Shown here: piece by piece, positions 1 to 64,000 of the stretch
Numbering within the stretch: the stretch's first letter is position 1
Layout of the letters: each line of letters starts with the position of its first letter
DNA from: an uncultured Candidatus Saccharibacteria bacterium
Lineage (GTDB): Bacteria; Patescibacteriota; Minisyncoccia; UBA6257; 1-14-0-10-44-23
Assembly: GCA_964549935.1 (NCBI GenBank)
Contig: CAZJVT010000001.1
Span: forward strand, 27,922-91,921
Reading direction: 5' to 3'
DNA length: 64,000 nt
Translations under genes and position numbers: made by a program
The notes under the pieces: generated by a model
The model's input: the letters and a program-made list of their open reading frames with translations, nothing else
The model's database searches: none
What the model was told of the DNA's origin: nothing

Positions 1-228
1 AAGATTGACCACAACCTTTCGGTTTTCCTGACTCGGAGCTTTGACGCCGACGTTTTTAAGCGCTGCATTAAGACGTTCTTTTGATTCAGCTAACGCTTTG
101 TCGGCAAGTCCGACGATAGTAAATGAATGTAGACCAGTGTGTACGTCTGTTTCGACTTCAATGAGCCGCGCTTCAATACCGTCTAACTCTGCGGAGTAGA
201 CTTTAGATAATGAACGTTTTGTAGCCAT
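1..228 (-). CDS. comM: ComM/YifB-family Mg-chelatase-like ATPase, N-terminal part (gene continues beyond window start)
   Basis: Reverse translation from the ATG at 226-228 gives MATKRSLSKVYSAELDGIEARLIEVETDVHTGLHSFTIVGLADKALAESKERLNAALKNVG. This matches the ComM/YifB N-terminal (SSV/GL.SFTIVGL.D.AV.ES.ER) pattern. The ORF is open to position 1. Confidence 0.55.
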   Translation of the reverse strand, partial: MATKRSLSKVYSAELDGIEARLIEVETDVHTGLHSFTIVGLADKALAESKERLNAALKNVGVKAPSQENRKVVVNL

Positions 229-239
229 ACGAGCTAGGC

Positions 240-575
240 TTAACGCATCGCTGCTTTGCAGGCCTTGCAGTAGCGGCTCTCCGGGTCAACTTTCAAAAGC
301 TCAACTTCAATCTCTTTTTTGCACTTCTCGCAAAAACCATATTTGCCCTGTTCCATCTTTTGCAGTGCATCATCAACGCGATGCGCACGACGCTTGAGCG
401 TCTCCACCATTCCGGCTTGCGCAGCCATTTCAGTTGCTTCATCTGCCTCTTCTTCGAAAGAATCAATATCGTCACCCATATCAACCGGCTTGCGCAGCTT
501 CGTGATTTGGCCCATAAGCATTGTTTTGAGAGAAACGAGCTGCTTCTTGAAGTATCCGACAAGTTTTATATCCAT
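240..575 (-). CDS. DksA/TraR-family C4 zinc-finger protein
   Basis: 111 aa with a coiled-coil N-terminus and C-terminal CEKC...(17)...CKAC four-Cys zinc finger. Confidence 0.6.
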   Translation of the reverse strand: MDIKLVGYFKKQLVSLKTMLMGQITKLRKPVDMGDDIDSFEEEADEATEMAAQAGMVETLKRRAHRVDDALQKMEQGKYGFCEKCKKEIEVELLKVDPESRYCKACKAAMR

Positions 576-601
576 ATGTGTAAGTTTACCTCACAGAGCT
601 A

Positions 602-1717
602 TTAGGCCGCAAGCCTGCGTCTTTTCTGCTCTTCGTCTTTCTTTTTCTGTCGCGCAAGATAATCAGCCGCAGAGATAACCTTGCCGCCAAATCTATTCTC
701 GCCGGAACCATTCTCGCCCGAGCTACTAATCGGACCTTCCGTCATCTCCTCCGGCAGATCTGCGTAAGGACTATCTAGCTCTGCGCGTCGCGCAACCTCG
801 GCCTCAATATCTCCACTTTCATCACCGCCGCCCTCTCCGCCTTGCGGAGCTTGCGCTTTAACCGGAGACGTCTTTTTCTCGGTAGCAATTTTACCCACAC
901 CATACTGCTCACCAACGCCAGTGGCTTTGTTGGTGCCGCCTGCTGCTTCAGCTTCGCCGGGTAAGCCTCCTCCCTCAATCCCTCCAGCTAAATTTTGGAT
1001 ACCTTCTGTGGCGCCTGCCGCTCCAGCCTGACTGATTGATTCGCCCCGTTGAAGCCCTTCGGCGGTCCTCGCAACGCCACCGGCGGCGCCTTCTACCACT
1101 GCAGCTTCTGGGACGGCGTACTTAGCAACTCCGGCAACTTTTTGGACACCTCGTGCCACCGGCGCGACTGTAGCTAATGCTTTCTTCCCGCTATGAATAA
1201 CGTAAGCAGTTACCAGGATAGCGGTGCACTGCGGCAACGAAGAGATAAAAGGGAAGAAGCCGGAGAAACCTAGAATGTTTGCTATTTTATTAAACTTCTT
1301 AAGCGCCTCTTCGTCTCCCTTACCGACTCCGGCGGCCTTAAGAATTAACTTAAAAAGAAATACGGCCGGCGGCTTAATCAAAGAATCGAGGATGAAACCG
1401 GCGCCAAGCAAAAAATCGAGCGCGATACATATCGCATCAATAAAAACTGCGGGTATCGCCAACAAAACCCAAATTGCTGTTGACGGACCTTCGCCTGCAC
1501 TGGCTTGCTGAGACCCCTCACTATCCGTGCCCCCATTCTCTTCTGGGCCCATTTCTCCGTCGCCTCCAACGCCGCCCGGCATTTGATCTCTATACATTGC
1601 ACCATCAGCACCGACGCCATTAGGCATAGTCTCTGTGGGATATTTCGGCCGAGTGGACCCAGAGGATAGTTGAGAGGTTTTTGGGGCGGCACTTTTAACC
1701 GCTGTGTCTAAAGCCAT
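602..1717 (-). CDS. hypothetical Gly/Ala-rich membrane protein
   Basis: 371-aa ORF with 2-3 hydrophobic helices flanked by low-complexity G/A/E-rich regions. No recognisable domain. Confidence 0.35.
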   Translation of the reverse strand: MALDTAVKSAAPKTSQLSSGSTRPKYPTETMPNGVGADGAMYRDQMPGGVGGDGEMGPEENGGTDSEGSQQASAGEGPSTAIWVLLAIPAVFIDAICIALDFLLGAGFILDSLIKPPAVFLFKLILKAAGVGKGDEEALKKFNKIANILGFSGFFPFISSLPQCTAILVTAYVIHSGKKALATVAPVARGVQKVAGVAKYAVPEAAVVEGAAGGVARTAEGLQRGESISQAGAAGATEGIQNLAGGIEGGGLPGEAEAAGGTNKATGVGEQYGVGKIATEKKTSPVKAQAPQGGEGGGDESGDIEAEVARRAELDSPYADLPEEMTEGPISSSGENGSGENRFGGKVISAADYLARQKKKDEEQKRRRLAA

Positions 1718-1818
1718 GCTTACAGTATAACGTAAAAACGCTACGAAATACGAAAGGTGCCTTACGAAAGTACGAACGGGTCTTTATTTCGTAAAAGTTC
1801 GTATTTCGAAGTAACCCA

Positions 1819-2697
1819 TTACTCCCAAGTTCGTATCTCGAAGTGCACGTGCGGACCCGTAGAGTGACCAGTTGAACCGCTAAGACCAATAACTTGCCCC
1901 TTCTTAACCTTGTCACCCGGAACGACTAGCAAATCGCTTAAGTGCGCATAAAGCGTCTGGATGGCAAAGCCGGAGTCCATCACGAAATCAGGGTGCTCGA
2001 TAACAACATAGTTACCATAACCGCCATTCCAGCCGTTAAAAGCTTTTAAGACTATACCGTCTGCGGAGGCAGCAACCGGAGTTCCTACCGGAACCGGTAA
2101 GTCGTGGGCGGTCTGCCAATACTTACCATCGCCGTGCGCCGGCCCGACCGGAGCCTGCACAGGATATTTAAATGCCTTGGGCATATCGCCGTTAAAGGCA
2201 ATTTTTGATGCAGGACGAGCTTGATCTAGCGTTGGGAGCGGCAAAAGTAGCTGATCGCCAACGATGAGCGGACCATCCGCAAGCTTATTCAGCTTAATTA
2301 GTTCTTTTTCATTGACATGATTCTTCTGCGCGACGGAAAAAGTTGTGTCGCCTGGGCCAACGCTATAAATGAGACTGCCGGATTGCGTCACCTTTGTGCC
2401 ATTAAACAAAAGGGCGCCCTCGCCTCCGGCGGCCCCGCTTGAAACCTGGGCGACTGGCAGGAGAGTGGCGCTATCATCAATTCCTTCATCAAAAACGCCC
2501 GTAGCAGCATAGGCGACTCCTTGCTCGAAGAGAGCATGCTGGCTTTCTTCCCTCCGAGCCTCTGGACCACCGTAAATGAGCTCCGTCGAAGGCTTCGGTG
2601 AGACTGAAAAGGCGACCTCCGCAAAGAGGGCGATAAAGGCGAAAACGAGAGCAACCCCAACAGTCCTCGGCAACACCGAGGTTAGTCGCTTGCTCAT
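1819..2697 (-). CDS. M23/LytM-family peptidase with LysM domain and N-terminal transmembrane anchor
   Basis: C-terminal HxxxD...GYGNYVVIEH...GSTGHSTGPHVHFE M23 motifs and a LysM-like segment (GDTTFSVAQKNHV...LIKLNKL). Start chosen at MSKRLTSVLPRTVG directly before the transmembrane helix; the ORF track extends to 2838. Confidence 0.7.
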   Translation of the reverse strand: MSKRLTSVLPRTVGVALVFAFIALFAEVAFSVSPKPSTELIYGGPEARREESQHALFEQGVAYAATGVFDEGIDDSATLLPVAQVSSGAAGGEGALLFNGTKVTQSGSLIYSVGPGDTTFSVAQKNHVNEKELIKLNKLADGPLIVGDQLLLPLPTLDQARPASKIAFNGDMPKAFKYPVQAPVGPAHGDGKYWQTAHDLPVPVGTPVAASADGIVLKAFNGWNGGYGNYVVIEHPDFVMDSGFAIQTLYAHLSDLLVVPGDKVKKGQVIGLSGSTGHSTGPHVHFEIRTWE

Positions 2698-2975
2698 AGC
2701 AAGAGAAGCCTTTAACGTATATTTTGTGCGGGTTGCCGCCGCTTGCAGCCAGATACCGCTCATCAATTTTTCTTTCATATTTTTGTTGCCCAGCTCTGTC
2801 ATATTCACCGCCGATTGGCAATGTTTCGCTCTGGGCAATAAGGTCTAATACTACCAGAAATCGAACAGTCTGTCGAGCTAGACAGACGGCGAAAAAACGA
2901 GTAGAAACTATCACGAAAATTACCCAGAAATGACCTCCTTTTTAAGAACCTATGCTAGAATTGCTGAACTAATTT

Positions 2976-4823
2976 ATGACCTCACTCAACCCAGACCAAG
3001 ATCGTGCCGTAAACCATCCAGGAGGCCCACTTTTGATGGCGGCTGGTGCCGGATCGGGCAAAACCAGGGCTTTGACGAGCCGTTTAAAGGCGCTTATTGC
3101 CCGGGGAATACCGCCGCACGAAATCGTGTCGATTACCTTCACTAACAAAGCCGCCAAAGAGATGCGCGAGCGCGTTTTTGGTAAAGAGCGAGCCGAGATG
3201 AAGTGGACGCCTTATTTTCCTGTTTACGGGGAACCTTTCATCGGTACCTTCCACTCGTTTGGCGCCAAACTTCTTAAGAATGAGGCTGCGCTGCTCGGAC
3301 GAACGCCGGCTTTTTCGATTTTTGATGATGATGACTCGGCGGGCATCATCAAACAAATTCTCAAGGCGATGGATTTGAGCAAAGAGCTCTTTAAGCCAAA
3401 AGTGCTGGCTGGCCGCATCAGCTCGCTAAAGAGCGAACTCAAGGGCATCTCCGAACTCTACGAGTCCCCGGACAACCGTGACCAAATTTTCGCCGAGATT
3501 TTTACGCGTTACGAACAGGCTCTTAAAGCAAATAATGCCTTCGACTTCGATGACCTGATCGCCAAACCGGTGACGCTGTTTCACTCGCACCCGGAGATAC
3601 TGCAAAAATATCAAAAGCTTTTTAGCCACATCCTGGTCGACGAGTACCAGGACATCAACACCTCGCAGTACCAACTCGTGCGACTCCTCGCGCGTGAGCA
3701 TAAAAATATCAGCGTGGTCGGCGATGACTTCCAATCAATCTATGCATTTCGCGGTGCCGACTTCCGTAACTTTTTAAATTTTACGAAGGACTGGCCAAAT
3801 GCCACGCTCATTAAGCTCGAGCAGAACTACCGCTCAAGCGCCAATATCATCGAGGCCGCCAATGCCGTCATTAAAAACAACACCGTCCAGACACCAAAAG
3901 ATTTGTGGACCGAGAATCCGGCGGGGGACAAGGTTCGCATTGTAGCAGCAAACGACGGCGATTCAGAAGCCGCCTGGATAGCGGGTGAGATTTGGAATCT
4001 GCGCCGACAAAACCCGGATGCCGAGATCGCAATTTTATATCGCACTAATGCGCAGTCGCGCGCGATTGAGCAATCGCTGCTTTCGGCCAATCTTCCTTAC
4101 AAAATCTTTGGCGGGCTAAAGTTTTACGACCGCAAAGAAATCAAAGACGTCCTCGCCGGACTTCGTTTGGCCAACAACCCGCTCGATACTATGAGCGCCG
4201 AGCGACTCCAGGCCTCACTCGGCAAACGCGCGAGCGCACCGGTTATCACCGCCATGCAAGCGGCAGGAGACAGGGGCCAGGAGACAGGAGACAGCGCAGA
4301 GAAAAAAGGGATCGCCGTGATCATCGATACCTTTATGCGCTCTGCCAACTACTTATCATTTTTGGAAGAAAAGTTTACCAACGCCCAGGAACGCACAGAA
4401 AACATCATGGAGCTTGTGCGTTTTGCCGGGGAGTTCGAGAGCCTCGCGGAGTTTCTGGAACGTGCCTCGCTGCTACAATCCGCTGATACACCCAGCGATG
4501 CGCAGGGAAGTAATGCAAACCCGGTTAACCTGATGACGATTCATATCGCCAAAGGTCTGGAGTTTGACTACGTCTTCATCATCGGCGTTAATGAAGGTAT
4601 GCTGCCGCATGAGCGCTCGATGGATAAGCTCGACCAGGTAGAGGAGGAGCGCCGCTTGATGTACGTCGCGATGACTCGAGCCCGCAAGCGGCTCTACGTG
4701 CTCTTTCACGCCTTTGCCAGCCGTTTCGTGTATGAAATCCCGCGAGATATTTGCGAATTCATCAGCTGCGATGGCTTAAGCGACAAGCTGCGAGATGAGG
4801 ATGAGATGTGGATCGAAAACTAA
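2976..4823 (+). CDS. UvrD/PcrA/Rep superfamily-I DNA helicase
   Basis: N-terminal LNPDQDRAV...AGAGSGKTRALTSR Walker A and helicase motifs throughout, plus a C-terminal VAMTRARKRL motif. Confidence 0.8.
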   Translation: MTSLNPDQDRAVNHPGGPLLMAAGAGSGKTRALTSRLKALIARGIPPHEIVSITFTNKAAKEMRERVFGKERAEMKWTPYFPVYGEPFIGTFHSFGAKLLKNEAALLGRTPAFSIFDDDDSAGIIKQILKAMDLSKELFKPKVLAGRISSLKSELKGISELYESPDNRDQIFAEIFTRYEQALKANNAFDFDDLIAKPVTLFHSHPEILQKYQKLFSHILVDEYQDINTSQYQLVRLLAREHKNISVVGDDFQSIYAFRGADFRNFLNFTKDWPNATLIKLEQNYRSSANIIEAANAVIKNNTVQTPKDLWTENPAGDKVRIVAANDGDSEAAWIAGEIWNLRRQNPDAEIAILYRTNAQSRAIEQSLLSANLPYKIFGGLKFYDRKEIKDVLAGLRLANNPLDTMSAERLQASLGKRASAPVITAMQAAGDRGQETGDSAEKKGIAVIIDTFMRSANYLSFLEEKFTNAQERTENIMELVRFAGEFESLAEFLERASLLQSADTPSDAQGSNANPVNLMTIHIAKGLEFDYVFIIGVNEGMLPHERSMDKLDQVEEERRLMYVAMTRARKRLYVLFHAFASRFVYEIPRDICEFISCDGLSDKLRDEDEMWIEN

Positions 4824-5620
4824 TTATTGCTATGGGAGAAAAGCTTGGCCAACATTTTTTAATTAACACTGGGGCGATAACAAAAATTATTGCTGGACTC
4901 CAACTGCAAAAAGGGGAGGGCGTTATTGAAATTGGCCCAGGCGCGGGAGCACTCACGAAGCCGCTCGCCGAACTCTGCGCTCAATTAAACTGTAAACTGC
5001 AGTGTATCGAAAAAGATCCTGAATTAGTTAATTCGTTAGCTAGTGAATTTGTTAGTTCGCAAAACGTAGAAATAATCAGCGGAGATGCTCTTATTGAACT
5101 TCCGAAGCTAACTAACCAACTAACCAAGCAACTAGCTAACTATAAAGTAGTCGGCAATATCCCGTACTACATCACCGGGCACTTGCTGCGCACGATAGGG
5201 GAGCTCGAGCACAAGCCGGCGGTTACAGTGCTCATGATCCAAAAAGAAGTGGCGGAGCGCCTTACCGCAGAAGCTGGAGCAAACAATCTGCTCGCCGCTG
5301 CGACCCAGATTTGGGCAGATGCAGAACTCCTTTTTAAATTGCCACCGAAAGACTTCGACCCGCCGCCGCAGGTTTGGTCTGCGGTTATTAGACTCACGCA
5401 AAAAAAATCTCAACCGACACTGGAGGCAGCGAAAAAGTATTATGACGCGCTGCATGTCATTTTTAAGCAACCGAGAAAAACGCTCCTGAACAATTTGAGC
5501 GAAAAAGTCAGCAGGGAAGAGGCTTGCGAGCTCCTCGAATCTCTCAAATTACCCGAAAAAACTCGCCCTCAAGACCTCTCTCTTGAGCAGATTCAGAGAC
5601 TGGCGGCTACGCTCGCCTAG
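4808..5620 (+). CDS. rsmA: 16S rRNA (adenine1518/1519-N6)-dimethyltransferase RsmA/KsgA
   Basis: LGQHFL motif, GPGAGALT SAM-binding motif, 270 aa. Overlaps the helicase 3' end by 16 nt. Confidence 0.8.
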   Translation: MDRKLIIAMGEKLGQHFLINTGAITKIIAGLQLQKGEGVIEIGPGAGALTKPLAELCAQLNCKLQCIEKDPELVNSLASEFVSSQNVEIISGDALIELPKLTNQLTKQLANYKVVGNIPYYITGHLLRTIGELEHKPAVTVLMIQKEVAERLTAEAGANNLLAAATQIWADAELLFKLPPKDFDPPPQVWSAVIRLTQKKSQPTLEAAKKYYDALHVIFKQPRKTLLNNLSEKVSREEACELLESLKLPEKTRPQDLSLEQIQRLAATLA

Positions 5621-5713
5621 GCTCGGTTAATTTTACGCAGATTAACAGCTTATTCACACCTTATCCCGTGGTATACTTTTTGTAGGACTCGTCTATCTCG
5701 GGTCTACCTGACG

Positions 5714-6460
5714 ATGAACTATAAAATCGTATCAGTTGGCGTCCTTTTGCTTGCATCTACAGTGGCAGGGTTAGTTTTATTTACGAAAAACTCCGAACAA
5801 GTATTTAAAGCCCCGGAAGGGGCTATCGCGAAACAAGATATTTTGAAGGCCCCTGACCCTCAAACGATCCGAGCGACTCTGCCGACAGTGACCAACCAAG
5901 TTGCCCAATCTATCGCGCAAGACATTCTTAACCGCAATCCACAGGGCCCGCAACCGTCCAAAAACCTAGCCGGGGTAAGCAGCATAACCGCTCTTGACCC
6001 TAAACTCGTCGCAAGCAAAATTCTTGAAGAAGACGTACAGAAAGCGACGACTGCTATTTTTGCGGGGGCGCCGAAATCAGAAGAAATAAATCAAAGTTCT
6101 TCGGCTTCACCGGCCGAATACTTAAAGAACAGGGGCGAAATTATAAAAGCGGCTCAGTTACGACTAGCTCCTTATCAAGGTAAAAAATTTACAGACGCAA
6201 CCCTGACAGTAATGCGCGACACAATCCGATCAACGCTGGGAGCAATGAACGCATTGCAGGTTCCACCAAGCCTCATCTCAATCCACAGCGAGCAGGTGCG
6301 TCTTTTGAAGGCTCAATTCGCTATTTTCGACAACATTCTGAACCGCGACACTGACCCCGTCGCCGCCTCTGTTTCAATCTCTCTCATACAAAAGGTTAAC
6401 GAAGACCTTGCAACGCTAAGCCGAACAATTAAGGCTTATATAGCACAGCACTCTTCTTAA
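5714..6460 (+). CDS. hypothetical protein with N-terminal transmembrane/signal segment (first gene of T4SS-like operon)
   Basis: MNYKIVSVGVLLLASTVAGLVLF hydrophobic N-terminus. Co-directional and contiguous with downstream genes. Confidence 0.4.
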   Translation: MNYKIVSVGVLLLASTVAGLVLFTKNSEQVFKAPEGAIAKQDILKAPDPQTIRATLPTVTNQVAQSIAQDILNRNPQGPQPSKNLAGVSSITALDPKLVASKILEEDVQKATTAIFAGAPKSEEINQSSSASPAEYLKNRGEIIKAAQLRLAPYQGKKFTDATLTVMRDTIRSTLGAMNALQVPPSLISIHSEQVRLLKAQFAIFDNILNRDTDPVAASVSISLIQKVNEDLATLSRTIKAYIAQHSS

Positions 6461-6463
6461 AAT

Positions 6464-8473
6464 ATGCGAAGCTGGTTCTCAAAAACTATAACAAGCGTCG
6501 TGCTTCTCACAATAATTGGGAGCATGATTGTGTTTCCACAGCCGGCATCGGCAGTTATACCAGTCACAGAAGACAACCCGCTGGTCCTTGTGCCAGAAGC
6601 GGAAACTTCTATCGCAACCAACGCAACTGCGATAACGTCCGCTGAAACTTCCATCGCAGTCGGTCTTGATGCATCAGCGAACATCGCGAACCTTGGGCAA
6701 AAACTTTTTGAGTGGGCCCAAACGACCCTTATCCAGAGCATCAAAAAAGCCCTGCTTGATTACTTAGTAAACCGAGTCATCAATTACATAAAGGGCGCAA
6801 AAGATGGTGGTTTTATTGGTGATTGGCAGTCGTACCTTTCGGGCGTAGTCGCGACGCAACTACAGATTTTCGGTCAACGAGTGGTAGGCGTAGATATTTG
6901 CGCTCCATTCAGCGCTCAACTCAAATTAGCTTTCAATCTTCCGCCAGTGCAAGAATTTGGTGACAAAATAACTTGTACCTTCGACCAAATCGGCGAGAAT
7001 ATTCAAGACTTCCAAAGCGACTTTCAACACGGGAAATGGCTGGCATATAGTAAATCGTGGGAGTCAAACAATAACGGTTATGGAGTTTTCTTGACTGCCT
7101 CGCTCGCCCAATCAGCTGATGTCATTGCCGCCAAAGAAACTTCGCTTAGCGAGGCTGTTTCCGGGCAGGGCTTCTTGAGCAAAAAAGTCTGCACAGGTAA
7201 GCTACCGGAGCCAGATTCATCGAAAGGGGAGTTGCCCGGCCCGGATATCGACGGAGAAAATGGGCCGAATGATGACCCCGCGACCTGCTCTATTGTAACA
7301 CCGGGAGCCGTTGTAAGTGGCGCAGTGACCCAGGCGATGGGGGCTGATTATGGCTACATTAATAGTCTGACTGGGACTGACATTGGTCCTTATATCGCTG
7401 CGATTGCCAATGCCATGGTCGGCCGCATCTTGGATGAAGGTCTCGGCTTGGTAGCCAAGGCGGCAAGCTCAGACCCGCCAGACATCAACAGTTATGTCAA
7501 TGTTGCGAGCGTCACTCGTTCAGCCGCGCAACGCTTCCGTAATGAGAGTCAGCGAATGAAGGTCTCTGTGCGGGACTCAATCCAGGACCGCCTTACGGCG
7601 CAGGCCTTCGTCACAAGTGCCTCAACCACGTGGCTAAAGTTTACTCATAATCCAGATGACATAATCCAGGACGCGATTGACCAAATATCTACAGCGCGCC
7701 AGGTTCTTACCTACACCTATAATGAGCTAAGCAAGGTAATCAAGCGGTCGCAAATAAAAACCTGGCCTAATGGAGTGCCGAGCCTCTGTTCGCCAGTTAA
7801 AAATTTGGCCTCTATCGACAACACCGCACTGCCGGGTATCCAAAAACGAATCGCTTTAGCAAGCGAAGCTCTTGATACTCTTGCGATTGCCCACGATGAC
7901 TACCCGGAACTTGACCCAGAATTTGTTGTTATCGCTACGACGACTAGATTTTCTACCGGGAATGACAACGATGCTTTCTTGGAGCAAATCGCGGATGCTT
8001 CTGTAGACAGCCTCGGACTTGGCCCAGCAGATGTCGATCCTTCGGAAGAACACAACATTGATCAGCTAGCAATATTAAAAGAGGTGCAGTATGAATTAGA
8101 TTATCAACTTCTCGAGAACACCACGAGTACTCAAGCTCGCCTCGGGGACTTGAACAACGTACTTGGAGACAGCGCAGTCAATAATGCGCGCCAATTCAAA
8201 AATGCGATGCAAAAAATCGACAACGACATCGAGAAGGTCTTTAAAGTTGCAACCGCCTACGCGGATCGTCTCTCGAAGTGCTTGAAGCCTCGCGACGAAA
8301 ATGATCTCGATAATGGAGTTGTGGTTGGATGGACGGCGAACGACCCAGGAGATGAATCAATCGGGAAGCCGGCACGAAACCCCGGCTTCCCCTGGGAAAC
8401 CGACGCTGACATACAAAATCAAACCGAAACGATTGATAATGCAACGTCCTCGGACGACTACGCGCCACAATAA
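6464..8473 (+). CDS. large secreted hypothetical protein (669 aa) in T4SS-like operon
   Basis: Signal peptide (VVLLTIIGSMIVFPQPASA), no internal stops. Starts 4 nt after the upstream stop. Confidence 0.45.
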   Translation: MRSWFSKTITSVVLLTIIGSMIVFPQPASAVIPVTEDNPLVLVPEAETSIATNATAITSAETSIAVGLDASANIANLGQKLFEWAQTTLIQSIKKALLDYLVNRVINYIKGAKDGGFIGDWQSYLSGVVATQLQIFGQRVVGVDICAPFSAQLKLAFNLPPVQEFGDKITCTFDQIGENIQDFQSDFQHGKWLAYSKSWESNNNGYGVFLTASLAQSADVIAAKETSLSEAVSGQGFLSKKVCTGKLPEPDSSKGELPGPDIDGENGPNDDPATCSIVTPGAVVSGAVTQAMGADYGYINSLTGTDIGPYIAAIANAMVGRILDEGLGLVAKAASSDPPDINSYVNVASVTRSAAQRFRNESQRMKVSVRDSIQDRLTAQAFVTSASTTWLKFTHNPDDIIQDAIDQISTARQVLTYTYNELSKVIKRSQIKTWPNGVPSLCSPVKNLASIDNTALPGIQKRIALASEALDTLAIAHDDYPELDPEFVVIATTTRFSTGNDNDAFLEQIADASVDSLGLGPADVDPSEEHNIDQLAILKEVQYELDYQLLENTTSTQARLGDLNNVLGDSAVNNARQFKNAMQKIDNDIEKVFKVATAYADRLSKCLKPRDENDLDNGVVVGWTANDPGDESIGKPARNPGFPWETDADIQNQTETIDNATSSDDYAPQ

Positions 8474-8479
8474 ACTCTT

Positions 8480-10879
8480 ATGGCTGCATTTCTTAAAAAG
8501 ACAAAGTTGCTAAAATGGCTCATCTGTAGCGGCTTTGTATTGACAATAGCTGCAGTGGTGCTTTTGCTACCTTCCCACTCGGCAAATGCTGCTTGGTACA
8601 ACCCAATCGACTGGGTTACGGGTAGCTTTTCAATGTTCATCAATGCCGCGCTGCTTGGAATTCCTTACATTTTCGGCTTAGTTGGCGGCTCGATCCTTAC
8701 ATTGGCGAGCCTCTTAACCAGCTATTTCTTTACCCTCAACACCGAGATACTGCCCGACAAGTTCCATATGATAGAAAATGGGTTTCGCATTTGCTTGGGC
8801 ATCGCAAACCTCATCTTTGTCATCGCACTCATCATTATTGCTTTTGCAACCATCTTGAATGTCCAGGAATATTCTGCGAAAAAGCTTCTTGGAAAACTCA
8901 TCGTAACTGCAGTCCTCGTTAACTTCAGCTATTTAATTGTCGGCGTCTTTCTTGATATGAGCCACGTACTCACGATGTTCTTTATATCCGGTGGGGGAGT
9001 GGCTAATGTCGGGGCAAAGTTCGGCGAAAGCATCGGCGCTATCTTGCAGCCACAGAAATTCTTGGTGACGCCAGACATCGCGAACCTATCAACTACGGTC
9101 TTTTCCTCTGAATGGTTACAAATGGTGCTTGGAGCAGTTATGGGCTCTATTTTTACCTGGATTGCCGCTATCGTCATGCTTTCAATCGCCATAATGTTCC
9201 TCGTCCGATATATCTACTTAGCGGTACTCATCATCCTAATGCCTCTTGCCTGGTCTCTACCTCTGATCCCGGGGATGAGCGAAATGAGCAGTAAATGGTG
9301 GAGCAAGTTTACACAGCAGGTTCTTTACTTGCCCGCCGCCACGTTCTTTATATACCTTTCGATGAGATTAGCGCTTTCCCTGCAGTCATCACATGACGGA
9401 TTCTCAACCGACCTCGCAAACACAACCACTTCCTACAGCAACCTTCCGTTCGCTCCCCAGCTTATCATGCAGATGATCATCCCAACAGGCTTCCTGGTCG
9501 CATCACTGATAGTCGCCAGCAAACTGGGAGGGGCGGGAACTGGATTCGGCCTTAAAATGGCGAATAAAGTAGCTGGCTTTGCGGAAAAATATGCAAGAGG
9601 TGTCGGCAGCAAAGTTTACAGCTACCAGAGAAATGGCAAGAGCATCGAGGCTGGGGTTAAAAAGCTAGCTGGCGCCGGAAGCAATGCTTTAACATGGCAG
9701 GGGCCTCAGGGTGATGGCAAACTTAAGAAAGGCCTCCGCGGCTTAATTCAAGGTGGTCGCGCAGTAGCTACCGGTGGAGCATCGAAGCAAATTGCAGGTC
9801 AACTAACTGAATTTAGCAAAGACAGGGAAAGCGCTCTGGAGGCCGCCAAAGCTTCACTGCACGACCTTGGAGAAGATCAACTTAACGACATGTATCATGA
9901 CGCGAAACATGCTCCGAAAGATGATACTGAATTCTATGCTGCAGTGGAGCATGCCGTCGAAGAAGGCGATATTGACCACCTGGACGCCTGGATGAGCGAT
10001 GACGCAACTCGCGCACGTATCGTCGCAACGGCAAAGATGTTTGATCCGAAGGCCGCTAAAGACCTCACGAAGAGCAAAACTCTTAAGGCCCTTGCGCAGT
10101 ATGACCCTCCGCATGCCGCCCTTATCACGGGACAGACCACCGAAGCCGTTCTTGGCGGTATGGATGCCAAGGCCTTACAGTCTATGAAAAAAGATGCTCT
10201 CTCGGATGAGAAGGTTATTAATGGCCTAACCCCAAGCCAGCTGGCAACTGCGGCTAGGGGCTCTGGCGAGCGTGAGCAGCTCATTAGCGATGGGCTCAAC
10301 GCCGTTGCCGCAAAAGAGATGGCTGCCCTTAATGACACAAGCCCTGAGGTAGTGGCGCTGAAAAACGAGGTGGCTGCAAAAAAACTTGAAATGGCTGCGG
10401 CAGTGACTGCAGGAAATAAAGAGCTCGAGAAAGAACTTCAAAGAGAAATCAATAAAATTGAACGTAGCATCAATAATATTCCGAAAATCAAATCGGCTGG
10501 AGCCGAACTTGCAGCTCTGGCTGGCAGTCTAGGATCAGCTAAAGATAAAACGGGCTACTACGGCTCCCTTGAAGATGCGAAAGAAGAACTTAAGGCTGCT
10601 CTAGCGCGTGGCGATACGGTGGTTGCTAAAAAATTTGCAAACTCGATGGATATTATTCAAAAACAAATCAGCGACGCTCGCGATAAACAGAGCAGGATCA
10701 TCTCTGACATGGACCTTAACGACCCGGTGATGAAAACGAACACCGCCCTGCGCGATTCACTTAAGGGCATCGACAGTTTGGCGAATAATATCGGCTCCGT
10801 TGTTTCGCAAGAGAAGAAACCGAAAAAGGAGCATGCTCATGCTAAAAACTATTTTGGCGGGGGCGGAGGTGGCCATTAA
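8480..10879 (+). CDS. VirB6/TrbL-like polytopic membrane protein with long C-terminal coiled-coil extension
   Basis: Signal/anchor followed by ~7 hydrophobic helices in the first ~350 aa. A ~450-aa hydrophilic A/K/E-rich tail ends in GGGGGGH. Confidence 0.5.
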   Translation: MAAFLKKTKLLKWLICSGFVLTIAAVVLLLPSHSANAAWYNPIDWVTGSFSMFINAALLGIPYIFGLVGGSILTLASLLTSYFFTLNTEILPDKFHMIENGFRICLGIANLIFVIALIIIAFATILNVQEYSAKKLLGKLIVTAVLVNFSYLIVGVFLDMSHVLTMFFISGGGVANVGAKFGESIGAILQPQKFLVTPDIANLSTTVFSSEWLQMVLGAVMGSIFTWIAAIVMLSIAIMFLVRYIYLAVLIILMPLAWSLPLIPGMSEMSSKWWSKFTQQVLYLPAATFFIYLSMRLALSLQSSHDGFSTDLANTTTSYSNLPFAPQLIMQMIIPTGFLVASLIVASKLGGAGTGFGLKMANKVAGFAEKYARGVGSKVYSYQRNGKSIEAGVKKLAGAGSNALTWQGPQGDGKLKKGLRGLIQGGRAVATGGASKQIAGQLTEFSKDRESALEAAKASLHDLGEDQLNDMYHDAKHAPKDDTEFYAAVEHAVEEGDIDHLDAWMSDDATRARIVATAKMFDPKAAKDLTKSKTLKALAQYDPPHAALITGQTTEAVLGGMDAKALQSMKKDALSDEKVINGLTPSQLATAARGSGEREQLISDGLNAVAAKEMAALNDTSPEVVALKNEVAAKKLEMAAAVTAGNKELEKELQREINKIERSINNIPKIKSAGAELAALAGSLGSAKDKTGYYGSLEDAKEELKAALARGDTVVAKKFANSMDIIQKQISDARDKQSRIISDMDLNDPVMKTNTALRDSLKGIDSLANNIGSVVSQEKKPKKEHAHAKNYFGGGGGGH

Positions 10880-10896
10880 TCTACTAGCTAATTATT

Positions 10897-11622
10897 ATGG
10901 CTGATGAAATAAAATATCCTTTCGAGTTACTGCCCGCTGAAATCAAAAAGTGGCTCATCTCCGATGATGCCACTGAATTGGTCAGCAGGATTAACCGCGA
11001 ATGCATGCTTGAAGGAGGAAAAGCTCGTGCTGTGGCAACGCTCATCACGTGGATCGCTATCGACGCAGTCGCGCCGGAAGACACAGCTAATGAATTAATA
11101 GCAAGCTTTGGTTTAGAGCCCGCGCAGGCGCAGATCGTCGCCAAAGAAATACAACAAAAGATTTTTCTGCCTATAAAGCCGCTCATGCGCGCCAAATTAG
11201 GTATAGATATCGAAAAAATAACGACGGGCCCTCTTGCAGCTCCGGTCGCCGGTCCAGCCGCCCAGATCACTAAACTCGCCAAACCATTTGTAGCCGACAT
11301 TCGCAAGCCGGAGCAGGTCGCGAAACCGCAAGCAGCGATGCCACAGGCAAAACCAGTGGCGCCGACAAATACTGCGAAAAAGGGGGAAATCAATACACAA
11401 TTTGGCTTTGTCGAAGTAATGCCGACTCCGCCTCCAGGCTTCAAAGAGGAGTCGCTCGCTCCACCGGCAACCGCGATGCAGACAGCGAAGCCGCCTGCGC
11501 AGCCAGCACAACATCAGGCTGCGCAACCCTCCGTGGCGCAACAAGCTCCCGGACAGCCGGAGCAAGCGCCGAACGATGTCGTGCCATACAAAGACGAGCA
11601 TCCCTTGGACCCGAAGAGTTAG
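10897..11622 (+). CDS. hypothetical protein with Pro/Ala/Gln-rich C-terminus
   Basis: 241-aa ORF. Its stop codon is the first TAG of a TAG-rich array. Confidence 0.4.
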   Translation: MADEIKYPFELLPAEIKKWLISDDATELVSRINRECMLEGGKARAVATLITWIAIDAVAPEDTANELIASFGLEPAQAQIVAKEIQQKIFLPIKPLMRAKLGIDIEKITTGPLAAPVAGPAAQITKLAKPFVADIRKPEQVAKPQAAMPQAKPVAPTNTAKKGEINTQFGFVEVMPTPPPGFKEESLAPPATAMQTAKPPAQPAQHQAAQPSVAQQAPGQPEQAPNDVVPYKDEHPLDPKS

Positions 11623-11651
11623 CTAGTTAGCTGGTCGTTGGTTAGTTAGCC
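11619..11651. repeat. TAG-rich (GTTAGNN)n array; left arm of imperfect inverted repeat flanking the four-helix-bundle gene
   Basis: Sequence ttagctagttagctggtcgttggttagttagcc ends 1 nt before the ATG at 11653. It shares CGTTGGTTAGTT / GTTAGTTAG cores, in inverted orientation, with 12004-12038. Confidence 0.5.
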
Positions 11652-11652
11652 T

Positions 11653-12015
11653 ATGGCTGAAAACTTTAAAAGTCTGAAGATATGGCAGCAGGCGGAGTCT
11701 CTGACTGTTACAGTTTATGAGTTAACGAAGAAGTTTCCAAAAGAAGAAACATTCTCTCTCATTGACCAAACTCGTAGAGCAGCTAATTCGGTCGGTGCCA
11801 ATATTGCTGAGGCCTCTGGCAGATGGGGAACAAAGGACAAAATACAATTCCTTATGTTTGCGCGTGGCTCGATTATGGAAGCACGTAGCCACCTCTCGCT
11901 AGCCCATAGACTAAAATACCTCTCAACAATAGACTATACTAAGTTAGAGGGTGAATACGACCTTTTGGCGCGCAGTCTTAACGCGTTTATCAAAAGCATC
12001 AAGCCAACTAACTAA
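11653..12015 (+). CDS. four-helix-bundle protein (23S rRNA intervening-sequence protein / Avd-like family)
   Basis: 120 aa. WQQAESLTVTVYELTKKFPKEE...ANSVGANIAEASGR...ARGSIMEARSHL matches the family signature from memory. Confidence 0.65.
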   Translation: MAENFKSLKIWQQAESLTVTVYELTKKFPKEETFSLIDQTRRAANSVGANIAEASGRWGTKDKIQFLMFARGSIMEARSHLSLAHRLKYLSTIDYTKLEGEYDLLARSLNAFIKSIKPTN

Positions 12016-12038
12016 CGACGAACTAACCAACGGCTACT
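12004..12038. repeat. TAA/CTAA-rich array; right arm of inverted repeat flanking four-helix-bundle gene
   Basis: Sequence ccaactaactaacgacgaactaaccaacggctact contains the gene's stop and ends at the ATG of the next gene (12039). Confidence 0.5.
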
Positions 12039-12401
12039 ATGCAGTTCCAAGTCCCTCAATTCTTAGATGTCCAAGACACTATCTTTGGCCCGCTTACGCT
12101 TAAGCAGTTTCTTTACTTTGCCGGCGCAGGCGGCTTAAGCTTCATACTTTTTTTTGCGCTACAGACTTGGCTCTGGGCGGCGATAACATTCTTAATGGCT
12201 CTTTTGGCAACCGCGCTTGCATTCGGCAAATTTAATGGCCGCCCGATTATCTATATGCTTCTTTCGGCGCTTAAGTTTGCCTGGCAACCGAAACTTTACC
12301 TGTGGCAGTATTCTTCGCCGGCACAGCAAATGCCGGTCCTGCACGGTAGCGAGCAGATGGAGAGGGGATCGGCGCTCAAAAATTTGCTTGCAAAGCTGTA
12401 A
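12039..12401 (+). CDS. PrgI/VirB3-like small membrane protein
   Basis: VPQFLDVQDTIFGPLTLKQFLYFAGAGGLSFILFF resembles the PrgI-family N-terminus (K.ED.IffGLT.RQ...) followed by two transmembrane helices. Sits directly upstream of VirB4. Confidence 0.5.
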   Translation: MQFQVPQFLDVQDTIFGPLTLKQFLYFAGAGGLSFILFFALQTWLWAAITFLMALLATALAFGKFNGRPIIYMLLSALKFAWQPKLYLWQYSSPAQQMPVLHGSEQMERGSALKNLLAKL

Positions 12402-12419
12402 CAAAAATCGCGCCGGTGA

Positions 12420-13121
12420 GTGCGTGATATACTAAAAGATATGGCGCGTAAAGATGAAGCACTGCCGACGCAGCAATTTGTTGACGTTGACGCTGTCGAA
12501 AACGGCGTGCTTATTCTTCGCGGCGGAAGCCTCCGCCAGCTCATCGCAGTGAGCGGCCTCAACTTTGATCTTAAAACCGAAGACGAGCAAAATGCCATCA
12601 CCTTTGCTTACCAAAACTTCATAAATTCGCTTAATTTCACGCTGCAAATCTTCGTCCATTCGCGCAAAGTAAACATCGACCAATACGTTGAAGGGCTTAA
12701 GGGCGTAGAGGCGGCCGAAACTAATCCGCTCCTCAAAGCGCAGGTAGGCGAGTACCGCGAATTTATTAAGTCTTTTGTCGCAGAAAACGCCATCATGCAC
12801 AAGTCTTTCTACGTCGTCGTGCCTTACGATGTCGTAGAAATCGGCGGACACTCTTCGGCCAATGGGCTCTTCGGATTTTTAAAGAAGAAGGATGCAAACG
12901 CGGAGCTTGCCAAAGCTGAGGAGAGCGAAGACCGAGCGCGGACGATGGGCCAGCTCGCGCAGCGCGTCGACCAGGTAATCTCTGGACTTAGGCAGATCGG
13001 CCTTAAGGCGCTGCCTCTTGGCGACCAGGAGGCGATTGACTTGCTCTACAATCTTTACAACCCGGGGACAGCTGAGCGCAAGGGCCTGGAATTGTCACAA
13101 ACGCCGCAACAACCGCGCTAA
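12420..13121 (+). CDS. VirB4/TrbE/TraC conjugal-transfer ATPase, N-terminal domain (separate ORF, frame 0)
   Basis: QQFVDVDAVENGVLILRGGSLRQLIAVSGLNFDLKTEDEQ...FINSLN...LQIFVHSRKV resembles the VirB4 N-domain (vDDGVvl.kDGSLl..yef.G.Dl.s.tdEE...mLHVDAiRr). Ends with TAA overlapping the next ATG (TAATATG). Confidence 0.55.
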   Translation: MRDILKDMARKDEALPTQQFVDVDAVENGVLILRGGSLRQLIAVSGLNFDLKTEDEQNAITFAYQNFINSLNFTLQIFVHSRKVNIDQYVEGLKGVEAAETNPLLKAQVGEYREFIKSFVAENAIMHKSFYVVVPYDVVEIGGHSSANGLFGFLKKKDANAELAKAEESEDRARTMGQLAQRVDQVISGLRQIGLKALPLGDQEAIDLLYNLYNPGTAERKGLELSQTPQQPR

Positions 13122-13122
13122 T

Positions 13123-14826
13123 ATGAATGATCAGATTAAAAATATCATCGCCCCGGCCGGCGTCGAAATCTCGCAGAACAACATTAAAATTGGCGAGAAG
13201 TTCGCTCGCACGCTCTTCATTTTTACCTACCCTCGCTACCTTTCGACAGGCTGGTTCTCGCCAATTGTAAACTGCCCCGAACTTTTAGATATTAGCATTT
13301 TCATCAACCCGATTGATTCTGCGATGGCACTTAAGCAGCTACGACGAAAGGCGACGCAAATCGAAGCGCAGCTCATCGACAAGCAAGAAAAGGGGATTAT
13401 CCGCGATCCAATCCTAGAAACCGCGCAGCAAGACATCGAATCGCTGCGCGATGGATTGCAACAGGCCCGGGAAAACATCTTTGCAGTCGGCCTTTACATC
13501 ACAATGTACGCCGACTCGCTTGAAAACCTCGAGAAACTTGAGGCGAAGATCACAAACATGCTGGAGACACGCCTCATCTACGCAAAGCCAACGACCTTCC
13601 AGCAAATGGAGGCAATTAACTCTGTCTTCCCGATTGGTCGCGACAAAATCAACGTTACAACCCAGCTCAACTCCGGGCCGGTTTCATCCTTCTTCCCATT
13701 CATCAGCCTGAATATGACCTCAGACAGCGGTATTTTGTATGGTATTAACCGCCACAACAACACGCTCATTATCTTCGACCGCTTCAGCCTGGAGAATGCC
13801 AATATGGTCATCTTCGCTAAATCCGGTTCCGGAAAATCGTATGCCGCAAAACTTGAAGCACTGCGTCTTTTGATGACCGGCACCGACGTCATGATCATCG
13901 ACCCGGAAAACGAGTACGAAAAGCTTTCGACGGCAGTTGGCGGTAGCTACTTTAAAATCAGCCTCGCCTCTGAATATCACATTAATCCTTTTGAAATTCC
14001 GATTATTCCGAAGGACGAGGACCCAGGCGAGGTGCTGCGTAGCCACATTGTCACGCTGACCGGCCTCATCAAATTAATGGTGGGAGAGACTAACCCCGAG
14101 GAGGATACGGTCATCGACCGTGCACTCAATGAAACCTACGCCTCTCGCGAAATCATCCCGGGCAAAGACTTTTCAAATGCTACAGCTCCCGTCCTCAAAG
14201 ACCTGGAGACTGTCTTGCGCAATATGGAAGGTGGCGCCTCGCTCGCCGAGCGCCTGTACCGCTTCACCGAGGGCAGCTTCTCCGGCTTTACCAACAAGCC
14301 GACCAACATCGACCTCCGTAACCGCTTAATCGTCTTCTCAATCCGCGACCTTGAAGAGGAGCTTCGGCCGATTGCGATGTACATCGTGCTAAACTTCATC
14401 TGGAGCCTTATCCGCGGCAACTTTAAAAAGCGAGTCGTGATGATCGATGAGGCCTGGATTCTGATGAAAAACCGCGACAGCGCCACGTTTTTATTCGGCC
14501 TGGTTAAGCGTGCCCGTAAATATTTCCTCGGTATCACTACTATTACCCAGGACGTTGAAGACTTCCTTCTTTCTCCGTACGGTCGCCCGATTTTGACCAA
14601 CTCCAGCCTGCAGCTCTTGCTCAAGCAGGCCCCCGCAATGATGGACACCATCTCAAAGACCTTTAATCTCTCTGAAGGGGAGCGCCAGCTACTCATTGAA
14701 GCGGATGTCGGTCAGGGGCTCTTCTTTGCAGGCGCCAATCACGTTGCCATCCAAATCGTAGCCAGCTACCCGGAAAACCAACTGATTACGACCAACCCCG
14801 AAGAACTTCTTGCACAAGAGAAGTAG
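13123..14826 (+). CDS. VirB4/TrbE/TraC-family conjugal-transfer ATPase, C-terminal ATPase portion (frame +1 relative to the N-domain ORF)
   Basis: FARTLFIFTYPR motif, Walker A FAKSGSGKSYAAK and Walker B-region MIDEAWILMKN...GITTITQDVEDF. Confidence 0.75.
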   Translation: MNDQIKNIIAPAGVEISQNNIKIGEKFARTLFIFTYPRYLSTGWFSPIVNCPELLDISIFINPIDSAMALKQLRRKATQIEAQLIDKQEKGIIRDPILETAQQDIESLRDGLQQARENIFAVGLYITMYADSLENLEKLEAKITNMLETRLIYAKPTTFQQMEAINSVFPIGRDKINVTTQLNSGPVSSFFPFISLNMTSDSGILYGINRHNNTLIIFDRFSLENANMVIFAKSGSGKSYAAKLEALRLLMTGTDVMIIDPENEYEKLSTAVGGSYFKISLASEYHINPFEIPIIPKDEDPGEVLRSHIVTLTGLIKLMVGETNPEEDTVIDRALNETYASREIIPGKDFSNATAPVLKDLETVLRNMEGGASLAERLYRFTEGSFSGFTNKPTNIDLRNRLIVFSIRDLEEELRPIAMYIVLNFIWSLIRGNFKKRVVMIDEAWILMKNRDSATFLFGLVKRARKYFLGITTITQDVEDFLLSPYGRPILTNSSLQLLLKQAPAMMDTISKTFNLSEGERQLLIEADVGQGLFFAGANHVAIQIVASYPENQLITTNPEELLAQEK

Positions 14827-14872
14827 GTTCACTACCAAAAGGCATATTAATAATGCGGTATACTAAGAGGGT

Positions 14873-15583
14873 ATGATTACGGCTCGACGCTTATTAGCCC
14901 TCATCATCCTTAGCAGCACTCTTGCTACGGTCTCTTTCGCTTACGGCGCAGATCTGAGTACAGGGCTTGCAGGAAAAAAACCAGAAAAACAATTCGACCT
15001 TCTAATAACCTGGCGGTCAGAAAGCCAGGTGCCAACCTGGTACCAGGGGAGAGTTTTGCCAACAAAAAACAGCAAAATATATCTTTCCGCTCAAGGACTC
15101 CTGAACGGCAAGAATGTTGATCTGAGCAGTCATACAATAGCCTGGTTTATCGATGGCACCCAGCAAATGAGCGCTGTAGGTAAAACCGCCTTCTCTTTCA
15201 TAGCAGGCAAATATGCTGCCGCCAAATACACGGTGACCGCAAAAGTAGTAGAGAATGCTATCGAAGTCGCCAGCGGAAATACGTTGATACCTATAGCCCC
15301 ACCAAAGCTCGTTATCAATATTCCTTACGCAGACAGGACGCTTCCTCGGAATGACGCAATCCTTGAAGCTCTGATGTACTTTTTTAGTACTATAGATACT
15401 GCCCCTTCAACTTTCGCTTGGTCAATTAACGATATTAAAATGCCGCAATCGCAAATTTTTGGTCCGCTATTAAGCGCCTCTTTCGATGCCGCGGCATTAG
15501 ATGTCCCTGTCGCAGTGCGGATGCAAATAAAGGGCGCCTCAACCGCCTCTTTCGATGCCATTACTCATATCTCCATCAACTAG
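14873..15583 (+). CDS. secreted hypothetical protein
   Basis: Signal peptide LLALIILSSTLATVSFAYGA. 236 aa. Confidence 0.4.
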   Translation: MITARRLLALIILSSTLATVSFAYGADLSTGLAGKKPEKQFDLLITWRSESQVPTWYQGRVLPTKNSKIYLSAQGLLNGKNVDLSSHTIAWFIDGTQQMSAVGKTAFSFIAGKYAAAKYTVTAKVVENAIEVASGNTLIPIAPPKLVINIPYADRTLPRNDAILEALMYFFSTIDTAPSTFAWSINDIKMPQSQIFGPLLSASFDAAALDVPVAVRMQIKGASTASFDAITHISIN

Positions 15584-15584
15584 C

Positions 15585-16526
15585 ATGGGAAAAAGTAAAT
15601 TAAAGTGCTTCCTGGCCCTTGCTATTTTGGCGGTATCCTTTATGCTCCCGCAGCCAGCTGCTTTCGCGCGAGACGAGGCCCTTTTAGATAAAGATTTCAT
15701 AGTTCCGATAGCAGGCATGACAAAAATTGATATTTCTCCTGGTGAATATGTCAAAGCTGTTTATACTTGGGGAATAGGCATCGCGGCCCTTCTGGCTGTG
15801 CTAATGCTAGTGTTTGGAGGTGCGCAATATGTCCTTGCGGCGGGCTCCTTCGCAGAAGACTCAGCGGCTAAAGAGCGGATAAAGTCGGCAATTCTGGGTT
15901 TACTTGTCCTAGTTGGAGCAACGGTTATCCTTTCCGTTGTGAACCCCAACCTAACTGATCTAACATTAAATCCGCCGGATATCCTCACGGAAGGTGATCT
16001 CAAAAACCTTCAGGCAGAGTTTTCTTCTTTAAGCAAAAGTTTTAACACAAAGGATGCTTATGGCGATTACCAAGTTCAGCTCGATGATGAAACTGTCGCC
16101 AGTAGTATCGGCGCAAAACTCGCCGCTTCCGAAAAAGCAGCGAAGGCCGACCCTCTCCTGCAAACCGACCAGTACAATCAAAATATCGCAGAAATCAATA
16201 AATATTTTGACACATATTATAGTGACCCTGCATACGCCCAAAAAATTAAAACGGCGATGACCGCGCTAAGAACCAAGAGCGGCTTCCCGCCACCGACTGA
16301 CCGGGAGGTTTTAGATGAAGTCGCCCGTCGGAAGGCTACTGCGTATAGCAAAGTCACCGATGCGCTCAGCAACCAGGATGTTCCGGCGATTAAGGCCCAA
16401 AAACTGAAGTCTGAGACGGATTGGAATGCTAGAGCAGGCATAAAAGATGAAAAACTCCCGCAGACCCCGCCATCCGGGAATAGCAATGGTAATCATAGTG
16501 ACGGGCAGATGCAAGCTTCATTCTAA
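15585..16526 (+). CDS. candidate VirB2/TrbC-like pilin with long C-terminal extension
   Basis: Signal peptide (MGKSKLKCFLALAILAVSFMLPQPAAFA) followed by two adjacent hydrophobic helices (VYTWGIGIAALLAVLMLVFGG / ILGLLVLVGATVILSVV), the architecture of T4SS pilins. The 313-aa length is atypical. Confidence 0.3.
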   Translation: MGKSKLKCFLALAILAVSFMLPQPAAFARDEALLDKDFIVPIAGMTKIDISPGEYVKAVYTWGIGIAALLAVLMLVFGGAQYVLAAGSFAEDSAAKERIKSAILGLLVLVGATVILSVVNPNLTDLTLNPPDILTEGDLKNLQAEFSSLSKSFNTKDAYGDYQVQLDDETVASSIGAKLAASEKAAKADPLLQTDQYNQNIAEINKYFDTYYSDPAYAQKIKTAMTALRTKSGFPPPTDREVLDEVARRKATAYSKVTDALSNQDVPAIKAQKLKSETDWNARAGIKDEKLPQTPPSGNSNGNHSDGQMQASF

Positions 16527-16531
16527 AAACT

Positions 16532-17677
16532 ATGAATACGAAAAAGGGGTTAAAATTTATAATTCCTATCTCCCTCCTCGTGCTTGTTAGTGGGGGTATC
16601 TGGCTTTGGTACTCCTCGGAGAAAACTGTAAGTCCGCCTCCTGCTGCCGACACTACGGACTCACAAAATCCTTCTGTCTATCTTCCTGACGCGAATACTT
16701 CTGGAGGTACAACGAAGACGGATACTGCTTCTGGCGCAATGCTCCAGCGGGTCTCGGAAGGTTTTGTCGCTTTCTACTGGCTTGACCCGTCTGACCTAAG
16801 CCTATTTACCATTTCAAGCGCCGGGGCCATCACTGAAGCTCCATATCAGGGGACAGAAGAGGTCGTCTATGAAGGGGATGGCAAGCCGTTTGTCTCCGCG
16901 GTACCTTCGGCGAAAGGAGATGAGGTAATTCTAATAACCGGCTCTCCATCAAACCCCACCTTGGCAGTTATCAATGTGATCACGCGCAAACGGACTTTTC
17001 TGCCGTTCACTGCCCGGAGCGCAACCTGGCACCCGAATGGACGCGATATTGTTTTTTTGCGTGACTCTGACGCAAAGAACCCTGCCGGGCTTTACCTTTT
17101 TAATCTTGCGAAAGGCACCTCTTCGCTGCTAGGGGCTCTCTCGCTTGGCGACGTGAAACTATTTACGCAAAATCAAAACTCGATTGCCTTAGTGGAGCCG
17201 CCAAGCCTGCTCGCCCCAAGCTCCGCCTGGAGTTTTGACCTCACTAAGAAAACTCTTTCGCTAATCACTACACCACAGGCTGGTTTTATGGCCAGTTGGA
17301 GTAGTTTTGCTCCTTTTGACGCCCTGGCTTATGTTCCGACGGTAGGCGTTCGTGCTATCAGCGCAAAAGGAACAGCGATAACGCTCACATCCGCAAGCCT
17401 GCCGGACAAGTGCGCCTTCGGTAAATATGAAGCAGCCTATTATTGCGCTGTCATGAGAACCGTCCCAAAAGGCATGCCGGACAGCTACTTACAGAAAGCT
17501 GCCTACTCGATAGACTCACTTGTCGCATTCTCGCGCTCCGGCGAAAGTAAATTACTATGGGACAGCCAGGCGAAAGGTGAGCCTTTTGATGCAACTAATC
17601 TAAAACAAATAGGAGATACTCTTTATTTCATCAATAGATACGACAACAGGCTTTACTCGTTCGGCCCGATCAAGTAA
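16532..17677 (+). CDS. secreted/anchored protein, possible TolB-like beta-propeller
   Basis: N-terminal transmembrane helix plus a WHPNGRDIVFLRDSDAKNPAGLYLF-type repeat. Last gene of the operon, followed by a terminator. Confidence 0.35.
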   Translation: MNTKKGLKFIIPISLLVLVSGGIWLWYSSEKTVSPPPAADTTDSQNPSVYLPDANTSGGTTKTDTASGAMLQRVSEGFVAFYWLDPSDLSLFTISSAGAITEAPYQGTEEVVYEGDGKPFVSAVPSAKGDEVILITGSPSNPTLAVINVITRKRTFLPFTARSATWHPNGRDIVFLRDSDAKNPAGLYLFNLAKGTSSLLGALSLGDVKLFTQNQNSIALVEPPSLLAPSSAWSFDLTKKTLSLITTPQAGFMASWSSFAPFDALAYVPTVGVRAISAKGTAITLTSASLPDKCAFGKYEAAYYCAVMRTVPKGMPDSYLQKAAYSIDSLVAFSRSGESKLLWDSQAKGEPFDATNLKQIGDTLYFINRYDNRLYSFGPIK

Positions 17678-17685
17678 GCAAAACA

Positions 17686-17716
17686 TAAAACCGCCTTCCG
17701 GCGGTTTTATGTTTTT
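17686..17716. terminator. bidirectional rho-independent terminator
   Basis: aaaaccgccTTCCggcggtttt hairpin flanked by A and T runs, between convergent genes. Confidence 0.6.
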
Positions 17717-18146
17717 AAATCGGTTTGATGACGACGCAGCGGTCTTTGCCTTCACCGGCGCTCTCGGTCTTCACGTCTGGGCGCATCGAGAGCTCGGTGT
17801 GCACTAAACGGCGCTCGTAAGCATTCATGGCCGGCAGGCGAACCTCTGCCTTGGTTGCAATGACCTTCTGGGCGGCTGCTCGAGCAATCTCGAGGATCAG
17901 CTTTTCGCGCTCTTTGCGGTAGTTGTTGATGTCGATGACATACATCGGCTCATCAGTCTTACGGGCAAGGATTGAGGAGAGGTACTTCAAGTCCTTCACG
18001 AGGTCGGGGACGAGCTTGGCGAACCACTCGTCTTCGTCGGCGGTTACGCTCATGCGGCGGCCGGCCTCATCAATCTCAACGACGGCGTTGCGGAGGCCGA
18101 GGTAGCCGACTATTTTCTTAAGTTTCTCCGGAAGGGTTTCTGACAT
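17715..18146 (-). CDS. jag: Jag/KhpB RNA-binding protein (KH + R3H)
   Basis: R3H motif LPAMNAYERRLVHTEL. Position downstream of yidC. Confidence 0.7.
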   Translation of the reverse strand: MSETLPEKLKKIVGYLGLRNAVVEIDEAGRRMSVTADEDEWFAKLVPDLVKDLKYLSSILARKTDEPMYVIDINNYRKEREKLILEIARAAAQKVIATKAEVRLPAMNAYERRLVHTELSMRPDVKTESAGEGKDRCVVIKPI

Positions 18147-18147
18147 A

Positions 18148-18852
18148 TTAGGAAGTTGTTTTATTTGCGGCGAACTGCTTGGTAATGCTCATCTGTTGGA
18201 AGATAGAGAAAATCGCGGTTGTCGTCAAGTACAACCCGATAGCCGCAGGCAGCTTGAACTGAAACATCACGTACGCGGTCATCACGGGGGCCAGGTAGGC
18301 CATATACTTCGTACTGGCATTTTGCTTGCCGCCGCGCGAACTCGTCTGCTTCACCATCATGTAGCTCTGGAGAAAGCTAAAAATAACGGTGATTGCGATA
18401 ATCACATAGTTCATTTTAGTAACATCGACGAGGCCAAGGAACATCGGGTTGATGGTCGCTGGGGGAGTGATGAACGAGTAAAGGTCTACAAGCGCCGCTG
18501 CGGTGATGCCTGTTAAGAAAATCCTGTACACCGCGAAAAGGATTGGCAGCTGCGCGAAGTTAAAGAAAATGGAAGAGAACGGGTTTGTCCCGTACTTCTT
18601 ATACATCGCCATCATCATCTCCGCCTGCTTGGCCTTGTCATCTTTATAGTCCTTTTGGATGCGCTGCATCTCCGGCTGCATCTGCTGCATCAACATCTGG
18701 CTCTTGAGTCCTTTATAAAAAATTGGATACAGGATGAAACGAATCGCAAGCGTCAGGGCGATAATTGCGATTCCAAGATCGCCGAAGCTAACATACTTAT
18801 AAGAAAGAACGAGGAGATTAAACAGCGGCTGGGTGATGAGTGTATGGAACAT
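18148..18852 (-). CDS. yidC: membrane protein insertase YidC (short form)
   Basis: 234 aa with five hydrophobic helices, a KGLKSQMLMQQMQPEMQRIQKDYKDD region, and rnpA-yidC-jag synteny. Confidence 0.8.
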   Translation of the reverse strand: MFHTLITQPLFNLLVLSYKYVSFGDLGIAIIALTLAIRFILYPIFYKGLKSQMLMQQMQPEMQRIQKDYKDDKAKQAEMMMAMYKKYGTNPFSSIFFNFAQLPILFAVYRIFLTGITAAALVDLYSFITPPATINPMFLGLVDVTKMNYVIIAITVIFSFLQSYMMVKQTSSRGGKQNASTKYMAYLAPVMTAYVMFQFKLPAAIGLYLTTTAIFSIFQQMSITKQFAANKTTS

Positions 18853-18855
18853 ATA

Positions 18856-19176
18856 TTAGGAGGGGATGCGTAAAAGGGAGCGTAATTCCTCAAGGATACC
18901 ATGAGCGGCTGCGTCGCGCGCAGCCCCTTGAACCGTAATAACAACATCAACTGCAGGTTGGGTTAGAATACGCTGTTTGAGGGCCGTATACAAGAGGCGG
19001 CGTAGCGCGTTGCGCTTGGTGGCAAGCTTGATAGCGGAGGCTCCAATAACGACCGCAAACCGGCTATATGAGTACTTCGCCGGTAAAACTTTGATAGTAA
19101 AATACCGGCCTCGCATCAGCGTGCCCCTTACTCGCAGCACTGACTGAACGTTAAGCCGGTATTTCTTTGCAAGCAT
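18856..19176 (-). CDS. rnpA: RNase P protein component
   Basis: 106 aa basic protein (KKYRL...RNALRR) positioned between rpmH and yidC. Confidence 0.7.
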   Translation of the reverse strand: MLAKKYRLNVQSVLRVRGTLMRGRYFTIKVLPAKYSYSRFAVVIGASAIKLATKRNALRRLLYTALKQRILTQPAVDVVITVQGAARDAAAHGILEELRSLLRIPS

Positions 19177-19191
19177 GTGATAAATCGCAGA

Positions 19192-19326
19192 CTAGACGGT
19201 AAGCTTCTTGCGACCCTTACGGCGGCGAGCCTTGAGAACGCGCTTTCCATAGATCGTACGACTGCGCTTTAAGAAGCCATGGGTTCGTGCGCGCTTCTTC
19301 TTTTTAGGCTGGTAGGTTTTACTCAT
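19192..19326 (-). CDS. rpmH: 50S ribosomal protein L34
   Basis: [44 protein letters not shown]. Start placed at the internal Met of the longer track ORF. Confidence 0.85.
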
Positions 19327-19403
19327 ATATTTGTTTCGTTCTATGGTACAAGAAAAAAAATAAAATTGCAAGGGCTTGTTATAAAAAAACAACTCGACTA
19401 TAG

Positions 19404-19412
19404 TTATGCACA
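19404..19412. promoter_or_regulatory. DnaA-box-like 9-mer TTATGCACA upstream of dnaA
   Basis: Matches TTATNCACA in the AT-rich region between rpmH and dnaA. Confidence 0.4.
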
Positions 19413-19503
19413 CCTCGTCCACAGATTATGCAAGAAAGGGAGTTTGACGGGACCCGCAGTGCAACTAGAATTAAGTTTAAATAAATTCGCTCCTCTATTT
19501 CTT

Positions 19504-20928
19504 ATGAATTACAACGACGACGCACTCGTACAAGCAACTGTTTCTTCGCACAACGAAGAACCGATGGACGATGCATCGCTCGAACGCTTGTGGCTGTCGG
19601 CTCTTGGAGAGATTGAGATTCAGGTTTCACGACCCAACTTTGTAACCTGGTTTAAAAACAGCCGCTTCCTGCAGAAAAAGGGGAACCTGGCTTGCGTCGG
19701 ACTACCGAACACCTTTGCGAAAGAATGGATTGAAAACAAGTATTCGAAAGTAGTCCTTGGGGCTTTGCGCAACCTGGAGCAGAGCATTATGAAGGTTGAG
19801 TTCGTCGTCGTCGGAAGCAAGGGGGCGCCGGTTAAGGCCCGCCCGGCTATGCCGCGCGCAGAGGAGAGCCAGATGGCCTTCCCGGAGTTCCGTATCGACC
19901 CGGAAACGGGACTTAACCCGCGCTACTCATTTAAATCCTACGTCGTCGGCAAATCCAACGAGCTCGCCTACGCTGCAGCAACGGCCATCGTCGAAGACAT
20001 CGGCAAGAAATACAATCCGCTCTTTATTTATGGCGGCGTCGGCCTCGGCAAGACCCACTTGATGCAGGCGCTCGGTAACGAAATCGCTGCGAAGTACAAC
20101 AACAAGGTCCGTGTGAAGTACACCCCGGCGGAAAAGTTCACCAACGACGTCATCTGGGCAATTAAAAACAAGCGGATGGACACGATTAAGGAGAAGTACC
20201 GCCTTATCGACGTGTTGATTCTCGATGATATCCAGTTCATCGCCGGCAAACAGGCGACCGAAGAGGAGTTCTTCCACACGTTTAACGCGCTGCACGAAAA
20301 CAACAAGCAAATCATCATCTCGTCAGACCGCCCGCCGAAATTTATGCCGGATCTGACCGAGCGCCTACGCTCCCGCTTCGAAGGGGGCATGATTGTGGAT
20401 ATTAGTTATCCAGACTACGAACTCCGCTACGCGGTTCTCAAGACCAAGGCCCAGGAGCGCAACTTGAACCTCCCGGACAACGTCTTCGACCTGCTCGCCA
20501 ACAAGATTCAGCGCAGCCTGCGCGAACTAGAGGGCATCTTAAACAAGATCCAATTCCACCAGCGGGTGAAACAGGTTGAGATAAACCCTGCTGTTGTCGA
20601 AGAGATCCTGGCTGAGATCCTCCAGGAGCCTGTCCGCAGCATCAACCCGAACGTTGTCATCAAGGCCGTAGCGGACTCGTTCGAAATCTCAATCGTCGAA
20701 ATAACCGGCGCTTCCCGCAAGCGGGAATTAGTTGGTCCGCGCCAGATTGCGATGTTTTTGCTCCGCGACATGCTGGATCTTTCATACCCAAATATCGGTG
20801 ACCGCATGGGTAAACGCGACCACACCACGGCTTTGTACGCCTACGAAAAGATTGCGCAGGAGATAAATAAGAACCAAGCGCTCAACCAAAAGATATTAAC
20901 AATCAAGGAGTTAATAACTAAAGAATAA
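19504..20928 (+). CDS. dnaA: chromosomal replication initiator DnaA
   Basis: GGVGLGKTHLMQA Walker A, LILDDIQF box, and C-terminal DNA-binding domain (RQIAMFLLRDM...DHTT). Start at MNYNDD. Confidence 0.9.
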   Translation: MNYNDDALVQATVSSHNEEPMDDASLERLWLSALGEIEIQVSRPNFVTWFKNSRFLQKKGNLACVGLPNTFAKEWIENKYSKVVLGALRNLEQSIMKVEFVVVGSKGAPVKARPAMPRAEESQMAFPEFRIDPETGLNPRYSFKSYVVGKSNELAYAAATAIVEDIGKKYNPLFIYGGVGLGKTHLMQALGNEIAAKYNNKVRVKYTPAEKFTNDVIWAIKNKRMDTIKEKYRLIDVLILDDIQFIAGKQATEEEFFHTFNALHENNKQIIISSDRPPKFMPDLTERLRSRFEGGMIVDISYPDYELRYAVLKTKAQERNLNLPDNVFDLLANKIQRSLRELEGILNKIQFHQRVKQVEINPAVVEEILAEILQEPVRSINPNVVIKAVADSFEISIVEITGASRKRELVGPRQIAMFLLRDMLDLSYPNIGDRMGKRDHTTALYAYEKIAQEINKNQALNQKILTIKELITKE

Positions 20929-21144
20929 GTGTTAATAAGTAGGTCTCGCCTGTGGATAGAAAAGGGGAGTAAAAAGAAAAGTAGAATTCATCCACATTAT
21001 TACTCACGTAGTTCACTTCTCTCTCCACAGAAAATTTCCCTTGTGAGAATCCTAAGAAGCGCCGTATAATCAAGTAAGAAGAACTCTCAGTAAAACTTAT
21101 CCACCAATTCCACAGCCTCTTCTATTACTACTGTTTCTTTATTT
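20929..21144. promoter_or_regulatory. probable oriC (dnaA-dnaN intergenic) with clustered DnaA-box-like 9-mers
   Basis: TGTGGATAG (20951-59, reverse), TCATCCACA (20988-96), CTCTCCACA (21021-29) and TTATCCACC (21097-105), each within 1-2 mismatches of TTATCCACA, plus an AT-rich tail before dnaN. Confidence 0.5.
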
Positions 21145-22257
21145 ATGAAATTAATAATACTTAGGAGCAACCTGAAAGAAGTACTCTCGTCTGTGGAAAG
21201 AGTGGCTACCGACAACCCGACACTACCGGTTTTAAAGCATGTTGTTTTACGAGTTGATACTCGACTGACGATTCAGGCGACGAACTTAGAGATTGGGATT
21301 ACGGCGGTCACAAGTGCAAAAATTACTGAACAGGGTAGCTTGTCGGTGCCGTTTGCGCCGCTCTATAGCATTATTACTAACAGCACGAGCGATCGTATCG
21401 TGCTCGAATCAACCGAAAACACGCTCACTGTCGCGACGGATAACTATCAGGCGAAGATTCAGGGGATGTCTGCGGATGAGTTTCCGATCATTCCGAAGCT
21501 TCAAGACGAGTCTAATAGTATCGAGGTTTCAACTGATTCATTTAAGACTGCACTGATGCAGATTATTAGTGCCGCCGCCACCAACGACTTCAAGCCAGAG
21601 CTAAATGCGGTTCTTTTACATCTTTCTGCCGGTGTTTTAAAGCTTGTAGCGACTGACGGATTCCGCCTAGCCGAGAAGACATTTTCGACTAATGCTTTCG
21701 GCACGACAATCCACGACGAAGTGAAGGCACTTATCCCTCTTAAAACGGTCCAGGAGGTGATGAGAATCTTCCCAGCGGGCGAACAGCTCTCAATCGCGTT
21801 CGACGCGAACCAGGTCCTTTTAAAGGCCAAAGACACCGCCCTTATCAGCCGCCTCATCGACGGCAACTATCCGGAGTACGCCGCGATTATTCCGAAGACG
21901 CTCACAACCGAACTTTCTATCGAGCGCGACCAACTTGCCAATGCGATTAAGCTCGTGAGTAACTTTTCCGGCAAAACGAGCGACATCGTCGCCAAGATTA
22001 ATGACGAAGCTAAGTCACTGGAGATTTTTGCCTCCAGCCAACTACTCGGCGAAAACGCCTACCAGGTTCCTATTAAGAAAAAGAAGCTTGAGGGTATTAG
22101 CAAGGCGACGTTTAACTGGAAGTATCTACTCGACGCCGTTAAGGCGATGCCGGATCCGACCATTACCATTGGTATGACAGGGGAGACCCGCCCGGTAGTG
22201 ATTAAGTCCGGCGGCGACGATTCGATTTTCTACGTGGTGATGCCGATACAAGCTTAA
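21145..22257 (+). CDS. dnaN: DNA polymerase III beta sliding clamp
   Basis: 370 aa following dnaA. N-terminus MKLIILRSNLKEVLSSVERVATDNPTLPVLKHVVLRV is typical. Confidence 0.85.
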   Translation: MKLIILRSNLKEVLSSVERVATDNPTLPVLKHVVLRVDTRLTIQATNLEIGITAVTSAKITEQGSLSVPFAPLYSIITNSTSDRIVLESTENTLTVATDNYQAKIQGMSADEFPIIPKLQDESNSIEVSTDSFKTALMQIISAAATNDFKPELNAVLLHLSAGVLKLVATDGFRLAEKTFSTNAFGTTIHDEVKALIPLKTVQEVMRIFPAGEQLSIAFDANQVLLKAKDTALISRLIDGNYPEYAAIIPKTLTTELSIERDQLANAIKLVSNFSGKTSDIVAKINDEAKSLEIFASSQLLGENAYQVPIKKKKLEGISKATFNWKYLLDAVKAMPDPTITIGMTGETRPVVIKSGGDDSIFYVVMPIQA

Positions 22258-22261
22258 GGGC

Positions 22262-24739
22262 TTAGCGGTACATAATCACCTCGCTTTGGATGAGGCCACC
22301 GGTCGTTTCCGTGGCGACGAGCCTTACGGTGTTTTGTGGCTGCGCATTGCTGACTGCGAGAGAGGCCTGATAGTGGTAGGAGTTGCCGAGAGTGCCGACG
22401 CGCGTGTCGATGAGGGCGTTATTAAAGTACACTTCGAGTTTCGCAACGCCGCGGTCAGAGGAGAGGATGGCGTCGATAGGAAGCTGCGAGCCGCGCAGGA
22501 AGTCGCCAGCTTTTGGCGCGGAGATAACAATGATGCCGCTACCGATCTGGCCGTTTGGCGTTGAGGTTGCGTCGGTAAGCTGCGTGGTGTCGACAAGCGT
22601 GGCGCCCGGCGGGATAGGAGCGTTAGCGGTAACGCCAGGCTGGAAACCCGGAATCGAAGAAGCTGCCCACGCCAGCACGCCCGTTTCCCAGTTGTTAAAC
22701 TGTGGGTCATTTTCCGGATGCGCGGGGAGCGGGCCAAGCGGGTTGCGTTTGTCGACGTAGTACAAAATATCGTGGAGCTGGGGGTAGAGCTGCGAGCCAA
22801 GCTGGTAGAAGGCGAGGTGGTTCCCGTTAAGCATCGGCTTACTGACCACGACCGGCGCCGGCGGGTTAAAGCTCTCGCTCGGGCGAAGCGGCAGAGCATC
22901 GCGCAGGAAGGCGCTTAAAATTGGCACAGCGGCCAAGATACTGCCACCTTTGCGCTCCATCGGCACATTGTCGTTGTTGCCCGCCCAGACACCGGCGACG
23001 AGGTTCGGAGTGTAGCCGATGGACCAGGCGTCACGGTAGTCATTAGTCGTACCGGTTTTGAGCGCGACGTCGTAGCCTTCGAAGGTCGTTAAATTGAGAC
23101 TGGCCTGGAAGAGCGGAGAACGGGCCTTGGCGTCAGCGAGAATGTCGTTGATGGTGCGGACGGGCTCTGAGTCGACTATCGGCTCGGCCTTGTCCTGGTA
23201 ACTTTCGAGTACCCGGCCCTTTTGGTCGGTCACCGAAAGGATTGTTTGCGCCTCGTGTTTCACGCCGTCCTGCGCCAAAATACTGTAGGCACCGACGAGC
23301 TCGTCGAGGTGGACCTCGCCACCTCCGAGGACGAGCGAGAGACCAAAGCGGCTGCGGTCATTCAGCGTGGTGATACCGTAGGACTGGAGTTGGTCTAAGA
23401 AGTTGTTGATGCCGACGAGGTAGAGCGTCTTAACGGCCGAGATGTTGATTGACTGAGCGAGCGAGTCACGGAAATTAATCGGTCCGTTAAATGAGCCCTC
23501 GTAGTCCTGCGGGCGGTAGCTCTTAGTCGGGTCGTTGGTTGTGTTGAACTCCGTATCAACGTCAAAAAGTACGGTTGACTCTGGATAGCCAAGCTCGAGG
23601 GCGGCGAGGTAGACGAAGGGCTTGAGGGCTGAACCCGGTTGACGAGCGCCCTGCGTCGCGACGTTAAACTGACCGTCAATTTGTTTGTCGAAGTAGTTGC
23701 GACTGCCAACCATCGCCAGGATTTGTCCAGTCTTTGGGTCCTCGACGACCATCGCGGCGTTAGTACCTTTGTAGAGTTCCGTGTTGCGCGCAGCTCCGGC
23801 AGCGACGGCTTTTTCTGCCGCAGTCTGCAGGTCGACGTCGAGCGTGGTGATTACCTTAAGTCCGGCACGGCGGACAAAGTCCTCGCCGTAGGTCGCCTCG
23901 AGTTGATCTTTGATGCCGAAAACAAAGTGCGGGGCGATGCCGAGGTTGCTAAGCTGCGTGAACTGTAGCTTAGCTTTCTGGGCCGTCTGCATCTGTTCGA
24001 GCGTGATGTAGCCCTGCTGCTCCATGCGCGTGAGCGCCAGGTCTTTGCGTGCCAGCAGCTCCTTCACATGGTTGCCAAACGGGGAGTAGTAGCTCGGTGC
24101 GTTTGGGACTGCCGCAAGAAGGGCGGACTCGGCGAGGGTTAAATCTTTGGCGGATTTCTGAAAGTAGGTTTGCGCGGCTGATTCAATGCCGTAGGCGTTG
24201 CTGCCATAAGGGATTTGGTTAAGATACAGCTCGAGGATCTGGTCCTTCGTAAAGGCCTGCTCAAGCTTGTAGGCGATCAAAAGTTCTTTTAGTTTGCGGG
24301 TGAAGGTGCGCTCGTCCGACAAGAAAGCTTTCTTGGCGAGCTGCTGGGTAATGGTCGAACCGCCCTGTGAGAGGCTGCCGCTTCTTAGGTTGATAAGGAC
24401 GGCGCGCAGCAGCGCATTAAAGTCGAGCGCGGAGTGTTTATAAAACTCACCGTCTTCAAGGGCGATAGTGGCCTGCTTGACGCTGGCCGGGATTTCTTCA
24501 AATGGTACGACGGTGCGCTTTTCTTCTCCGTAGATTTCGTACAGCAACTTAGTCCCGGTGCGGTCGTAGATCTTGGTCGACTGGCTGACCTCTCGGTTTT
24601 GGAGTAGCGTGAGCGAGGGGAGCTGCGAAAAGGCGCTGGCGACAAAAAGCGCCCCGGCTATTGCGCAAAGGACGGCTGCGGCGAAAAGGGTCCAGAAAAT
24701 GTGCTTAAAACGAAGGCGTTTGAGGCGGTGCATAATCAC
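22262..24739 (-). CDS. class A penicillin-binding protein (transglycosylase + transpeptidase)
   Basis: GT51 motifs (EDGEFYKH, GGSTITQQLAKK), transpeptidase motifs, and an N-terminal anchor. Confidence 0.8.
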   Translation of the reverse strand: MIMHRLKRLRFKHIFWTLFAAAVLCAIAGALFVASAFSQLPSLTLLQNREVSQSTKIYDRTGTKLLYEIYGEEKRTVVPFEEIPASVKQATIALEDGEFYKHSALDFNALLRAVLINLRSGSLSQGGSTITQQLAKKAFLSDERTFTRKLKELLIAYKLEQAFTKDQILELYLNQIPYGSNAYGIESAAQTYFQKSAKDLTLAESALLAAVPNAPSYYSPFGNHVKELLARKDLALTRMEQQGYITLEQMQTAQKAKLQFTQLSNLGIAPHFVFGIKDQLEATYGEDFVRRAGLKVITTLDVDLQTAAEKAVAAGAARNTELYKGTNAAMVVEDPKTGQILAMVGSRNYFDKQIDGQFNVATQGARQPGSALKPFVYLAALELGYPESTVLFDVDTEFNTTNDPTKSYRPQDYEGSFNGPINFRDSLAQSINISAVKTLYLVGINNFLDQLQSYGITTLNDRSRFGLSLVLGGGEVHLDELVGAYSILAQDGVKHEAQTILSVTDQKGRVLESYQDKAEPIVDSEPVRTINDILADAKARSPLFQASLNLTTFEGYDVALKTGTTNDYRDAWSIGYTPNLVAGVWAGNNDNVPMERKGGSILAAVPILSAFLRDALPLRPSESFNPPAPVVVSKPMLNGNHLAFYQLGSQLYPQLHDILYYVDKRNPLGPLPAHPENDPQFNNWETGVLAWAASSIPGFQPGVTANAPIPPGATLVDTTQLTDATSTPNGQIGSGIIVISAPKAGDFLRGSQLPIDAILSSDRGVAKLEVYFNNALIDTRVGTLGNSYHYQASLAVSNAQPQNTVRLVATETTGGLIQSEVIMYR

Positions 24740-24767
24740 CGTATTCTACAACAAAACCGGCAAATTA

Positions 24768-24789
24768 TAAAGCCCCTCGGTAGGGGCTT
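24768..24789 (-). terminator. rho-independent terminator after acidic-protein gene
   Basis: aaagcccctCGGTaggggcttt hairpin with a T-run on the minus strand. Confidence 0.55.
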
Positions 24790-24809
24790 TATATGAGGCT
24801 CTAAAGAGT

Positions 24810-25013
24810 TTACTCTGACTCGACTTCGCTATCGTCGTCACTCAATTTGTCGTCTTCGTCATCGTCATCATCACCCTCAATACTGAAGCCATCCAAGTCC
24901 TCCGAATCGTCATCATCGTCGACGAGGTCATCCTCATCGTCATCGTTATTGCCGGCTGCTACTGCGAGGTTGGCTTTCTTGATGAGGTCTAAGTCAGCTG
25001 CTAATGCTTTCAT
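24810..25013 (-). CDS. small highly acidic protein (67 aa)
   Basis: MKALAADLDLIKKANLAVAAGNNDDDEDDLVDDDDD... Start chosen downstream of the consensus promoter. Confidence 0.4.
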   Translation of the reverse strand: MKALAADLDLIKKANLAVAAGNNDDDEDDLVDDDDDSEDLDGFSIEGDDDDDEDDKLSDDDSEVESE

Positions 25014-25047
25014 AGTCTTTTTGATAATAGTGAATTTGAATACCACC

Positions 25048-25075
25048 ATTATAGTAATCAAGACCCATGTGTCAA
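25048..25075 (-). promoter_or_regulatory. consensus sigma70-type promoter (TTGACA-16-TATAAT)
   Basis: Minus-strand TTGACA at 25075-25070 and TATAAT at 25053-25048. Confidence 0.45.
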
Positions 25076-25113
25076 CCCACGAAAGGCGATGGGCGTGTGG
25101 AAAACTATTTTAA

Positions 25114-25599
25114 CTATCTCCCAAGGCCGGCAAGTTTGACCTGGTTTGAGGTCGTTATCGCAATCGCCAGAGCGTCGACGGCGTTGTCGTCACCATCAAT
25201 ATCGCTGAGGTTGAGTAGGCGCAGCACCATTTTGCGGATCATTTCTTTGTCGGCCGCGCCGTAGTTGGTAATCGCAACTTTGACCTCCGCCGGAGTGAAC
25301 TCCATGATGGGAAGTCTCTGTTCGAGCAGGGTTACGATGATGACGCCGCGGGCCTGAGCGACCTCAAGCGCCGTTTTTTTGTTCGCCGCAAAAAATAATT
25401 TCTCCACGCCGCAGAGATCCGGTTTGTACTTTTTGACAATGGCCTGCGTTTCTTTTTGAATGAGAGCTAATTTGCCCAGCAGGTCCTTGGCTTTGATTTT
25501 TGTCGTGCCGTAGATGATCGATTTGAGTGAGCTACCCTCCGCTTCAATAACCGCGTAGCCCATCGAGGTCGAGCCGGGATCAATTCCTAAAATGCGCAT
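25114..25599 (-). CDS. ruvC: Holliday junction resolvase RuvC
   Basis: MRILGIDPGSTSMGYAVIE... with catalytic acidic residues. 161 aa. Confidence 0.85.
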   Translation of the reverse strand: MRILGIDPGSTSMGYAVIEAEGSSLKSIIYGTTKIKAKDLLGKLALIQKETQAIVKKYKPDLCGVEKLFFAANKKTALEVAQARGVIIVTLLEQRLPIMEFTPAEVKVAITNYGAADKEMIRKMVLRLLNLSDIDGDDNAVDALAIAITTSNQVKLAGLGR

Positions 25600-25602
25600 A
25601 CG

Positions 25603-26151
25603 TTAGAGCGCGTTAGTCGCGACACGTTGGACGTCGTCGTGTTCTTCGAGGCCGGCGATGATGGTTGCGAGCAGTTCTTTTGCCTCCGCAGAAATTTCTT
25701 GCGGGAACTTCGGCTTGTAGTGGCGAGTTGGTACACCATTGATTGGACCTTCGACAAACTCAAATCCCCAAAGCGTGCTGCCCGGGTCCGCCGACTTCGC
25801 GCCGAGCTCCTCGGCGAGGGTGCGCATCTGCTGCAGCGTGCGGTTGCTACTGTCAGTGATACCCTCGACGATCATCAGCGAGCCCTCCGGGCCGATACAC
25901 TCGAATACAAATTCTTTTAAATCTTTTTGTTCTTTGGCGCGGCTGATGGCGCGCTGGATATTTTCATTCGGGACCGAAGAGGCCTTGGCGGTTTCAATCA
26001 GCGTGCGCAGGCGGGGATTGGTTTCGGGACTCGGGTCGGCCTTGGCGGCGATAGAAATTGCGCCAAGAACTTTCGTAAAAATCGCGCTCTTTTTAGCGTC
26101 TTTGGCTCCTTTTTGATGTTTTATTTGACTCCACTTATTATGCCCGCTCAT
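25603..26151 (-). CDS. YebC/PmpR-family transcriptional regulator (compact, 182 aa)
   Basis: MSGHNKWSQIKHQKGAKDAKKSAIFTKV... with a C-terminal EEHDDVQRV motif. Confidence 0.8.
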   Translation of the reverse strand: MSGHNKWSQIKHQKGAKDAKKSAIFTKVLGAISIAAKADPSPETNPRLRTLIETAKASSVPNENIQRAISRAKEQKDLKEFVFECIGPEGSLMIVEGITDSSNRTLQQMRTLAEELGAKSADPGSTLWGFEFVEGPINGVPTRHYKPKFPQEISAEAKELLATIIAGLEEHDDVQRVATNAL

Positions 26152-26621
26152 GAGGTTGTAAATAAAACTATCTTTTTGTGGGGGACAAGCTCCTTGCCGT
26201 CGCGATAACAGACCTCTATGACGTACGCAGCGAGTGAGTGCGAGCCAACGGTGATCGCTTCTGCGAGAGGAGCGAGGCGACGGACGCGGATGAGGCCGTC
26301 CGGCAGCGTATCCATTCGAAGCTTGAGTTGGTCCACCTTGTCTAAAATACTTTCTGCCGCTTCGTCGTAAAGATACTCTGGCGCGCTGCTGCTTCGTTCC
26401 GGTGCGACGACTCCGAGCGCAGCGTACATTTCATGAAGCGGGACAGAGACTGAGCTTGGGCCGTTTTTAAAGGTCAGTGTCTCAGGCTCGCCGGCATCAG
26501 TTCTTGAAATGGCAAAGCCTGCGGACTTGCCCTCCCGCAACTTCAGAAGAATCTTTGTCTTAATAACTTCCGCCACGCCGCTGACGCGCTCAGGTTTGCG
26601 GAACTCTCTTTCGATTGCCAT
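26148..26621 (-). CDS. hypothetical protein (157 aa) co-operonic with yebC-ruvC
   Basis: ORF overlaps the yebC start by 4 nt. No recognisable motif. Confidence 0.4.
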   Translation of the reverse strand: MAIEREFRKPERVSGVAEVIKTKILLKLREGKSAGFAISRTDAGEPETLTFKNGPSSVSVPLHEMYAALGVVAPERSSSAPEYLYDEAAESILDKVDQLKLRMDTLPDGLIRVRRLAPLAEAITVGSHSLAAYVIEVCYRDGKELVPHKKIVLFTTS

Positions 26622-26692
26622 AGGTTCATTATTTCGTAGCTGGGGCCAAAGTCAATGATGCTGAGTTTCTCTGCTATTATTAGAGTAATCAG

Positions 26693-28380
<1,688 letters not shown>

Positions 28381-28384
<4 letters not shown>

Positions 28385-28410
28385 TTAGTAGACAGTAGAT
28401 AGTAGACAGC
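28381..28410. repeat. heptamer array (GTAGNNA)x4 + GC at the pilB stop
   Basis: gtagttagtagacagtagatagtagacagc. The first TAG is the pilB stop codon. Confidence 0.55.
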
Positions 28411-28819
28411 ATGGGGCGGGGGCAAGCTGATAAAAAGCAGGAGAGTTTTTGTAATGAAATAAAAGGTAGCTCGGCTTTTTTCCTAGGGAGTAGCGAAAGA
28501 TGCCTCCAGGCGTCGAGTCTGGTGCTCTTCTGATGTTCTATGAAGCCCTGAAGACCGGAGCGGGAGCTCCGCAGTTCAGAGAGCTAGAATTTTTTAATAG
28601 AATATAAAAAGCCGCGCGGATTAACCTCTGTGCGGCCTCCCTACAAATAGAAACAACAATTAGGAGTTAGGAGGCAGGAGAAGTAGCAGCAAGGCAAAGG
28701 CATTTCGGGCGCTCTATAAGCTATCCACAGGTTATCCAGTGTGGTGCTTTGACATATTTTCCGCGTGATATACTAATTTCACGTTTTGATGACCTCTACC
28801 ATTATAGAGGTAGGGGGGC

Positions 28820-28848
28820 TTGACAAATAGGTAGATTGGTGCTATACT
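28820..28848 (+). promoter_or_regulatory. consensus sigma70-type promoter TTGACA-17-TATACT
   Basis: TTGACA at 28820-25, a 17-nt spacer, and TATACT at 28843-48. Confidence 0.45.
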
Positions 28849-28895
28849 GTATCTTAGAAGGGGTGCGCTACGTACCCTTACTACTTTGTTCTTTT

Positions 28896-29064
28896 AAAAC
28901 CGCATAGTAGTGGGCAAAATGGAATGACCCGTTGAATTGGACGACTTGGCTCCGGCTGGGGCGCTCCTCAACTTTATTCTTGGTTTCTTTTTAGATTTTC
29001 TAAGAAAGAACTTTTTATCAGTTTCCTCCCCAGGTGCTGATTTTGCCCACTACTATGCGGTTTT
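28896..29064. repeat. 169-bp element bounded by perfect 25-bp inverted repeats (MITE-like or long closing helix of a structured RNA)
   Basis: AAAACCGCATAGTAGTGGGCAAAAT (28896-28920) is the exact reverse complement of 29040-29064. The interior holds further palindromes. Confidence 0.55.
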
Positions 29065-29227
29065 GCATTTGCGAGGGCCTTCGCAGAGATGCTCGAATTT
29101 CTCAAGAACGGCAGGGGAACCTTTTACTGCCGTCTATGAGAAATTCGGGCATCTTCGATTTTTGCGCAAATGCAAAACCGAAGTCGTAGCGGTTCTGCGA
29201 TTGCGCTATCGGCGCAGCGCGGAAGGT

Positions 29228-29252
29228 AGCCGCCTTTGGCGGCTTTTTATAT
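29228..29252 (+). terminator. rho-independent terminator
   Basis: agccgccTTTggcggct hairpin followed by TTTTTAT. Confidence 0.5.
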
Positions 29253-29294
29253 TTGGTGCTTTTGGGAGAGAAGCTATATACTCAAGTTACGAAT

Positions 29295-30314
29295 ATGGCT
29301 GAAAAGAAGCTTAAGCAAGACAACGGGGAGCCCATTGATGACCGCGCCATAGACGTTATTTTGCGCCCAAGTAGCTGGGACGAGTACGTCGGGCAGGAGA
29401 AGGTCAAAAAGAACCTGCGCGTCATTTTGCAGGCTGCTATGCAGCGCGGTGAGAGCTGCGACCATCTGTTGTTTTTTGGTCAGGCCGGACTTGGCAAAAC
29501 GACGCTGGCCAACTTGGTCGCGCGCGAACTTGGCGCAAATTTAAAAACGACCTCCGGTCCGGCGATTGAAAAAATGGGTGACCTCGCCGCTGTGCTGACC
29601 AACCTTTCGAAAGGGGACGTATTATTTATCGACGAGATCCACCGCCTGAACCGACTCATCGAAGAGGTTTTGTATCCGGCGATGGAGAGTCGTAAACTCC
29701 ACCTGATTGTTGGTAAGGGCCCAGGCGCGCGGACAGTCACGCTCGACCTGCCACCGTTTACTTTAATTGCGGCGACGACACGGCCAAACTTAATTTCTGC
29801 GCCGCTACGTTCGCGTTTTGGCGCGACCTTTAAACTTGATTATTACGAGCAGCCGGACATCGAGCTCATCGTAAAACGCAGCGCGAAGATGTTTGATTTA
29901 AATATTAGCCCGGAGGCACTTCAGATTATCGCCGAGGCCTCGCGCTTCACGCCGCGTACGGCCAACAGATTGCTGCGCCGCGTGCGCGACTACGCGCAGG
30001 TACATTACAAGGAGTTGATTGACGCTGATGCTGCGCAGAAGACGCTCGAGATGTTGGAGATTGATAACCTGGGGCTTGAGCCGCACGACCGCAGAATTTT
30101 AGAAGTACTCATCGACAAGTTCCACGGTGGACCGGTCGGGCTCTCGACGCTGGCCGCGGCATTTAACGAGGACAAGGGGACTATTGAGGATGTGTACGAG
30201 CCGTACCTGATGAGCATCGGACTCCTCGTTCGCACACCGTCAGGACGACGCGCAACCGAGAAGGCCTATGACCACCTGGGTAAGTTAGATGGCAATCAAC
30301 CAAAGCTTAGCTAG
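29295..30314 (+). CDS. ruvB: Holliday junction branch-migration helicase RuvB
   Basis: LRPSSWDEYVGQEKVKKNL, Walker A GQAGLGKTTLA, Walker B DEIHRL, and a C-terminal winged helix. Confidence 0.9.
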   Translation: MAEKKLKQDNGEPIDDRAIDVILRPSSWDEYVGQEKVKKNLRVILQAAMQRGESCDHLLFFGQAGLGKTTLANLVARELGANLKTTSGPAIEKMGDLAAVLTNLSKGDVLFIDEIHRLNRLIEEVLYPAMESRKLHLIVGKGPGARTVTLDLPPFTLIAATTRPNLISAPLRSRFGATFKLDYYEQPDIELIVKRSAKMFDLNISPEALQIIAEASRFTPRTANRLLRRVRDYAQVHYKELIDADAAQKTLEMLEIDNLGLEPHDRRILEVLIDKFHGGPVGLSTLAAAFNEDKGTIEDVYEPYLMSIGLLVRTPSGRRATEKAYDHLGKLDGNQPKLS

Positions 30315-30316
30315 CC

Positions 30317-30859
30317 ATGCTTAAGATTTCTGAAGTTCTTGCCAACCCAAGTGGCACCGATAAAAATGCGGAGTACGTTGTGATTCGTAATACTGAGGCT
30401 GCGCCGATTACCGTCTCGGGTTACAGTATTAAGACGGCCGGCGGCAAGGCGATTAAAGTCACCGGCGTTGTGCCGGCGGGCGGGGAGCTGAAGGTGATGA
30501 CCGGCAGCGTCGCGCTTAAAAACACCGGCGACACATTGAGTTTAGTTGGGCCAGCCGGGCAGGTAGTTGATTCGTTTACCTATACAACTGCGGCTGATGG
30601 GCAGGCGCTTCAGCCGGCAGCGTTTTTGACGCCGGAGCTAAAGTCGCAGCTTTTCGATGAGATTGCGACGACTTCACCCTCCCAAATTTCTGAAGGAAAT
30701 TTAGGAGGGCAAGCCACTCCCGCCACTTCGACGCTCTTGCTCGGGATTGCCTGTGCTGTTATCCTAGCCGGGCTTTCGGTGTATGTTTTAAAACAGGTGC
30801 GCTATGACGAAATCATAAGGAATCCTTTCGCAAAGCAAAAGGATTCCAGTAGTCAGTAG
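30317..30859 (+). CDS. lamin-tail-domain (LTD) protein with C-terminal transmembrane helix
   Basis: SEVLANPSGTDKNAEYVVIRNT...SGYSIK motif typical of the LTD. Hydrophobic C-terminus. Confidence 0.45.
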   Translation: MLKISEVLANPSGTDKNAEYVVIRNTEAAPITVSGYSIKTAGGKAIKVTGVVPAGGELKVMTGSVALKNTGDTLSLVGPAGQVVDSFTYTTAADGQALQPAAFLTPELKSQLFDEIATTSPSQISEGNLGGQATPATSTLLLGIACAVILAGLSVYVLKQVRYDEIIRNPFAKQKDSSSQ

Positions 30860-30878
30860 CTAGTAGGCAGTAGTTAGC
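30848..30878. repeat. heptamer array (AGTAGNN)x4 + AGC spanning stop of LTD gene and ending at tsaE ATG
   Basis: agtagtcagtagctagtaggcagtagttagc, followed immediately by ATG at 30879. Confidence 0.55.
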
Positions 30879-31361
30879 ATGAAACAAAAAACAATGAAGG
30901 GCGGGAAGAAAATTCAAATCAAAAATGCAGTCGCGATGCAGAAGTTCGCGGCGGAAATGGCGCGTGAACTTATCGCGCAGCCGCTTGGCAAACATGCGAA
31001 GGTGATTTCTCTTACCGGCAATCTGGGTGCCGGTAAGACGACCTTTACGCAGGGATTTTTGCGTGAGCTCGGTGTCCGTCGCCGCATCATCTCTCCGACA
31101 TTTTTAATAATTCGACCTTACGATTTGAAGGCCGATGAGTACGCCCGTGCGTTTCATATCGATTGCTACCGGCTACAAAAACCGCAGGAGTTGGCCGCTT
31201 TGGGTTTTAAAGAAATTTTAGAAAATCCGGCGAATATTGTTTTGATTGAGTGGCCGGAGATTGTCAGTGAGTTGCTGCCAAGAGAGATTGTTCGAATTGC
31301 GATTGAGCACCCGGAGAGTGGGAGTACCCGCAAAGTGCAAATCGCAAATAGCAAAGCGTAG
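30879..31361 (+). CDS. tsaE: tRNA threonylcarbamoyladenosine biosynthesis ATPase TsaE
   Basis: LTGNLGAGKTTFTQGF P-loop. 160 aa. Confidence 0.7.
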   Translation: MKQKTMKGGKKIQIKNAVAMQKFAAEMARELIAQPLGKHAKVISLTGNLGAGKTTFTQGFLRELGVRRRIISPTFLIIRPYDLKADEYARAFHIDCYRLQKPQELAALGFKEILENPANIVLIEWPEIVSELLPREIVRIAIEHPESGSTRKVQIANSKA

Positions 31362-31444
31362 GGCAGGGAGAGGGGGAGCAAAAACGAGAGAGGTCCGCGG
31401 GCGACCTCCTCGTGGGCGGTCGGCGGACCTCAGATTGCGGCGCC

Positions 31445-31648
31445 CTACATGTAGGGCTGGTAGTGCTCGATGATCGCACCGCCTCCGCGTACCCTGACGA
31501 GCGCGGCCTCCTTGATCGTGGAGTCAGAGTGGTAGCGCTTCCGGAACTTCTCGCTCGCGTCGTTGTCGGACGCGGCCAGGAATCCTTGAGGTGTCGCCAC
31601 TTTGCCGCCGCCTGCTTCGTGATACATGTCGGCTCGGTACCTGTGCAT
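31445..31648 (-). CDS. small hypothetical protein (67 aa) on a GC-rich islet with strong SD
   Basis: AGGAGGT sits 6 nt upstream of the ATG. GC3-rich codons contrast with neighbours. The stop lies in the palindrome CCCTACATGTAGGG. Confidence 0.35.
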   Translation of the reverse strand: MHRYRADMYHEAGGGKVATPQGFLAASDNDASEKFRKRYHSDSTIKEAALVRVRGGGAIIEHYQPYM

Positions 31649-31755
31649 CGGTGTACCTCCTGTAGCCCTTTTTATACTCCTGGCGTAGAATAAAGGCAAG
31701 CAAAATCCCTCCCCGCCGCAGGCGGTACTCCCTTTAGGAAAAGGAGAATAAAACA

Positions 31756-32631
31756 ATGAAAAAGCTCCTACTCATCGACAGCCACGCCCTCATCCACCGT
31801 ATGTATCACGCGATGGCACCACTTACGACGCCAGATGGGGAGCCGATTGGTGCCATCTACGGCTTGTCGCAGCTTTTGATGCGCATGATTACCGAAACGG
31901 TAAAGCCAGATTATGTTGCCGCCTGTTTCGATCGTCCGGAGCCGACGTTTCGTAAAGAGATGTTTGCGGAGTATAAGGCACATCGCGAGGCGACGCCGAG
32001 CGATTTGATTTCGCAAATTATCAAAGCCCGCGAGGTGTTTGCGCAATTTAAAATAAAAATGTTTGAGCTACCGGGATTCGAGGCGGACGATTTGATTGCG
32101 ACGCTCGCGACGAAACTTCATAACGAAAAAGATTTACAAGTTTCGATTTTAACCGGCGACCGCGATTTGCTGCAGCTGGTGCACGCTGATCACGTCGTCG
32201 TTGAGCTGTTTAAAAACGGGGGAGGTGAGACGATACATATGAACGAGGCGGCGGTCATTGAGAAGTACGGCCTCAATCCGCTGCAAATTGTCGACCTGAA
32301 GGGCCTCATCGGTGACCCCTCCGACAATATTCCGGGAATTCACGGCGTCGGCGAGAAAACGGCTACGCCGCTACTCAAAGAGTTCGGAACCGTCGAGGGG
32401 GTGTTTGAAAATCTCGTGATTGTGCCGGAGAAGGTGGCCAAAAAGTTCCGGGGGCACGAGGAGATCGCGCTGAAGTGTAAAAAGCTCGCCACGCTGGAGC
32501 GTAACGTGCCGATTTTCTTGGACTCACTCGAGGACTTAAAAGCATTGCCGCTCGACCGACCGGAGCTGATTTCGTATTTTGAAAAGCTTGGGTTTGTCTC
32601 GCTGATTCGGCGGCTGCGCGGAGAAAGCTAG
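31756..32631 (+). CDS. stand-alone 5'-3' exonuclease (Pol I N-terminal / FEN-like)
   Basis: LLLIDSHALIHRMYHA...GFEADDLIATLA...HhH motif. 291 aa with no polymerase domain. Confidence 0.75.
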   Translation: MKKLLLIDSHALIHRMYHAMAPLTTPDGEPIGAIYGLSQLLMRMITETVKPDYVAACFDRPEPTFRKEMFAEYKAHREATPSDLISQIIKAREVFAQFKIKMFELPGFEADDLIATLATKLHNEKDLQVSILTGDRDLLQLVHADHVVVELFKNGGGETIHMNEAAVIEKYGLNPLQIVDLKGLIGDPSDNIPGIHGVGEKTATPLLKEFGTVEGVFENLVIVPEKVAKKFRGHEEIALKCKKLATLERNVPIFLDSLEDLKALPLDRPELISYFEKLGFVSLIRRLRGES

Positions 32632-32666
32632 AGTTTCTGGCGAAATTCTGGTGGTATACTAATTCT

Positions 32667-33572
32667 ATGAATGCTCGCGCATCCTCGCGCCTTGTTGGTT
32701 TACTAAAAAAGCCGGAGGTGCAATTTTTCTTGATTTCGCTTATCCCGCTAATTGCGGTTTTTATTGTTACCAGAATCTATATTCCGGTAGAGCAGCAGCC
32801 CTTTATGGATGTCGTTTTGCTCGGCATGTTCGGGATTATTACGTATCAGATGATTTATTCGGTCTATATGCACGCAAAGCTGGCGGAACGGGAGCGGGCC
32901 TTTTTGAGCGTTTCGGCACACCAAATGCGTTCGCCGCTGACTGCGGTTAAATGGATTTTGTCGGAGATGGGTAAGAATGACAACAAGCCCGAGGAGCGCA
33001 AAGATTTAGCTCGGGTCGGGGATGTCGCGGTTACAAAGCTCAACAACATTATTGATGCGTTTTCGGCCATGGCTCGCGTTGATGAGGGTGCGACCGAGGA
33101 GCGCATGGCGAATATTGATATGTGCGAAGAGATCGAGAAGTCTGTTGAGGCTGCAGAGCCTGTCGGAAAGCAGTACGGCGTTGCCGTCCACTTTGAAGGG
33201 CCGTGCGAGGAGCTTTGGGTGCGTGCCAATCCGGTAAATCTGGAGATGGTTTTTTCGAATCTGATTAACAATGCGATTAAGTACAATCACCGAGGAGGAA
33301 TGGTCGCAGTTGGTGCACGCAAGGTTCACGGCGGGAGTCAGATTGAGGTGATGGTACGCGACACCGGTATGGGCATCCCGCCAAACGAACAGGGGAGGAT
33401 TTTTGAGCGATACTTCCGTGGTGCACAGGCGCAGCGGGTTAACGAGGCCGGTTCCGGACTCGGACTCCACTTAACCAAAACGATTATCGAGCAGCACGGC
33501 GGGACGATCTGGCTCGAATCAATCCATGGCAAAGGAACGACGTTTCACTTTACGCTTCCCACGACGAGGTAG
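32667..33572 (+). CDS. sensor histidine kinase (HisKA + HATPase_c)
   Basis: H-box SAHQMRSPLTAV, N-box NLINNAIKYN, G-boxes DTGMGIP / GSGLGL, and two N-terminal transmembrane helices. Confidence 0.75.
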   Translation: MNARASSRLVGLLKKPEVQFFLISLIPLIAVFIVTRIYIPVEQQPFMDVVLLGMFGIITYQMIYSVYMHAKLAERERAFLSVSAHQMRSPLTAVKWILSEMGKNDNKPEERKDLARVGDVAVTKLNNIIDAFSAMARVDEGATEERMANIDMCEEIEKSVEAAEPVGKQYGVAVHFEGPCEELWVRANPVNLEMVFSNLINNAIKYNHRGGMVAVGARKVHGGSQIEVMVRDTGMGIPPNEQGRIFERYFRGAQAQRVNEAGSGLGLHLTKTIIEQHGGTIWLESIHGKGTTFHFTLPTTR

Positions 33573-33601
33573 TAGATAGGGGGGCGGGGTTTGAATTTTT
33601 G

Positions 33602-33632
33602 CTGACTACTGTCTACTATCTACTGACTACTC
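33602..33632. repeat. heptamer array in inverted orientation (CTGACTACT...) before mutM, paired with partial forward copy GTAGTAGATAGG at 33569-33580
   Basis: The reverse complement reads AGTAGTCAGTAGATAGTAGACAGTAGTCAG. It forms a hairpin with the upstream copy across a GGGGGGCGGGG spacer. Confidence 0.5.
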
Positions 33633-33638
33633 TTTGCC

Positions 33639-34550
33639 ATGCCTGAATTACCTGAAGTAGAAACAGTCGTCAGAGACCTACAGAAGAAGGTCGCCGGCCG
33701 CACTATCACTGCGGTCTGGTTTGATTGGCCGAAACTGATTAAGGATTACGAGGCGCAGAGCCGGCTTACGGTTTCGACAAAAGCCGTCGCGCATTTTAAA
33801 AAACATATTGTCGGTAAAAAGATTGAGCGCGTGGCTCGGCGAGCAAAAAATATTTTAATTTATTTATCAGGCGGACACTTGATGCTGGTGCATCAAAAAA
33901 TGACGGGGCATTTTCTGCTTGGGCAGTGGAAGATGGGGCCAAAGGGGAGCGTCGCCGTTGCGCCGCGCGAGATCATCGAGGATTCCTACAATGGATACGT
34001 GCATTTAATTTTTACACTTGATGACGGCCGGCAGCTGGGGCTTTCGGACGTGCGTAAATTCGCCAAGGTTATTTTTGGCACTGCCAAGCAGATTGAAGCG
34101 CTACCGGAGCTCGCGCACCTTGGGCCGGATGCGCTTGACGAGCGGCTCGACTCGCGTACATTCGCGGCGATTATGAGCCGCGAGAAAAGGCCAATCAAGC
34201 AGGTATTAATGGATCCTTTCGTCATTGCCGGAATCGGCAATATTTATTCTGATGATATTTTGTGGCGGGCGCAGGCGCATCCGAAAGTGAGCGCCGCCAA
34301 GCTGTCGCCGGTGGAACTGCGGGCGATTTATAAGGCTATGCGGGAGGTTTTGACGCTCGCCGTGAAGTTGCGGGGGACCTCGACGAGTGATTTTCGCGAT
34401 ACGGCCGGCAAAGAGGGCGGTTACACCGGACACCGACTGGTTTATCAGCGCACAGGCGAGCCCTGCGGCCGTTGCAAGACGCCGATTGAGCGAATGGTCA
34501 TTGGCGGACGCAGCGCGCACTTTTGTCCGGCTTGTCAGAAGTTGCGCTAA
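33639..34550 (+). CDS. mutM: formamidopyrimidine-DNA glycosylase
   Basis: N-terminal MPELPEVE with catalytic Pro2/Glu3 and a C-terminal zinc finger CGRC...CPAC. Confidence 0.8.
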   Translation: MPELPEVETVVRDLQKKVAGRTITAVWFDWPKLIKDYEAQSRLTVSTKAVAHFKKHIVGKKIERVARRAKNILIYLSGGHLMLVHQKMTGHFLLGQWKMGPKGSVAVAPREIIEDSYNGYVHLIFTLDDGRQLGLSDVRKFAKVIFGTAKQIEALPELAHLGPDALDERLDSRTFAAIMSREKRPIKQVLMDPFVIAGIGNIYSDDILWRAQAHPKVSAAKLSPVELRAIYKAMREVLTLAVKLRGTSTSDFRDTAGKEGGYTGHRLVYQRTGEPCGRCKTPIERMVIGGRSAHFCPACQKLR

Positions 34551-34627
34551 TTCGCGCTCGGTAGTATTCTGAATCCGTTGGCTATTAATTGTTTTTGATT
34601 TTTTGTTTATCGTTTTTTATCACTGCT

Positions 34628-36271
34628 ATGTTCGGCTCAAAAAAGGAAACTAAATATATTTTCGTTGCTGGCGGTGTAATGTCTGCGATTGGCAAAGGCA
34701 TCACCGCCTCTTCTATTGCCAAAATTATGCAGGCGCGCGGACTTAAAGTCACCGCGCTTAAAATTGATCCGTATGTAAACGTAGACGCGGGCACGATGAC
34801 ACCGACAGAGCACGGCGAGGTCTTCGTCCTTGCTGACGGTATGGAGTGTGACCAGGACATGGGTAACTACGAACGCTTTCTAGACACCGACCTGACGAGG
34901 CTCAACTACATGACGACCGGCAGCGTCTATCTTTCTGTCATTACGAAGGAGCGCAATTTAGAGTACGGCGGCAAGAATGTCGAGGTGGTTCCGCACATTC
35001 CGAATGAGGTTATCGACAAAATTGATGCGGCCGTGGCGGCAACCGGCAGCGACGTTGCAGTTGTTGAGGTTGGTGGCACTGTGGGTGAGTATCAAAATAT
35101 CTTGTTCCTGGAGGCGTACCGTATTTTGAAGTTCCGCCACCCGGAGGACTGCGCTTTTGTTTTAGTTAGTTATTTGCCGGTTTTAAATGGCGAGATAAAG
35201 AGCAAGCCGACGCAGTATGCGGTCCGTTCGGTTAACGCGACCGGCATTCAGCCGGACGTCATCATCGCTCGTTCTGAGAGTCCGATTGATGACAAGCGCA
35301 AAGAAAAGATTGCCTTTAATTGTAGTTTGCATATCGAAGAAATTATTTCCGCACCGAACGCGAAGAGTATTTACGAAGTGCCGGTAACGTTTGAAGACCA
35401 GGGTCTCGGCGAACTGCTCGCCAAGAAGCTCGGCGTGGGCGGGCGCGACCGCGATATGAAGGAGTGGCGCGGACTCGTTGATAAAATCCGCAGCGCGACT
35501 AAGCCGGTTAAGATTGCTATCGCCGGTAAGTACTTCGCGACAGGTGAGTTTGTGCTAACTGATTCGTATATCTCGGTTATTCAGGCTATCGGTCACGCCG
35601 CATACCAGGCCGGGCACAAGCCGGACATCGAGTGGGTTAACGTTGAGGACTTCGAAAAGGACCCGAGCCAGCTTAAGCGCCTTGATCAGTACGGTGGCGT
35701 CATCGTCCCGGGCGGATTTGGTGATCGCGGCGTAGAAGGTAAAATCGCTGTCATCAAGTACTGCCGCGAGAACAAGATCCCGTACCTCGGCCTTTGCTAC
35801 GGTATGCAGCTGATGGTGGTTGAGCATGCGCGTAACATCGGTGGACTGCAGGGTGCACACACGACGGAGGTTGATCCGAACACTAAGTACCCGGTCATCG
35901 ATATTTTGCCGGAGCAGAAGGAGCTGCTCGCCAAAAAACAGTACGGCGCCTCGATGCGTCTTGGTAACTACCCGGCCACACTCAAGAAGGGAACGATCGT
36001 TTACGACGCCTACGGCAAGGAGGAGGTTATTGAGCGCCACCGCCACCGCTTTGAGGTCAACCCGGAGTACATCGAGCAAATTGAAAAGATGGGCCTCGTA
36101 TTCTCCGGCACCTCGCCAAGCCGTAAGTTGATGGAATTTGCTGAACTGCCGAAGGACAAGCACCCGTACTTTGTCGGTACCCAGGCGCACCCGGAACTTA
36201 TCTCGCGCCCACTTCGCCCGCACCCGCTCTTTGCTGGTCTCGTCAAAGCGGCGATTGACAGGAAGCTTTAA
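34628..36271 (+). CDS. pyrG: CTP synthase
   Basis: KYIFVAGGVMSAIGKGI N-terminus, a glutamine amidotransferase domain with GLCYGMQ, 547 aa. Confidence 0.9.
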   Translation: MFGSKKETKYIFVAGGVMSAIGKGITASSIAKIMQARGLKVTALKIDPYVNVDAGTMTPTEHGEVFVLADGMECDQDMGNYERFLDTDLTRLNYMTTGSVYLSVITKERNLEYGGKNVEVVPHIPNEVIDKIDAAVAATGSDVAVVEVGGTVGEYQNILFLEAYRILKFRHPEDCAFVLVSYLPVLNGEIKSKPTQYAVRSVNATGIQPDVIIARSESPIDDKRKEKIAFNCSLHIEEIISAPNAKSIYEVPVTFEDQGLGELLAKKLGVGGRDRDMKEWRGLVDKIRSATKPVKIAIAGKYFATGEFVLTDSYISVIQAIGHAAYQAGHKPDIEWVNVEDFEKDPSQLKRLDQYGGVIVPGGFGDRGVEGKIAVIKYCRENKIPYLGLCYGMQLMVVEHARNIGGLQGAHTTEVDPNTKYPVIDILPEQKELLAKKQYGASMRLGNYPATLKKGTIVYDAYGKEEVIERHRHRFEVNPEYIEQIEKMGLVFSGTSPSRKLMEFAELPKDKHPYFVGTQAHPELISRPLRPHPLFAGLVKAAIDRKL

Positions 36272-36360
36272 ATATTGTAGTCTATTTTTGTAAGTTAAGG
36301 TTCGCAATACTCGGAAACACCTGAGTGTTTCAGGTTTCGCCGGGATGCGGGGAGGGTCCG

Positions 36361-36882
36361 ATGAAAGGAAAGAAGGCTTTCGTGAAGCGTGCCGGCGGGC
36401 GCCTGCCCGACGTGACCAAGCTGGAGCTGCACAGGCTCAGCGAATCAGTCGGACGGCGAATCGACGTCGCTCTCAGTGAGCTGGGTCAGCCGACGCGGCA
36501 TCGCATGGTGGACGCGCGGGAACTCAAGCGGCTCACCGCAGCGGTCCTCGGCGGAGCTCTGCCGCCCAACCAGAAGGAGGTGGTGGATGGCTGGGCGAAG
36601 CTTCGTGCCCGCATCATCGGCCGCGGCAATTACCGATGCCTTCAGATCGGGGGCACGGTGATCAAGACGATGGAGTTCGACCACGGCGACAAGGGTGCTT
36701 GGTTTCGTGGAGGGTCGTGGGTCGGCAACGATGTGACGATCAACGACTACGTCCTCCTGCGCAAGCGGCCCTGCCGCTGCAAGAAGTGCCGGCCGGAGCA
36801 CAAGAAGGGCTTGGCTCCTCACCATCGCGAGCGAACGGGCAAGGAGGTGGACCAGTTCGGCATGCCGGCGGAGTTCTGCTAG
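36361..36882 (+). CDS. hypothetical Cys-rich protein on GC-rich islet (likely horizontally acquired)
   Basis: GGGGAGGG SD 4 nt before the ATG. Very high GC3 (gtg aag cgt gcc ggc ggg...). C-terminal CRCKKCRPEH motif. Followed by a strong terminator. Confidence 0.45.
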   Translation: MKGKKAFVKRAGGRLPDVTKLELHRLSESVGRRIDVALSELGQPTRHRMVDARELKRLTAAVLGGALPPNQKEVVDGWAKLRARIIGRGNYRCLQIGGTVIKTMEFDHGDKGAWFRGGSWVGNDVTINDYVLLRKRPCRCKKCRPEHKKGLAPHHRERTGKEVDQFGMPAEFC

Positions 36883-36901
36883 CGTTCGTATCGGCTCCCG
36901 G

Positions 36902-36935
36902 GCGGCTCCCGCCTTCGGGAGCCGCTTTGTTTTTA
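36902..36935 (+). terminator. rho-independent terminator
   Basis: gcggctcccgCCTTcgggagccgc hairpin followed by TTTGTTTTTA. Confidence 0.6.
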
Positions 36936-36961
36936 TGATGTAAAACTGCTACGATTTTGTT

Positions 36962-37648
36962 ATGGCTAAACCAGAAGAATCTTTCGGAGCTCCAGCGCAA
37001 CCAGAGGCGGCCAAGAAAAATCCCGAGCAGATGGATTTTGGCGCGATGGTTGAGCCAAGCGATGCATACAAAGAATCATTTCTTGCTGCCTTGCGCAGTT
37101 TGCGCGTGCCGTATCTTAAAAAAGGGGAACAGAAAATTGACCGCGCGTGGGTAAATAAGATAACGCTTGATGGCGTTGAGCTTGACGCAAACGATCCAGA
37201 CCAGCTAGAAGCCCACTTTAGCGCATTCGTTGATTCTCTGAAGGCTAAGGTTGACGATGAAGGCAGAAAGGTTATCTTTTGGGCGGTTGATCAGGAAGGC
37301 AAGTATATTGGTTATGTAAATGTTTGGGGTAAGCTCACTGATGCTCGACGAAAGGCAGGAGGGCAGTTGAGTATTGAGGTGCGGCCGGAAGCGAGAGGCG
37401 GCAAAAATCAGGCGAAGTGGACGGATTTACCGGTTATTAAAATGACCGAATGGTCCCTTGCGAAGCTAAAAGAGTATGGGAATGATGAGATTATGTATAG
37501 CTGCAGCGAGGAAAATGCTAGAGGGGAAAGCGCAGGGCTACGGCGACTTGGCTATGCGGTTCGGGACGGCGGGACATTTTTGAATGAATTTCAGAAGAAA
37601 ATGAAGCAAATTTTTTGGGTTGCAACTACTAAGCAAGAGCGAGTCTAA
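36962..37648 (+). CDS. hypothetical protein (228 aa)
   Basis: Clean ORF with no recognisable motif. Confidence 0.4.
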   Translation: MAKPEESFGAPAQPEAAKKNPEQMDFGAMVEPSDAYKESFLAALRSLRVPYLKKGEQKIDRAWVNKITLDGVELDANDPDQLEAHFSAFVDSLKAKVDDEGRKVIFWAVDQEGKYIGYVNVWGKLTDARRKAGGQLSIEVRPEARGGKNQAKWTDLPVIKMTEWSLAKLKEYGNDEIMYSCSEENARGESAGLRRLGYAVRDGGTFLNEFQKKMKQIFWVATTKQERV

Positions 37649-37650
37649 TT

Positions 37651-38412
37651 ATGTTTGCCTACCTCTACGGACCAGACACGTATCGCCGGGGTCGGTATCT
37701 GCGCGAGCAGCTTCTGGCTCCGTATCACAAGAAGTACCCGGACGGGAGCGTCGGCGTTTTTGATTTGCTCGAGGAGGATGCGGTCGCAAAGCTGCAGAGT
37801 TTTAGTGGCGGCACCGGACTTTTTGCGAAAACAGCGCTGGCCGTTGTGTATCATCCCGAGGAGGGGGAGAAGGAGTTTGTAAAATTTTTGAAAGAGGTCG
37901 GGGAGTCTACGGCAACGACGGTTATTGTCGTGGCCGACAAAAAACTGACGAAGGAGTTTGCATTTTTGATGAATGGTAAAGAAAAAGAGTTCGAGCCGCT
38001 CTCCGGTTTGGATTTTCTTAAGTTTATTAAAGCGGAGGCAAAGACGCTCGAACTCGCTGTGACGGACGTGCAGCTTAAGGCGATAGGCGAGGCTTACGAC
38101 GGCGATACCTGGGCGGCGATGACCGAGATTGAGCGAGTGGCCGCCGGCGGCGCTATCGAGCAGCACACCATCGTCGTGGACTTCATGGGCCTCCTGCGCA
38201 CACTCTCGGCGGGCAGAAATTTGCCGGCCTTGCTGCGGGCGCTCACGCTCCTGACTGACTACGATGAGCCGGCTAAAGTTTTTAATCTCCTGGGCGCATT
38301 CGTTTACGGTAGCGCGAAGATAAAAATGGCCGACTACGACCTGGCGGTTAAAACAGGGAAGCTGGAATACCCCGAAGTCCTACTGGACTTTGTATTAGGA
38401 GCTAGTAGTTAG
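37651..38412 (+). CDS. possible DNA polymerase III delta subunit (HolA-like)
   Basis: MFAYLYGPDTYRR... N-terminus and overall helical pattern resemble short HolA proteins. Weak call. Confidence 0.3.
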   Translation: MFAYLYGPDTYRRGRYLREQLLAPYHKKYPDGSVGVFDLLEEDAVAKLQSFSGGTGLFAKTALAVVYHPEEGEKEFVKFLKEVGESTATTVIVVADKKLTKEFAFLMNGKEKEFEPLSGLDFLKFIKAEAKTLELAVTDVQLKAIGEAYDGDTWAAMTEIERVAAGGAIEQHTIVVDFMGLLRTLSAGRNLPALLRALTLLTDYDEPAKVFNLLGAFVYGSAKIKMADYDLAVKTGKLEYPEVLLDFVLGASS

Positions 38413-38427
38413 GAGTCAGGAGTTAGC
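38401..38427. repeat. heptamer array (AGTAGTT AGGAGTC AGGAGTT AGC) spanning stop of upstream gene
   Basis: gctagtagttaggagtcaggagttagc. The TAG at 38410-12 is the stop codon. Confidence 0.5.
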
Positions 38428-38444
38428 TAAGAGAAGGCATACGC

Positions 38445-38468
38445 AAAAAGACCCTTTCGGGTCTTTTT
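38445..38468. terminator. bidirectional rho-independent terminator
   Basis: aaaaagacccTTTCgggtcttttt. Confidence 0.6.
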
Positions 38469-38493
38469 GCTGCTAGCTTCGGACTACTGTCTC

Positions 38494-38754
38494 CTAGCTA
38501 CTTTTCACTTTGACTGCGAGACGGCCCTTGAGGCGGTTGGCGGTGTTCTTTTTGATGACGCCCACCTTGGCGGCTTTGTCGAGTTTTTGGTAGACGAGCG
38601 CGAGTTCCTTCTTGGCCTCTTCAATCTTCTTACCCTCGACGAGCTTCTTGTAGGACTTGATGACCTTCTTAAGCTCCACCTTTTGAGCGGCGTTTTTCTC
38701 GTAGCGGCGGCGGTTTTGACGAAGCGCCTTTTTGGCTGTACGTGTAACTGGCAT
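38494..38754 (-). CDS. rpsT: 30S ribosomal protein S20
   Basis: MPVTRTAKKALRQNRRRYEKN... Confidence 0.85.
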   Translation of the reverse strand: MPVTRTAKKALRQNRRRYEKNAAQKVELKKVIKSYKKLVEGKKIEEAKKELALVYQKLDKAAKVGVIKKNTANRLKGRLAVKVKSS

Positions 38755-38897
38755 GAATTCAGTAATTTACGATTTGTAATCCTTAATTTCCAAGTAGAGG
38801 CTAGGAAAGTTAGTGGGTGTAGATTACCAGTTCTTGACAGAAAATGCAAGAGAGCAGCCCTTTGTGCTTACTGCCTGCGGGCTTTATACTGAAGGTA

Positions 38898-39473
38898 ATG
38901 ATTTACTCCCTTTCCGGCATTTTAAAACGTAAGCAGGACACCTGGGCGGTCGTCGAGGTCGCCGGAATTGGCTACAAGGTGACACTGCCGCTGTTTGTGA
39001 TGTCCCGCCTGCCCGCGACCGGTGAGCCGGTTTCGCTCGTCACGCACCACCACGTGCGCGAGGACGCCAATGACTTATACGGCTTCTTAAAAGATGAGGA
39101 GCTTTCGCTTTTTCAGTCGCTCATTTCAGTTAATGGTATCGGGCCGAAGTCGGCGATGGGCATTATGGGTGTGGCACCGGTTAACGAGCTTATCGCGGCA
39201 ATTAACGAGGGCCGCGTCGATCTTTTGTCTAAGGCCTCCGGGGTAGGCAAGAAGACGGCCGAGCGGGCTATTTTAGATTTGAAGGGCAAGCTCTCGTTTG
39301 GCGACAATACTGCGACAATCGGTAAGATGGAGTCAGACAGCGAGCTCGAGGAGACGCTGGTCGGGCTTGGCTACAGTAAGGCGCAGGCGAAAACAGCGAT
39401 TGCAAAGCTTGACCCAAAACTTACCGACTTCCACGAGCGACTGCGGGCAATCTTAAAGGAGTATAAAAAATAA
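38898..39473 (+). CDS. ruvA: Holliday junction DNA helicase RuvA
   Basis: MIYSLSGIL...GIGYKV OB domain plus HhH motifs (VNGIGPKSA, ASGVGKKTAER). Confidence 0.8.
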   Translation: MIYSLSGILKRKQDTWAVVEVAGIGYKVTLPLFVMSRLPATGEPVSLVTHHHVREDANDLYGFLKDEELSLFQSLISVNGIGPKSAMGIMGVAPVNELIAAINEGRVDLLSKASGVGKKTAERAILDLKGKLSFGDNTATIGKMESDSELEETLVGLGYSKAQAKTAIAKLDPKLTDFHERLRAILKEYKK

Positions 39474-41014
39474 TGATCACGAAGCTTAAAAATATCTACC
39501 ACCTTTTTCTAGCGTGGTTGGGTGCAGTTATCTATCGCAATCCATCGCGCGAGCTTATCGTTATCGGTATTACCGGGACAAAAGGAAAGACGACCAGCGT
39601 CGAGCTTCTCCGGGCAGTTTTACAAGCCTCCGGACGGAAAACAGCGATGCTTTCTTCGGCCAATATCGCCTTTGACAATGAGTCGCAAAGCCGTACCGGC
39701 AACACGATGCCGGGCAGATTTTTTATCCAGAAGTTTATGCGTCAGGCCGTCAGCAAGGGGTGCGAATACGCGGTGTTTGAGGTAACGAGCCAGGGCGTGG
39801 TGCAGCACCGCCACCGCTTTATTGATTTTAATGTGGCGGCGGTGACCTGTTTGCATCCGGAGCACATCGAGAGCCATGGAGGATATGAGCAGTACCGGGA
39901 AGCCAAGGCAACCTTTTTTCGCGACACCGCGCGTCTAAGTAGAAAGCAAGACAAAAAGTTTTTTATTAACTCCGAGATGACGGGCGGAGGCGATGCGCAA
40001 TTTTTCGAAGATGCAGTGCGACATCCAACCCACCTTCGCCAAGGCTTCGGCGGGCAAGCAGGGAAGGGGCATTTCGGTACGGTTACGTACTACAATAAAG
40101 CCGATTTTGTGCGCAATGAATTACAGGGCGACACAAGCCGACCCCACACCCGCCTCGCCTCCGCCCCGCGACAGCAGCCAGATTTGTCTAATACACGAAG
40201 TGACGGCGAGACAGCAGCTCGGCTGCGGCTCGACGGAAGCGACAAAGTAGTAGGCAAATCTGGTGCTGTCCCTTCGGGTTCGGACTCATCTGCTCAGCTG
40301 CGTCGTTACGCCTCGGAGCCTATGACTAGTCATATGGTCTCCTCGGCAAGCCTAGCATCTGGAGCAGATGAGTCTCGAACGCGGGGCGGAGGCGAGGCGG
40401 GTGTGGGGTCTGTCAGTAGCTGGCTGCAGAGTGATTTTAATTTAGAAAATGCGGCGATGGTCTTTGCAATCGCCAGGGCACTTGGGCTGACCAAGGAGTC
40501 AATTCTGGCGACCTTTAAAGAGTTCGCCGGCGTGGCAGGGCGGCTCGAGTTTATCCGTGGCGCAGGGCGCACAGCGGTTATTGATTACGCGCTTACGCCG
40601 GGGTCGCTAAAAGTTCTGTATGCCTATTTAAAAACTCTCGTGCAACCGGGAGGGAAGTTGATTGCGGTCTTCGGCAGCGCTGGTGGAGGCCGTGACACCT
40701 GGAAGCGTCCGGAGCTTGGTAAGCTAGCCGATGAGTTTTGCGACAAAATCTATCTGACCACGGACGACTCCTACGACGAGAACACAGAACATATCATAAA
40801 TGATATAAAAAAGGGCATCTCGAGCGCGGAGAAGTGTGAGGTGATCATTAACCGTGCCGAGGCGATTAGTGAGGCGCTGCGAGGGGCAGGAGAGAAGGAC
40901 ATCGTGGCTATTACCGGCATGGGCAGCCAGTCGTATACGTATGGCCCGGGAGGCAAAAAATTGCCGTGGAGCGATAAGGCAGCTGTCGAAAAAACACTGC
41001 GTACCTTACAATAA
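39473..41014 (+). CDS. Mur ligase family protein (MurE-like) carrying an in-frame ~90-aa low-complexity insertion
   Basis: IGITGTKGKTTS P-loop, central domain and C-terminal GRLE...DYAxxP motifs. Insertion GDTSRPHTRLASAPRQ...GGEAGVGSVSS is encoded by the IR-bounded element at 40140-40410. Confidence 0.7.
   Translation: MITKLKNIYHLFLAWLGAVIYRNPSRELIVIGITGTKGKTTSVELLRAVLQASGRKTAMLSSANIAFDNESQSRTGNTMPGRFFIQKFMRQAVSKGCEYAVFEVTSQGVVQHRHRFIDFNVAAVTCLHPEHIESHGGYEQYREAKATFFRDTARLSRKQDKKFFINSEMTGGGDAQFFEDAVRHPTHLRQGFGGQAGKGHFGTVTYYNKADFVRNELQGDTSRPHTRLASAPRQQPDLSNTRSDGETAARLRLDGSDKVVGKSGAVPSGSDSSAQLRRYASEPMTSHMVSSASLASGADESRTRGGGEAGVGSVSSWLQSDFNLENAAMVFAIARALGLTKESILATFKEFAGVAGRLEFIRGAGRTAVIDYALTPGSLKVLYAYLKTLVQPGGKLIAVFGSAGGGRDTWKRPELGKLADEFCDKIYLTTDDSYDENTEHIINDIKKGISSAEKCEVIINRAEAISEALRGAGEKDIVAITGMGSQSYTYGPGGKKLPWSDKAAVEKTLRTLQ
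40140..40410. repeat. 271-bp GC-rich element with perfect 31-bp terminal inverted repeats embedded in-frame in the Mur ligase CDS
   Basis: GACCCCACACCCGCCTCGCCTCCGCCCCGCG (40140-40170) is the exact reverse complement of 40380-40410. The interior has a 14-bp palindrome TATGACTAGTCATA. Confidence 0.6.
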
Positions 41015-41018
41015 ATGT

Positions 41019-42383
41019 ATGAAACTAACCTTTTACGGCGGAGCGGGAGTGGTCACCGGGGCAAACTATCTTTTAGAGGTTGAGGACAAAAAACATCCGC
41101 GCGGGATCGTGCGGATTCTAGTGGACTGCGGACTTGCACAAGGGAGTCACTTTGTGGAGCGGCACAACTACGATATTTTCCCTTACAAGGCCAGCGAGAT
41201 TGACGCGGTTTTTGTGACGCATGCGCACATCGACCACACGGGCAGGCTTCCAAAGTTAATGAAAGAGGGATTTGAGGGGACGGTCTACTCAACGCCGCCG
41301 ACGCACGACTGTGCCGAGCTGTTGCTGCTCGACTCGCAGCACATTTTGGAACAGGAGGGGCAGAAGATTGGCGAGGGTGCTCTTTACGAGATTGATGATA
41401 TCAACCGACTGATGGGGCACTGGCGGAGTGTTCGGTATCACGATCCTATTATGGTCGGCGCCGTTAAGGCGACACTGTATAGCGCCGGGCACATTCTGGG
41501 TTCGGCTAGTATTCTAATCGAAGCGGAAGGTAAGAAAATTCTGTTTTCCGGCGATCTCGGTAACCAGCCAGCACCGCTTATCGGTCCAGCCGAGTGCCCG
41601 ACGGATGCGGATTACTGCTTGATTGAGTCGGCGTATGGCGACCGTATCCATGAAGATTTGCAGAATCGCTATACAAAACTCGAACGTGTCATCTTAGACA
41701 CGGTTCATAACGGCGGCGCGCTGATGATTCCGGCTTTTGCGCTTGAGCGCACGCAAATTTTGTTGCTTGAGTTGCACGAGATGCTTGAGAAACACCAGAT
41801 TCCGCAGGTGCCGGTGTTTGTTGACAGTCCGCTGGCGATTAAGCTGACCTCGGTGTACGCGCTGTATCGGGATTATTTGCGCCCGGAGGTGGTACATCAT
41901 TTCGACGGTGGAGATATGTTTCGATTACCGGGGCTACGTATGACACCGACAACAGAGGACAGCAAGTCTATTAACAATGTTCACAACCCAAAGATTATTA
42001 TCGCCGGGAGCGGTATGAGCCATGCGGGGCGTATTTTGCATCACGAACTTCGATATTTATCCGACCCAAAGAGCACGCTACTCATCTTCGGGTATCAGGT
42101 AGAGGGCTCGCTCGGACGCCGATTGCTCGACGGTGCGCAGCACGTGTCTATCATGGGCAGCGACATTCATGTCCGGGCGAAAGTTAAGGCGATTGGGGCT
42201 TATTCTGCGCACGCTGACCAGCGACAGCTTATGAGTTGGATTAAGCCGCTTACAGGCAAGGTGAAAAAAGTTTTCGTCGTGCAGGGAGAGGGGCAGGCGT
42301 CTAATGTCTTAGCGGCAAAGTTACGCAGCGAGCTGCATATGGAGGCGGTTGTCCCGTCGGCGGGGGAGAGTGTCGTGCTATAA
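41019..42383 (+). CDS. beta-CASP metallo-beta-lactamase-fold ribonuclease (RNase J-like)
   Basis: HAHIDHTGRLP motif, beta-CASP motifs, and a C-terminal RNA-specificity region. Start ATG sits inside TAAATGTATG overlapping the Mur ligase stop. Confidence 0.7.
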   Translation: MKLTFYGGAGVVTGANYLLEVEDKKHPRGIVRILVDCGLAQGSHFVERHNYDIFPYKASEIDAVFVTHAHIDHTGRLPKLMKEGFEGTVYSTPPTHDCAELLLLDSQHILEQEGQKIGEGALYEIDDINRLMGHWRSVRYHDPIMVGAVKATLYSAGHILGSASILIEAEGKKILFSGDLGNQPAPLIGPAECPTDADYCLIESAYGDRIHEDLQNRYTKLERVILDTVHNGGALMIPAFALERTQILLLELHEMLEKHQIPQVPVFVDSPLAIKLTSVYALYRDYLRPEVVHHFDGGDMFRLPGLRMTPTTEDSKSINNVHNPKIIIAGSGMSHAGRILHHELRYLSDPKSTLLIFGYQVEGSLGRRLLDGAQHVSIMGSDIHVRAKVKAIGAYSAHADQRQLMSWIKPLTGKVKKVFVVQGEGQASNVLAAKLRSELHMEAVVPSAGESVVL

Positions 42384-42397
42384 TTACGGTAATACGT

Positions 42398-43054
42398 ATG
42401 CAAAAGCGAGCGGCAAAAAAAGGAGTTAATAAAAACCTTGCCTCTCTAAGCCCGCGCCATCACCTTCGGAGGAGTATTTGCGTTTCCGGAGCCGCGGAGA
42501 CCGGCCACTGCAGCACCGACACAATCGCTAAGGCAGAGGAGGTCGGGCGACTGATTGCTGAAGCTGGAATGATCCTCATAACTGGCGCAACGAGCGGAGT
42601 GCCTTATTGGGCAGCCAAAGGAGCGAAAGAGGCGGGCGGGTTTGTCGTTGGCTTTTCTCCGGCGGCTTCCGAAGCCGCGCACCTTAAAACCTACCATCTG
42701 CCGGTTGATTATCACGACATTATTATCTATACCGGTTTTGATTACGCCGGCCGCGACCTGCTTGTGACCCGTGCTTCAGACGGCGTCATCACGATTTGCG
42801 GTCGTATCGGTTCTTTGCACGAGTTTACAACAACATTTGAAGACAAGAAGCCTTCAGGAGTGCTTGAGGGCAGCGGCGGCGCCGCAGATATGATTCGCGA
42901 GATTTTGATTAAAGGGAAGCGCGGATTAGGTAAGACGGTTTTTGATACCAAGCCAAAGGAGCTCGTCAATAAAGTTCTCGATATGATCGAGCAGACGGAG
43001 ATGGAGAACCACTACGGCCACGGACGTGTTCCGACGCGGTTACACGACGAGTAG
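42398..43054 (+). CDS. LOG/TIGR00725-family Rossmann-fold protein
   Basis: ICVSGAAETG...GRLIAEAGMILITGATSGVPYWAAKGAKEAGG pattern. Confidence 0.5.
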   Translation: MQKRAAKKGVNKNLASLSPRHHLRRSICVSGAAETGHCSTDTIAKAEEVGRLIAEAGMILITGATSGVPYWAAKGAKEAGGFVVGFSPAASEAAHLKTYHLPVDYHDIIIYTGFDYAGRDLLVTRASDGVITICGRIGSLHEFTTTFEDKKPSGVLEGSGGAADMIREILIKGKRGLGKTVFDTKPKELVNKVLDMIEQTEMENHYGHGRVPTRLHDE

Positions 43055-43100
43055 GGGGCGTAGAACATAAAACGTTTAACGTAGAACGAGCAAGAAAGAA

Positions 43101-43439
43101 ATGACAAAGAAACCCGTCAAAAAGAAAAAAGTAGTTGCGAAAAGGAAAGCTGCTAAAAAAGCAGTAAAAAAGGCTGCGGTTAAAAAAGTTGCCGCGCCAA
43201 AGCCCGTCGGCGTGGTCACGCACTACTTCGCGAAAATCAAAGTTGCGATTATTAAATTCAAGCAGCCAGTCAAAGTCGGCACCGAAGTTGCCTTGCGTGG
43301 TGCGACGACGGATTTTAATCACAAAATTGCCTCGATGCAATTTGATCACAAGCCGATTTCTGTTGCCAAGAAGGGCCAGGAAGTAGGGATCAAGGTAGGG
43401 AAGCGCGTTCGGGAGGGCGACGAAATATTTTTACCGTGA
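43101..43439 (+). CDS. small basic protein with histone-H1-like Lys/Ala-rich N-terminus
   Basis: KKPVKKKKVVAKRKAAKKAVKKAAVKK tail followed by a ~70-aa beta-rich domain. Confidence 0.35.
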   Translation: MTKKPVKKKKVVAKRKAAKKAVKKAAVKKVAAPKPVGVVTHYFAKIKVAIIKFKQPVKVGTEVALRGATTDFNHKIASMQFDHKPISVAKKGQEVGIKVGKRVREGDEIFLP

Positions 43440-43442
43440 ACT

Positions 43443-43913
43443 ATGAGCTTTGAAGCAATTTTAAGTTCGCAGAATTTGGAAGTTTTTGGCCAGCTTGGCT
43501 TAGCCGTTCTTTTAGCCAGCCTACTGGGCATCGAACGAAGCCTTGCTCGAAGACTTGCAGGTTTTCGGACCTTTGCGATGGTTGCGCTTGGCTCCTGTCT
43601 TTTTGTAGTTATTTCAAATATCACCTTCGATATGCTTGGTGGTATCGGCGGGTTTGATCCTTCGCGGATTGCGAGCCAGATTGTTGTCGGTATCGGGTTT
43701 TTAGCCGGCGGGTCTATTATTTTCAATAAGGAGCATTTGCAGGGGTTAACGACGGCCGCCGGTTTGTGGGTTGCTGCGGGCATTGGCATGGCGGTCGGCT
43801 TCAAACTCTATGCGATTGCGGTTTTTGTGACGATACTTTCGCTTATGATTTTCGAGGTGTTTTGGCGGGTGGAGCGGAAGCTGTTGAATTTAGAAGGGGA
43901 GAAAAAGCCGTAG
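43443..43913 (+). CDS. MgtC/SapB-family membrane protein
   Basis: LAVLLASLLGIERSLARRLAGFRTFAMVALGS family signature and four transmembrane helices. Confidence 0.7.
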   Translation: MSFEAILSSQNLEVFGQLGLAVLLASLLGIERSLARRLAGFRTFAMVALGSCLFVVISNITFDMLGGIGGFDPSRIASQIVVGIGFLAGGSIIFNKEHLQGLTTAAGLWVAAGIGMAVGFKLYAIAVFVTILSLMIFEVFWRVERKLLNLEGEKKP

Positions 43914-43938
43914 TTCTGTTTTGCGGTATTATTAAGAC

Positions 43939-45351
43939 ATGCCAATCCTGTTGTATCTTTTAGTTTTCCTTTTGCCGCTTGGCACGAGGCATCTGCTCGG
44001 CGGGGTAACGCCGGGTTTTCATGAGTATGAAGCATTCTTTTTCTATGGAACAGATTTTTTTGTCATCATTTTTTCGATCTGGAGCGTGCTGACTAAGCCG
44101 TCCTGGCTGCGGGTTGTGGCAAGCCGAGGAGTGGGGGCGCTACTCGGCGCTTTTCTGCTCGCTACGCTAGCCTCGCTTTTTACGGCCCCCTCTTTTGCTC
44201 TTGGTGCCTACGTTTTCGCCCGGCTCGTTGTTCTCGCCTTATTTGCTGTCTACTTGGCGAGGTTTGCCGAGTCGAAAAAGATCGTGCAAACGATTTTCGC
44301 GATTATTGCTGTCGCAGCGGTAGTACAAAGTGTCATTGGTTTTTCTCAAGTTGCAAAACAGGGGAGCATCGGGCTTTCTATGTTTGGCGAACCTATGCTT
44401 ACCAGCTATAGCGGTGCGGCGAGCACGATTAAAGCCGAGAGTGGTAGATTCTTGCGCGCCTATGGAACGTTCCCGCACCCTAATGTTTTAGGCGCCTTTC
44501 TTGTGATAGGACTGCTCACTTTGGCATACTGGTATACCGAGACGGAGCGCAAGCTCGCTAATGCAGTTTTTCCCGAGCAGTGGCGGAAAGTCGATTCTAT
44601 GAAAAAGGCTTGGGCGAAAAGAGGCGAGTGGACGAGAGCGCAGTTTGTAAGTGCCGGGAGAAAGTATTTCAGCCATAAACTTTTTGTGCAGCGGATGCTG
44701 ATTGCTGCCGCAACATTTGTTGTCGTATTGGGATTGGCGCTGACCTTTTCCAGGGCGGCCTGGGCAGCGGCAGTTATTGGGCTGGCGATATTTTTAGTTT
44801 GGGCGCTCCACCAATCCTTTGGCGCCGGCGTCCGACTGCTTGGGCTGCTCCTGGTTGCGGGCGCGGCAACGTATTTAGTCTTGGCCCCGGTTATTTTGCC
44901 TCGAGCCGAGGTCTCCGTTACCGAACCCGCAGTAACCGATCGGCTCGCGTACACAGAAATAGGTATACAGCTGCTCGGAAGCCACCCGTACGGCGTTGGG
45001 GCAGGTAACCAGGTCTTGTCGGCAGTTCGTGGCGGGTTATATGTCGATCACGGGATGACGAAGGTGTGGGACTGGGAACCGGTTCATAATCTCTACTTGC
45101 TTGTCGCTACCGAGCTTGGTTGGCTTGGTTTGTTGAGTTTTCTGGCCTTTTTGGGTATCGTATGCTGGCAGCTGATCAGGTCGGGGCCGCATCTTGAAAC
45201 GGGGCTCATTACGGCAATCCTGCTCGGGCTTTTGATCGCCGGGATGTTTGACCACTATTTGTGGGACTTGCAGCCGGGCAGACTGCTGTTCTGGTTTGTG
45301 GTTGGCTTAGCGCTCTCGCGTATCTTGCCGCGCGAAAAAGTGCAAAGTTAA
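43939..45351 (+). CDS. O-antigen ligase (Wzy_C) family polytopic membrane protein
   Basis: ~11 transmembrane helices, with a TFSRAAWAAAVIGLAIF segment and a periplasmic loop. Confidence 0.55.
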   Translation: MPILLYLLVFLLPLGTRHLLGGVTPGFHEYEAFFFYGTDFFVIIFSIWSVLTKPSWLRVVASRGVGALLGAFLLATLASLFTAPSFALGAYVFARLVVLALFAVYLARFAESKKIVQTIFAIIAVAAVVQSVIGFSQVAKQGSIGLSMFGEPMLTSYSGAASTIKAESGRFLRAYGTFPHPNVLGAFLVIGLLTLAYWYTETERKLANAVFPEQWRKVDSMKKAWAKRGEWTRAQFVSAGRKYFSHKLFVQRMLIAAATFVVVLGLALTFSRAAWAAAVIGLAIFLVWALHQSFGAGVRLLGLLLVAGAATYLVLAPVILPRAEVSVTEPAVTDRLAYTEIGIQLLGSHPYGVGAGNQVLSAVRGGLYVDHGMTKVWDWEPVHNLYLLVATELGWLGLLSFLAFLGIVCWQLIRSGPHLETGLITAILLGLLIAGMFDHYLWDLQPGRLLFWFVVGLALSRILPREKVQS

Positions 45352-45371
45352 AAGTAGCGGTTTGGTTGTTA

Positions 45372-45443
45372 GTCTCCGTAGTTCAACGGATAGAATATCT
45401 CCCTCCGAAGGAGATGATTGTGGTTCGATTCCACACGGGGACA
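45372..45443 (+). tRNA. tRNA-Arg (anticodon CCG)
   Basis: Manual cloverleaf fold: 7-bp acceptor stem with one G·U, D-arm, anticodon stem-loop with loop CTCCGAA, T-arm GTGG-TTCGATT-CCAC, discriminator A. CCA is not encoded. Confidence 0.75.
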
Positions 45444-45466
45444 CAGCGTGGTATTATTGCGAAACT

Positions 45467-46180
45467 ATGGCAAACAACCTTTCTTTAGGCGTTTCGTTTG
45501 TTGCAGGGCTTGTTTCGTTCCTTTCGCCATGTGTTTTGCCTATTATCCCGGGTTTTTTGGCCTACTTGGCCGGCTCCTCGCTGGCGGAGAGTGAGGGGAA
45601 GAAGCGATGGGATGTTTTCGTAAACAGTATCTACTTCGTAATCGGCTTTTCCCTTGTTTTTGCAGTTTTAGGCGTTTTGCTTAATACAATCCTCAGTAGT
45701 TCAGCGGCAGGAACGCAGCTTTGGCTGTCACGTATCGGCGGCATCGTTATCATTTTCTTCGGCTTGTACCTTACCAAGCTCATCAAGATTCCATTCCTTG
45801 AGAGGGAGTATAAGTTCTCGATGAAATTAAAGTTACAGTCTCGGCATCTTACTTCGCTGCTTTTTGGCGCTGCATTTGCTGCGGGGTGGACGCCTTGTGT
45901 CGGTGCTGTTTTAGGCGGCATATTAGGTCTTGCGGCCACACAACCGGGGAGCGCCTTCTATCTACTATTTACCTACGCCGTCGGGCTTGGGATTCCATTT
46001 TTAGTTGTTGGTTTTTTTGCCGCTCATGCCAGCGCTTTTATCAATCGCTACGCGAACGCATTGCAATATATCAGCATCGTTTTCGGCTACCTGCTCATCG
46101 CGCTTGGAGTTCTCGTTTTCACGCAGCAACTTTCTTTGATCGCTAATTTCGGTTTTCTAAATAATCTTCTCTTAAAGTAA
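45467..46180 (+). CDS. ccdA: cytochrome c-type biogenesis / thiol-disulfide transporter CcdA (DsbD-like)
   Basis: LSPCVLPIIPGF and a second Cys in GWTPCVGAVL. Six transmembrane helices. Confidence 0.75.
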   Translation: MANNLSLGVSFVAGLVSFLSPCVLPIIPGFLAYLAGSSLAESEGKKRWDVFVNSIYFVIGFSLVFAVLGVLLNTILSSSAAGTQLWLSRIGGIVIIFFGLYLTKLIKIPFLEREYKFSMKLKLQSRHLTSLLFGAAFAAGWTPCVGAVLGGILGLAATQPGSAFYLLFTYAVGLGIPFLVVGFFAAHASAFINRYANALQYISIVFGYLLIALGVLVFTQQLSLIANFGFLNNLLLK

Positions 46181-46181
46181 C

Positions 46182-47378
46182 ATGAAGAAAAACCTAGTCC
46201 TCGGGGTCGTTATCGTATTAGTCATCGGCTCGATACTTTGGCTGCAGTCGCTTAAGCCTAAGCCTGCCCTGACGAGCGGACCAAAACAGACCATTGTTGC
46301 TACCTCGACTGACACCATTGCTACCTCGCCGGTTAAGCCAATTAAGTCTTCTATGCAGTATCTTACTGCTGCTCAAAAGGCGAAGAAGTATCAGCCAGGG
46401 ATAGAGCTTGCGGGAATTAGTAGCTATCACAATCTTTCGCCTGATAAAAAAACGCTAACTCTTAAGGATTTAGTGGGCAAGAAAGTGATTTTAGTTGATT
46501 TCTGGACTTACAGCTGCATTAATTGCCAGCGCACGTTACCGTATCTTACTGATTGGTATAAGAAGTATAAAGATCAGGGGCTCGAGATTATCGGAGTCCA
46601 CACACCGGAATTTGATTTCGAAAAAGATCCGACTAACGTCGACATGGCGATAGCAAAATATGGCATTAGATATCCCGTGGTTCAGGACAACGACTATGGC
46701 ACATGGAATGCGTATGGCAACCGCTACTGGCCACATCACTATCTTATTGATATCGATGGATATATCGTCGACGACCATATAGGCGAGGGAGGGTATGCTG
46801 AAACAGAAATGAAAATCCAAGAGCTACTCGCGGAAAGAAGCGATAGGCTGAATATAGTGGCGGATGTTCAAAAGGATCTATCCAAGCCGGTCGTGGAAGC
46901 GGCACCGACATATGCGGTTAGTCCGGAGACATATTTTGGTAGCAGCCGCAATGAGTATCTCGGGAATGGTGTGCCCGGGCAAACAGGGACGCTTGATTTT
47001 ACTTCTTGGCCGTCGGCTGAGTCTGGCGATCTGAAAGAGAACAAGCTTTATTTAAGCGGGACCTGGATGTTGAACGCCGAGAATGCAGTCAGTAAGAGCC
47101 GAGGCGGTATTATGTATGCGTACCATGGCCAGCGGGTGTATTTTGTGGCTCGAGCAGGGCAGCCCCTTACCGTGGAGCTTCTCCGCGATCTTAAGCCGCT
47201 CACTGCGGATGAAGCAGGAGAAGATGTGATTATCGGCGCTGACGGCAAGAGTCGAGTCACTATTAATGAGGCGCGCCTATATAAACTCGTTAAAGAGCGA
47301 GCAGGTGATCCTGGTCATGTGCTCAACATTATTGTTCCGGAGGCGGGTCTCGAGGCCTTCACCTTTACGTTCGGTTAG
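46182..47378 (+). CDS. TlpA/ResA-like thioredoxin-fold thiol:disulfide oxidoreductase with C-terminal extension
   Basis: Signal anchor and a VILVDFWTYSCINCQ CxxC motif. Confidence 0.7.
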   Translation: MKKNLVLGVVIVLVIGSILWLQSLKPKPALTSGPKQTIVATSTDTIATSPVKPIKSSMQYLTAAQKAKKYQPGIELAGISSYHNLSPDKKTLTLKDLVGKKVILVDFWTYSCINCQRTLPYLTDWYKKYKDQGLEIIGVHTPEFDFEKDPTNVDMAIAKYGIRYPVVQDNDYGTWNAYGNRYWPHHYLIDIDGYIVDDHIGEGGYAETEMKIQELLAERSDRLNIVADVQKDLSKPVVEAAPTYAVSPETYFGSSRNEYLGNGVPGQTGTLDFTSWPSAESGDLKENKLYLSGTWMLNAENAVSKSRGGIMYAYHGQRVYFVARAGQPLTVELLRDLKPLTADEAGEDVIIGADGKSRVTINEARLYKLVKERAGDPGHVLNIIVPEAGLEAFTFTFG

Positions 47379-47405
47379 GCGTAGCAGTACTCTCTCGAGC
47401 TGCGG

Positions 47406-48086
47406 TTATCGCCAATCAATTTCTTTCTGGCTGTGCTTTTTCAGGTAATCGTTTGTTTTACTGAAGTGCTTATTCCCTATAAATCCGTTGTAGGCTGAAA
47501 GCGGGGAGGGGTGGGCAGATTCAAGAACGAGATGCTTTGAGCGGTCAATCTGTGCGCCTTTTTTGCGCGCATAGTTGCCCCAGAGAAGAAAGACAAGCTG
47601 CCGCTCCTGCTGTGAGAGGCGTTTGATGACGGCATCCGTAAACTGTTCCCATCCTTTATTTTGATGCGAGCCTGCAGTATGAGCGCGTACCGTCAGTGTT
47701 GCGTTTAAAAGAAGTACGCCTTGCTTAGCCCAGCGGGTGAGGTCACCGCTTGCAATCGGCTCTATACCCAAATCACTTTTAATTTCTTTAAAAATATTTT
47801 GCAGTGACGGTGGCAGCTCTACGTTATCTGGAACTGCAAAACAGAGGCCGTTGGCTTGGCCGGGGCCATGGTAGGGATCCTGGCCGATAATGACTACTTG
47901 GACCTTTTCAAAAGGGCAGACATCAAAGGCGCGGAAAATATTTTTGGGTGCAGGAAAGACAGCAGTTTGTTTGTATTCATTGCGCACAAACTCAGTGAGC
48001 TGTTTAAAGTACGCGGTTTCAAATTCATCCCTTAAGACGGCTTCCCAGGAGGGCTCGATCGCTATTTTCTTGCCTTTGGTGTCCAT
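47406..48086 (-). CDS. ung: uracil-DNA glycosylase
   Basis: VVIIGQDPYHGPGQANGLCF and HPSPLSA motifs. Confidence 0.85.
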   Translation of the reverse strand: MDTKGKKIAIEPSWEAVLRDEFETAYFKQLTEFVRNEYKQTAVFPAPKNIFRAFDVCPFEKVQVVIIGQDPYHGPGQANGLCFAVPDNVELPPSLQNIFKEIKSDLGIEPIASGDLTRWAKQGVLLLNATLTVRAHTAGSHQNKGWEQFTDAVIKRLSQQERQLVFLLWGNYARKKGAQIDRSKHLVLESAHPSPLSAYNGFIGNKHFSKTNDYLKKHSQKEIDWR

Positions 48087-48173
48087 GGTCTTGTCATACT
48101 AAGGCAGAGATGCGGTATCTGCAAATAGCGAGGGTCTGTAATAAAAGGCGTCCTTTATGGTAGTATATAGATA

Positions 48174-48725
48174 ATGCAGTTACAACCTAATATTAACGCC
48201 CCAGCTGATGCTGGGACGCAAAAAATTATTTCCGCAGGGATTATTGTATTTCGGAAGACGCAGGAGGGCGTTAAGTTTTTGGTGCTCTACCACGGCGGTG
48301 ATTACTGGAACTTCCCGAAGGGGAAGCTTGAGGTGGCCGAGCGTAGTTGGCAGGCGGCTTTTCGCGAGGTTCGAGAGGAGACCGGGCTCAAGCAAAATGA
48401 GCTTAAGCTTGTTGGAGACTTCAAGGCTTATGAGAAGTTTTACTTCAAGCGCGGCGCCGATAAGATTTTCAAAGTCGTTATTTTGTATCTGGCCGAGACA
48501 AAACAATCCCGCATTACGCTGAGTGAGGAGCACGAAGGGTACGGCTGGTTCACGTTTTCTCAGGCGAAAAAGATTTTGGCGCGGCACAAAGACAATTTGC
48601 GTATTTTAAACCAGGCTTACGCGTATTTAACGCGCGGGCCGCAGGCGATGCCTGTCCAACCAGCTGCCACTGTAGCTGCTGGCGCTGCGCATCCACAACG
48701 TCGACCACCGCATCCGCGGCACTAA
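48174..48725 (+). CDS. NUDIX hydrolase
   Basis: NUDIX box GKLEVAERSWQAAFREVREETGL. Confidence 0.7.
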   Translation: MQLQPNINAPADAGTQKIISAGIIVFRKTQEGVKFLVLYHGGDYWNFPKGKLEVAERSWQAAFREVREETGLKQNELKLVGDFKAYEKFYFKRGADKIFKVVILYLAETKQSRITLSEEHEGYGWFTFSQAKKILARHKDNLRILNQAYAYLTRGPQAMPVQPAATVAAGAAHPQRRPPHPRH

Positions 48726-49405
48726 CGTTTAAACTGTTTGACGACACCAAGAGGGAATCGCTGATTGGAGAGAGCATCTTCGGCGAGTTGGCGGGCAACC
48801 CAGTTGCGGAAAGCTCCATCCTGGATGAGCTTTTGCAATTCTTCACGGGAGACCCAGGCGAGCGAGACGGTTTCTTTGGTAGGGCGCTGGATTTGGTTAA
48901 CGTCTTTTAAGATGCCAGAGAAGTTAAAGCGCACGGTGATACGGTCTTTTTTGCGGTCGTTGCTGTTGTTTTTAGTACGGTAGTAATAAACACTGACGAC
49001 GTGCTTAAGTTCGGCCTCATAACCGGTTTCTTCGACGACCTCACGGCGGGCGGTCTGTTCGATCATTTCGTCCAGGTGTGCTTTACCGGAAGGGAAGTTA
49101 TAGGAGGCCTTGCCGTCAGTGAGCTCTTTGATGACTAAAAACTCGGTCTTCTGTCCCGGGCCGGTTTCGCCACTTTGCCCCGCCTTCTGGGCTGCACCTT
49201 GTCGCACAGATTCACCAGGCCCTACGGGCCTTGCTGAATCTGCTTGACTTCGGTTCGCCGCAGAATGCGAGTCAAATTGATCAAAAGCGCCCGAGGCAGA
49301 AGGCCGTTCGCGCTCCAAAACGACTCCGGCGCTGATGTTAACGACGTTGGCATGGGCTAAGATTGAGGCTTTGTCGGTTGCTCCGCGCATATGGTAAGTA
49401 TACAA
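48722..49405 (-). CDS. NUDIX hydrolase with ~50-aa GC-rich low-complexity insertion
   Basis: NUDIX box SGKAHLDEMIEQTARREVVEETG. Stop codons of the two convergent NUDIX genes overlap (CTAA). Confidence 0.65.
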   Translation of the reverse strand: MYTYHMRGATDKASILAHANVVNISAGVVLERERPSASGAFDQFDSHSAANRSQADSARPVGPGESVRQGAAQKAGQSGETGPGQKTEFLVIKELTDGKASYNFPSGKAHLDEMIEQTARREVVEETGYEAELKHVVSVYYYRTKNNSNDRKKDRITVRFNFSGILKDVNQIQRPTKETVSLAWVSREELQKLIQDGAFRNWVARQLAEDALSNQRFPLGVVKQFKR

Positions 49406-49407
49406 GC

Positions 49408-49436
49408 AAAAAGCCCTTATGGGGCTTTTTGCATTT
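49408..49436 (-). terminator. rho-independent terminator after rplT
   Basis: aaaaagcccTTATggggcttttt. Confidence 0.6.
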
Positions 49437-49439
49437 TAA

Positions 49440-49784
49440 CTATTTAACTTTGGCGATAATCTGGTTGAAGATTGCTGGCTGGTGCTCGGCGAGGTCAGCG
49501 AGAATCTTGCGGTCGAGCTTTACATTGGCCTTACTAAGCGCGTGGATGAGCTTGCTGTAGCTGATACCCTGTTCCTTAGAGGCGATACCTATTTTGGTGT
49601 TGTACAAAGCACGGAAGTCGCGCTTTTTCTCTTTGCGACCGGTGAAGGCGTTGGTCCAGGCGTGGAGAAGAGCTTCTTTGGCTGCGCGCTCTTTGTTTTT
49701 GCGGCCCCACTTAAAACCCTTGGTGTATTTAAGGATTTTTTTACGCTTCTGGGTTGCGCTTGAGCCTCGTTTTACGCGTGACAT
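49440..49784 (-). CDS. rplT: 50S ribosomal protein L20
   Basis: MSRVKRGSSATQKRKKIL... Confidence 0.9.
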   Translation of the reverse strand: MSRVKRGSSATQKRKKILKYTKGFKWGRKNKERAAKEALLHAWTNAFTGRKEKKRDFRALYNTKIGIASKEQGISYSKLIHALSKANVKLDRKILADLAEHQPAIFNQIIAKVK

Positions 49785-49790
49785 AGTAGT

Positions 49791-50012
49791 TTAGTTAGCT
49801 TTGTTAGGGCGAGCTGCCTTGTTGAGGTGCAGCGTGCGGAACATTTCCTGGGTAATCAAACGGACGTCGGCTTTATGAATAACACCGTCGTGACCGATGC
49901 GGCGCTGCTGATTGGAACCCTTACGAGTACCATTGTGGCCCGATCCCATGTGACGGCGGACAATTTTGCCGTTTTTGGTGATTCGGAGGCGTTTTGTGAC
50001 TGACTTTTTCAT
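49791..50012 (-). CDS. rpmI: 50S ribosomal protein L35
   Basis: Small basic protein lying between infC and rplT. Confidence 0.8.
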   Translation of the reverse strand: MKKSVTKRLRITKNGKIVRRHMGSGHNGTRKGSNQQRRIGHDGVIHKADVRLITQEMFRTLHLNKAARPNKAN

Positions 50013-50075
50013 ATGAAACGAATGGGTACTATTCTAGCAGAAGCGTAAAAAAAGCGCAAATGCTATGAGTAGCGG

Positions 50076-50588
50076 TTACTTTTTTGCGATTACAATCATC
50101 AGTCCGCCACGGCCGCCCGGGCCGATAGGACCCATCGGCTTGTAGGGGACGGTGATCATACCTAAAAACTCGTTGAGCTTGCCGCGCGCAAATTGCATGT
50201 TGCCTTTTTCGCGTCCGCGCAGCTGCATTAAAATTTCAACGGGGTGACCCTCACCGAGAAAGTCGACGATGCGGCCGATTTTCATTTGCAAGTCGTTTTT
50301 CTGTTCGCGCACACTGATTTGGATCTGCTTACTGCCACCAACTGCGCGTTGGGCGGCACGGCGCTTTTTTTCCATTTTCTCCTGCTGGTAGCGGAACTTG
50401 TCGTAGGCGATGATTTTGGTGATCGGCGGCACAGCCACTTCGTTGATAGCGACTAGGTCCATTCCTTTTTCCTTTGCAAGCTTGAGAGCGTCGCCGAGCT
50501 TCATTACGCCCAGATTTTCATCGAGTTCGTCAATGACGCGTACCTCCGGCGCGGTGATTTGGTGATTGATTTTGTGGGCGGGAATCAT
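50076..50588 (-). CDS. infC: translation initiation factor IF-3
   Basis: INHQITAPEVRVIDE...MDLVAI...KYQQ motifs and infC-rpmI-rplT operon order. Confidence 0.85.
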   Translation of the reverse strand: MIPAHKINHQITAPEVRVIDELDENLGVMKLGDALKLAKEKGMDLVAINEVAVPPITKIIAYDKFRYQQEKMEKKRRAAQRAVGGSKQIQISVREQKNDLQMKIGRIVDFLGEGHPVEILMQLRGREKGNMQFARGKLNEFLGMITVPYKPMGPIGPGGRGGLMIVIAKK

Positions 50589-50711
50589 TTAATGAAGAGT
50601 TTAGCAGGAAATTCGCCTTAAATCAATTGTTTGTGATAAAAAACAGAGAGCCGCCACACCGTAGTGTGAGCGCGTGGCGCTCTCCGGTGTAGCGGCGGTG
50701 TGCGAGAAGTG

Positions 50712-51176
50712 TCACACGGGGATCAGTCGCGCGATCATCCCGATGGTGACCGTGCCGGGTTGGATGACGCGGCAGGTGACACCGGCCCGCCAGTCGGGCC
50801 GCAGTGCCTTGAGCAAGCCAGGTACCTGTTCTTCCATCCGATCGCATGGCTTGGTCTCGCCGGTGATTTCGAGTACCACCCTAGACCCGATTTCGAGATG
50901 ACGACCGACGTGGGCCGGGCCGAAGGTGATGTTGCGCACCAGGAGATTGGCTCGGCGGGTCATCCAGCTCAGGTCGTGGTGGCCGATTTCTCGGCACGCC
51001 TGCTGCCAGCTCTCTTCCGAGAGGACAGTCACTTGGCGACTGGTCCTGAGGGTCCGGGCCCGATGATCACCTTCGAGGCCATGCGCATCGATGGCGACGC
51101 TGTTGAGCGCAATCATCGGGCCACGCTTCTCTCGGTGAGTTCCGATGCCGACCAGCGTCAGAGTTGCGATAGCCAT
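50712..51176 (-). CDS. MOSC-domain protein on GC-rich islet immediately downstream of tmRNA
   Basis: GDHRARTL...ETKPCDRM... MOSC-like motifs with a conserved Cys. GAGGT sits 8 nt before the ATG. The alternative start at 51200 cannot extend past the tmRNA 3' end at 51280. Confidence 0.5.
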   Translation of the reverse strand: MAIATLTLVGIGTHREKRGPMIALNSVAIDAHGLEGDHRARTLRTSRQVTVLSEESWQQACREIGHHDLSWMTRRANLLVRNITFGPAHVGRHLEIGSRVVLEITGETKPCDRMEEQVPGLLKALRPDWRAGVTCRVIQPGTVTIGMIARLIPV

Positions 51177-51279
51177 GTGTAGACCTCGAGTATGTGACAT
51201 TGCTTGCGAGTCGCTTGTCGAAGCGGTCGCAGCTGTAAAGAGCATTTCGCAAAGCTCCTTGCAGCTGCGACCTATTTGA

Positions 51280-51607
51280 GGTGGAGTTGGGGATATCGAA
51301 ATCCCGTCCAAAAGTTTCTGCAATAACAGTCTACAAGCTTAGGATCGAAACAAGTTCGAAGCGAATGAACTCTAAGTTTTAGTGATGCGCGTAGAGTTCA
51401 ATCGGCGCATCCTTATTCCCAGATATAACACCAGTATTCCGACTATGGGAAGTTATCGGACTGATGGCTTACGCTAGGCGTAGGCTAAAGCAAAATTGCT
51501 CTGACGAGTAAAGTTGGCAGTTTATGATTTTTGGATCAGATTTACGAGTTAATCCTGCTCGGCTTGCATGTTATTACAAAGAACGATTGTCGAAGCCTGG
51601 CAACCCC
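51280..51607 (-). ncRNA. ssrA: tmRNA (ssrA)
   Basis: Minus-strand 5' GGGGTTGCCAGGCTTCGACAATCG... and 3' ...GGACGGGATTTCGATATCCCCAACTCCACC. G3·U70 acceptor pair, T-arm GGATTTCGATATCC. Tag reading frame GCC AAC TTT ACT CGT CAG AGC AAT TTT GCT TTA GCC TAC GCC TAG at 51518-51474. Immediately downstream of smpB. Confidence 0.7.
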
Positions 51608-51608
51608 G

Positions 51609-52070
51609 TTAGCGCTCACCGCGCATCTCCCGGACATCCGCTTTCTTTTTAAGAACTTCGCGTTTGTCCGACTTCTTGCGGCGGCGGGCGATACCGAACA
51701 ATATCTTAATTCGGCTGCCTTTATTATAAACTTTTATAGGCACTATTGTCAACTTTTGGTGCAGGCCGTCTAAAATCTTCTCAATCTCGTTTTTATGCAG
51801 CAGGAGCTGTCGAGGGCGGTTTTGGTCGTAATCGGGCTGATTAGCGGGCTGGTAGGGCGGGATATCGGCTCCTACGAGGTAGGCAGAGCCACCACGGACC
51901 AGGATTTGGCTGCCGGCAATCGTGATGCGGCCGTTTTGGATAGACTTAACTTCCGGTCCGAGCAGCGCTAAACCGGCCTCGAAGGTGTCCATCATCTCGA
52001 AGTCAAAATTGGCGCGGCGATTTTCCGCGAAGGTCCCGGTTTTGAGTTGCTTCTTTTCCATATCCTTCAT
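51609..52070 (-). CDS. smpB: SsrA-binding protein SmpB
   Basis: ENRRANFDF...GSEVKSI...KLLLHK motifs. 153 aa. Confidence 0.85.
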   Translation of the reverse strand: MKDMEKKQLKTGTFAENRRANFDFEMMDTFEAGLALLGPEVKSIQNGRITIAGSQILVRGGSAYLVGADIPPYQPANQPDYDQNRPRQLLLHKNEIEKILDGLHQKLTIVPIKVYNKGSRIKILFGIARRRKKSDKREVLKKKADVREMRGER

Positions 52071-52107
52071 ATTATACGTGGATACTATAAAACGCTATAC
52101 TTGATAC

Positions 52108-53814
52108 ATGCAGGAGTTACTCCAAAAGAAAATTGCTGAAACGCTTGGCGTGCCGCTTGAGCAGGTGAGTATCACCGTGCCGGAGATCGCCGAGTTCGGG
52201 CACTACTCGACTAACGTCGCGATGCGCTTAGCCAAAGATGCTAAAAAGCCGCCGCTTGTTTTAGCCGAGGAGTTTGCGCAAAAGCTGAAGGCTTCAGCTC
52301 CGGAGATGTTCGCAGATGTAAAAGCCGTGAAGCCGGGTTTTATTAATTTTTGGATTTCAGAAAAGTTTTTGCAGGAGCAGTTCGAAAAAACGCTTCACGC
52401 TTCACGCTCAACGCTACACGCGGGAGAGAAAGTCATCGTCGAGTACGCCTCGTGCAACATCGCTAAGCCGATGCACGTCGGCCATCTGCGTTCGACCATT
52501 ATCGGCGACGCCCTTGCGAATATTCACGCCTACCTGGGTTACGACGTTATCCGCTGGAACTACATCGGCGACTGGGGGACGCAGTTTGGAAAGTTAATAA
52601 CGGCTTACAAGCTCTGGGGTAAAAAAGAAGATATCGAAAAAGATCCGATTGGCGCAATGCTGGAGCTCTATGTCCGTGTCAGCGCAGAGGCGAAGGAGAA
52701 TCCTGCCTTAGACGAGCAGGCGCGAGCCGAGTTTAAAAAGCTGGAGGAGGGCGACGCCGAAAACCGCAAGCTGCTGGAGTGGTTTAAGGCCGAGTCGCTG
52801 GTTGCGTTTAACACACTCTTTGCCCGTCTGGGCGTGAAGTTTGATATTGAGTACGGAGAGGCGTTTTACGAAAAGGCCCTAGCCGGTGTTAATGCCGAAC
52901 TTGCAGAGAAGAAGCTTTCGGAGCAGAGCGAAGGAGCGGTCATCGTGAACTTAGACAAGTTTAAATTGCCGCCGGCGCTCGTCCAGAAAGGGGACGGAGC
53001 CAGTTTGTATCTCACGCGTGACATCGCCAATCTTGAGTATCGCTTAAAGGAATACAAGCCGGCCAAGATTTTACTCGTCGTCGCTAATCAGCAGGCACTT
53101 CACTTCGAACAGCTCTTTGCCGTCGCGCAGCTGCTTGGACTCACAGGCTCTGAATTGCAGCACGTGAAGTTTGGTATGGTGCTTGGCCCGGACGGTAAGA
53201 AGTTTGCGACTCGCGAAGGGAAGTTGATTAAGCTCGAGGAGCTGCTTGATGAGGTCACGGCGAAGGCGATGGCGGTTGTGTCGCGCAACAACGTGGAGAT
53301 GCCCGCTGATCAGGCCAAGGCTATCGCAGAGATGGTTGGCATCGGCGCGCTCAAATACAATGACTTAAAAGAAAATCGTAACTCGGACATCACTTTCAAC
53401 TGGGAGGCGATGCTGGATTTGCATGGCGACTCTGCACCGTATTTGCAGTATGCCGCGGTGCGGTTTATGAGTATCGTTAAAAAAGTTGAAGAAAAGTGGG
53501 GAGCATCTCAAGGCGGAAAGCAAGCAATTTGGTTTGAGTGGTTAGATGATGACCTAAAATTTGGGTTGATGAAAAAAATCCTGGATTTCAATGACGTCGT
53601 CGTGTTGAGCGCATCAACTTATTACACAAGTCATCTTGCGAAGTATCTGTTTGAGCTCGCGAAACTCGGTAATCAGTATTATGAGAAATACCGAATTCTT
53701 GAAGATCAAGAGCAGGGTCGTCGTGGAGGCCGAGTTGAGCTTCTTAGGTCAGTAGCCAAGACGATTGAAACCGGCTTGAACCTGTTGGGGATTAAGGTGC
53801 CGGAGCGGATTTGA
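52108..53814 (+). CDS. argS: arginine--tRNA ligase
   Basis: Class I HIGH variant SCNIAKPMHVGHLRSTIIGD and a C-terminal DALR anticodon-binding region. 568 aa. Confidence 0.85.
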   Translation: MQELLQKKIAETLGVPLEQVSITVPEIAEFGHYSTNVAMRLAKDAKKPPLVLAEEFAQKLKASAPEMFADVKAVKPGFINFWISEKFLQEQFEKTLHASRSTLHAGEKVIVEYASCNIAKPMHVGHLRSTIIGDALANIHAYLGYDVIRWNYIGDWGTQFGKLITAYKLWGKKEDIEKDPIGAMLELYVRVSAEAKENPALDEQARAEFKKLEEGDAENRKLLEWFKAESLVAFNTLFARLGVKFDIEYGEAFYEKALAGVNAELAEKKLSEQSEGAVIVNLDKFKLPPALVQKGDGASLYLTRDIANLEYRLKEYKPAKILLVVANQQALHFEQLFAVAQLLGLTGSELQHVKFGMVLGPDGKKFATREGKLIKLEELLDEVTAKAMAVVSRNNVEMPADQAKAIAEMVGIGALKYNDLKENRNSDITFNWEAMLDLHGDSAPYLQYAAVRFMSIVKKVEEKWGASQGGKQAIWFEWLDDDLKFGLMKKILDFNDVVVLSASTYYTSHLAKYLFELAKLGNQYYEKYRILEDQEQGRRGGRVELLRSVAKTIETGLNLLGIKVPERI

Positions 53815-53899
53815 TTCCTGTTCGGTTTTTTGCTATAGTCTCTTTATATATAACGGTCACGCTGTCTGATATACAGCTAGCCGGCTACTCTTTGGAGAT

Positions 53900-53932
53900 G
53901 CCGCCAGCTGATTGGGCGGCAATTTTATTTCT
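53900..53932 (+). terminator. hairpin + U-run between argS and ileS (terminator/attenuator-like)
   Basis: gccgccAGCTGATTGggcggc followed by aattttatttct directly before the ileS ATG. Confidence 0.35.
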
Positions 53933-56900
53933 ATGTTAAAAAATCTAAAGGAGTTCAAGTTGCCGGAGATAGAGGAGCAGGTGCTTAAGTTTTGGCAGGA
54001 GCACTCGATTTTTAAGCAGACGCTCGCGAAGAATAAAGGTAAAAAGAAGTACGTTTTCTTTGAGGGCCCGCCGACGGCTAACGGTATGCCGGGCATCCAC
54101 CACCAGCTCGCGCGTAGTTTTAAGGACATCATGCCGCGCTTTAAGGCGATGCAGGGTTACGACGTGCCGCGTAAGGCCGGTTGGGACACGCACGGTCTGC
54201 CGGTGGAGCTGCAGGCCGAGAAGGAGCTTGGGTTTAAAGGTAAGCAGGATATCGAAAAGTTTGGTATCGCCGAGTTTAATGCAAAGTGTAAGGAGCTTGT
54301 TTGGAAGTACCGCAGCGAGTTTGAAGGGGCGACGAATCGCCTCGGTTTTTGGCTCGACCTCGAGCACCCGTACGTAACTTACGAAAACAGCTTCATCGAG
54401 TCACTTTGGTGGGTCTACGCCCGCATCAACAAGCAGGGCTACTTAAAGAAGATGCACAAGATCCTGCCGTGGTGCACCCGCTGCGGTACTGCCTTGTCCT
54501 CGCACGAGTTGGCGCAGGGTTATAAAGAGGTGGAAGACGCTTCGGTGTATGTGAAGTTTAAAGTAAAGAAGGGACAGAAAATAGGTTCGTTTAAAGCGGA
54601 CGACAAAACATACATCTTAAGCTGGACGACCACGCCGTGGACATTACCGGGCAACTTGGCGCTCGCGGTTGGGGAGAAGATCGAATACGGCGCCGTTGAG
54701 GTTTCCGGCGAGCTCTTGATTCTCGCATCCGCTCGTTTCCCTAGCGTATTTCCCGATCCGGCGCTCTACGTTCTACGCTCTACGCTTAACGGATCCGACC
54801 TCGTCGGTCTCGAGTACGCTTCGCTCTTTGACGTGAAGTCGCTTAAGAGTAAGAAGTCTTACCACGTCTACCCGGCTGATTTCGTTACGACGACGGACGG
54901 TACCGGCGTGGTGCACACCGCCGTCATGTACGGTGAAGATGACTACGCACTGGGCAAAAAGATCGGCCTGCCGCAACACCACACCGTCGCTGAAACCGGA
55001 CACTTTACCAAAGAGGTGAAAGGCCTCGCCGGGGCGTACGCAAAATCCAAGACGACTGAAGAAAAGATTTTCGAACACCTTAAGGCTAAAAACTTCCTGC
55101 TGCGCACGGAGCCTTACAAGCACGAGTACCCGCACTGTTGGCGCTGCGGTACGCCCGTACTTTACTACGCGCGTGACTCTTGGTTTATCGAGATGAGTAA
55201 GCTGCGCAGCCAGCTGCTTAAGAACAACGACACGATTAACTGGACACCGTCGCACATTAAAGAGGGGAGATTCGGTGAGTGGCTCCGCGAGGTTAAGGAC
55301 TGGTCCATTAGCCGTGACCGCTACTGGGGCACCCCGCTGCCTATCTGGCAGAGTAAGGACGGCAAGCAGACGATGGTTGTTTCGAGTTTGGCGGACTTTA
55401 AAAAGTACGGGCACCACAGCGGCAACCGTTACTTCGGCATGCGCCACGGAGAGGCGACGCACAATTTGGTTAAGAAAAACGCCGGCGGCAAAGAAACTGC
55501 CGCGCTCCGTTCAGAGCTAACACCGAAGGGGATTATGGAGGCGCAGGCAGCGGCAAAGGCACTGAAGAAAAACAAGATCGACGTCATCATTGCCTCGCCG
55601 TATTACCGCACGCAGCAAACAGCGGCAATCGTTGCCAAGGAACTCAAAAAGAAAGTTGTATACGACAAGCGTCTTGGCGAGATTAATACCGGCATCTTTA
55701 ACTGGCAATCAATGGAGGCTTACTACGCCTGGTTCCCTAATAAGAAAGATCGCTGGGCGACTGCTCCGGAGAAGGCTGAAAATTGGAATGCAGTTCGTGC
55801 TCGTGTCGTTGAGGCGATGCGGAGCTTCGACAAGAAGTATAAGAATAAAAACATTCTCATCATTAGCCATGGAGATCCGCTCTGGATTTTAGATGGAGCG
55901 ATGCGCGGCTTTGCCGACCATGAGTACGTCGAAGAGGCATTTTACCCGGAGATCGCGACTCCCTTTGAGCTCGAACCGCCAGTATTGCCGTTTGATGATG
56001 GAGGGAGGATGGACCTGCACCGGCCGTATGTCGACCGCATTGTTTTGCGCGATCCGAAGACGAAAAAAGAGCTGCACCGCGTTAAAGACGTCGGCGATGT
56101 TTGGTTTGACTCGGGCGCGATGCCGTATGCTTCGCACAACTTCCCGTTTGCCCAGGGAGTAAAGCGTGAGGACGCGCAGAACGACAAGGCGGTCGCCGAG
56201 GCCTTTAAAAAGATTGATTTTCCGGCGGATTATATCGCGGAAGGCGTAGACCAGACCCGCGGTTGGTTTTACACCCTGCTGGCTATCTCGACCACGCTCG
56301 GACTGCCGGCCGCTTACAAAAATGTCATCTCTGTCGGCATCATTGGCGACAAGAACGGGCAGAAGATGAGTAAGAGTAAAGGTAACATTGTCGATCCGAT
56401 GATGATTATGAATAAGTACGGCGCCGATGTGCTGCGTTGGTACTTCTACACGGTCAACGACGCCGGTGATGCGAAAAACTTCGACGAGGCCGACCTCGGC
56501 AAAGTTACGCGTCGCTTCGTCATGATTCTATATAACTCTTTCTTGTTCTGGAGCTCGTATGCAAAGGGAGGCACCGCTAAAGACGCTTACAAGTCCGAAA
56601 ACGTTTTGGACAAGTGGATTTTGGCGCGGCTGCACGAGGTCATCGCCGAGGTGACGCGCATGCTCAACCGTTACGAGATTGGCAAGGCGGCGCTCCTGAT
56701 TGAGCAGTTTACCGATGACATGAGCCGTTGGTACATCCGCCGCAGCCGCGACCGATTCCAGAGCAACGCCCGCGGGGGAGACAACGAGGCGGACTTCTTG
56801 TCGGGCAGCGCGACGCTCCACGAGGTCCTAATGCAGCTTTCCAAGCTCTTGGCGCCCTTTATGCCGTTTTTCAGCGACGCGCTGTATAAGTCACTTGGCG

Positions 56901-57463
56901 GGCAGCAGGATTCAGTACACCTAGAGGAGTTTCCGGTGGGCGACGCGACGGTGGCAAACGCCGATCTGATCAGCGGTATGGCCAAGGTGCGCGCCGCTGC
57001 AGGAGCTGCTTTAGCTGCTCGTACCGAAGTCGGTATTAAGGTCAGGCAGCCATTGCTCAGCTGGAAAATGAAAGACATTAGTTTGCAGGGGCAGGAGCAA
57101 CTTATAGCTATTCTAAAAGACGAAATCAACGTTAAAGAGATATTATTTGATTCTTCTCTTGCTGTGGACAATGAGCTCAACGCGACAATTACGCAGCAGC
57201 TTAAAGAGGAGGGCACTGTGCGTGAGTTAGTTCGTGCGATTCAAGGTCTGCGCGCGGAAGCCGGGTACGCGATGGGCGACAGCATTGTACTGATGCTTGC
57301 CGGCAGTCAGGAGTTTAGTGATCTTATCCAGCGCCACTCGGTGAACTTAAAAAAGTCAGTGAATGCTAAGACGATTGAATTAAAGAAAGGGGAGAAGGTG
57401 GACGTGCAGCTGGATACAAAAGTTGAGGAGTCTCCGGTTTGGATTGGTTTGCGGAAGATTTAA
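53933..57463 (+). CDS. ileS: isoleucine--tRNA ligase (type 2) with inserted histidine-phosphatase (PGAM-like) domain
   Basis: PPTANGMPGIHH (HIGH), KMSKSKGN, editing domain and a DVWFDSGAMPYAS motif. A ~200-aa RHGE...ISHGD histidine-phosphatase domain is inserted at ~55411-56012, between WQSKDGK and DLHRPYVD. Confidence 0.85.
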   Translation: MLKNLKEFKLPEIEEQVLKFWQEHSIFKQTLAKNKGKKKYVFFEGPPTANGMPGIHHQLARSFKDIMPRFKAMQGYDVPRKAGWDTHGLPVELQAEKELGFKGKQDIEKFGIAEFNAKCKELVWKYRSEFEGATNRLGFWLDLEHPYVTYENSFIESLWWVYARINKQGYLKKMHKILPWCTRCGTALSSHELAQGYKEVEDASVYVKFKVKKGQKIGSFKADDKTYILSWTTTPWTLPGNLALAVGEKIEYGAVEVSGELLILASARFPSVFPDPALYVLRSTLNGSDLVGLEYASLFDVKSLKSKKSYHVYPADFVTTTDGTGVVHTAVMYGEDDYALGKKIGLPQHHTVAETGHFTKEVKGLAGAYAKSKTTEEKIFEHLKAKNFLLRTEPYKHEYPHCWRCGTPVLYYARDSWFIEMSKLRSQLLKNNDTINWTPSHIKEGRFGEWLREVKDWSISRDRYWGTPLPIWQSKDGKQTMVVSSLADFKKYGHHSGNRYFGMRHGEATHNLVKKNAGGKETAALRSELTPKGIMEAQAAAKALKKNKIDVIIASPYYRTQQTAAIVAKELKKKVVYDKRLGEINTGIFNWQSMEAYYAWFPNKKDRWATAPEKAENWNAVRARVVEAMRSFDKKYKNKNILIISHGDPLWILDGAMRGFADHEYVEEAFYPEIATPFELEPPVLPFDDGGRMDLHRPYVDRIVLRDPKTKKELHRVKDVGDVWFDSGAMPYASHNFPFAQGVKREDAQNDKAVAEAFKKIDFPADYIAEGVDQTRGWFYTLLAISTTLGLPAAYKNVISVGIIGDKNGQKMSKSKGNIVDPMMIMNKYGADVLRWYFYTVNDAGDAKNFDEADLGKVTRRFVMILYNSFLFWSSYAKGGTAKDAYKSENVLDKWILARLHEVIAEVTRMLNRYEIGKAALLIEQFTDDMSRWYIRRSRDRFQSNARGGDNEADFLSGSATLHEVLMQLSKLLAPFMPFFSDALYKSLGGQQDSVHLEEFPVGDATVANADLISGMAKVRAAAGAALAARTEVGIKVRQPLLSWKMKDISLQGQEQLIAILKDEINVKEILFDSSLAVDNELNATITQQLKEEGTVRELVRAIQGLRAEAGYAMGDSIVLMLAGSQEFSDLIQRHSVNLKKSVNAKTIELKKGEKVDVQLDTKVEESPVWIGLRKI

Positions 57464-57500
57464 AAAGGTGAGACCCCGGCCGGAGCCAGGGTCTCGTACC
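57464..57500. terminator. bidirectional terminator
   Basis: gagaccc-cggccggagcca-gggtctc hairpin, with an A-run on the plus side and a T-run on the minus side. Confidence 0.5.
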
Positions 57501-57534
57501 TCTGGTCGGCGCGGGGTCGGCGCTAGGGGAAGCC

Positions 57535-57717
57535 TTAGCCGCCCGGCTTCTTCTTCGGCGGGGGCGGAAGGGGTTCGAAGTACCGGTCCTTGTGCGGCGT
57601 CCCCGTGGGAGTCGTGGAGAGATCGCCGAGATCGAGCCCAGCCGTCTTGATCGGCTTCTTGCTCTCCGCAGGCCAGGGGACTCCTGCGCCGTCTTCGGGG
57701 GAATTCGTGTGACCCAT
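57535..57717 (-). CDS. small hypothetical protein (60 aa) on GC-rich islet with strong SD
   Basis: AGGAGG sits 9 nt before the ATG. Sequence MGHTNSPEDGAGVPWPAE...PPPPKKKPGG. Very high GC3. Confidence 0.3.
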   Translation of the reverse strand: MGHTNSPEDGAGVPWPAESKKPIKTAGLDLGDLSTTPTGTPHKDRYFEPLPPPPKKKPGG

Positions 57718-57837
57718 GCTTCGATGCCTCCTGTCAGATTTGCTCCCTCCCCGAAACACTTCGGGGCACCAAAACAATTTGCCATAGCTATGCAAAATGT
57801 CAAACCCCGCAAAAGCGGGGTTTGAAGTTGAGGTCAG

Positions 57838-58839
57838 TTAATTATGTACGCAGTATTTACCTCGACTATCAAGATTCGCGCAGAGGGTGTAGACGAAAGC
57901 GTCCCTTTTCTCGTCGTAGCGAAGCACATACTCATATTCTTTACCGGTTATCGGGTCGAGTGTGTCTTCTGTTTCACCGCCGCCCCATAGATTTTTTAGA
58001 GCAGCGAGTTGTGCAACCGGCTTGCTTCGGTTGAGCATCATTTGTAAAGCATTTAAATCGAACATCCGGACGTAGTCTATCGGTGGTACGCCATGTAGTC
58101 GTGCTTCTTCGAGGGTCAGTTGAGTAACGGCTTTCGCGCTCATAAAATCTTTATATCGCTCAGGTAGCTGGCGTTTCAATTCGTCCAACATGTTTTCATT
58201 GACGCGCTGCTTGTATTTCTCCGTTGCTTTAGCCTGTTCTGACTTGCTGGGGGCAATTACCCATGCGAATGGTTGGCTATATTCTCCATTATAAAAACCG
58301 CCAAGCCGACGACGAATTATTCCCCATTTAACTACGTCGGTATGCGATGGCCCGTGTGTCCAGCAACCGAGACCAAGCGGGCCACATTCTAAAAAGGTTT
58401 GAACGCCTCTTTCTAGCTTGTATCCACTCGGAGAGGGCTGTTTCTGTCTGGCATCGCTTACTGTAAAGTTCTGTGCTTCTGTCCAGGAGATCGGCTCAAA
58501 GGTATTCGAGCGCATATTATAAAGTAATAGCCGCGGGTTTCTCATTAACGTCGCGCTTAGTACTTTTGATTCGTCGCGGGTTATCTTGTTATTTTCGATG
58601 GTGTACGTTGCGCCACCGTAGGCGTCATTATTTAGAGAATAAATAATACTCTCCGGGAAGGCAAAGAGACTGAAAGGGCGAATGTCGGTAGTGAAGGTTA
58701 AAAAACATAGTGCTAATACTAATAAAATACGTATAACCCCTTTTAGGCTTGATTTTGGCTTAGCACTTAGGGCTTTGTCGGTGCCAGTTTCCGCTTTTGG
58801 CTCAATGGTGTCGGCGAGATTTTTGGCAGGCTCTAACAT
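57838..58839 (-). CDS. hypothetical membrane-anchored protein (333 aa)
   Basis: N-terminal transmembrane helix (IRILLVLALCFLTF). No recognisable domain. Confidence 0.45.
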   Translation of the reverse strand: MLEPAKNLADTIEPKAETGTDKALSAKPKSSLKGVIRILLVLALCFLTFTTDIRPFSLFAFPESIIYSLNNDAYGGATYTIENNKITRDESKVLSATLMRNPRLLLYNMRSNTFEPISWTEAQNFTVSDARQKQPSPSGYKLERGVQTFLECGPLGLGCWTHGPSHTDVVKWGIIRRRLGGFYNGEYSQPFAWVIAPSKSEQAKATEKYKQRVNENMLDELKRQLPERYKDFMSAKAVTQLTLEEARLHGVPPIDYVRMFDLNALQMMLNRSKPVAQLAALKNLWGGGETEDTLDPITGKEYEYVLRYDEKRDAFVYTLCANLDSRGKYCVHN

Positions 58840-58840
58840 A

Positions 58841-59821
58841 TTAGGCGATTAGCCCGACTTTCTGGTAGGCCTCTTTGAGTTTAGCGCTGGCAACCTTGTT
58901 GGCCTTTTTGGCGCCGGAGGCGAAGACTTTCAGGGCCTTTTTCGGGTCTTTCACTAGCTCCATTTTCTTTTTACGAAACGGGGCTAGAGCGTTAACGATG
59001 ACCTCGGCGACCGCAGCTTTGAACTGGCCGTAGTTTTTGCCGGCAAACTCTGTTTCAAGAGCGGCGACGGTCTTGCCCGAGAGGGTGCTGGTAATCAAGA
59101 GGAGGTTGCTGATGCCGGGTTTGTTTGCCTCATCAAACTTAATTTCGCTGCCGGAGTCGGTAACGGCGCTCATAATTTTCTTTTTAATCATCTCCGGTTC
59201 GTCGTCTAAAAACAGGCAGCCGCTCGGTTGTGACTTGCTCATCTTCTTCATCGGGTCGGCGAGTGACATCACGCGGGGGAGCTCGGTGTGCTTTGCCTTT
59301 GGTTCGACGAAGGTTTCACCAAAACGGCCATTAAACTTTCGAGCGATGGTGCGCGTGAGTTCGAGGTGTTGGTCCTGGTCATTACCAACTGGCACAAAAG
59401 CGGCGCCGTAGAGAAGAATGTCGGCGGCCATTAGGACGGGGTAGGTAAAGAGACCCGCGTTAGTCTCCATATGGTCAGATTTGTCTTTGTATTGAGTCAT
59501 TCGCTCAAGTTCTCCCATGGGTGTGATCGTGTTAAAAATCCAAGCAAGCTCGCTGTGTGCCGGAATGGCGGATTGGATAAAGAGGGTAGACTTGCGCGGG
59601 TTGAGTCCGGCGGCGAGGTAGCTGGCGGCTAGGTCAGCAATTTGCGCGCGCTTTTCCTCCGGCGTGTAGCCTTCGGTAAGCGAGTGTAGGTCGGCAATGA
59701 AAAAGTACGGCTCGTATTCGCCGCTGTTTTGCAAATCAACAAAGTTTTTGAGAGCTCCGAGGTAGTTGCCGATGTGGAGTCGTCCTGACGGCTGGATACC
59801 GGAGATAATGACGGGTTTCAT
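58841..59821 (-). CDS. trpS: tryptophan--tRNA ligase
   Basis: ISGIQPSGRLHIGNYLGA (HIGH) and KMSKS motifs. 326 aa. Confidence 0.85.
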   Translation of the reverse strand: MKPVIISGIQPSGRLHIGNYLGALKNFVDLQNSGEYEPYFFIADLHSLTEGYTPEEKRAQIADLAASYLAAGLNPRKSTLFIQSAIPAHSELAWIFNTITPMGELERMTQYKDKSDHMETNAGLFTYPVLMAADILLYGAAFVPVGNDQDQHLELTRTIARKFNGRFGETFVEPKAKHTELPRVMSLADPMKKMSKSQPSGCLFLDDEPEMIKKKIMSAVTDSGSEIKFDEANKPGISNLLLITSTLSGKTVAALETEFAGKNYGQFKAAVAEVIVNALAPFRKKKMELVKDPKKALKVFASGAKKANKVASAKLKEAYQKVGLIA

Positions 59822-59858
59822 AGGGATAGTAGTTAGTAGACAGTAGCTAGTAGTTAGC
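59822..59858. repeat. heptamer array (AGTAGNN)x4 + AGC directly upstream of trpS start (antisense to trpS)
   Basis: agggatagtagttagtagacagtagctagtagttagc. Confidence 0.55.
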
Positions 59859-59903
59859 TATACGGATTCTAGCGTAAAAAGCTTATAAATTCTAGGGATA
59901 AGG

Positions 59904-59925
59904 AATATATCATATATGATATATT
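59904..59925. promoter_or_regulatory. perfect 22-bp AT-rich palindrome (candidate operator) in trpS promoter region
   Basis: AATATATCATATATGATATATT equals its own reverse complement. It overlaps candidate -10/-35 hexamers for the minus-strand trpS. Confidence 0.4.
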
Positions 59926-59943
59926 TTTTGTCATTTGGCGAGG

Positions 59944-59987
59944 CCCTTAAAAGGACAAACCGCCGGAACCTTGTGGGTACCGGCGGC
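59944..59987 (-). terminator. rho-independent terminator after desaturase gene
   Basis: Minus strand reads GCCGCCGGTACCCACAAGGTTCCGGCGG followed by TTTGTCCTTTT. Confidence 0.5.
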
Positions 59988-60010
59988 ACGACTCGTTGCT
60001 TGCTCCTTGG

Positions 60011-60979
60011 TTAGTTTTTTCTTGGTTTGCCCTTGAGGTTCCACGTCAGACCGACGAAAGACATCAGCCAGATGATGAGTCCGGTCGGGTCGATCGTCAG
60101 CGGGCGGCACCGGTACTGGCTAGGGTACGTGTGGTGTTCGCCGTGGTCGTGATTTTCGCCAAAGGCAATCACAGCGACTCCGGCGAGAATGAGCTGCACC
60201 CCGACGAAACCCATGCCGTAGACGAAGATGAGTACGAGCCCCGTCAACATCACCAGCATCACGAGCCAGTTCAGAACCGGCAGATTGCGCGCCGGGCCGT
60301 TCCAGTGGGCGAAGCTGTTGGTGCTAAACACCAGGTGCAGGAAGGGCGGGAGGCGGATGAAGAAAATCGGGAAGACCGCCCAAGCGTCGCCCCAGCCCCA
60401 ATAGGCGATGCCGCAGGGCAGGAGGATCGCCGAGCAGAACGCCAGGGGCAGGTAGTACTTCTCCTGCGCCCTGAAGACCCACTTCTTTTTCAGGTCAGCA
60501 ACATTCTTCGTGTTGCCCTCCACCTTGCCGATGCGACAGGGCAGCTCCCAGTGGGCGAAATAGAGCCCGATGAGCCCCGCTCCTTCTATGAAGGGATAGG
60601 CGTCGAGCTCGGTGTTCGGGTGCTTGTGGTGGTATCGGTGCTTTGCTGTCCAGCCGATGGCCGGGCCCAGCATTGCCGCGGCGCCGAAGAACAGGAAGAG
60701 TGAGAGGAACAATGGCCTTGTCTCGTACGAGCAGTGCGAGATCAGCCGGTGGTATCCACCGGTAATCGAGAATCCGCTCGCGAAGAACATGAACCAGGCC
60801 AGCCAGACTGTCTCCCGGGGGAGTTCCAGCCGGTGAGTTGCGTAGAGCCAGACCCCTAGGGCACCCATGAGATGGATGCCGTAGAGGAAGGACGTGCTCG
60901 TCCAGTTGCGCGGCAACTTCTTCAGGTCTTCGAGGGTCACCTCCCGCAACGTTTGCGCGGAGGTAGCGATGTCGCTCAT
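60011..60979 (-). CDS. membrane fatty-acid (acyl-lipid/acyl-CoA) desaturase, GC-rich, SD-bearing
   Basis: His boxes HRLISH and HRYHHKH plus transmembrane helices. GGAGAGGAGC SD sits 7 nt before the ATG. High GC3. Confidence 0.6.
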   Translation of the reverse strand: MSDIATSAQTLREVTLEDLKKLPRNWTSTSFLYGIHLMGALGVWLYATHRLELPRETVWLAWFMFFASGFSITGGYHRLISHCSYETRPLFLSLFLFFGAAAMLGPAIGWTAKHRYHHKHPNTELDAYPFIEGAGLIGLYFAHWELPCRIGKVEGNTKNVADLKKKWVFRAQEKYYLPLAFCSAILLPCGIAYWGWGDAWAVFPIFFIRLPPFLHLVFSTNSFAHWNGPARNLPVLNWLVMLVMLTGLVLIFVYGMGFVGVQLILAGVAVIAFGENHDHGEHHTYPSQYRCRPLTIDPTGLIIWLMSFVGLTWNLKGKPRKN

Positions 60980-61200
60980 CGGTAGAGCTCCTCTCCGCGT
61001 GTAGGCGGTGGTTGGGATTGATGGGAAAGAACACAAGAGAGCCTCTTTATTTTACCGCCTTTCGGTTTCAATAGATATGCTATTCTAAGCACATGGAATC
61101 CCGTTAGAAATGGGGATGTACTATCGGGTATTGCATGTTGATTAGATTACAGATTTTATGAAGCACCAAAACAGGATTAACATTTTTTATTTCTAACGGG

Positions 61201-61545
61201 ATGGAACTTACGAAAATGAAATGCATCCCGTGTGAGGTTGGCGGGACACCGCTCGTGCCGCTCGAGATTGCTAAATACGAGGCCTCGCTTAACGACTCCG
61301 AGTGGAAGATTTTATTCGATAAGCCGGAGGCGGGGAGGCTGGTTCGCTACTATGAGTTTGATGATTTTGCCGCGGCGACGGCGTTCGTCAACAAAGTTGC
61401 TGATCTGGCGGAGGAAAATGGGCATCACCCGAATATTCGGATTTACGATTGGAATAAAGTTGAGCTGGAGCTCTTTACGCACAAGATAAGCGGGCTTTCC
61501 GAGGCGGATTTTGTAATGGCGGCAAAGATTGCTATGCTTAAATAA
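61201..61545 (+). CDS. pterin-4a-carbinolamine dehydratase (PCD/DCoH)
   Basis: EENGHHPNI motif. 114 aa. Confidence 0.75.
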   Translation: MELTKMKCIPCEVGGTPLVPLEIAKYEASLNDSEWKILFDKPEAGRLVRYYEFDDFAAATAFVNKVADLAEENGHHPNIRIYDWNKVELELFTHKISGLSEADFVMAAKIAMLK

Positions 61546-61553
61546 CTACTTTA

Positions 61554-62093
61554 ATGCAACGCATCGTAGCAGCTCTGCGGTTTAACTCTTTCCTAACGCT
61601 TCTTTCTTTGTGGCTGGCGGGCACGCTGGCCCTCGGCGCTTTTTCGTACTACGACCACAGTGGAGCGACGACGATGTTTCTTTCGCCGTGGTACGCGATG
61701 GTTTACTCACTCCTGCTACTTTGCTCGACTATCTCGCTCGCGCATCAGCGCACGTTGCCGGTTGGGGGATACACAGCGATGATGGCGGTACACGGTATCC
61801 TCATCGCCAGCACATTCAATGATTTCTTATTGTTCGGTGGCGCGGTCTTCGCCGGTATCTTTCTCGACTTACTCTATGCGCGTATTTTTATGCGCCACAC
61901 CGCGTGGACATTTAAAGTTCGTATTTTTTCCGCAGCCACTCCTGCGATTCTATGGGTTGGCTACTTGGCGATGCTAATCATGCTCAAGCTGCCGGCTTGG
62001 ACACCGCTTTTCTGGATAGGATCAACGATCATCGCTGGCGCAGTTGGGTACCTTATCAGTTTCTTGATAACCCCGCCGCAAAAGAACGCCTAA
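61554..62093 (+). CDS. hypothetical polytopic membrane protein
   Basis: 179 aa with ~5 hydrophobic helices. Confidence 0.4.
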   Translation: MQRIVAALRFNSFLTLLSLWLAGTLALGAFSYYDHSGATTMFLSPWYAMVYSLLLLCSTISLAHQRTLPVGGYTAMMAVHGILIASTFNDFLLFGGAVFAGIFLDLLYARIFMRHTAWTFKVRIFSAATPAILWVGYLAMLIMLKLPAWTPLFWIGSTIIAGAVGYLISFLITPPQKNA

Positions 62094-62125
62094 ATCAAAA
62101 AGCCCCTTACGGGGCTTTTTGATTG

Positions 62126-62974
62126 TTACTCGACTATCGTTATCGTTCCGGTGTTGGCCGTGTTGTAGTTGTCGCGATACGAGTATTTCCCAGTGCTTAA
62201 TTTATTAGTATCGAGAATGTACGAGGCGCCGAGCGAGAGGACGTGCTCGCCGCCGAATGCGGCACTGTAAATTGCATGACTAATGATATCGTCGTTTGTA
62301 AATATTACAGGGCTACCTTTCGGAATCGTGATTGCATTTGGCGTAAACATTCCGCCTTTCATAGTAATCGTGTAGCTTTGGCCAAAGCTGACCGGGACGT
62401 TGGCTTCAAAGCGGACGGCGAACATAGCCCCTTGCGCATCTTTGAGCGGTTGGTCGCTGCCGGTATTTAATATCTTATTGCTGTCTGTATCCGCATAAAG
62501 AGTCGCATAGTAGATGCCGGCGGGTGAGAGCGGAATATTAATAACAACATTTTTGTGCGCACCGCGGGTCAGAATCGGGCTGTAGGCAACAACTGAACCC
62601 GGGATCTCCTTCGCTCCGTCATGAGCGACTGCGCGGATTGCAACGAACCCTGCTTTCTCAAGATTAGCGACCGCTACCGTCATCTTTGTCCCAGGTTTTT
62701 GATTCGTGACCTCCAGAGCATTCTTGACAGTTGGTGCAGTGTTCACCGGCTTAGGAACCGGCGGGAATGGAGCAGTTGACGTACTCACTGTCGGCGCAGG
62801 AGGCAGGCCCGATGCGGGCTCTTGCGGCGTACTGCTTGGACGCATTGCGAAAATAATAATGATGACAAGCGCGGCAACCAGCACACCCCAAACTAGATTT
62901 TTATTTTTCATAATAGTAATTTGTTCTTTTAGTAAGTATACGGCATAAAATGGGAGGGGCCGGTAGCCTCCCAA
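62126..62974 (-). CDS. secreted hypothetical protein, possible cupredoxin-like C-terminal domain lacking Cu ligands
   Basis: Signal anchor, a Pro-rich linker, and C-terminal ITIPKGSPVIFTNDD...HAIY. Confidence 0.35.
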   Translation of the reverse strand: MGGYRPLPFYAVYLLKEQITIMKNKNLVWGVLVAALVIIIIFAMRPSSTPQEPASGLPPAPTVSTSTAPFPPVPKPVNTAPTVKNALEVTNQKPGTKMTVAVANLEKAGFVAIRAVAHDGAKEIPGSVVAYSPILTRGAHKNVVINIPLSPAGIYYATLYADTDSNKILNTGSDQPLKDAQGAMFAVRFEANVPVSFGQSYTITMKGGMFTPNAITIPKGSPVIFTNDDIISHAIYSAAFGGEHVLSLGASYILDTNKLSTGKYSYRDNYNTANTGTITIVE

Positions 62975-63018
62975 GGAAGTGCTATCCGGCCCTTGTCGTG
63001 TTGCGGGAAGCGGGCTCG

Positions 63019-63792
63019 CTAGACGACGGCGAGGGCCTCCTTCCGAGGTGCCAGTTCGGCTCGCAGTCGCTCGAGCACCTGACCGTGGATCTGGCAGACT
63101 CGGCTCTCGGAAAGGCGAAGGGCCTTTCCGATTTCCTTCATCGTGAGGCTCTCGAAGTAGTAGAGTTCGAGGACATCACGTTCCTTGTCGAGCAGCGTGC
63201 CGAGCACGATGCTTACGGCTTCGTACTTCTGCATCTGCGCGAGAGCGTCCGGGTGGCGTTGGTCCACGAGCGAGAGGAAGCGGACGTTCTCGCGTCCGCC
63301 ATCCTCCTCGTCAACCCTCGTCGTCTCACTCAAGGAGTAGATCGCGAGACGCGCCACGTCGCGCTGAAGCGCCTCGTACTCCTCCTCCGTGATTGCGAGG
63401 TGGTCCATGATCTCGCCGGCGGTCGGGACCCGCCCGAGTCTGGCCTGCAGCTTGCGAACAGCAGTTCCGAACTTCTGCGCCCGGCTACGCACCAGGCGCG
63501 GCACCCAGTCCTTGCTGCGGAGTTCATCGATGATGCTGCCGCGGATACGGATCGAGCAGTACGTCTCGAACTTGATGTTGCGCGTGAGGTCGAACCCCTC
63601 AACCGCGTCCATCAGGCCGACTACGCCCGCGCTTCGCACCTCTTCGAGGTCCACGCACCGCGGCAGGCGTTCCGCGATTCGCTCGGCGAGGTAGTCGACG
63701 AGCGGCAGATACGCCTCGATGAGGCGGTTGCGCAAGTCGACCTCTTCGGTGCGCTTGTACTCCACCCACATCGCTTCGAGCTCCAGCGTCTT
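63019..63792 (-). CDS. FliA/WhiG-type (group 3) sigma-70 family sigma factor, GC-rich, SD-bearing
   Basis: Region 2 YLPLVDYLAERIA...GLMDAVEGFD, region 3, and region 4 LTMKEIGKALRLSESRVCQIHG. GGAAGGAGGG SD 4 nt before the ATG. Set in AT-rich noncoding flanks. Confidence 0.6.
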   Translation of the reverse strand, partial: KTLELEAMWVEYKRTEEVDLRNRLIEAYLPLVDYLAERIAERLPRCVDLEEVRSAGVVGLMDAVEGFDLTRNIKFETYCSIRIRGSIIDELRSKDWVPRLVRSRAQKFGTAVRKLQARLGRVPTAGEIMDHLAITEEEYEALQRDVARLAIYSLSETTRVDEEDGGRENVRFLSLVDQRHPDALAQMQKYEAVSIVLGTLLDKERDVLELYYFESLTMKEIGKALRLSESRVCQIHGQVLERLRAELAPRKEALAVV

Positions 63793-64000
63793 CTGCATCT
63801 CGCCCTCCTTCCGGGGTTTCCCCCTCGGCCAAGATTCCTTTTTTAGCGTACTCCTTTTTTGCGAAAGTGAAAGTTGAAAAGTCTTTGTATTTTTTGGCGA
63901 ATCATTTTTTAAAATACAAGAAAGGTTTTCAAAAATAAAAAAGTTATTCACTCTTTTTGTCAAAGTGCTCTTGTGTTGTGCGCTAGTGATGTCATTATGA

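Follow-up and report, generated by a model that had tools for sequence, protein, structure and literature searches.

The described RNAs closest in kind to the element examined here are the orphan structured ncRNAs discovered by comparative genomics, represented by the Weinberg/Breaker motifs raiA, Clostridiales-1 and Bacteroidales-1 (PMC5737381, PMC11109978). The likeness lies in a stand-alone gene of 150-250 nt with a promoter and a terminator of its own, in a multi-helix fold backed by covariation and in a range limited to a single lineage. Other systems share particular traits with the element. 6S RNA (ssrS) resembles it in size, in the long closing helix formed from both ends of the molecule, in strong or tandem promoters and in a plausible link to growth state. 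In the Y RNA YrlA a long terminal stem likewise closes a cloverleaf-like domain. Intrinsic terminators and RNase III stalks, such as the stems flanking rRNAs, recall the near-perfect flanking duplex of 23-25 bp, the U-run that follows it and the freely varying outer half of that duplex. Finally, MITEs are comparable in being short and noncoding and in ending in inverted repeats, which measure 25 bp in the present case.

Bacteria of the CPR/Patescibacteria have tiny, densely coding genomes, and for orphan structured ncRNAs the host lineage of the element is essentially uncharted. According to a transcriptome preprint, the genome of the saccharibacterium TM7x is 94% coding and without validated small RNAs (10.1101/2022.03.25.485537). 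The only TM7 motif found by term searches of PMC5737381 and PMC11109978 is the cis-regulatory lysM-TM7, and these searches gave no mention of a motif linked to pilB-ruvB or to ruvB. Our search of the Saccharibacteria and Patescibacteria literature on 6S RNA, structured RNA and RNA motifs found no description of an RNA encoded between pilB and ruvB.

Here we analyse the gap between these two genes in a 64-kb stretch of DNA (the window) and in the corresponding loci of its relatives. We consider it highly probable that the gap holds a gene, single-copy and transcribed independently, for a structured ncRNA that belongs to no catalogued family and is apparently specific to a Saccharibacteria/Patescibacteria lineage. 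As an RNA family it is new, real and well supported, and it is of a familiar kind, that of the orphan structured ncRNAs; it differs from the motifs named above in matching nothing in Rfam 15 and in occurring, within a lineage whose genomes are described as highly streamlined, in every genome examined.

The pilB-ruvB locus

The left neighbour of the element is a gene for a PilB-type T2SSE ATPase (26693-28384). The sequence-only reading, which had ended the region at 29294, named the right neighbour correctly as ruvB, although RuvB starts at 29295 rather than 29294. It had also called the gap the largest gene-free stretch of the window, which agrees with our measurements: positions 28385-28927 form the longest stretch lacking an open frame of >=100 codons, and the remainder of the gap is covered solely by a spurious 121-codon TTG frame (28937-29302), which has no Pfam match. 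The entire region from dnaA to murC is syntenic throughout the lineage, and therefore the neighbours of the element yield no clue to its function.

All features that the sequence-only reading had listed were recovered where it had placed them (Table 1). The inverted repeat formed by the two P1 strands is 25 nt long and perfect; the promoter matches the consensus at 11 of 12 positions and carries a TG extension; the terminator is a hairpin followed by TTTTTATATTT; and further hairpins are present at 29087-29114/29127-29154 and 29058-29073/29165-29180. The predicted folding energy of 28855-29255 is -186 kcal/mol, as against -118.6 +/- 5.5 for shuffled sequences (z = -12.3).

Table 1. Positions of the features of the element and of its upstream and downstream modules in the window
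Feature	Position	Strand	Remarks
Two tandem DnaA-box-like sites	28721..28740	+	11 bp apart; putative DnaA binding
DnaA-box-like site 1	28721-28729	+	CTATCCACA; 1 mismatch to TTATCCACA
DnaA-box-like site 2	28732-28740	+	TTATCCAGT
Distal promoter (Pdist)	28766..28774	+	extended -10 TGATATACT, no good -35; recognised by conservation, presumed active
Proximal main promoter	28820..28848	+	TTGACA (28820-28825), 17 nt, TGcTATACT (TATACT 28843-28848); 11/12 matches plus TG
5' leader hairpin	28859..28879	+	sequence-variable, lineage-specific
P1, 5' strand (5' arm)	28896..28920	+	inner GUGGGCAAA invariant or nearly so; outer 14 nt covary
P2, long irregular arm	28922..28979	+	base GGAAUGA/UUAUUC
P2a	28931-35/28968-72	+	
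P2b	28939-43/28962-67	+	C28964 bulged
P3 hairpin	28982..29012	+	5' strand pyrimidine-only, 3' strand purine-only
P4	29017..29041	+	AUCAG(Y)/(R)CUGAU, stem of 5-6 bp; 13-nt C-rich loop UUCCUCCCCAGGU
P1, 3' strand (3' arm)	29040..29064	+	with the following U-rich tract, predicted intrinsic terminator of the core RNA
H2, accessory hairpin of ~120 nt	29058..29189	+	window, L001 and L002 only; apical loop GGGGAACCUUUUA
H3, short GC-rich hairpin, and canonical terminator	29190..29252	+	terminator hairpin 29228-29244, then T-run

Occurrence and conservation

No further copy of the 25-nt repeat exists in the 64-kb window even when 3 mismatches are allowed (0.00 expected by chance). A 21-mer taken from the arm, searched against representative genomes of 185,579 species, matches a single locus (L001), which belongs to a Candidatus Saccharibacteria MAG syntenic with the window. 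Between these two genomes the DNA of pilB and ruvB is 77-80% identical, whereas identity reaches ~95% in the RNA core and 100% in both arms.

More distant relatives were collected from the contigs of RuvB homologues of falling identity and by scanning a metagenome collection with an invariant 23-mer. The resulting sample comprises 15 distinct genomes with RuvB 72-100% identical. As all of them come from one lineage, they count as few independent sequences; the effective sequence number of the covariance model, which was built from 12 of the 15, is 1.36. The element is present in the pilB-ruvB gap of all 15 genomes, and the model finds exactly one copy at each locus and none elsewhere in the window. 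Blastn searches of phage and plasmid collections returned no match to the element, nor did viral contigs match the 23-mer; one viral contig (L018) was picked up by a looser pattern through a chance 20-mer and is negative with the covariance model.

The orientation of the gene relative to its neighbours varies. It lies on the ruvB strand in four genomes (the window, L001, L002 and L016), whereas the other 11 have it on the opposite strand, and in every case the promoter accompanies it. The cassette has been inverted at least twice among the 15 genomes. Since the gene occurs in either orientation to pilB and ruvB, it is an independent unit, neither a leader of ruvB nor a trailer of pilB. Its retention in all genomes examined, the conservation of its core beyond that of the flanking genes and its near-consensus promoter suggest that the RNA likely matters to the biology of these episymbionts.

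Secondary structure and covariation

The consensus fold is a four-way junction of helices P1-P4, joined by strands of 0-7 nt (about 3, 6, 5 and 0 nt). RNAalifold applied to 12 sequences gives 55 pairs, and compensatory changes support 20 of these. With the base of P2 added, the structure contains 61 pairs and 95% of cells pair, compared with 41-52% when each 3' partner is displaced by 1-3 columns. Double-sided changes occur in 22 of the 61 pairs as against 11.8 +/- 1.8 in shuffles, and 0 of 500 shuffles reach 22. Among related sequences, shuffling exaggerates significance; the comparison with displaced partners is fairer, and the structure passes it clearly.

The closing helix P1 is the repeat seen at the DNA level. 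It has 23 pairs in the consensus, 10 of which changed on both sides, with 95% of cells paired. Its length in the window is better given as 23-25 bp, because the inner 2 bp (28919-28920 / 29040-29041) can pair in P4 instead. The two halves of P1 evolve differently: the outer part reads GCAUAGUAG/CUACUAUGC in the window and AUCGGUUAG/CUAACCGGU in L004, whereas the inner part, GUGGGCAAA/UUUGCCCAC, is invariant or nearly so. The sequence-only reading had taken perfect 25-bp complementarity as more typical of a recently inserted MITE than of an RNA helix. This argument does not hold among the relatives: the match is perfect only in the window and L001, and elsewhere the arms are 73-96% complementary at the DNA level and contain G·U pairs, mismatches and compensatory substitutions.

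In P2 (helices 2-4) nine pairs show compensatory changes, and here the window and L001 differ by C-G to U-A as well as by A·G to G·A. The apical hairpin of P2, CUUGGC-UCCG-GCUGGG, retains its tandem U·G/U·G/G·U pairs in every sequence. In P3 (helix 5), 95% of cells are paired, with two double-change pairs and many U-A to U-G changes. The stem of P4 is invariant in most sequences and has one covarying pair (C-G / U-A / U-G), and the core of its loop, CCCAGGU, is invariant in all 15. No unpaired nucleotide separates P4 from P1, so that coaxial stacking of the two is probable.

The strand of the RNA is fixed by two observations: read on the opposite strand, the G·U pairs kept in all sequences would turn into A·C mismatches, and the covariance model scores 93-198 bits in sense as against 23-47 bits in antisense. 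No reading frame is conserved across the homologues, which differ by indels of 1 and 2 nt. An all-against-all scan of alignment columns for pseudoknot or tertiary covariation was too noisy with 15 related sequences. One candidate pseudoknot would join CCCAG of the P4 loop to CUGGG of P2, both sides of which are invariant across the sequences.

Promoters and transcript ends

All 15 loci have a promoter of the form TTGACA / 16-18 nt / TGnTATAnT immediately upstream of the RNA, whichever way the gene is oriented. From this near-consensus sigma-70 promoter, transcription in the window is predicted to start near 28855. In relatives with a long leader the window's leader hairpin is replaced by a different one, and in those with a short leader P1 begins 10-20 nt after the -10 element.

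Approximately 70 nt upstream of the main promoter lies the putative distal promoter, which a consensus scanner missed because it requires a -35. The extended -10 of this promoter, TGnTATA(C/G)T, recurs at the same relative position in nine loci. The pair of DnaA-box-like sites, TATCCACAG(G/C)TTATCCA, precedes the distal extended -10 at a fixed distance of 44-46 nt in nine loci (the window, L001, L002, L004, L005, L006, L008, L009 and L011). It is present more loosely in L015, and is absent or unclear in the five other loci, which are distant ones.

Where does the RNA end? In most loci the 3' arm is directly followed by a run of 5-7 U (e.g. UUUUUAUUUU and UUUUUUUGUUU), which identifies the "25-bp inverted repeat" as the closing helix of an RNA and its predicted terminator at once. 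With P1 and the U-run acting as an intrinsic terminator, the predicted length of the RNA is ~180-215 nt in most genomes. The window itself has a weak U-run after P1, only UUUU-GCAUUU, and read-through is therefore likely there. A second isoform of ~390-395 nt is thus probably produced in the window genome, judging from its sequence, and would extend through H2 and H3 to the terminator at 29228-29252. The transcript of ~390 nt proposed by the sequence-only reading is accordingly possible in the window genome, but it does not describe most relatives, in which transcription would end right after P1.

The extension of the window clade

The hairpin H2 is conserved in the three genomes that have it: of its 37 pairs, 12 show compensatory changes among only three sequences, and its loop follows the consensus GGRWACCUUUUA in all of them. 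The final 7 nt of the P1 3' arm (CGGUUUU) also form part of its base, where they pair with AAAACCG at 29174-29180, and a degenerate copy of the 5' arm follows the base of H2 at 29174-29189. The direct repeat of AAAACCG (28896 / 29174) is explained by the fact that both copies pair with the same 3' arm. In L002 the H2 block is found upstream of the promoters and reverse-complemented, and a 3' arm and a U-run of its own still complete the RNA. The terminator that follows H3 has an equivalent in L001, GGUAGCCGUUGCACGGCUUUUUUU. At the end of the long isoform, it would also insulate the promoter of ruvB, a gene with a separate, conserved TATACT box 13 nt ahead of its ATG.

Comparison with known RNA families

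The sequence-only reading could not match RNase P RNA, SRP RNA or tmRNA signatures in the region, and this stands. A scan of the whole window with Rfam 15 at gathering thresholds returned only a tmRNA (51279-51607) and one tRNA, and nothing in the region of the element. Relaxing the threshold to E up to 10, for the window region and the divergent homologues L014 and L017, produced no consistent weak match; what appeared was scattered and inconsistent, namely ylbH at 28 bits, Atu_C8, which corresponds to the terminator alone, and snoRNA and miRNA noise. RNase P RNA, whose universal core is P4 with CR-I/CR-V, was rejected on the absence of a Rfam match, on the size of the 170-nt core, which is too small, and because GGAAAGUCC and ACAGAA were not seen by eye. 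SRP RNA and tmRNA were rejected because their conserved cores (for SRP RNA the domain IV GNAR loop with AGCA, for tmRNA the tRNA-like domain and the tag ORF) and Rfam matches are missing from the region and the tmRNA gene lies elsewhere.

The junction strands (~3 / 6 / 5 / 0 nt) give the cloverleaf a tRNA-like appearance that recalls YrlA, yet no T-loop was seen, Rfam YrlA did not match and ARAGORN called nothing tRNA-like in the region. A gene for the Ro/Rsr (TROVE) protein was not found within 10 kb in any locus. P1 may well act as an RNase III stalk, but the sequence of its inner 9-10 bp is invariant, which is more than a stalk needs.

Possible function and alternative explanations

What could be the role of this RNA? 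The reading of the region as a structured ncRNA, one of two offered by the sequence-only reading, is strongly supported by the conservation of promoter, fold and terminator at orthologous positions in 15 genomes and by abundant covariation. Within this explanation, the most likely role, to which we give not quite an even chance, is that of a stable, abundant housekeeping RNA that would work as a protein-bound particle. A housekeeping role is indirectly suggested by its presence throughout the genomes examined, whose lineage has been called highly streamlined, by an invariance that reaches into Watson-Crick helices beyond the needs of folding, by the near-consensus promoter with extended -10, and by the position of the gene ~8 kb from the dnaA-dnaN origin region. 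The recognition surfaces of such a particle would be the stack of inner P1 and P4, the P4 loop CCCAGGU and the apex of P2. The outer 14 bp of P1 would serve only as terminator and probably as a processing stalk for RNase III. In the closer relatives, the upstream promoter with its two DnaA-box-like sites might couple expression to DnaA and to growth status. Taken as a whole, an unrecognised housekeeping RNP RNA of Saccharibacteria-type (CPR/Patescibacteria) bacteria, whose four-way junction resembles a cloverleaf and whose expression is tied to DnaA, is a tentative proposal that we regard as possible rather than probable. If true, it would add a fifth near-universal stable RNA of this lineage to rRNA/tRNA, tmRNA, SRP RNA and RNase P RNA, and would perform a cellular function so far assigned to no RNA of these minimal cells. 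Whatever its role, the RNA gene is now a defined and testable target, for which the secondary structure, the predicted ends and a covariance model are available.

The main functional rival, which we consider unlikely though still a serious contender, is a trans-acting base-pairing sRNA. Its C-rich P4 loop (UCCCCAGGU) would bind mRNAs at G-rich or Shine-Dalgarno regions, in the manner of RsaE/RoxS-type sRNAs with their C-rich loops, and the remainder of the molecule would act as a stabilising scaffold. In the consensus fold the P4 loop is unpaired, with the invariant CCCAGGU as its core, the gene has its own promoter and a Rho-independent terminator, and in the close relatives the loop contains the anti-Shine-Dalgarno pentamer CCUCC. 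This pentamer is not universal, however, since distant members have CUCCCC or CCCCC in the loop; sites complementary to the loop do not exceed chance in the 64-kb window; and invariance over three helices, together with a 25-bp closing stem, exceeds the usual seed-plus-scaffold design.

The RNA might also be the lineage's functional analogue of 6S RNA or Ms1, binding RNA polymerase and tuning transcription with growth state, which we judge improbable. Its length of ~180 nt, the long end-to-end closing stem, the tandem promoters, also known from E. coli ssrS, and the putative growth-linked DnaA-box promoter are all compatible with such a role. 6S RNA, however, is a rod with a large central bubble, whereas the pilB-ruvB RNA is a compact, covariation-backed four-way junction whose strands of 0-7 nt leave no bubble resembling an open promoter, and Rfam 6S did not match three divergent homologues at E up to 10.

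It is more improbable still that the conserved entity is DNA, be it a cruciform, an invertible segment or a DnaA-titrating site near the origin, and that transcription is incidental. This idea draws on the DnaA-box pair found in ~10 of 15 loci, on the distance of ~8 kb to the dnaA-dnaN origin, on the repeated inversion of the cassette, and on the arm copies of L002 and a 15-nt inverted repeat of the window, which bracket segments containing the promoters. A cruciform, however, requires both strands to fold, and pairs that are invariantly G·U on one strand are A·C on the other, so the structure is strand-specific; promoter and U-run always flank the same strand; and the DnaA boxes number just two and are missing from five loci. 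An origin of replication in the pilB-ruvB gap itself was rejected, because the GC-skew minimum and the cluster of DnaA boxes sit at dnaA-dnaN (20394-21105). The rnpA gene is found near dnaA in L015 and L016.

A cis-regulatory leader of ruvB, acting as a riboswitch or an attenuator, is a highly improbable explanation. In the window the element does lie directly upstream of ruvB on the same strand, and the competition of P1 and H2 for the 7 nt CGGUUUU resembles alternative pairing; but in 11 of 15 genomes the element is on the strand opposite to ruvB, a full terminator separates the two, and ruvB has its own conserved box, as described above.

The other interpretation offered by the sequence-only reading, a MITE or another recent mobile insertion with 25-bp terminal inverted repeats, is refuted: against the perfect arms of the window and L001, the variable orientation of the gene and the extra arm copy of L002 stand a single copy in the window and a single locus for the arm 21-mer among all species genomes searched, phage and plasmid collections devoid of matches and a viral match due to chance, occupancy of the same gap in all 15 relatives and hence no presence/absence variation among them, arms whose covariation is that of an RNA helix, G·U pairs included, and a promoter that lies outside the arms and is conserved together with them. 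The locus is thus a cautionary case, in which a perfect 25-bp inverted repeat represents no transposon end but the closing helix, and predicted terminator, of an RNA. Flanking inverted repeats were rejected as a general mechanism of inversion, as they occur only in the window (15 nt) and L002 (the arm copy) and not at the other loci. The rearranged H2 block of L002 and the inversions of the gene, at least two in number, suggest that the arms are recombinogenic.

Repeats and hairpins around the RNA cassette

The structured RNA gene in the pilB-ruvB gap is enclosed in the window by a perfect 15-nt inverted repeat, which occurs only in the window genome among the loci compared. The repeat arms are two mutually facing terminator-like hairpins, one on each side of the whole RNA cassette, and they may act as an insulating pair of terminators or as a substrate for inversion. 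In L002, a related locus carrying the RNA in the same gap, an additional copy of the 5' arm of the closing helix P1 is found together with a reverse-complemented H2 (in the window, the accessory hairpin 3' of P1) at positions 2455-2582, upstream of the RNA's promoters. This arm copy is 91% complementary to the RNA's 3' arm over 35 nt, longer than the native P1 of L002. The segment looks like a relic of arm-mediated inversion or duplication.

Long imperfect hairpins of 100-200 nt, differing by clade, lie between the RNA terminator and pilB in L004, L005, L008, L013 and L014; none of them displays sequence similarity to H2. These hairpins may represent clade-specific 3' extensions of the RNA, or bidirectional terminators serving the convergent pilB and RNA genes.

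At the pilB stop codon, the window has tandem 14-nt repeats supplying TAG stops in several frames, and a related repeat follows further downstream. A sub-threshold match to the Rfam ylbH leader at 28602-28716 on the plus strand (28 bits vs the gathering score of 50, E = 0.0011) is probably spurious; this segment is not conserved in L001, where the equivalent space holds a minus-strand ORF.

Features of the window outside the RNA
Feature	Position	Strand	Remarks
dnaA	19279-20928		position and synteny with L014-L016
dnaN	21145-22257		position and synteny with L014-L016
Tandem 14-nt repeats, AGTAGTTAGTAGAC / AGTAGATAGTAGAC	28380-28407		at pilB stop codon
15-nt perfect inverted repeat, AATATAAAAAGCCGC / GCGGCTTTTTATATT	28601-28615 and 29239-29253		
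Related repeat, AGGAGTTAGGAGGC	28662-28675		268 nt downstream of tandem repeats
TATACT box of ruvB	29277-29282		conserved; 13 nt 5' of ATG (29295)
Small lamin-tail-domain (PF00932) protein gene	30317-30859		directly 3' of ruvB
tmRNA gene	51279-51607	-	Rfam RF00023, 105 bits, full length

Genomic neighbourhood

The replication origin likely resides at 19279-22257, a region spanning dnaA and dnaN. Five DnaA-box-like sites are present at 20394-21105, and the cumulative GC skew reaches its minimum at about 18-22 kb in the window. The tmRNA gene received no call from ARAGORN, a possible sign that this RNA is atypical or permuted, or else a simple miss by the tool.

No Shine-Dalgarno sequence precedes the ruvB ATG in the window, and the gene appears nearly leaderless. 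Its conserved box recurs, as CTATA(TA)CTCAAG, 5' of ruvB in L002, L005 and L006. The lamin-tail-domain gene keeps its place directly 3' of ruvB in most relatives, the exceptions being L011 and L012, where it is either missing or not annotated, and the synteny of the dnaA-to-murC block is kept across the lineage.

Follow-up and report, generated by a model that had tools for sequence, protein, structure and literature searches.

Six genes with GC-rich third codon positions (GC3), each led by a Shine-Dalgarno (SD) sequence, stand apart in composition and translation signals as a discrete class within an SD-less Patescibacteria (CPR) chromosome. One of them, encoding a FliA/WhiG-family sigma factor, is, as judged by sequence comparison, a xenologue from a Planctomycetota-like GC-rich lineage. 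It is probable that all six were acquired as single genes from GC-rich bacteria, inserted one by one into CPR spacers, and now persist as insulated cassettes. Among them, horizontal gene transfer (HGT) is proven for the sigma gene alone, and for the other five we infer a foreign origin.

The backbone genome and its translation starts

The backbone of the window (i.e. the whole 64-kb stretch of DNA that was analysed) is a Patescibacteria chromosome around the replication origin. Its anticipated identity as a reduced genome was confirmed by TrpRS, which is at most 63% identical to homologues in CPR MAGs (the closest relative is thus distant), and by the smpB-argS-ileS-trpS synteny common to the window and its CPR relatives. 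As expected for an SD-less backbone, an SD-like motif was found in only 3 of 57 curated genes. A TATACT/TATAAT-like -10 box precedes 15 of the 57 core genes, ending 4-12 nt (most often 6) before the start codon, and because these boxes lie so near the start, leaderless mRNAs are suggested for part of the core; boxes of the TATACT type are 6-9 nt from the ATG. Core genes are translated without SD sequences, many of their mRNAs appearing leaderless. The third codon positions of the backbone, called AT-richer in the original prediction, are balanced and not AT-rich, at about 58% GC (GC3 0.579 +/- 0.073, maximum 0.73, n=57 curated genes).

Composition and anatomy of the six islets

All six predicted ORFs are real: they lie on the expected strands and show coding-type periodicity (GC3>GC1>GC2) in the proposed frames, a signal absent from the alternative frames. 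Their third positions are dominated by G/C, with GC3 values, in positional order, of 0.81, 0.82, 0.75, 0.80, 0.83 and 0.83, and they do not overlap at all with those of the 57 backbone genes (Mann-Whitney U=342 of 342, p=1.5e-8). The log-likelihood ratio of codon usage under a GC-rich donor model versus a backbone model ranges from -0.01 to +0.16 for the islets, compared with -0.53 +/- 0.16 (maximum -0.205) for backbone genes and +0.21 to +0.39 for Planctomycete-like genes; by GC3 as well as by codon-usage score, all six islets thus exceed every backbone gene, which is the atypical composition expected of HGT. Local GC content is not specific to the islets, as values of 0.65-0.68 (150-nt windows) also occur in several stretches of the backbone.

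An SD-like motif precedes 6/6 islet genes versus 3/57 backbone genes (Fisher p=1.2e-6). The canonical GGAGG type proposed for all of them holds for four, which are strong, the remaining two being weaker (GAGG in the MOSC gene and GGAGAGGAG in the desaturase gene). Every islet gene is followed by a stable hairpin (-24 to -35 kcal/mol) and a U-run, although GC-rich terminators had been foreseen for several only. GC content changes sharply at each terminator and some 20-40 nt before each ATG. The common anatomy consists of a promoter in an AT-rich spacer, a short GC-rich SD leader, a GC3-rich ORF and the terminator; the islets are single genes of 0.3-1.0 kb, scattered over 32 kb. A window-wide scan revealed no further stand-alone SD-led ORF of such high GC3, and none in the 1-31 kb region.

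The sigma factor and its donor clade

Islet 6 (62947..63809, minus strand) comprises an AGGAGG SD (63804-63809), a gene for a 259-aa FliA/WhiG-family sigma factor (63019-63798) and a terminator (62947-62992). The start had been placed at 63792, and this has to be corrected to the ATG at 63798. Very AT-rich spacer surrounds the islet, with a cupredoxin/DUF7282 gene (62126-62911, minus strand) downstream of it. Its FliA-like annotation was upheld by TIGR02479 (224.5 bits versus a cutoff of 189.6). Sigma70 regions 2, 3 and 4 (PF04542, PF04539 and PF04545) together span residues 32-253 of the 259 and region 1.1 is lacking, which is the architecture of the group-3 (sigma-28) factors. FliA/WhiG sigmas recognize TAAA-N15-GCCGATAA-type promoters and are associated with an anti-sigma factor as well as with genes for flagella or development. 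Unlike in such systems, the copy described here resides in a CPR genome, and neither flagellar genes nor a TAAA-N15-GCCGATAA-type promoter upstream of any gene were found within the 64-kb window.

The protein is 74-78% identical (amino acids) to a clade encoded on contigs of 69-76% GC, and its nucleotide identity to one member, L084, is 77% and confined to the coding sequence. Of its closest relatives, those whose contigs carry one or more neighbouring genes (L084-L088 and L109-L111) are all in GC-rich contexts. The donor-clade context is conserved (pyrG-DUF1844-sigma-kdsA): most of these contigs have DUF1844 ahead of the sigma gene and, if long enough, kdsA behind it, with L087 as an exception. 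The donor-clade genes have SD sequences and GC3 of 0.91-0.98, and all named relatives belong to the Planctomycetes/Planctomycetota. In the phylogeny, the window sigma forms, on a long branch, the sister of the donor clade, whose members are 82-94% identical to each other. Since it branches outside that clade and has GC3 of 0.83 versus 0.91-0.98, the transfer was not very recent. T-run terminators were absent from the donor sigma genes and, therefore, the terminator of islet 6 originated, or was recruited, on the recipient side. Among the six, a foreign phylogenetic placement was obtained for the sigma factor; the best relatives of the MOSC protein (about 51% identity, mixed-GC contexts) and of the desaturase (35%) are distant.

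A second sigma gene of the same donor clade, with its own terminator and GC3 of 0.81, was found on L105, an AT-flanked 1.2-kb contig of about 50% GC. Its product is 72% identical to the donors versus 67% to the window sigma, and its sole neighbour is a weak YtxH-like fragment.

The desaturase and MOSC genes

Islet 5 (59949..60996, minus strand), upstream of trpS (58841-59821, minus strand), comprises the SD GGAGAGGAG (60988-60996), a gene of GC3 0.83 for a 322-aa SCD-type delta-9 membrane desaturase (60011-60979) and a terminator (59949-59987). The protein has no match in Pfam/NCBIfam even at E<=1, and among 5.8 billion proteins it has 43 homologues at 28-37% identity (best full-length match 35%), almost all of which carry PF00487. 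The few named ones come from Planctomycetota, Bdellovibrionales, JGI metagenomes and one fungus. Its assignment as a desaturase is nevertheless correct: it matches the SCD1 structures 4ZYO and 4YMK (E=6e-15), and all four metal-binding motifs (HRLxSH, HRxHHK, NSxAH and the C-terminal HxxHH) are kept, with HRLISH, HRYHH, NSFAH and HGEHH aligning to SCD1 4ZYO. It differs from PF00487 desaturases in falling below Pfam detection and being at most 37% identical to any of the 5.8 billion proteins, and from SCD1 in having about 20 extra hydrophobic residues between NSxAH and the last His box.

Islet 3 (50639..51194, minus strand) lies between the tmRNA gene (51279-51607, minus strand) and infC (50076-50588, minus strand). 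It contains the MOSC gene (50712-51176), a weak GAGG (51184-51187), a CATACT -10-like box (51189-51194) and a terminator (50639-50696; -34 kcal/mol, z=-5.6). The MOSC label proved right (PF03473, residues 42-146, 52.1 bits versus a gathering score of 22.7). The gene has the lowest GC3 (0.75) and the weakest SD of the six; the best metagenomic relatives of its product are 44-52% identical, on contigs of 39-71% GC, and a sequence search among solved structures returned no relative.

The orphan ORFs

Islet 1 (31380..31661, minus strand) is antisense between tsaE (30879-31361, plus strand) and a 5'-3' exonuclease gene (31756-32631, plus strand). An AGGAGG SD (31656-31661) precedes a 67-aa ORF (31445-31648; GC by codon position 0.60/0.44/0.81), followed by a hairpin and U-run terminator (31380-31431; -28.5 kcal/mol). 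The same ORF is called as a 67-aa gene on an independent Logan contig, L106, 100% identical to the window. Islet 4 (57460..57732, minus strand) consists of an AGGAGG SD (57727-57732), a Pro/Lys-rich 60-aa ORF (57535-57717; GC by codon position 0.62/0.56/0.79) and a terminator with its stem at 57470-57495. It is convergent with ileS, and the terminator, which scores best in the 44-64 kb region (11 pairs, 8 of them G-C), has a U-run extending to the ileS stop codon. Neither the 67-aa nor the 60-aa ORF matched Pfam/NCBIfam; a protein search with both returned nothing, not even self-matches, and is uninformative for the two.

Islet 2 (36349..36934, plus strand), immediately 3' of pyrG (34628-36271), comprises the SD GGGGAGGG (36349-36356), a 173-aa ORF (36361-36882; GC3 0.82) with a Cys/Lys-rich C-terminus, and a terminator (36892-36934; z=-3.5). 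Among 5.8 billion proteins the 173-aa product matched only itself, HMMER run exhaustively against 1.84 billion representatives yielded only a spurious low-complexity repeat protein, and no plasmid or viral relative was found. The single-sequence AlphaFold2 model is unusable (pLDDT 38).

The same junctions in related genomes

No homologues of the six islet genes were found in 80 related loci. Orthologous positions were compared at two junctions. Of the six islet sites, only that of islet 4 (ileS|trpS) is at a junction of conserved synteny; this junction is empty in L006 and occupied by different genes in L004, L005, L007 and L009. Related CPR genomes thus carry differing SD-led cassettes at the same junctions, some of them GC3-rich. 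In L004, shared junctions hold three genes of high GC3 (0.73-0.85) that end in terminators, one with a TTGACA/TAGAAT promoter and an SD. The SD is not purely a foreign mark, because the small SD-led junction genes of L005 have ordinary GC3; across relatives the association of SD with GC3 is not significant (p=0.2).

Origin of the islets

According to the favoured explanation, single genes would have been inserted one at a time into intergenic spacers, the sources being GC-rich bacteria and, for the sigma factor, a Planctomycetota-like lineage. DNA uptake followed by illegitimate recombination would be the route, presumably with no mobile-element machinery involved. A retained insert would become an insulated monocistronic cassette, its promoter in AT-rich spacer of the recipient type, and the terminators, as a recipient-side feature, would probably block read-through into adjacent core genes. 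Such cassettes may turn over at a few permissive junctions. The desaturase might remodel scavenged lipids, and the sigma factor might provide an extra transcription programme.

The original prediction of a recent transfer from one high-GC, SD-using donor stands with regard to the foreign, GC-rich Planctomycetota-like ancestry of the sigma factor; that the transfers were recent or shared one donor is not shown. The homology search for donors recovered the sigma donor clade, with only 35% identity for the desaturase, about 51% for MOSC and no relative for the 173-aa ORF. A single shared donor is unlikely, because these three lack close relatives though the sigma donor clade is well sampled. Further points count against the favoured explanation: a donor lineage was identified for only one gene of six, the SD-led genes of L005 show ordinary GC3, and, if the islet genes have long been diverging in the recipient, neutral amelioration should have lowered their GC3, yet it is not lowered, and the L105 sigma gene also retains its high value.

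A more specific scenario, which we consider unlikely, is that a GC-rich Planctomycete-like organism serves the CPR bacterium as host and that host DNA has been captured repeatedly, so that the islets record the host. The sigma donor clade and some of the distant desaturase relatives are Planctomycetota-like or Planctomycetota, the greater similarity of the L105 sigma to the donors than to the window copy suggests repeated transfer by the same route, and in one groundwater study a Planctomycete was co-abundant with several CPR bacteria (PMC7906910). However, the well-sampled sigma donor lineage contains no relatives of the remaining five genes, the donor-type contigs that were inspected stem from studies other than the runs holding this genome, and L105, being so short and with one weak neighbour, is not assignable to CPR. 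Moreover, HGT indicates a shared habitat and not physical association. The fuller form of this scenario, with one physical partner, a sigma factor running a host-like programme and orphans acting as fast-evolving interaction factors, is slightly less credible still.

About equally doubtful is the view that the islets are long-resident native CPR genes and not traces of recent import, selection maintaining their codon usage and leaders, for instance to serve regulation or a separate regime of translation. It would account for the recurrence of the promoter-SD leader-ORF-terminator design in relatives, for terminators made by the recipient and for the high GC3 persisting in two sigma copies that have diverged so far; the orphans and the divergent desaturase would also fit long independent evolution. 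Against it stand the clear derivation of the sigma from a non-CPR, GC-rich clade, the variable cargo at shared junctions together with the lack of orthologues in related loci, and islet codon usage intermediate between backbone and donor, as expected under partial amelioration. Nor is there a known mechanism by which a genome of 51% GC would keep GC3 at 0.8.

It is very improbable that the islets were moved by a dedicated system, whether an element resembling an integron or an island, a phage, or one inserting at the tmRNA gene. Like genomic islands at tRNA/tmRNA genes and integron cassettes, the islets are atypical intergenic DNA, uniform single ORFs each ending in a hairpin, one of them (MOSC) directly 3' of the tmRNA gene, a classic integration site, and a TraG/VirB4-like ATPase cluster is present at 6-15 kb of the window. 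Unlike them, they have no integrase, att direct repeat or conserved attC-like site, and, unlike integron arrays, they are dispersed. About 50 window proteins scanned contained no integrase, transposase or recombinase domain, the tmRNA 3' end has no repeat beyond the MOSC gene, no boundary motif other than G-rich SD-like strings is common to the six islets, and three cargo proteins lack relatives in 2.9 million viral contigs (islet 2 also in plasmids).

Chimeric assembly or binning contamination by GC-rich reads, conceivable for short GC-rich segments on a metagenome-assembled contig (357,676 bp), can be practically dismissed, as each segment is bounded exactly by SD leader and terminator with CPR DNA on both sides, and the junctions of islets 1, 2, 5 and 6 recur at 100% identity in five Logan contigs from three separate runs (those of islet 6 in three independent assemblies; the 5' end and junction of islet 5 on contig L001).

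Relation to known transfers and significance

Single-gene HGT from other phyla into Patescibacteria is documented (PMC12455944), so the islets, a clear but fairly ordinary case of HGT, do not overturn current views. They resemble the MetaCHIP-type surveyed transfers in being single foreign-phylum genes in a streamlined CPR genome, and the distance of the sigma from its donor clade (22-26%) is similar to the donor-recipient divergence typical of that survey (about 24%, not recent). The surveyed transfers are mostly CPR-to-CPR and Planctomycetota are absent among their donors (PMC12455944), whereas the sigma described here is Planctomycetota-like; furthermore, the imports in the window are marked by an SD-led start against a leaderless or SD-less core and are built uniformly as insulated cassettes, and for half of them no source is detectable.

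The islets illustrate, in a clean and well-delimited case, how genes enter an ultra-small genome with SD-less or leaderless translation as insulated units in a few permissive spacers, and the contrast in translation initiation may serve as a practical marker of imported genes in such genomes. Members of this CPR lineage are not generally known to make fatty acids, and the desaturase could let such a bacterium remodel scavenged lipids. The Planctomycete-like origin of the sigma factor is a testable hint on the ecological partner of this uncultured CPR lineage, to which the second, probably independent copy on L105 adds. If capture from one physical host were true, it would allow sequence-only host assignment for uncultured CPR bacteria.

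Sequence context and composition of the cassettes

The window has a GC content of 51%, and the minimum of its cumulative GC skew (at ~21-22 kb) adjoins dnaA (19279-20928) and a probable dnaN (21145-22257); the window therefore spans a replication origin. Its housekeeping set comprises ruvB, tsaE, fpg, pyrG, ruvA, a Mur ligase gene, infC, rplT, smpB, argS, ileS, trpS and the genes for PBP1, yidC and uvrD, and is accompanied by one tRNA, a tmRNA and a TraG/VirB4-like ATPase cluster. The top matches of TrpRS were MAGs of Patescibacteria/CPR (identity ≤63%), and of the smpB-argS-ileS-trpS order at least ileS-trpS is conserved in the five closest relatives (loci L004-L007 have all four genes; an smpB match was not found in L009 in this comparison). 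The backbone is thus that of a CPR bacterium to which the species-representative collection offers no close relative.

Two features of this backbone may be mentioned. The cluster at 5714-14826 (+) encodes proteins of 248, 669, 799 and 241 aa without a Pfam family, followed by the TraG/VirB4-like ATPase (13018-14826, +), and resembles type IV secretion-like clusters known from Patescibacteria. In the ileS product (53912-57463, +), a histidine-phosphatase domain (PF00300, residues 510-660) interrupts the catalytic domain; since the IleRS proteins of the relatives are similarly long (1143-1206 aa), this insertion may be clade-wide.

Six ORFs (encoding proteins of 67, 173 and 60 aa, a MOSC protein, a desaturase and a FliA/WhiG sigma factor) depart from the backbone. 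All are real, as coding periodicity was found in the predicted frames and was missing from the alternative ones, although the start of the sigma ORF had to be corrected from 63792 to 63798. Their GC3 (0.75-0.83) does not overlap that of 57 curated backbone genes (0.579 ± 0.073, maximum 0.73; p=1.5e-8), whose third positions are balanced and not, as the original prediction had it, AT-richer. In codon-usage log-likelihood ratio the six (-0.01 to +0.16) are intermediate: the backbone scores -0.53 ± 0.16, and genes of Planctomycete-like type score +0.21 to +0.39. At 4-12 nt ahead of the start, 6/6 of them have an SD-like motif vs 3/57 backbone genes (p=1.2e-6), the weaker motifs being GAGG (MOSC) and GGAGAGGAG (desaturase). 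Downstream of each of the six lie a stable hairpin (-24 to -35 kcal/mol) and a U-run, as had been claimed for several, and the GC content shifts abruptly ~20-40 nt ahead of each ATG and at each terminator. A window-wide scan did not reveal any other stand-alone ORF with these features. Five of the six (31445-63798) lie on the minus strand, which is the lagging strand right of the origin, and most core genes there have the opposite orientation.

Translation initiation in the core genes

A TATACT/TATAAT-like box ending 4-12 nt upstream of the start codon (mode 6 nt) was found in 15 of the 57 backbone genes; at a distance of 6-9 nt from the ATG, -10 boxes of this type are found e.g. at the starts at 1717, 14873, 32667, 38898, 49390, 52061 and 52108. 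This spacing suggests that leaderless mRNAs are widespread in this CPR lineage. Most other backbone genes have spacers rich in stop codons (CTAGCTA, TAGTTAGC, ACTAACTA) and lacking an SD ahead of the start. Many closely spaced core genes have spacers of this type (CTAGCTA, TAGTTAGC or ACTAACTACTA in place of an SD; starts at 10897, 11653, 12039, 30317, 30879, 33639, 49784 and 59821), and the spacers may be all-frame stop/re-initiation elements or a non-canonical ribosome-binding signal. Besides composition, the mode of translation initiation therefore sets the cassettes apart from the core.

Origin of the sigma factor

The product of the sigma gene (63019-63798) passes TIGR02479. Its 15 nearest relatives share 74-78% aa identity with the window copy and 82-94% among themselves, and all examined contexts in which the contig includes one or more neighbouring genes had a GC content of 69-76%. 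In most of these contexts a DUF1844 gene lies upstream and, where the contig is long enough, kdsA lies downstream (contig L087 being an exception), and a 2-Mb contig shows that this arrangement persists even at 68% identity. Wherever a homologue is named, its annotation is Planctomycetes/Planctomycetota. In the tree, the window sigma forms a long branch attached to the GC-rich clade. Its DNA identity to the relative on the donor-type contig L084 is 77%, limited to the coding region, and its GC3 is 0.83 vs 0.91-0.98 in the donors. On these comparisons, the transfer of the sigma gene into the CPR genome is solid, though not recent.

A second FliA/WhiG gene of the GC-rich donor clade (GC3 0.81, with its own terminator) was identified on contig L105 (1-1170; JGI 3300020129), which at 1.2 kb is too short to be assigned to CPR. 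Upstream of this gene the DNA is AT-rich and contains a TATACT box, and the neighbouring gene fragment has a GC3 of 0.61. This copy shares 72% identity with the donors vs 67% with the window copy, and only 4 derived residues are common to both, which points either to a second acquisition from the donor lineage or to a very early split; independent acquisition is probable. The donor sigma genes have GTG/TTG starts and no T-run terminator, whereas the window and L105 copies begin with ATG and have a hairpin and a U-run downstream. This distribution argues that the terminator is a recipient-side addition, as the promoter in the AT-rich spacer probably is.

It was also considered that this sigma factor drives the other islets; this was rejected, as no sigma-28-type promoter was found upstream of any gene in the window.

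The remaining cassettes

The product of the desaturase gene (60011-60979, -) is, by its alignment to 4ZYO (all His boxes, E=6e-15), a genuine SCD-type delta-9 desaturase. The protein is extremely diverged (best identity 35% among 43 matches) and without a match in Pfam. About 20 hydrophobic residues that SCD1 lacks (LPVLNWLVMLVMLTGLVLIFVYGMGFVGVQLILAGVAVIAF, within residues ~229-270) follow the NSxAH motif and precede the last His box, and probably form one more membrane segment.

The MOSC protein (50712-51176) passes PF03473, and its closest relatives are 44-52% identical and encoded on contigs of 39-71% GC. The gene is located directly 3' of the tmRNA gene (51279-51607, -; Rfam 105 bits, missed by ARAGORN), which itself lies directly downstream of smpB and has its own hairpin (29-nt arms, 51218-51279). 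A tmRNA-targeted island was rejected, because neither an att repeat nor an integrase was present.

The 173-aa ORF (36361-36882) had no homologue among 5.8 billion clustered proteins, and 1.84 billion representatives, scanned exhaustively with HMMER, yielded a single spurious hit, the low-complexity tandem-repeat protein P0166, which was dismissed. Its structure prediction (pLDDT 38) was set aside. For the 60- and 67-aa ORFs the protein search was uninformative, as it missed even the queries themselves. The orphans were also considered as donor genes read antisense or out of frame; this was rejected, since they show GC1>GC2, the sense-frame pattern.

Corresponding junctions in related genomes

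No homologues of the six proteins are encoded in 80 related loci. The corresponding junctions are nevertheless variable: ileS|trpS is empty in L006 and occupied by other genes in L004, L005, L007 and L009. In L004 (a related CPR MAG; 1789-4275) these encode an inositol monophosphatase, an unknown protein and a Polysacc_synt_C fragment (GC3 0.73-0.85); a hairpin/T-run terminator follows each of the three. The middle gene is preceded by a TTGACA/TAGAAT promoter and by an SD, AAGGAGG. The small junction genes of L005 and L009 are SD-led; that of L007 has no SD and an ordinary GC3. A general association of SD with GC3 in the five relatives was not significant (p=0.2, with a crude start-calling method), and GC3 is ordinary in some of the junction genes. 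SD use therefore characterizes the accessory cassettes of this clade in general, of which only some are marked by high GC3.

In the window, the same junction holds, beside the 60-aa ORF, a 333-aa gene (57838-58839, -) without a Pfam or NCBIfam family, whose GC3 (0.46) is among the lowest in the window; it is possibly a second acquisition at this site, with a low-GC source.

Proposed route of acquisition

The original prediction was recent acquisition of all six genes from one high-GC, SD-using donor. For the sigma factor, transfer from such a lineage is demonstrated. For the other five, a foreign origin, argued from composition and context, is plausible. Neither the recency nor the single donor found support, the latter being rejected because only the sigma factor has close relatives in the Planctomycete-like lineage. 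Integron-like or MITE-like cassettes were rejected, the only motif common to the six flanks being a G-rich SD-like string (E about 0.2). The window contains no recombinase, transposase or phage genes. A phage or plasmid origin was likewise rejected: the 173-aa ORF, the desaturase and the sigma factor have no relatives in IMG/VR, and the first of these has none in PLSDB. Chimeric assembly was rejected on the strength of five contigs from three independently assembled runs, which are 100% identical to the window over the junctions of the 67-aa, 173-aa, desaturase and sigma cassettes.

We propose that foreign DNA would have been taken up and inserted into spacers by illegitimate recombination, and that only inserts turned into insulated monocistronic units would have been retained. 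Direct evidence for co-occurrence of donor and recipient was not found, as other studies were the source of the donor-type contigs examined; a published hint is the co-abundance of Planctomycetes and CPR (PMC7906910). Single-gene HGT into Patescibacteria has been described previously (PMC12455944), and the present case thus joins a known phenomenon. Its interest lies in how cleanly the SD-led imports are set apart from a leaderless or SD-less core, in the insulation of each cassette, apparently built by the recipient, and in the pointer to a possible Planctomycete partner.

Follow-up and report, generated by a model that had tools for sequence, protein, structure and literature searches.

The window, meaning the whole 64-kb stretch of DNA that was analysed, belongs to a Paceibacteria-like bacterium of the Candidate Phyla Radiation (CPR), and its MurE-type Mur ligase gene carries an exact insertion of 90 codons (Table 1). 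The open reading frame (ORF) that hosts the insertion combines a P-loop of the form GxxGKT with the Pfam domains Mur_ligase_M (E=1e-25) and Mur_ligase_C (E=9e-22), which places it in the Mur ligase family, and the solved structures closest to its product are MurE enzymes (7b6o and 1e8c; PDB search, E=5e-46). The protein has no N-terminal Mur domain, and the same is true of its CPR orthologues.

Table 1. Features of the MurE-type gene, of the inserted element and of a further insertion in the window.
Feature	Position in window	Strand	Basis and remarks
MurE-type Mur ligase (UDP-MurNAc-tripeptide synthetase family), 513 aa	39473..41014	+	ORF, Pfam, PDB relatives; element read through
Insertion of 270 nt (90 codons) relative to all orthologues	40141..40410	+	Protein alignment, empty sites, deletion variants; boundary ambiguous by 1-2 nt
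Outer stem P1, left arm	40140..40169	.	31-nt perfect repeat runs 40140-40170; sequences differ within the family, pairing kept
Outer stem P1, right arm	40381..40410	.	31-nt perfect repeat runs 40380-40410
Junction motif CGCGACAGC (P1 base and start of arm A)	40167..40175	+	Invariant in alignment except in L018 Comamonas
Arm A, ~100-nt imperfect hairpin	40170..40270	.	Folds; internal loops conserved within CPR subfamily
Central motif CTGTCCCTTCGGGTT (end of arm A, 2-bp mini-hairpin at 40271-40277, start of arm B)	40266..40280	+	Alignment, fold
Arm B, ~100-nt imperfect hairpin	40278..40380	.	Folds
Conserved AACGCG (end of arm B and P1 base)	40378..40383	+	Invariant in 9/9 copies
NUDIX gene insertion, 53 aa (159 nt), in frame	49151-49309	-	Comparison with 78%-identical orthologue

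Among the best 120 of the 7,467 homologues that were scored (CPR: Paceibacteria, Harrisonbacteria and similar; 321-448 aa), the source protein alone contains the extra segment, and the orthologues, 400-448 aa long, all lack it. In the protein alignment the additional residues fall between ...GD(T)SR and VSxWLQ. The insertion described by an earlier, sequence-only reading of the locus is confirmed. That reading had described 271 bp inserted in frame; the insertion is indeed in frame, but it is strictly 270 nt long because its deletion restores the length of the orthologues (...GDTSR/VSSWLQ... against ...GDRKR/VSQWLQ...), one base of the terminal repeat being shared with the target. In two syntenic relatives (L001, GCA_964641225.1; L003, a JGI metagenome) the gene order around this site is conserved and the codons are contiguous. 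The earlier placement between central-domain and C-terminal-domain motifs holds roughly, the insertion lying late in the central domain just ahead of the stretch that corresponds, in the alignment, to residues ~290-300 of E. coli MurE.

As first noted, the ORF reads through the element without stops; only one of the six frames of the element is stop-free, and the host ORF stays open because the element sits in precisely this frame. The element is GC-rich (62%, versus 52% in the rest of the gene and 51.5% in the window), and its GC content by codon position, 0.68/0.65/0.53, differs from the 0.55/0.41/0.59 of the gene. The terminal inverted repeats are perfect, 31 nt each and 100% complementary across an intervening 209 nt; two inverted-repeat matches were found in the window, compared with none expected from the shuffled window. 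No direct repeats flank the window element. An AlphaFold2 model built with 50 homologues has a mean pLDDT of 82, with values above 90 over most blocks of the enzyme, and falls below 50 at residues 224-307, for which reason the ~90 added residues are predicted to form a disordered loop towards the end of the central domain in an otherwise well-folded ligase. In the mRNA, too, the long perfect helix would be present and could influence stability or translation.

When the inserted sequence is folded, an outer stem of 30 bp closes a fully stacked four-way junction, and two ~100-nt arms and a tiny CC/GG hairpin emanate from this junction. The fold is extremely stable, with z-scores of -14.3 and -13.4 for the two strands as RNA and of -13.7 with DNA parameters, and in a sliding 300-nt scan of the window the element ranks among the two most structured regions.

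The relatives of this element came to light in a full phmmer scan with the 90-aa insert against 1.84 billion representatives, whereas word-indexed protein searches with the 90-aa peptide or with a five-member alignment returned nothing or only a single relative (P0122) and also missed the source protein. The phmmer scan recovered a segment of ~88 aa, at 47-58% identity, inside four unrelated proteins: a DnaQ/RNase_T exonuclease (P0121; DNA L005), a 117-aa Dus-like N-terminal fragment (P0122, a peptide copy with no DNA on record), a bacterial PGI/SIS protein (P0123; DNA L006-L008) and RsmA/KsgA (P0124; DNA L009). According to Pfam the segment splits the RNase_T and RrnaAD domains, and the DNA recovered for the exonuclease, the PGI/SIS protein and RsmA, all of them in-frame copies, folds into the architecture of the window element.

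A nucleotide scan with the pattern CGCGACAGC-N{70,100}-TGTCCCTTCGGGTT extended the family. It found the PGI copy again, in Candidatus Harrisonbacteria nzgw427 (L013), a copy in a relative of the window organism (L016) that lies between the rpsT stop codon and its terminator, i.e. in the 3' UTR, and intergenic copies in a Methylophilaceae MAG (L010), a soil metagenome (L017) and a Motiliproteus MAG (L012). The architecture is absent from the pattern matches in Tabrizicola (L011) and Solirubrobacterales (L014), which were counted as chance; L015, a further match to the pattern, is at most a candidate member. BLAST revealed a copy in the Comamonas odontotermitis replicon NZ_CP083452.1 (372 kb), where seven places match; the 107 kb of this replicon that were examined hold one full copy and at least three deletion derivatives with the same termini, at 85-100% identity. 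In plasmids of Cupriavidus and Ralstonia, a hairpin like arm A occurs without the rest of the element and is enclosed by a different stem of ~28 bp; the arms thus behave as modules. The window segment is homologous to a dispersed family whose members occupy unrelated sites in other genomes.

Because the scans of the collections demanded exact core motifs, the size and host range given here for the family are minimum values. BLASTN and nhmmer found no other copy in the rest of the 64-kb window, the 238 kb of loci examined contained no more than one copy per locus, and a 602-kb Harrisonbacteria contig gave one strict pattern match. Exact 22-25-mers of the window's terminal repeat had no match in viral contigs, GTDB-representative genomes or JGI metagenome contigs; the source genome lies outside those collections, and the termini are hypervariable. 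A search of the E. coli genome returned no relative. Four marginal phage matches of 39 nt (E=0.02), inside Vibrio phage terminase genes, were taken as chance, and a small hydrophobic ORF in the intergenic proteobacterial copies was dismissed, having no conserved start or peptide and a frame that differs from that of the CPR copies left of the junction.

All copies share an outer stem of ~30 bp, variable in sequence yet paired, and two hairpin arms of ~100 nt. They also share the junction, which reads CGCG, ACAGC…GCTGT, CCCTTCGGG, TT…AA, CGCG. The conserved blocks are CGCGACAGC, CTGTCCCTTCGGGTT and AACGCG, and the sequence of the outer stem is different in every copy while its complementarity is kept. 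It is important to point out that CGCGACAGC belonged to the search pattern, so that its conservation in pattern-found copies is by construction, and that AACGCG lay outside the pattern. In the Comamonas copy L018 a T replaces the final C of CGCGACAGC, and the Comamonas copy has CCCTCCGGG in the place of CTGTCCCTTCGGGTT.

Across nine copies, 92.4% of cells are in standard pairs, compared with 70.0±1.2% after shuffling and 35-43% with slid partners, and both sides have changed in 57 of the 78 pairs; covariation reaches 13/18 in the basal pairs of arm A (helix 3) and 18/22 in arm B (helix 9). In the core, CPR copies are 66-75% identical to one another and about 40-47% identical to proteobacterial copies, the homology across phyla resting on ~30 junction bases, 23 of them imposed by the pattern, together with matching architecture and size. 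For the Methylophilaceae and soil copies (L010 and L017), identity is 92% over the core and 61% over the outer stem, which indicates that the stem is free in sequence and constrained to pair. The termini are thus the least conserved part of the element and the centre the most conserved. Conservation acts on the fold-back pairing and on the junction sequence, not on the coding capacity or the peptide.

Only in the window copy is the outer stem perfect (31/31), the others having 25-32 matched positions and 1-6 mismatches or indels, and this copy is probably young or recently homogenised. Of the two options raised from the sequence, a recent event or active maintenance, the first gains from this sole perfect stem and the second from the family-wide maintenance of pairing.

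Occupancy of individual sites differs between relatives: the rpsT-holA spacer is empty in the window and filled in its relative L016, and the MurE site is filled in the window alone. We consider it probable (roughly 0.7) that the insertion is one copy of a family of non-autonomous, nested-palindromic mobile DNA elements of ~270 nt, tolerated by the ligase as a surface loop. The original suggestion of a MITE-like insertion carried as a surface loop is borne out by the homologous ~270-nt palindromes elsewhere and by the predicted disorder of the loop. No target-site duplication of at least 2 bp was found at any copy examined; a single identical flanking base is present in all three recent Comamonas copies, which is too weak to count as a duplication. 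The loci examined contain neither a transposase or recombinase linked to the element nor an insertion sequence that shares its termini, and a search of plasmid records found no empty site of the Comamonas copy.

The alternative that fares best is that the segment is a functional structured RNA in the transcripts (an element for RNase III-type processing or for stability, a ribozyme, or an intron-like element that excises itself) and that the palindromy of the DNA is a by-product. The stability of the fold (z=-14.3), the very strong covariation, a conserved cUUCGg-like mini-hairpin with A/G-rich internal loops on the CPR sense strand, and junction nucleotides kept across phyla would all be expected of such an RNA. 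We nevertheless think it unlikely. Neither strand is favoured: the two fold equally well (summed MFE -1355 vs -1363 kcal/mol), their G·U counts of 34 and 43 are close, one-sided wobble changes are few, and the pairs are almost exclusively Watson-Crick. The conserved junction bases are all paired, with no conserved unpaired core, and copies occur in mixed orientation relative to neighbouring genes, the proteobacterial ones in either. Furthermore, every genic copy has an open frame, and with excision there would be no need for one. Searches with the Rfam 15 covariance models gave nothing relevant at E<=10 on 39950-40600 and nothing at E<=1 on six related loci, and the group I or group II intron and ribozyme readings were rejected for want of a match; an intein was rejected on inspection, as the insert has no intein-type junction residues. 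A CCCUUCGGG hairpin and purine-rich internal loops are RNA-like traits of the sense strand.

A second alternative is that selection maintains the ~90-aa segment as a protein module, which would serve the ligase as a functional insertion domain. The peptide does recur in five proteins at 47-58% identity, but substitutions show no codon-position bias (mean pairwise differences of 0.27/0.30/0.33 for the core and 0.48/0.48/0.49 for the outer stem), the functions of the host proteins have nothing in common, and one homologous copy is non-coding, in the 3' UTR of rpsT. Together with the predicted disorder and a codon-position GC content unlike that of the gene, this makes the protein explanation very improbable.

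Still less credible is an invertible DNA segment, in which recombination at the 31-bp repeats would flip the 209-bp core to yield two protein variants, as the sequence-only reading had suggested, or an on/off switch. The perfect flanking repeats speak for it. It fails because the inverted core carries two in-frame stops; only one frame out of six is open; moreover, the conserved syntenic neighbours are housekeeping genes with no invertase or other recombinase among them, and the homologous copies have imperfect stems and reside between genes or in genes that are unrelated.

An assembly or amplification artefact, or a one-off palindrome made in place by template switching, is equally hard to credit: the source is a metagenome-assembled genome and the exact copy was found once, but homologues with the same architecture appear in assemblies obtained independently from NCBI, ENA, Logan and JGI, one Comamonas replicon among them being finished. 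Moreover, the length of the insertion is exactly divisible by three, its frame is the sole open one, and it has no homology to the flanks with one exception. This exception is a 15/16-nt match between the right arm and the native gene at 39982-39997; local templating from it was considered and the match taken as chance, no other copy having one.

If the insertion is a copy of a mobile palindromic element, the family could be viewed as selfish mobile DNA that is recognised in its folded form, as a hairpin or cruciform, by an enzyme supplied in trans. CPR genomes being gene-dense, most insertions there would hit genes, and CPR copies would be found in genes because these genomes offer little other landing space. 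The survivors would be insertions that are in frame, stop-free and placed at permissive surface sites of essential genes.

Several known systems resemble this element in part. The Rickettsia palindromic elements (RPEs) are short palindromic repeats located in frame in unrelated housekeeping genes (Ogata et al. 2000, as summarised in PMC10969869). Like them, the present element is short, non-autonomous and palindromic, lies in frame in unrelated coding genes (those for the MurE-type ligase, the DnaQ-like exonuclease, the PGI/SIS protein, RsmA and the Dus-like fragment), is translated as an extra peptide where the host fold permits, and inhabits reduced genomes with little intergenic space. At 270 versus ~100-150 bp it is about twice as long as an RPE, however, and forms a four-way junction where an RPE forms a simple hairpin; its termini are variable and its centre conserved, its copy number in the sampled CPR genomes is low, and it has intergenic relatives in free-living Proteobacteria. 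We describe it as RPE-like in behaviour and do not claim it as an RPE, because its hosts are CPR bacteria and Beta/Gammaproteobacteria.

The element also shares features with bacterial MITEs that are found within genes, such as ERIC/RU-1, Correia and BOX (PMC2759123, PMC10969869, PMC3184786). Both are small (~270 nt here, below the limit of ~500 bp), have terminal inverted repeats (31/31 in the window copy) and a stable fold-back, and occasionally form in-frame fusions with host ORFs; neither has a transposase gene, the open frame of the element encoding a low-complexity peptide with no family match. The Comamonas replicon has several copies and deletion derivatives of the element, a likeness to MITEs that holds for this one genome; the window and the Harrisonbacteria contig have one copy each. 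By contrast, its terminal repeats evolve faster than its interior, whereas the termini of MITEs are normally the conserved, transposase-binding part, and, unlike MITEs, it lacks a target-site duplication of at least 2 bp and shows no cognate insertion sequence in the loci examined. Long perfect inverted repeats that are read through in protein-coding genes are also known from nematomorph (Nematomorpha) mitochondria, where both arms of the palindrome encode conserved parts of the host protein (PMC6649704); here, unlike there, the palindrome is in its entirety additional sequence that the orthologues lack.

How such DNA might be recognised is perhaps best illustrated by analogy, which implies no claim of membership. 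The attC sites of integrons and the attP hairpin of phage CTX are recombination sites that act as folded DNA. Their secondary structure is conserved, the stem sequence is free and few bases are fixed, as in the element, which differs in having no R/L-box (GTTRRRY) cores and no integrase or Xer context, as well as in size and branching.

A literature search, including the core motif as text, returned no description of the family or of such elements in CPR bacteria. We tentatively propose, as a possibility rather than an expectation, an undescribed, structure-defined class of elements that spans phyla from CPR to Beta/Gammaproteobacteria, which would be recognisable by a conserved four-way DNA junction and not by their termini, and which would be moved by a structure-specific recombinase; alternatively, removal at the RNA level would make it a new intron-like element. 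If this holds, the class would be the CPR counterpart of the coding palindromes of Rickettsia and a recurrent source of disordered segments in essential genes.

Rickettsia is the best-known home of in-frame coding palindromes, and the Candidate Phyla Radiation has them too: there, what appears to be selfish DNA is written into essential enzymes (such as a DnaQ-like exonuclease, MurE and RsmA) and does not destroy them. The element would account for length outliers and low-complexity 'domains' in CPR protein catalogues, and such segments should be treated as element-derived and not as functional domains. Its signature is unusual, combining a conserved centre with free yet paired termini, strand symmetry and Watson-Crick pairing, and gives phylogenetic profiling a concrete starting point in the search for a mobilisation enzyme that recognises structure.

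The sequence-only reading had also pointed to a similar GC-rich insertion in a NUDIX gene of the window (Table 1). The element, the NUDIX hairpin and two hairpins upstream of ruvB share no sequence with one another, and because of this the likeness of the NUDIX insertion to the element is one of kind and not of family. The NUDIX insertion itself is real: it is in frame and forms a hairpin with a z-score of -5.7.

Arm A of the family to which the MurE element, the palindromic insertion within the MurE-type Mur ligase gene, belongs has relatives outside the complete element. Hairpins resembling arm A are present in Cupriavidus and Ralstonia, sharing 80-87% identity with arm A of the Comamonas element, and in both loci the hairpin stands alone within an unrelated outer stem of ~28 bp. 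An IS481-family transposase gene lies 90-130 bp from the Cupriavidus hairpin. This arrangement suggests that element arms act as modules that can be exchanged or can move independently. The intergenic betaproteobacterial copies in a Methylophilaceae MAG (L010) and a soil metagenome (L017) each retain a stop-free frame that would encode a peptide of ~70-95 aa with a hydrophobic tail; this peptide is not conserved in the Comamonas or Motiliproteus copies, and the copies share no start codon.

At the protein level, a word-indexed search recovered none of the carriers of the low-complexity insert, the source protein included, and an exhaustive phmmer scan recovered four; negatives from word-indexed searches with low-complexity insert peptides are unreliable.

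Coordinates of hairpins, element copies, structured regions and RNA genes (window positions unless a locus is named)
Feature	Sequence	Position	Strand	Remark
Arm-A-like hairpin	L021, Cupriavidus basilensis pRK1-5	~1455-1620		
Arm-A-like hairpin	L022, Ralstonia sp. RRA.1	~1440-1700		
Intergenic copy	L010	2058-2267	+	one stop-free frame
Intergenic copy	L017	271-558	-	one stop-free frame
Non-coding stretch, ~900 nt	window	28385-29295		between pilB-like T2SSE gene and ruvB
Near-consensus promoter	window	~28820-28850		TTGACA-17-TATACT, in the same spacer
Perfect 25-nt inverted repeat	window	28896-28920 / 29040-29064		closes branched fold upstream of ruvB
Long hairpin	window	29065-29180		upstream of ruvB
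Terminator-like hairpin	window	~29226-29250		upstream of ruvB
tRNA-Arg(CCG), ordinary	window	45372-45444	+	
NUDIX gene	window	48725-49390	-	in-frame insertion at 49151-49309
tmRNA gene, ordinary	window	51279-51607	-	Rfam 105 bits

Compared with its 78%-identical orthologue in the syntenic relative GCA_964641225.1, the NUDIX gene carries an extra 53 aa (159 nt), encoding a Ser/Ala/Gly/Gln-rich segment. The insertion forms a single long imperfect hairpin (z=-5.7 over 211 nt, -4.3 over 141 nt) and does not resemble the MurE element in sequence; it may represent a second family of coding palindromes.

Two further insertions are window-specific. One, the 10-aa HLRQGFGGQA (40031-40060), lies in the MurE-type gene as well; being unstructured (z=0.1) and of reduced pLDDT in the structure model, it resembles an ordinary indel. 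The other, of 25 aa relative to the same syntenic genome, lies in a thioredoxin/AhpC-like gene (46965-47039) and shows no unusual fold (z=0.7). Native MurE-type sequence at 39982-39997, GGGCGGAGGCGATGCG, which encodes the conserved TGGGDA, matches the right arm of the element (40384-40399) at 15 of 16 positions, probably by chance, since no comparable host-sequence match is found in the other element copies.

Upstream of ruvB, ~900 nt are devoid of coding sequence despite the compact genome, and the ~390 nt downstream of the promoter in this spacer are highly structured (z=-9.7). Rfam returned no match above noise for this stretch, which could harbour an undescribed non-coding RNA or more palindromic elements. 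This structured region (28.9-29.25 kb) sits before ruvB, the MurE-type host gene directly follows ruvA (38844-39473), and a partial Comamonas copy (L020, 40020-40152) likewise lies directly after ruvA. The element mimics a four-way junction, which makes such proximity to ruvA and ruvB worth recording, although it is probably coincidental.

Follow-up and report, generated by a model that had tools for sequence, protein, structure and literature searches.

Why does a gene for isoleucyl-tRNA synthetase (IleRS) carry a second, apparently complete enzyme in its middle, and does this enzyme serve the synthetase or just travel with it? The question is raised by the ileS gene of the window, i.e. the whole stretch of 64,000 nucleotides from an uncultured, ultra-small bacterium analyzed here, for which the original prediction had proposed a histidine phosphatase inside IleRS. 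Few enzymes are as conserved or as well studied as the tRNA synthetases, and it is rare for them to harbor a whole, catalytically intact enzyme as an internal insertion, with the ancient editing domain as the classic case.

The ileS gene spans positions 53933–57463 of the forward strand, on which all features named below lie unless stated otherwise, and encodes 1176 amino acids from the ATG. This ATG (53933) is the family-consensus start; the mechanical open reading frame (53912–57463) opens at a TTG (53912). Residue numbers given here count from the codon at 53930, and numbering from the ATG is lower by one. The product passed the equivalog cut-off of the ileS model TIGR00392 (857.3 bits versus 621.4), and a Pfam scan revealed tRNA-synt_1 in two halves (384 bits) as well as Anticodon_1 and DUF5915. 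The nearest solved structures are the type-2 enzymes (IleRS2) 8c8w and 1ILE, with IleRS1 behind. An AF2 model of the full-length protein (pLDDT 91.9, pTM 0.85; linker blocks 85–90) was matched by Foldseek to IleRS2 structures with target-normalized TM-scores of 0.81–0.92.

The N-terminal part (53933–55417; residues 12–496 aligned to 11–480 of 8c8w) comprises the first half of the catalytic core, the CP1 editing domain with the motifs WTTTPWTLPGN and GTGVVHTAVMYGEDDY, and the first zinc knuckle. The C-terminal part (56006–57460; residues 693–1112 aligned to 485–891 of 8c8w) contains the DLHRPYVD segment, a degenerate second knuckle, DVWFDSG, KMSKS (K812 at 56363), the anticodon-binding domain and DUF5915. 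Both the class I signatures and the editing domain were found (G-I-H-H, KMSKS, WTTTPWT, GTGVVH..GEDDY), with a swapped G-I-H-H (residues 55–58; 54092–54103) replacing H-x-G-H. In a set of 81 homologues, P54, H57 and H58 are invariant and G55 is conserved in at least 90%. For IleRS2, the GXHH signature has been tied to mupirocin hyper-resistance (PMC10485003). The acquired mupirocin-resistance enzymes MupA and MupB were rejected as an identity (exception models 753 and 724 versus a cut-off of 1900); judging from its sequence, the window protein is related to them as an IleRS2, yet is neither of them. The GNAT-bearing type ileS_w_GNAT (NF040702) was rejected as well, with 334 bits versus a cut-off of 1999 and a Pfam scan without GNAT. 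Both zinc-knuckle positions are C-x-x-C in most homologues: at the first (55352–55363), cysteine occupies column 475 in 101/121 and column 478 in 98/121 sequences, and at the second (56051–56062) columns 708 and 711 in 106/121. The window protein reads S-K-D-G (S475, G478) and D-P-K-T (D708, T711) at these positions, without any of the four cysteines.

Between the two parts lies the inserted His_Phos_1 domain (residues 497–692; 55418–56005). In the alignment to 8c8w, query residue 496 corresponds to chain residue 480 and query residue 693 to chain residue 485, which leaves about 196 residues in the place of about four. Pfam detected His_Phos_1 (PF00300) between the tRNA-synt_1 halves with 105.2 bits (E = 4e-30, cut-off 21.7), and the insert alone scored 110 bits. 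The proposal of a complete branch-1 histidine phosphatase domain between GTPLPIW and DLHRPYVD of a type-2 IleRS was thus borne out by profile, alignment, catalytic residues and fold, and the region is not a known IleRS insertion domain. The motifs quoted for it were found as well (GMRHGEATHN with R505/H506, ISHGD with H647), and the estimate of ~25 residues expanded to ~200 is a fair one, as W473–D695 covers 221 residues compared with ~30–45 in uninterrupted relatives. Only the start coordinate of 55411 needs correction: it is one base out of frame, 55412–56011 gives a clean translation, and the alignment places the domain at 55418–56005.

Among 121 sequences, R505-H506 of the RHG motif (55442–55447), with H506 as the predicted phospho-accepting nucleophile, the second phosphate-binding arginine R560 in SPYYRTQQTA (55607–55609) and the second catalytic histidine H647 in ISHGDPLW (55868–55870) are invariant, as are E617 and R625. 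The predicted proton donor E584 in RLGEINTG (55679–55681) is Glu in 113/121 and Asp in 8/121 sequences and N512 is kept in 101/121; the rest of the insert is variable. By structure match, a model of the domain (pLDDT 82.7) has the alpha/beta/alpha phosphoglycerate-mutase-like fold, with TM-scores of 0.65–0.74 and a probability of 1.00 to PspA, PhoE, GpgP and CobC structures. Altogether, the insert is apparently a working branch-1 histidine phosphatase of the PhoE/PspA/CobC-like group, predicted from sequence and model to be catalytically competent, and the whole protein has been grafted, in frame, onto the zinc-knuckle loop of a type-2 IleRS, where it occupies the tip of this loop within the connective-peptide region.

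Several subfamily identities were tried for the insert and rejected. The scores for cofactor-dependent phosphoglycerate mutase (dPGM_arch 75.2 versus a cut-off of 225, TIGR01258 pgm_1 28.5 versus 81.7, GpmB 50.6 versus 261), PspA-type phosphoserine phosphatase (PspA 69.6 versus 350, PSP1 70.3 versus 277), CobC alpha-ribazole phosphatase (ribazole_cobC 69.3 versus 162.9) and SixA phosphohistidine phosphatase (34.6 bits versus 74.5) all remained below their thresholds. The domain counts ~190 residues compared with ~230–250 and a C-terminal tail in true mutases, and mutase structures fit the domain model less well (target-normalized TM ~0.5). The insert resembles PspA, CobC and SixA in fold, and fits no characterized subfamily tried.

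An established fusion rather than a recent insertion had been proposed from the composition of the insert, and this view holds. GC and GC3 of the insert are 0.517 and 0.602, compared with 0.53 and 0.67–0.70 in the remaining ileS, and the codon-usage distance between insert and body (0.456) lies below the median of equal-sized body chunks (0.501). The domain is present in 120/120 best homologues, down to ~50% identity. Around the insert, the search for flanking repeats returned short chance repeats only, and the Pfam scan of IleRS contained no Hint, intein or homing-endonuclease family; together with the native codon usage, these results led us to reject an intein or mobile in-frame element. 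That the architecture is an artefact, through chimeric assembly, an overlooked intein or the recent insertion of a mobile element, has no supporting feature and a negligible probability: an NCBI contig of 357 kb encodes the identical protein, several sources together supply more than 120 independent homologues, and the open reading frame is single and uninterrupted. The domain is real, old and selected. The suspected novelty of the architecture was likewise upheld, with the domain absent from every solved or characterized IleRS and no description of it in the full-text literature searched, the AARS Online paper included.

A survey of related genomes showed that the IleRS-phosphatase fusion is common in Parcubacteria/Paceibacteria-type Patescibacteria. 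It covered 80 species-representative loci, and an alignment of 7 free-standing homologues served as query of the genome scan. The domain is inserted in IleRS in 29/80 loci, and in 36/80 a separate ~200-aa phosphatase reading frame immediately precedes an uninterrupted ileS, in many cases following argS directly; in a further 3/80, ileS follows one gene further downstream. In total, the phosphatase is tied to ileS in 68/80 loci, across deeply diverged IleRS clades, and an inserted and an upstream copy occur together in none of the 80. In the window, argS (52108–53814; Arg_tRNA_synt_N, tRNA-synt_1d, DALR_1) lies immediately 5' of ileS, and smpB (51609–52070, reverse strand) forms the conserved left border of a syntenic block, smpB(-)/argS/[phosphatase]/ileS, which recurs in related loci. 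Adjacent genes are separated by gaps of 5–20 nt in many of the surveyed loci. Inheritance of an ancestral synteny may account for part of the conservation in gene order. In two independent assemblies, the phosphatase is fused to the C-terminus of ArgRS (ArgRS::His_Phos). In databases, some entries for free-standing relatives bear the automatic name "2,3-bisphosphoglycerate-dependent phosphoglycerate mutase".

The insert in IleRS corresponds to the whole free-standing protein of ~190 aa plus a C-terminal linker of ~12 aa. Both the "NxYFxLRHG" start and the "GELRKL" end of the free-standing proteins are found inside the inserts of relatives, and every lineage with the inserted form has the same junctions. 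Of the 150 closest relatives of the phosphatase, 87 are part of an IleRS, and no other large protein contains one. A single insertion event was rejected, as the bipartition of inserted sequences versus the rest appeared in 0/100 bootstraps of the IleRS neighbor-joining tree; the tree of the domain itself (173 columns) was too weak for use. Going by these comparisons, the phosphatase has switched several times between neighboring gene, inserted domain and C-terminal fusion to ArgRS. The original prediction had raised a possible coupling of the phosphatase activity to tRNA charging or editing; the repeated switching between free and inserted forms suggests a function that does not depend on the covalent link.

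A second group of lineages, named Gracilibacteria/Peregrinibacteria, carries His_Phos at no fewer than four different IleRS sites, and a single protein can hold as many as three copies. About 119 of these inserts retain the catalytic residues, also where two or three copies are present. One verified ValRS has His_Phos at the homologous CP site, with the IleRS of the same genome uninterrupted; a metagenome scan for phosphatase-bearing ValRS using a generic pattern returned ordinary ValRS genes only. In one IleRS, a HAD phosphatase stands in place of His_Phos. IleRS of this second lineage also hosts GNAT, AAA_33/zeta-type P-loop kinase, serine hydrolase, DUF559 and IS200-like (Y1) transposase domains, and in some relatives a single IleRS holds an AAA_33-type P-loop kinase together with His_Phos or HAD. 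A serine-hydrolase gene adjoins an uninterrupted ileS, and the same family is inserted elsewhere. In these lineages, accessory catalytic domains have a hot spot in IleRS, which may simply tolerate insertions. Beyond IleRS, ValRS and ArgRS, the phosphatase is fused to an ATP sulfurylase encoded next to a sulfotransferase, and to Sua5; the latter fusion was dismissed as a recurrent family, since it is a singleton.

Taken as a whole, these observations are best explained by an accessory phosphohydrolase transplanted into, or encoded beside, a class Ia synthetase, a reading to which we assign a probability of roughly 55%. Such an enzyme would be made together with the synthetase and be rigidly mounted on it. 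H506 would accept the phosphoryl group, R505, R560, N512 and H647 would hold it, and E584 would protonate the leaving group. The chemistry of IleRS itself would be unaffected, given its intact HIGH-equivalent, KMSKS and editing motifs. Since free and fused forms interchange, the phosphatase probably need not be placed precisely beside the synthetic site. The substrate could be a small diffusible phospho-compound linked to aminoacylation or nucleotide handling. The leading single candidate, though a doubtful one, is pyrophosphate or a nucleotide product: in a pattern noticed after the fact, PPi is released by every partner or tight neighbor of the phosphatase (IleRS, ValRS, ArgRS, Sua5, ATP sulfurylase, NTP_transferase, MazG). 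To our knowledge, no branch-1 histidine phosphatase is an established inorganic pyrophosphatase, which weighs against this substrate. A search for family-I pyrophosphatase by tblastn and motif scan gave no hit in 1.08 Mb of loci, which are all syntenic and hence uninformative. Conventional enzymes have been reported in these lineages, namely an H+-PPase in a Parcubacterium (PMC5220378) and conventional pyrophosphatases in Peribacteria (PMC4736985); therefore, the domain is not needed as sole pyrophosphatase, and this role on its own is weakened. In a more far-reaching and tentative version, which we hold to be possible rather than probable, the phosphatase would serve the class Ia tRNA synthetases of candidate-phyla bacteria as a dedicated cofactor enzyme that has so far gone unrecognized, and would be the commonest of a wider, undescribed set of modules grafted onto IleRS (GNAT, kinase, HAD, serine hydrolase). 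It would then carry out a step done differently or not at all by other bacteria, such as clearance of a phospho-product at the synthetase, healing of phosphorylated tRNA ends or undoing of enzyme phosphorylation.

Alternatively, the phosphatase might be a neutral hitch-hiker, i.e. a housekeeping or house-cleaning enzyme whose job is unrelated to aminoacylation and for which IleRS is an expression scaffold. Starting from a gene beside the ancestral ileS, local duplications and rearrangements would have placed it in loops that tolerate insertions, within a protein that is large and constitutively expressed. The fusion would then have been kept as harmless and as guaranteeing expression in a tiny genome. 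The free interchange of free and inserted states fits this scenario, and the ArgRS fusion is explicable by stop-codon loss across the short gaps between adjacent genes (5–20 nt in many loci). The serine hydrolase is both a neighbor of ileS and an IleRS insert, and the step from neighbor to insert is therefore general. Unrelated domains (GNAT, AAA_33/zeta-type kinase, serine hydrolase, HAD, DUF559, Y1 transposase) do occupy the same sites of second-lineage IleRS, but chance capture accounts poorly for one kind of domain having entered at least four IleRS sites as well as ValRS in separate lineages, for catalytic residues retained in two- and three-copy proteins, and for a non-homologous phosphatase (HAD) substituting in one IleRS. 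The tie to ileS in 68/80 loci across deeply diverged clades and the 87/150 closest relatives in IleRS, with other large proteins contributing none, speak against it too, and we regard the scenario as unlikely, if worth serious consideration.

Narrower roles have lower odds. An enzyme for tRNA end-healing would strip a 3'- or 2'-phosphate, or open and remove a 2',3'-cyclic phosphate, at the acceptor end, so that damaged or immature tRNA becomes usable by the synthetase or the CCA-adding enzyme. This is improbable, as the nearest structures are all small-molecule phosphatases, the free-standing form has no tether to a tRNA-binding protein, neither RNA ligase nor RtcB was seen in the neighborhoods examined, and we know of no branch-1 histidine phosphatase acting on RNA ends. 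Nevertheless, the carriers are tRNA-binding class Ia synthetases, the IleRS proteins in which an AAA_33-type P-loop kinase accompanies His_Phos or HAD recall the kinase-plus-phosphatase layout of polynucleotide kinase-phosphatases, and the ATP-sulfurylase fusion beside a sulfotransferase would fit an adenosine-3'-phosphate (pAp-like) specificity, chemically near 3'-phosphorylated A76. A protective or regulatory phosphatase might instead reverse inhibitory phosphorylation of IleRS, e.g. by kinase toxins, or inactivate a phosphorylated inhibitor, as part of a small-molecule-modifying toolkit (GNAT, kinase, hydrolase) on an often-attacked antibiotic target. SixA, PGAM5 and Sts-1 are family members that act as protein phosphatases, and GNAT, kinase and hydrolase domains do co-occur on IleRS; however, the SixA score is far below its cut-off (34.6 versus 74.5 bits), PADLOC defence models gave no match, no kinase-toxin gene was seen nearby in the neighborhoods examined, and we know of no natural inhibitor of IleRS that contains a phosphomonoester. 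We consider this role quite improbable, even if the GXHH signature, with its link to mupirocin hyper-resistance (PMC10485003), hints at past inhibitor pressure. A very improbable option is moonlighting in core metabolism, with the domain being the organism's cofactor-dependent phosphoglycerate mutase or phosphoserine phosphatase, fused by chance. The best PDB matches by sequence and fold are indeed PspA-type phosphoserine phosphatases, and the automatic mutase name of some free-standing relatives agrees with it, but the dPGM_arch, pgm_1, PspA and PSP1 models all scored far below their cut-offs, and the ~190-aa domain lacks the length and C-terminal tail of mutases, whose structures fit worse. 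Candidate-phyla lineages of this kind are mostly without amino-acid biosynthesis, which weighs in the same direction. A cofactor-independent mutase reported in a Parcubacterium (PMC5220378) counts against this option as well.

Returning to the accessory phosphohydrolase as the preferred reading, the architecture points to accessory-domain accretion on a synthetase, with an undescribed accessory activity. An active-looking phosphatase is repeatedly coupled to class Ia synthetases, as operon partner, as C-terminal fusion, at at least four IleRS sites and in ValRS, across much of the candidate phyla radiation, a group whose genes are mostly of unknown function. This recurrent coupling is a strong comparative-genomics signal of functional coupling and raises a testable question, namely which phospho-compound a synthetase needs to have removed. 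Since neighboring-gene, fused and inserted forms share identical boundaries, they provide a natural series for studying domain insertion into essential proteins. Automated annotation reads no more than "isoleucine--tRNA ligase" or "class I tRNA ligase family protein" and thus leaves the phosphatase invisible to its users.

Among known systems, the host protein is closest to IleRS2 of Priestia megaterium (8c8u–8c9d; 742–748 bits) and Thermus thermophilus (1ILE; 705 bits), with which it shares the editing domain, KMSKS, the anticodon-binding domain and the C-terminal DUF5915 region. It also has the natural swapped G-x-H-H of hyper-resistant IleRS2 (PMC10485003). Unlike IleRS2 8c8w, it carries a phosphatase domain between the zinc-knuckle halves and has lost all four knuckle cysteines. 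The fold of the insert is that of PhoE/YhfR (1ebb, 1h2e), PspA (4ij5), CobC (6nru, 6e4b), Rv2419c GpgP (4pz9) and the riboflavin-pathway phosphatase 9mmh, at TM-scores of 0.65–0.74. Like these small branch-1 phosphatases, it has ~190–210 residues and the catalytic set Arg-His-(Asn)-Arg-Glu-His; it differs from them by an identity of 22–26%, its own "NxYFxLRHG" start and "SHGDPLW" motif, and its place inside a tRNA synthetase or in a gene next to one. With NF040702 (ileS_w_GNAT), there is a curated example of an IleRS bearing an additional catalytic domain, although the window protein belongs to a different lineage; the GNAT-bearing IleRS proteins found here often carry His_Phos too, at the same insertion sites. 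The best NCBIfam match of the insert is the bifunctional RNase H/acid phosphatase (PRK07238, Rv2228c/RnhC type; 76.5 bits versus a cut-off of 326), in which a CobC-like histidine phosphatase is joined to a nucleic-acid enzyme without an established functional link; there, the fusion to RNase H is end to end, whereas the window shows an insertion within the synthetase. A further precedent in tRNA-related machinery is the histidine-phosphatase domain of the yeast TFIIIC subunit tau55. Eukaryotic tRNA synthetases accrete GST, WHEP, EMAPII and UNE domains, which are mostly non-catalytic and terminal; in contrast, the addition described here is a catalytically intact-looking enzyme, internal, repeated and bacterial.

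The ileS gene of the window is a single, uninterrupted open reading frame (53912..57463, +), and comparison with homologues places its start at the ATG at 53933, which matches the family consensus MLKxLKxFxLPExEE (residues are counted here from the codon at 53930; numbering from the ATG is lower by one). The Pfam scan of the product found tRNA-synt_1 in two pieces with a His_Phos_1 domain between them (105 bits vs. a cut-off of 21.7), followed by Anticodon_1 and DUF5915, and the NCBIfam ileS model reached 857 bits (cut-off 621). The nearest solved structures are type-2 IleRSs (8c8w and 1ILE). In the alignment with 8c8w, query residue 496 corresponds to chain residue 480 and query residue 693 to chain residue 485, so that about 196 residues (aa 497-692, nt 55418-56005) replace about four. 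As the catalytic core of the 8c8w-type enzyme spans residues 40-168 and 513-632 (PMC10485003 numbering), the break lies in the connective-peptide region, just ahead of the second core segment. The original prediction of a complete histidine phosphatase inside IleRS at 55411-56012 was accurate in its description; its start coordinate was off by one base and out of frame.

The window protein was aligned with the 120 homologues that match it best, ranging from 100% down to about 50% identity. Within the insert, R505, H506, R560, E617, R625 and H647 are invariant and the E584 position holds Glu in 113 sequences and Asp in 8, with most remaining positions free to vary. As judged from these aligned residues, the catalytic apparatus is intact and under purifying selection. 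The full-length AlphaFold model (pLDDT 91.9, pTM 0.85, both linkers at 85-90) suggests that the phosphatase domain is docked in a fixed orientation. Modelled alone (pLDDT 82.7), the domain resembles small phosphomonoesterases with TM values of 0.65-0.74 (PspA phosphoserine phosphatase, PhoE/YhfR, Rv2419c GpgP, the riboflavin-pathway phosphatase 9mmh and CobC), and true mutases fit more poorly. None of the NCBIfam subfamily models for characterised phosphatases reaches its cut-off on the domain; mutase, PSP, CobC and SixA identities were rejected on these scores, leaving a generic small histidine phosphatase. The insert cannot be told apart from the remaining gene by GC content or codon usage, a search for repeats flanking the insert found none, and the Pfam scan of the protein revealed no intein-type family. 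An artefact was excluded as an explanation.

The insert is flanked by the two halves of one zinc knuckle, with a C-x-x-C motif on each side in most homologues. In uninterrupted enzymes the knuckle at this site is ordinary (C-x2-C, about 30-45 residues, C-x2-C). The paired motif is kept in about 100 of the 121 homologues, whereas in the window all four cysteines are replaced by S475, G478, D708 and T711 (55352-55363 and 56051-56062, +), a loss shared with about 13-15 close relatives. Zinc binding at the knuckle is apparently now dispensable in this sub-lineage. In addition, the class I 'HIGH' signature of the enzyme reads G-I-H-H (54092-54103, +), the swapped G-x-H-H form, which confers mupirocin hyper-resistance on type-2 IleRS (PMC10485003). 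In 81 homologues, P54, H57 and H58 never vary and the conservation of G55 is at least 90%, so that this form is common to the whole family. Within the synthetase, H57/H58 and K812 mark the ATP site, and T233-T235 and D338 the editing site.

PF00300 and IleRS domains occur together in all 120 best full-length homologues, with Harrisonbacteria, Jorgensenbacteria, Wolfebacteria, Paceibacterota, Minisyncoccia and Parcubacteria among their source names. When the insert by itself was searched exhaustively against 1.84 billion cluster representatives, 4823 hits were obtained at E <= 1e-3. Among the best 150 of these, 87 are embedded in IleRS and about 60 are free-standing proteins of about 190 aa; single cases are an ArgRS with C-terminal His_Phos (P0204), a Sua5-His_Phos fusion (P0146) and a His_Phos-PUA_2-ATP sulfurylase (P0245). 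The last fusion (L003:8001-9707, +) has three cluster members from three sources and lies in a cluster of glycosyltransferase and sulfotransferase genes, with no APS kinase within 8 kb.

The genomic setting of the free-standing forms connects them to the same synthetase genes. The gene of the closest one (P0127) lies between argS and an ileS without interruption (938 aa) in the order smpB(-) / argS / His_Phos / ileS / ... recO, overlapping ileS by 10 nt. At the P0204 locus the block is the same except that the phosphatase is attached to the C-terminus of ArgRS; two independent assemblies contain this fusion, which is internal to a 70-kb contig. The window has smpB(-) / argS / ileS, and here ileS itself contains the phosphatase. 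A scan for relatives of the free-standing form, taking one genome per species, yielded 353 relatives, and the best 80 loci were sorted by tblastn and stop-to-stop ORFs; all named loci among them are Patescibacteria, although several names are automated and may be unreliable. The phosphatase is inserted in IleRS in 29 of these 80 loci (complete examples form one ORF of about 1125-1250 aa) and forms a separate ORF of about 200 aa directly upstream of an uninterrupted ileS in 36; in 3 loci ileS lies one gene further downstream, and in 12 the flank contains no IleRS. None of the 80 loci combines an upstream with an inserted copy. Among the 12 exceptions, the phosphatase gene follows argS in L070, overlaps the end of an NTP_transferase gene in L044, L050 and L057, and is followed by a MazG gene in L071 and L084.

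Ten deep-branching uninterrupted IleRSs (L016, L019, L028, L029, L035, L036, L045, L053, L072 and L086), all with the phosphatase gene upstream, carry 'HSPHRPWID...DVGNPW' in place of the 'DLHRPYID...D.WFDSG' of the others and, to go by this motif, represent a distinct IleRS subtype in the same syntenic block.

The history of the insertion was followed on a neighbour-joining tree computed from 892 columns of the IleRS body in 52 sequences, leaving out the insert and the inside of the knuckle. Inserted forms do not make up a monophyletic group on it, and their split from the rest appeared in 0/100 bootstraps: two inserted forms (L082, L088) branch beside a large separate-gene clade, and two separate-gene forms (L063, L040) lie inside the main inserted clade or adjacent to it. 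The junctions are nevertheless identical in all inserted lineages. On the N-side, N-x-Y-F-x-L/M-R-H-G comes after the knuckle helix, and on the C-side ...G-E-L-R-K-I leads through a linker of about 12 residues to D-L/F-H-R-P-Y-I/V-D. Since "NxYFxLRHG" and "GELRKL" are the N- and C-terminus of the free protein, an entire gene product was transplanted. The non-monophyly may stem from repeated insertion, from differential loss after duplication, or from ileS alleles being transferred and recombined. One locus (L080:6412-7585, +) holds the free-standing gene in two tandem copies at a contig end, and such a pair could be the kind of duplication intermediate that gives rise to an inserted copy.

Independent captures occur in a second lineage. 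P0241 contains two His_Phos domains at positions other than the window's, and it is related to IleRSs of 1200-1860 aa from sources named Gracilibacteria, Peregrinibacteria and Peribacteria. Most of these carry His_Phos_1, with up to three copies per protein, and some also contain a GNAT, AAA_33/zeta-type P-loop kinase, serine hydrolase, DUF559 or IS200-like transposase domain. Mapped against an uninterrupted relative (P0352), the insertions fall at four sites: A, the window's own (P0352 498-504, window aa 493-695); B, the second knuckle tip (515-522, window aa 707-714); C, the loop ahead of ADFIAEG (550-556, window aa 742-770); and D, the linker ahead of the anticodon-binding domain (677-682, window aa about 886-890). 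Across the four sites there are about 119 inserts, essentially all of which retain the catalytic set Arg/His/Asn/Arg/Glu/His. One protein (P0351) lacks His_Phos and has a HAD-superfamily phosphatase at site C (aa 566-759), and this may be the same activity supplied by a non-homologous enzyme. Beyond IleRS, a ValRS of 1337 aa (L099:17319-21332, +) carries His_Phos_1 (98.6 bits) in a genome whose IleRS is uninterrupted. Its insert of about 410 aa (phosphatase at aa 511-663) lies after WGHQIPVW and before DTLDTWFSS, a point homologous to the window's site; the roughly 220 residues following the phosphatase up to DTLDTWFSS (roughly aa 690-915) have no Pfam match.

The DUF559 (Vsr-like endonuclease fold) and IS200-like Y1 transposase domains lie in frame within second-lineage IleRSs (P0385 aa 294-399; P0333 aa 572-675; P0388 aa 346-470). 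Their presence is a hint that proteins from mobile elements can be fixed inside IleRS as domains, and it may have a bearing on the origin of the insertions. Uninterrupted ileS genes of the second lineage also have other neighbours: a YbaK-like tRNA_edit gene directly downstream (L090:8109-8585, +) and a small serine-hydrolase gene (L091:8332-8841, -) of the family inserted in another IleRS (P0336).

Altogether, the linkage of the phosphatase to class Ia synthetases is tight, recurrent and physical, and its free and fused forms are interchangeable. We infer that the inserted domain would act as a working accessory phosphohydrolase, leaving the IleRS's own chemistry unchanged. The main rival is a neutral one, in which IleRS is an insertion-tolerant, constitutively expressed scaffold seeded by neighbouring genes. 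The variety of other domains found inside IleRS fits such a scaffold; the specific capture of phosphatases over and over, the conserved catalytic residues in multi-copy proteins and the HAD substitution speak against it.

As to the substrate of an accessory phosphohydrolase, every partner or tight neighbour (IleRS, ValRS, ArgRS, Sua5, ATP sulfurylase, NTP_transferase, MazG) releases pyrophosphate, so that the foremost single candidate is pyrophosphate or a nucleotide product. Less likely readings are tRNA end-healing, a dephosphorylation that protects or regulates, and a role in core metabolism. That the domain acts on pyrophosphate is still improbable, since the partner pattern was spotted post hoc, the Sua5 fusion is a singleton, and conventional pyrophosphatases are reported from a Parcubacterium (an H+-PPase, PMC5220378) and from Peribacteria (PMC4736985).

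The surroundings of ileS in the window hold further features. A tmRNA gene (51279-51607, -; Rfam RF00023, 105 bits) adjoins smpB (51609-52070, -); ARAGORN missed it and listed only a tRNA-Arg(CCG) at 45372-45444. A terminator-like hairpin immediately past the ileS stop opens a GC-rich spacer (57464-57837; up to 0.64 vs. about 0.5 nearby) that matches no Rfam family. It contains a Pro/Gly/Lys-rich ORF of 60 aa (57535-57717, -) preceded by an AGGAGG ribosome-binding site; neither this ORF nor the 333-aa ORF (57838-58839, -) between ileS and trpS (58841-59821, -) matches a Pfam family.

No solved IleRS structure covers the phosphatase domain, and neither full-text literature searches nor the AARS Online catalogue paper yielded a description of the architecture. 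It is visible in raw form in databases, as some public JGI entries are automatically named 'isoleucyl-tRNA synthetase/phosphohistidine phosphatase SixA/...' and NCBI curates a model for GNAT-bearing IleRS; as far as we could find, it has not been analysed before. The IleRS-phosphatase of the window is a case of accessory-domain accretion on a tRNA synthetase, and the GNAT-bearing relatives of P0241 correspond to the NCBIfam model 'ileS_w_GNAT'.
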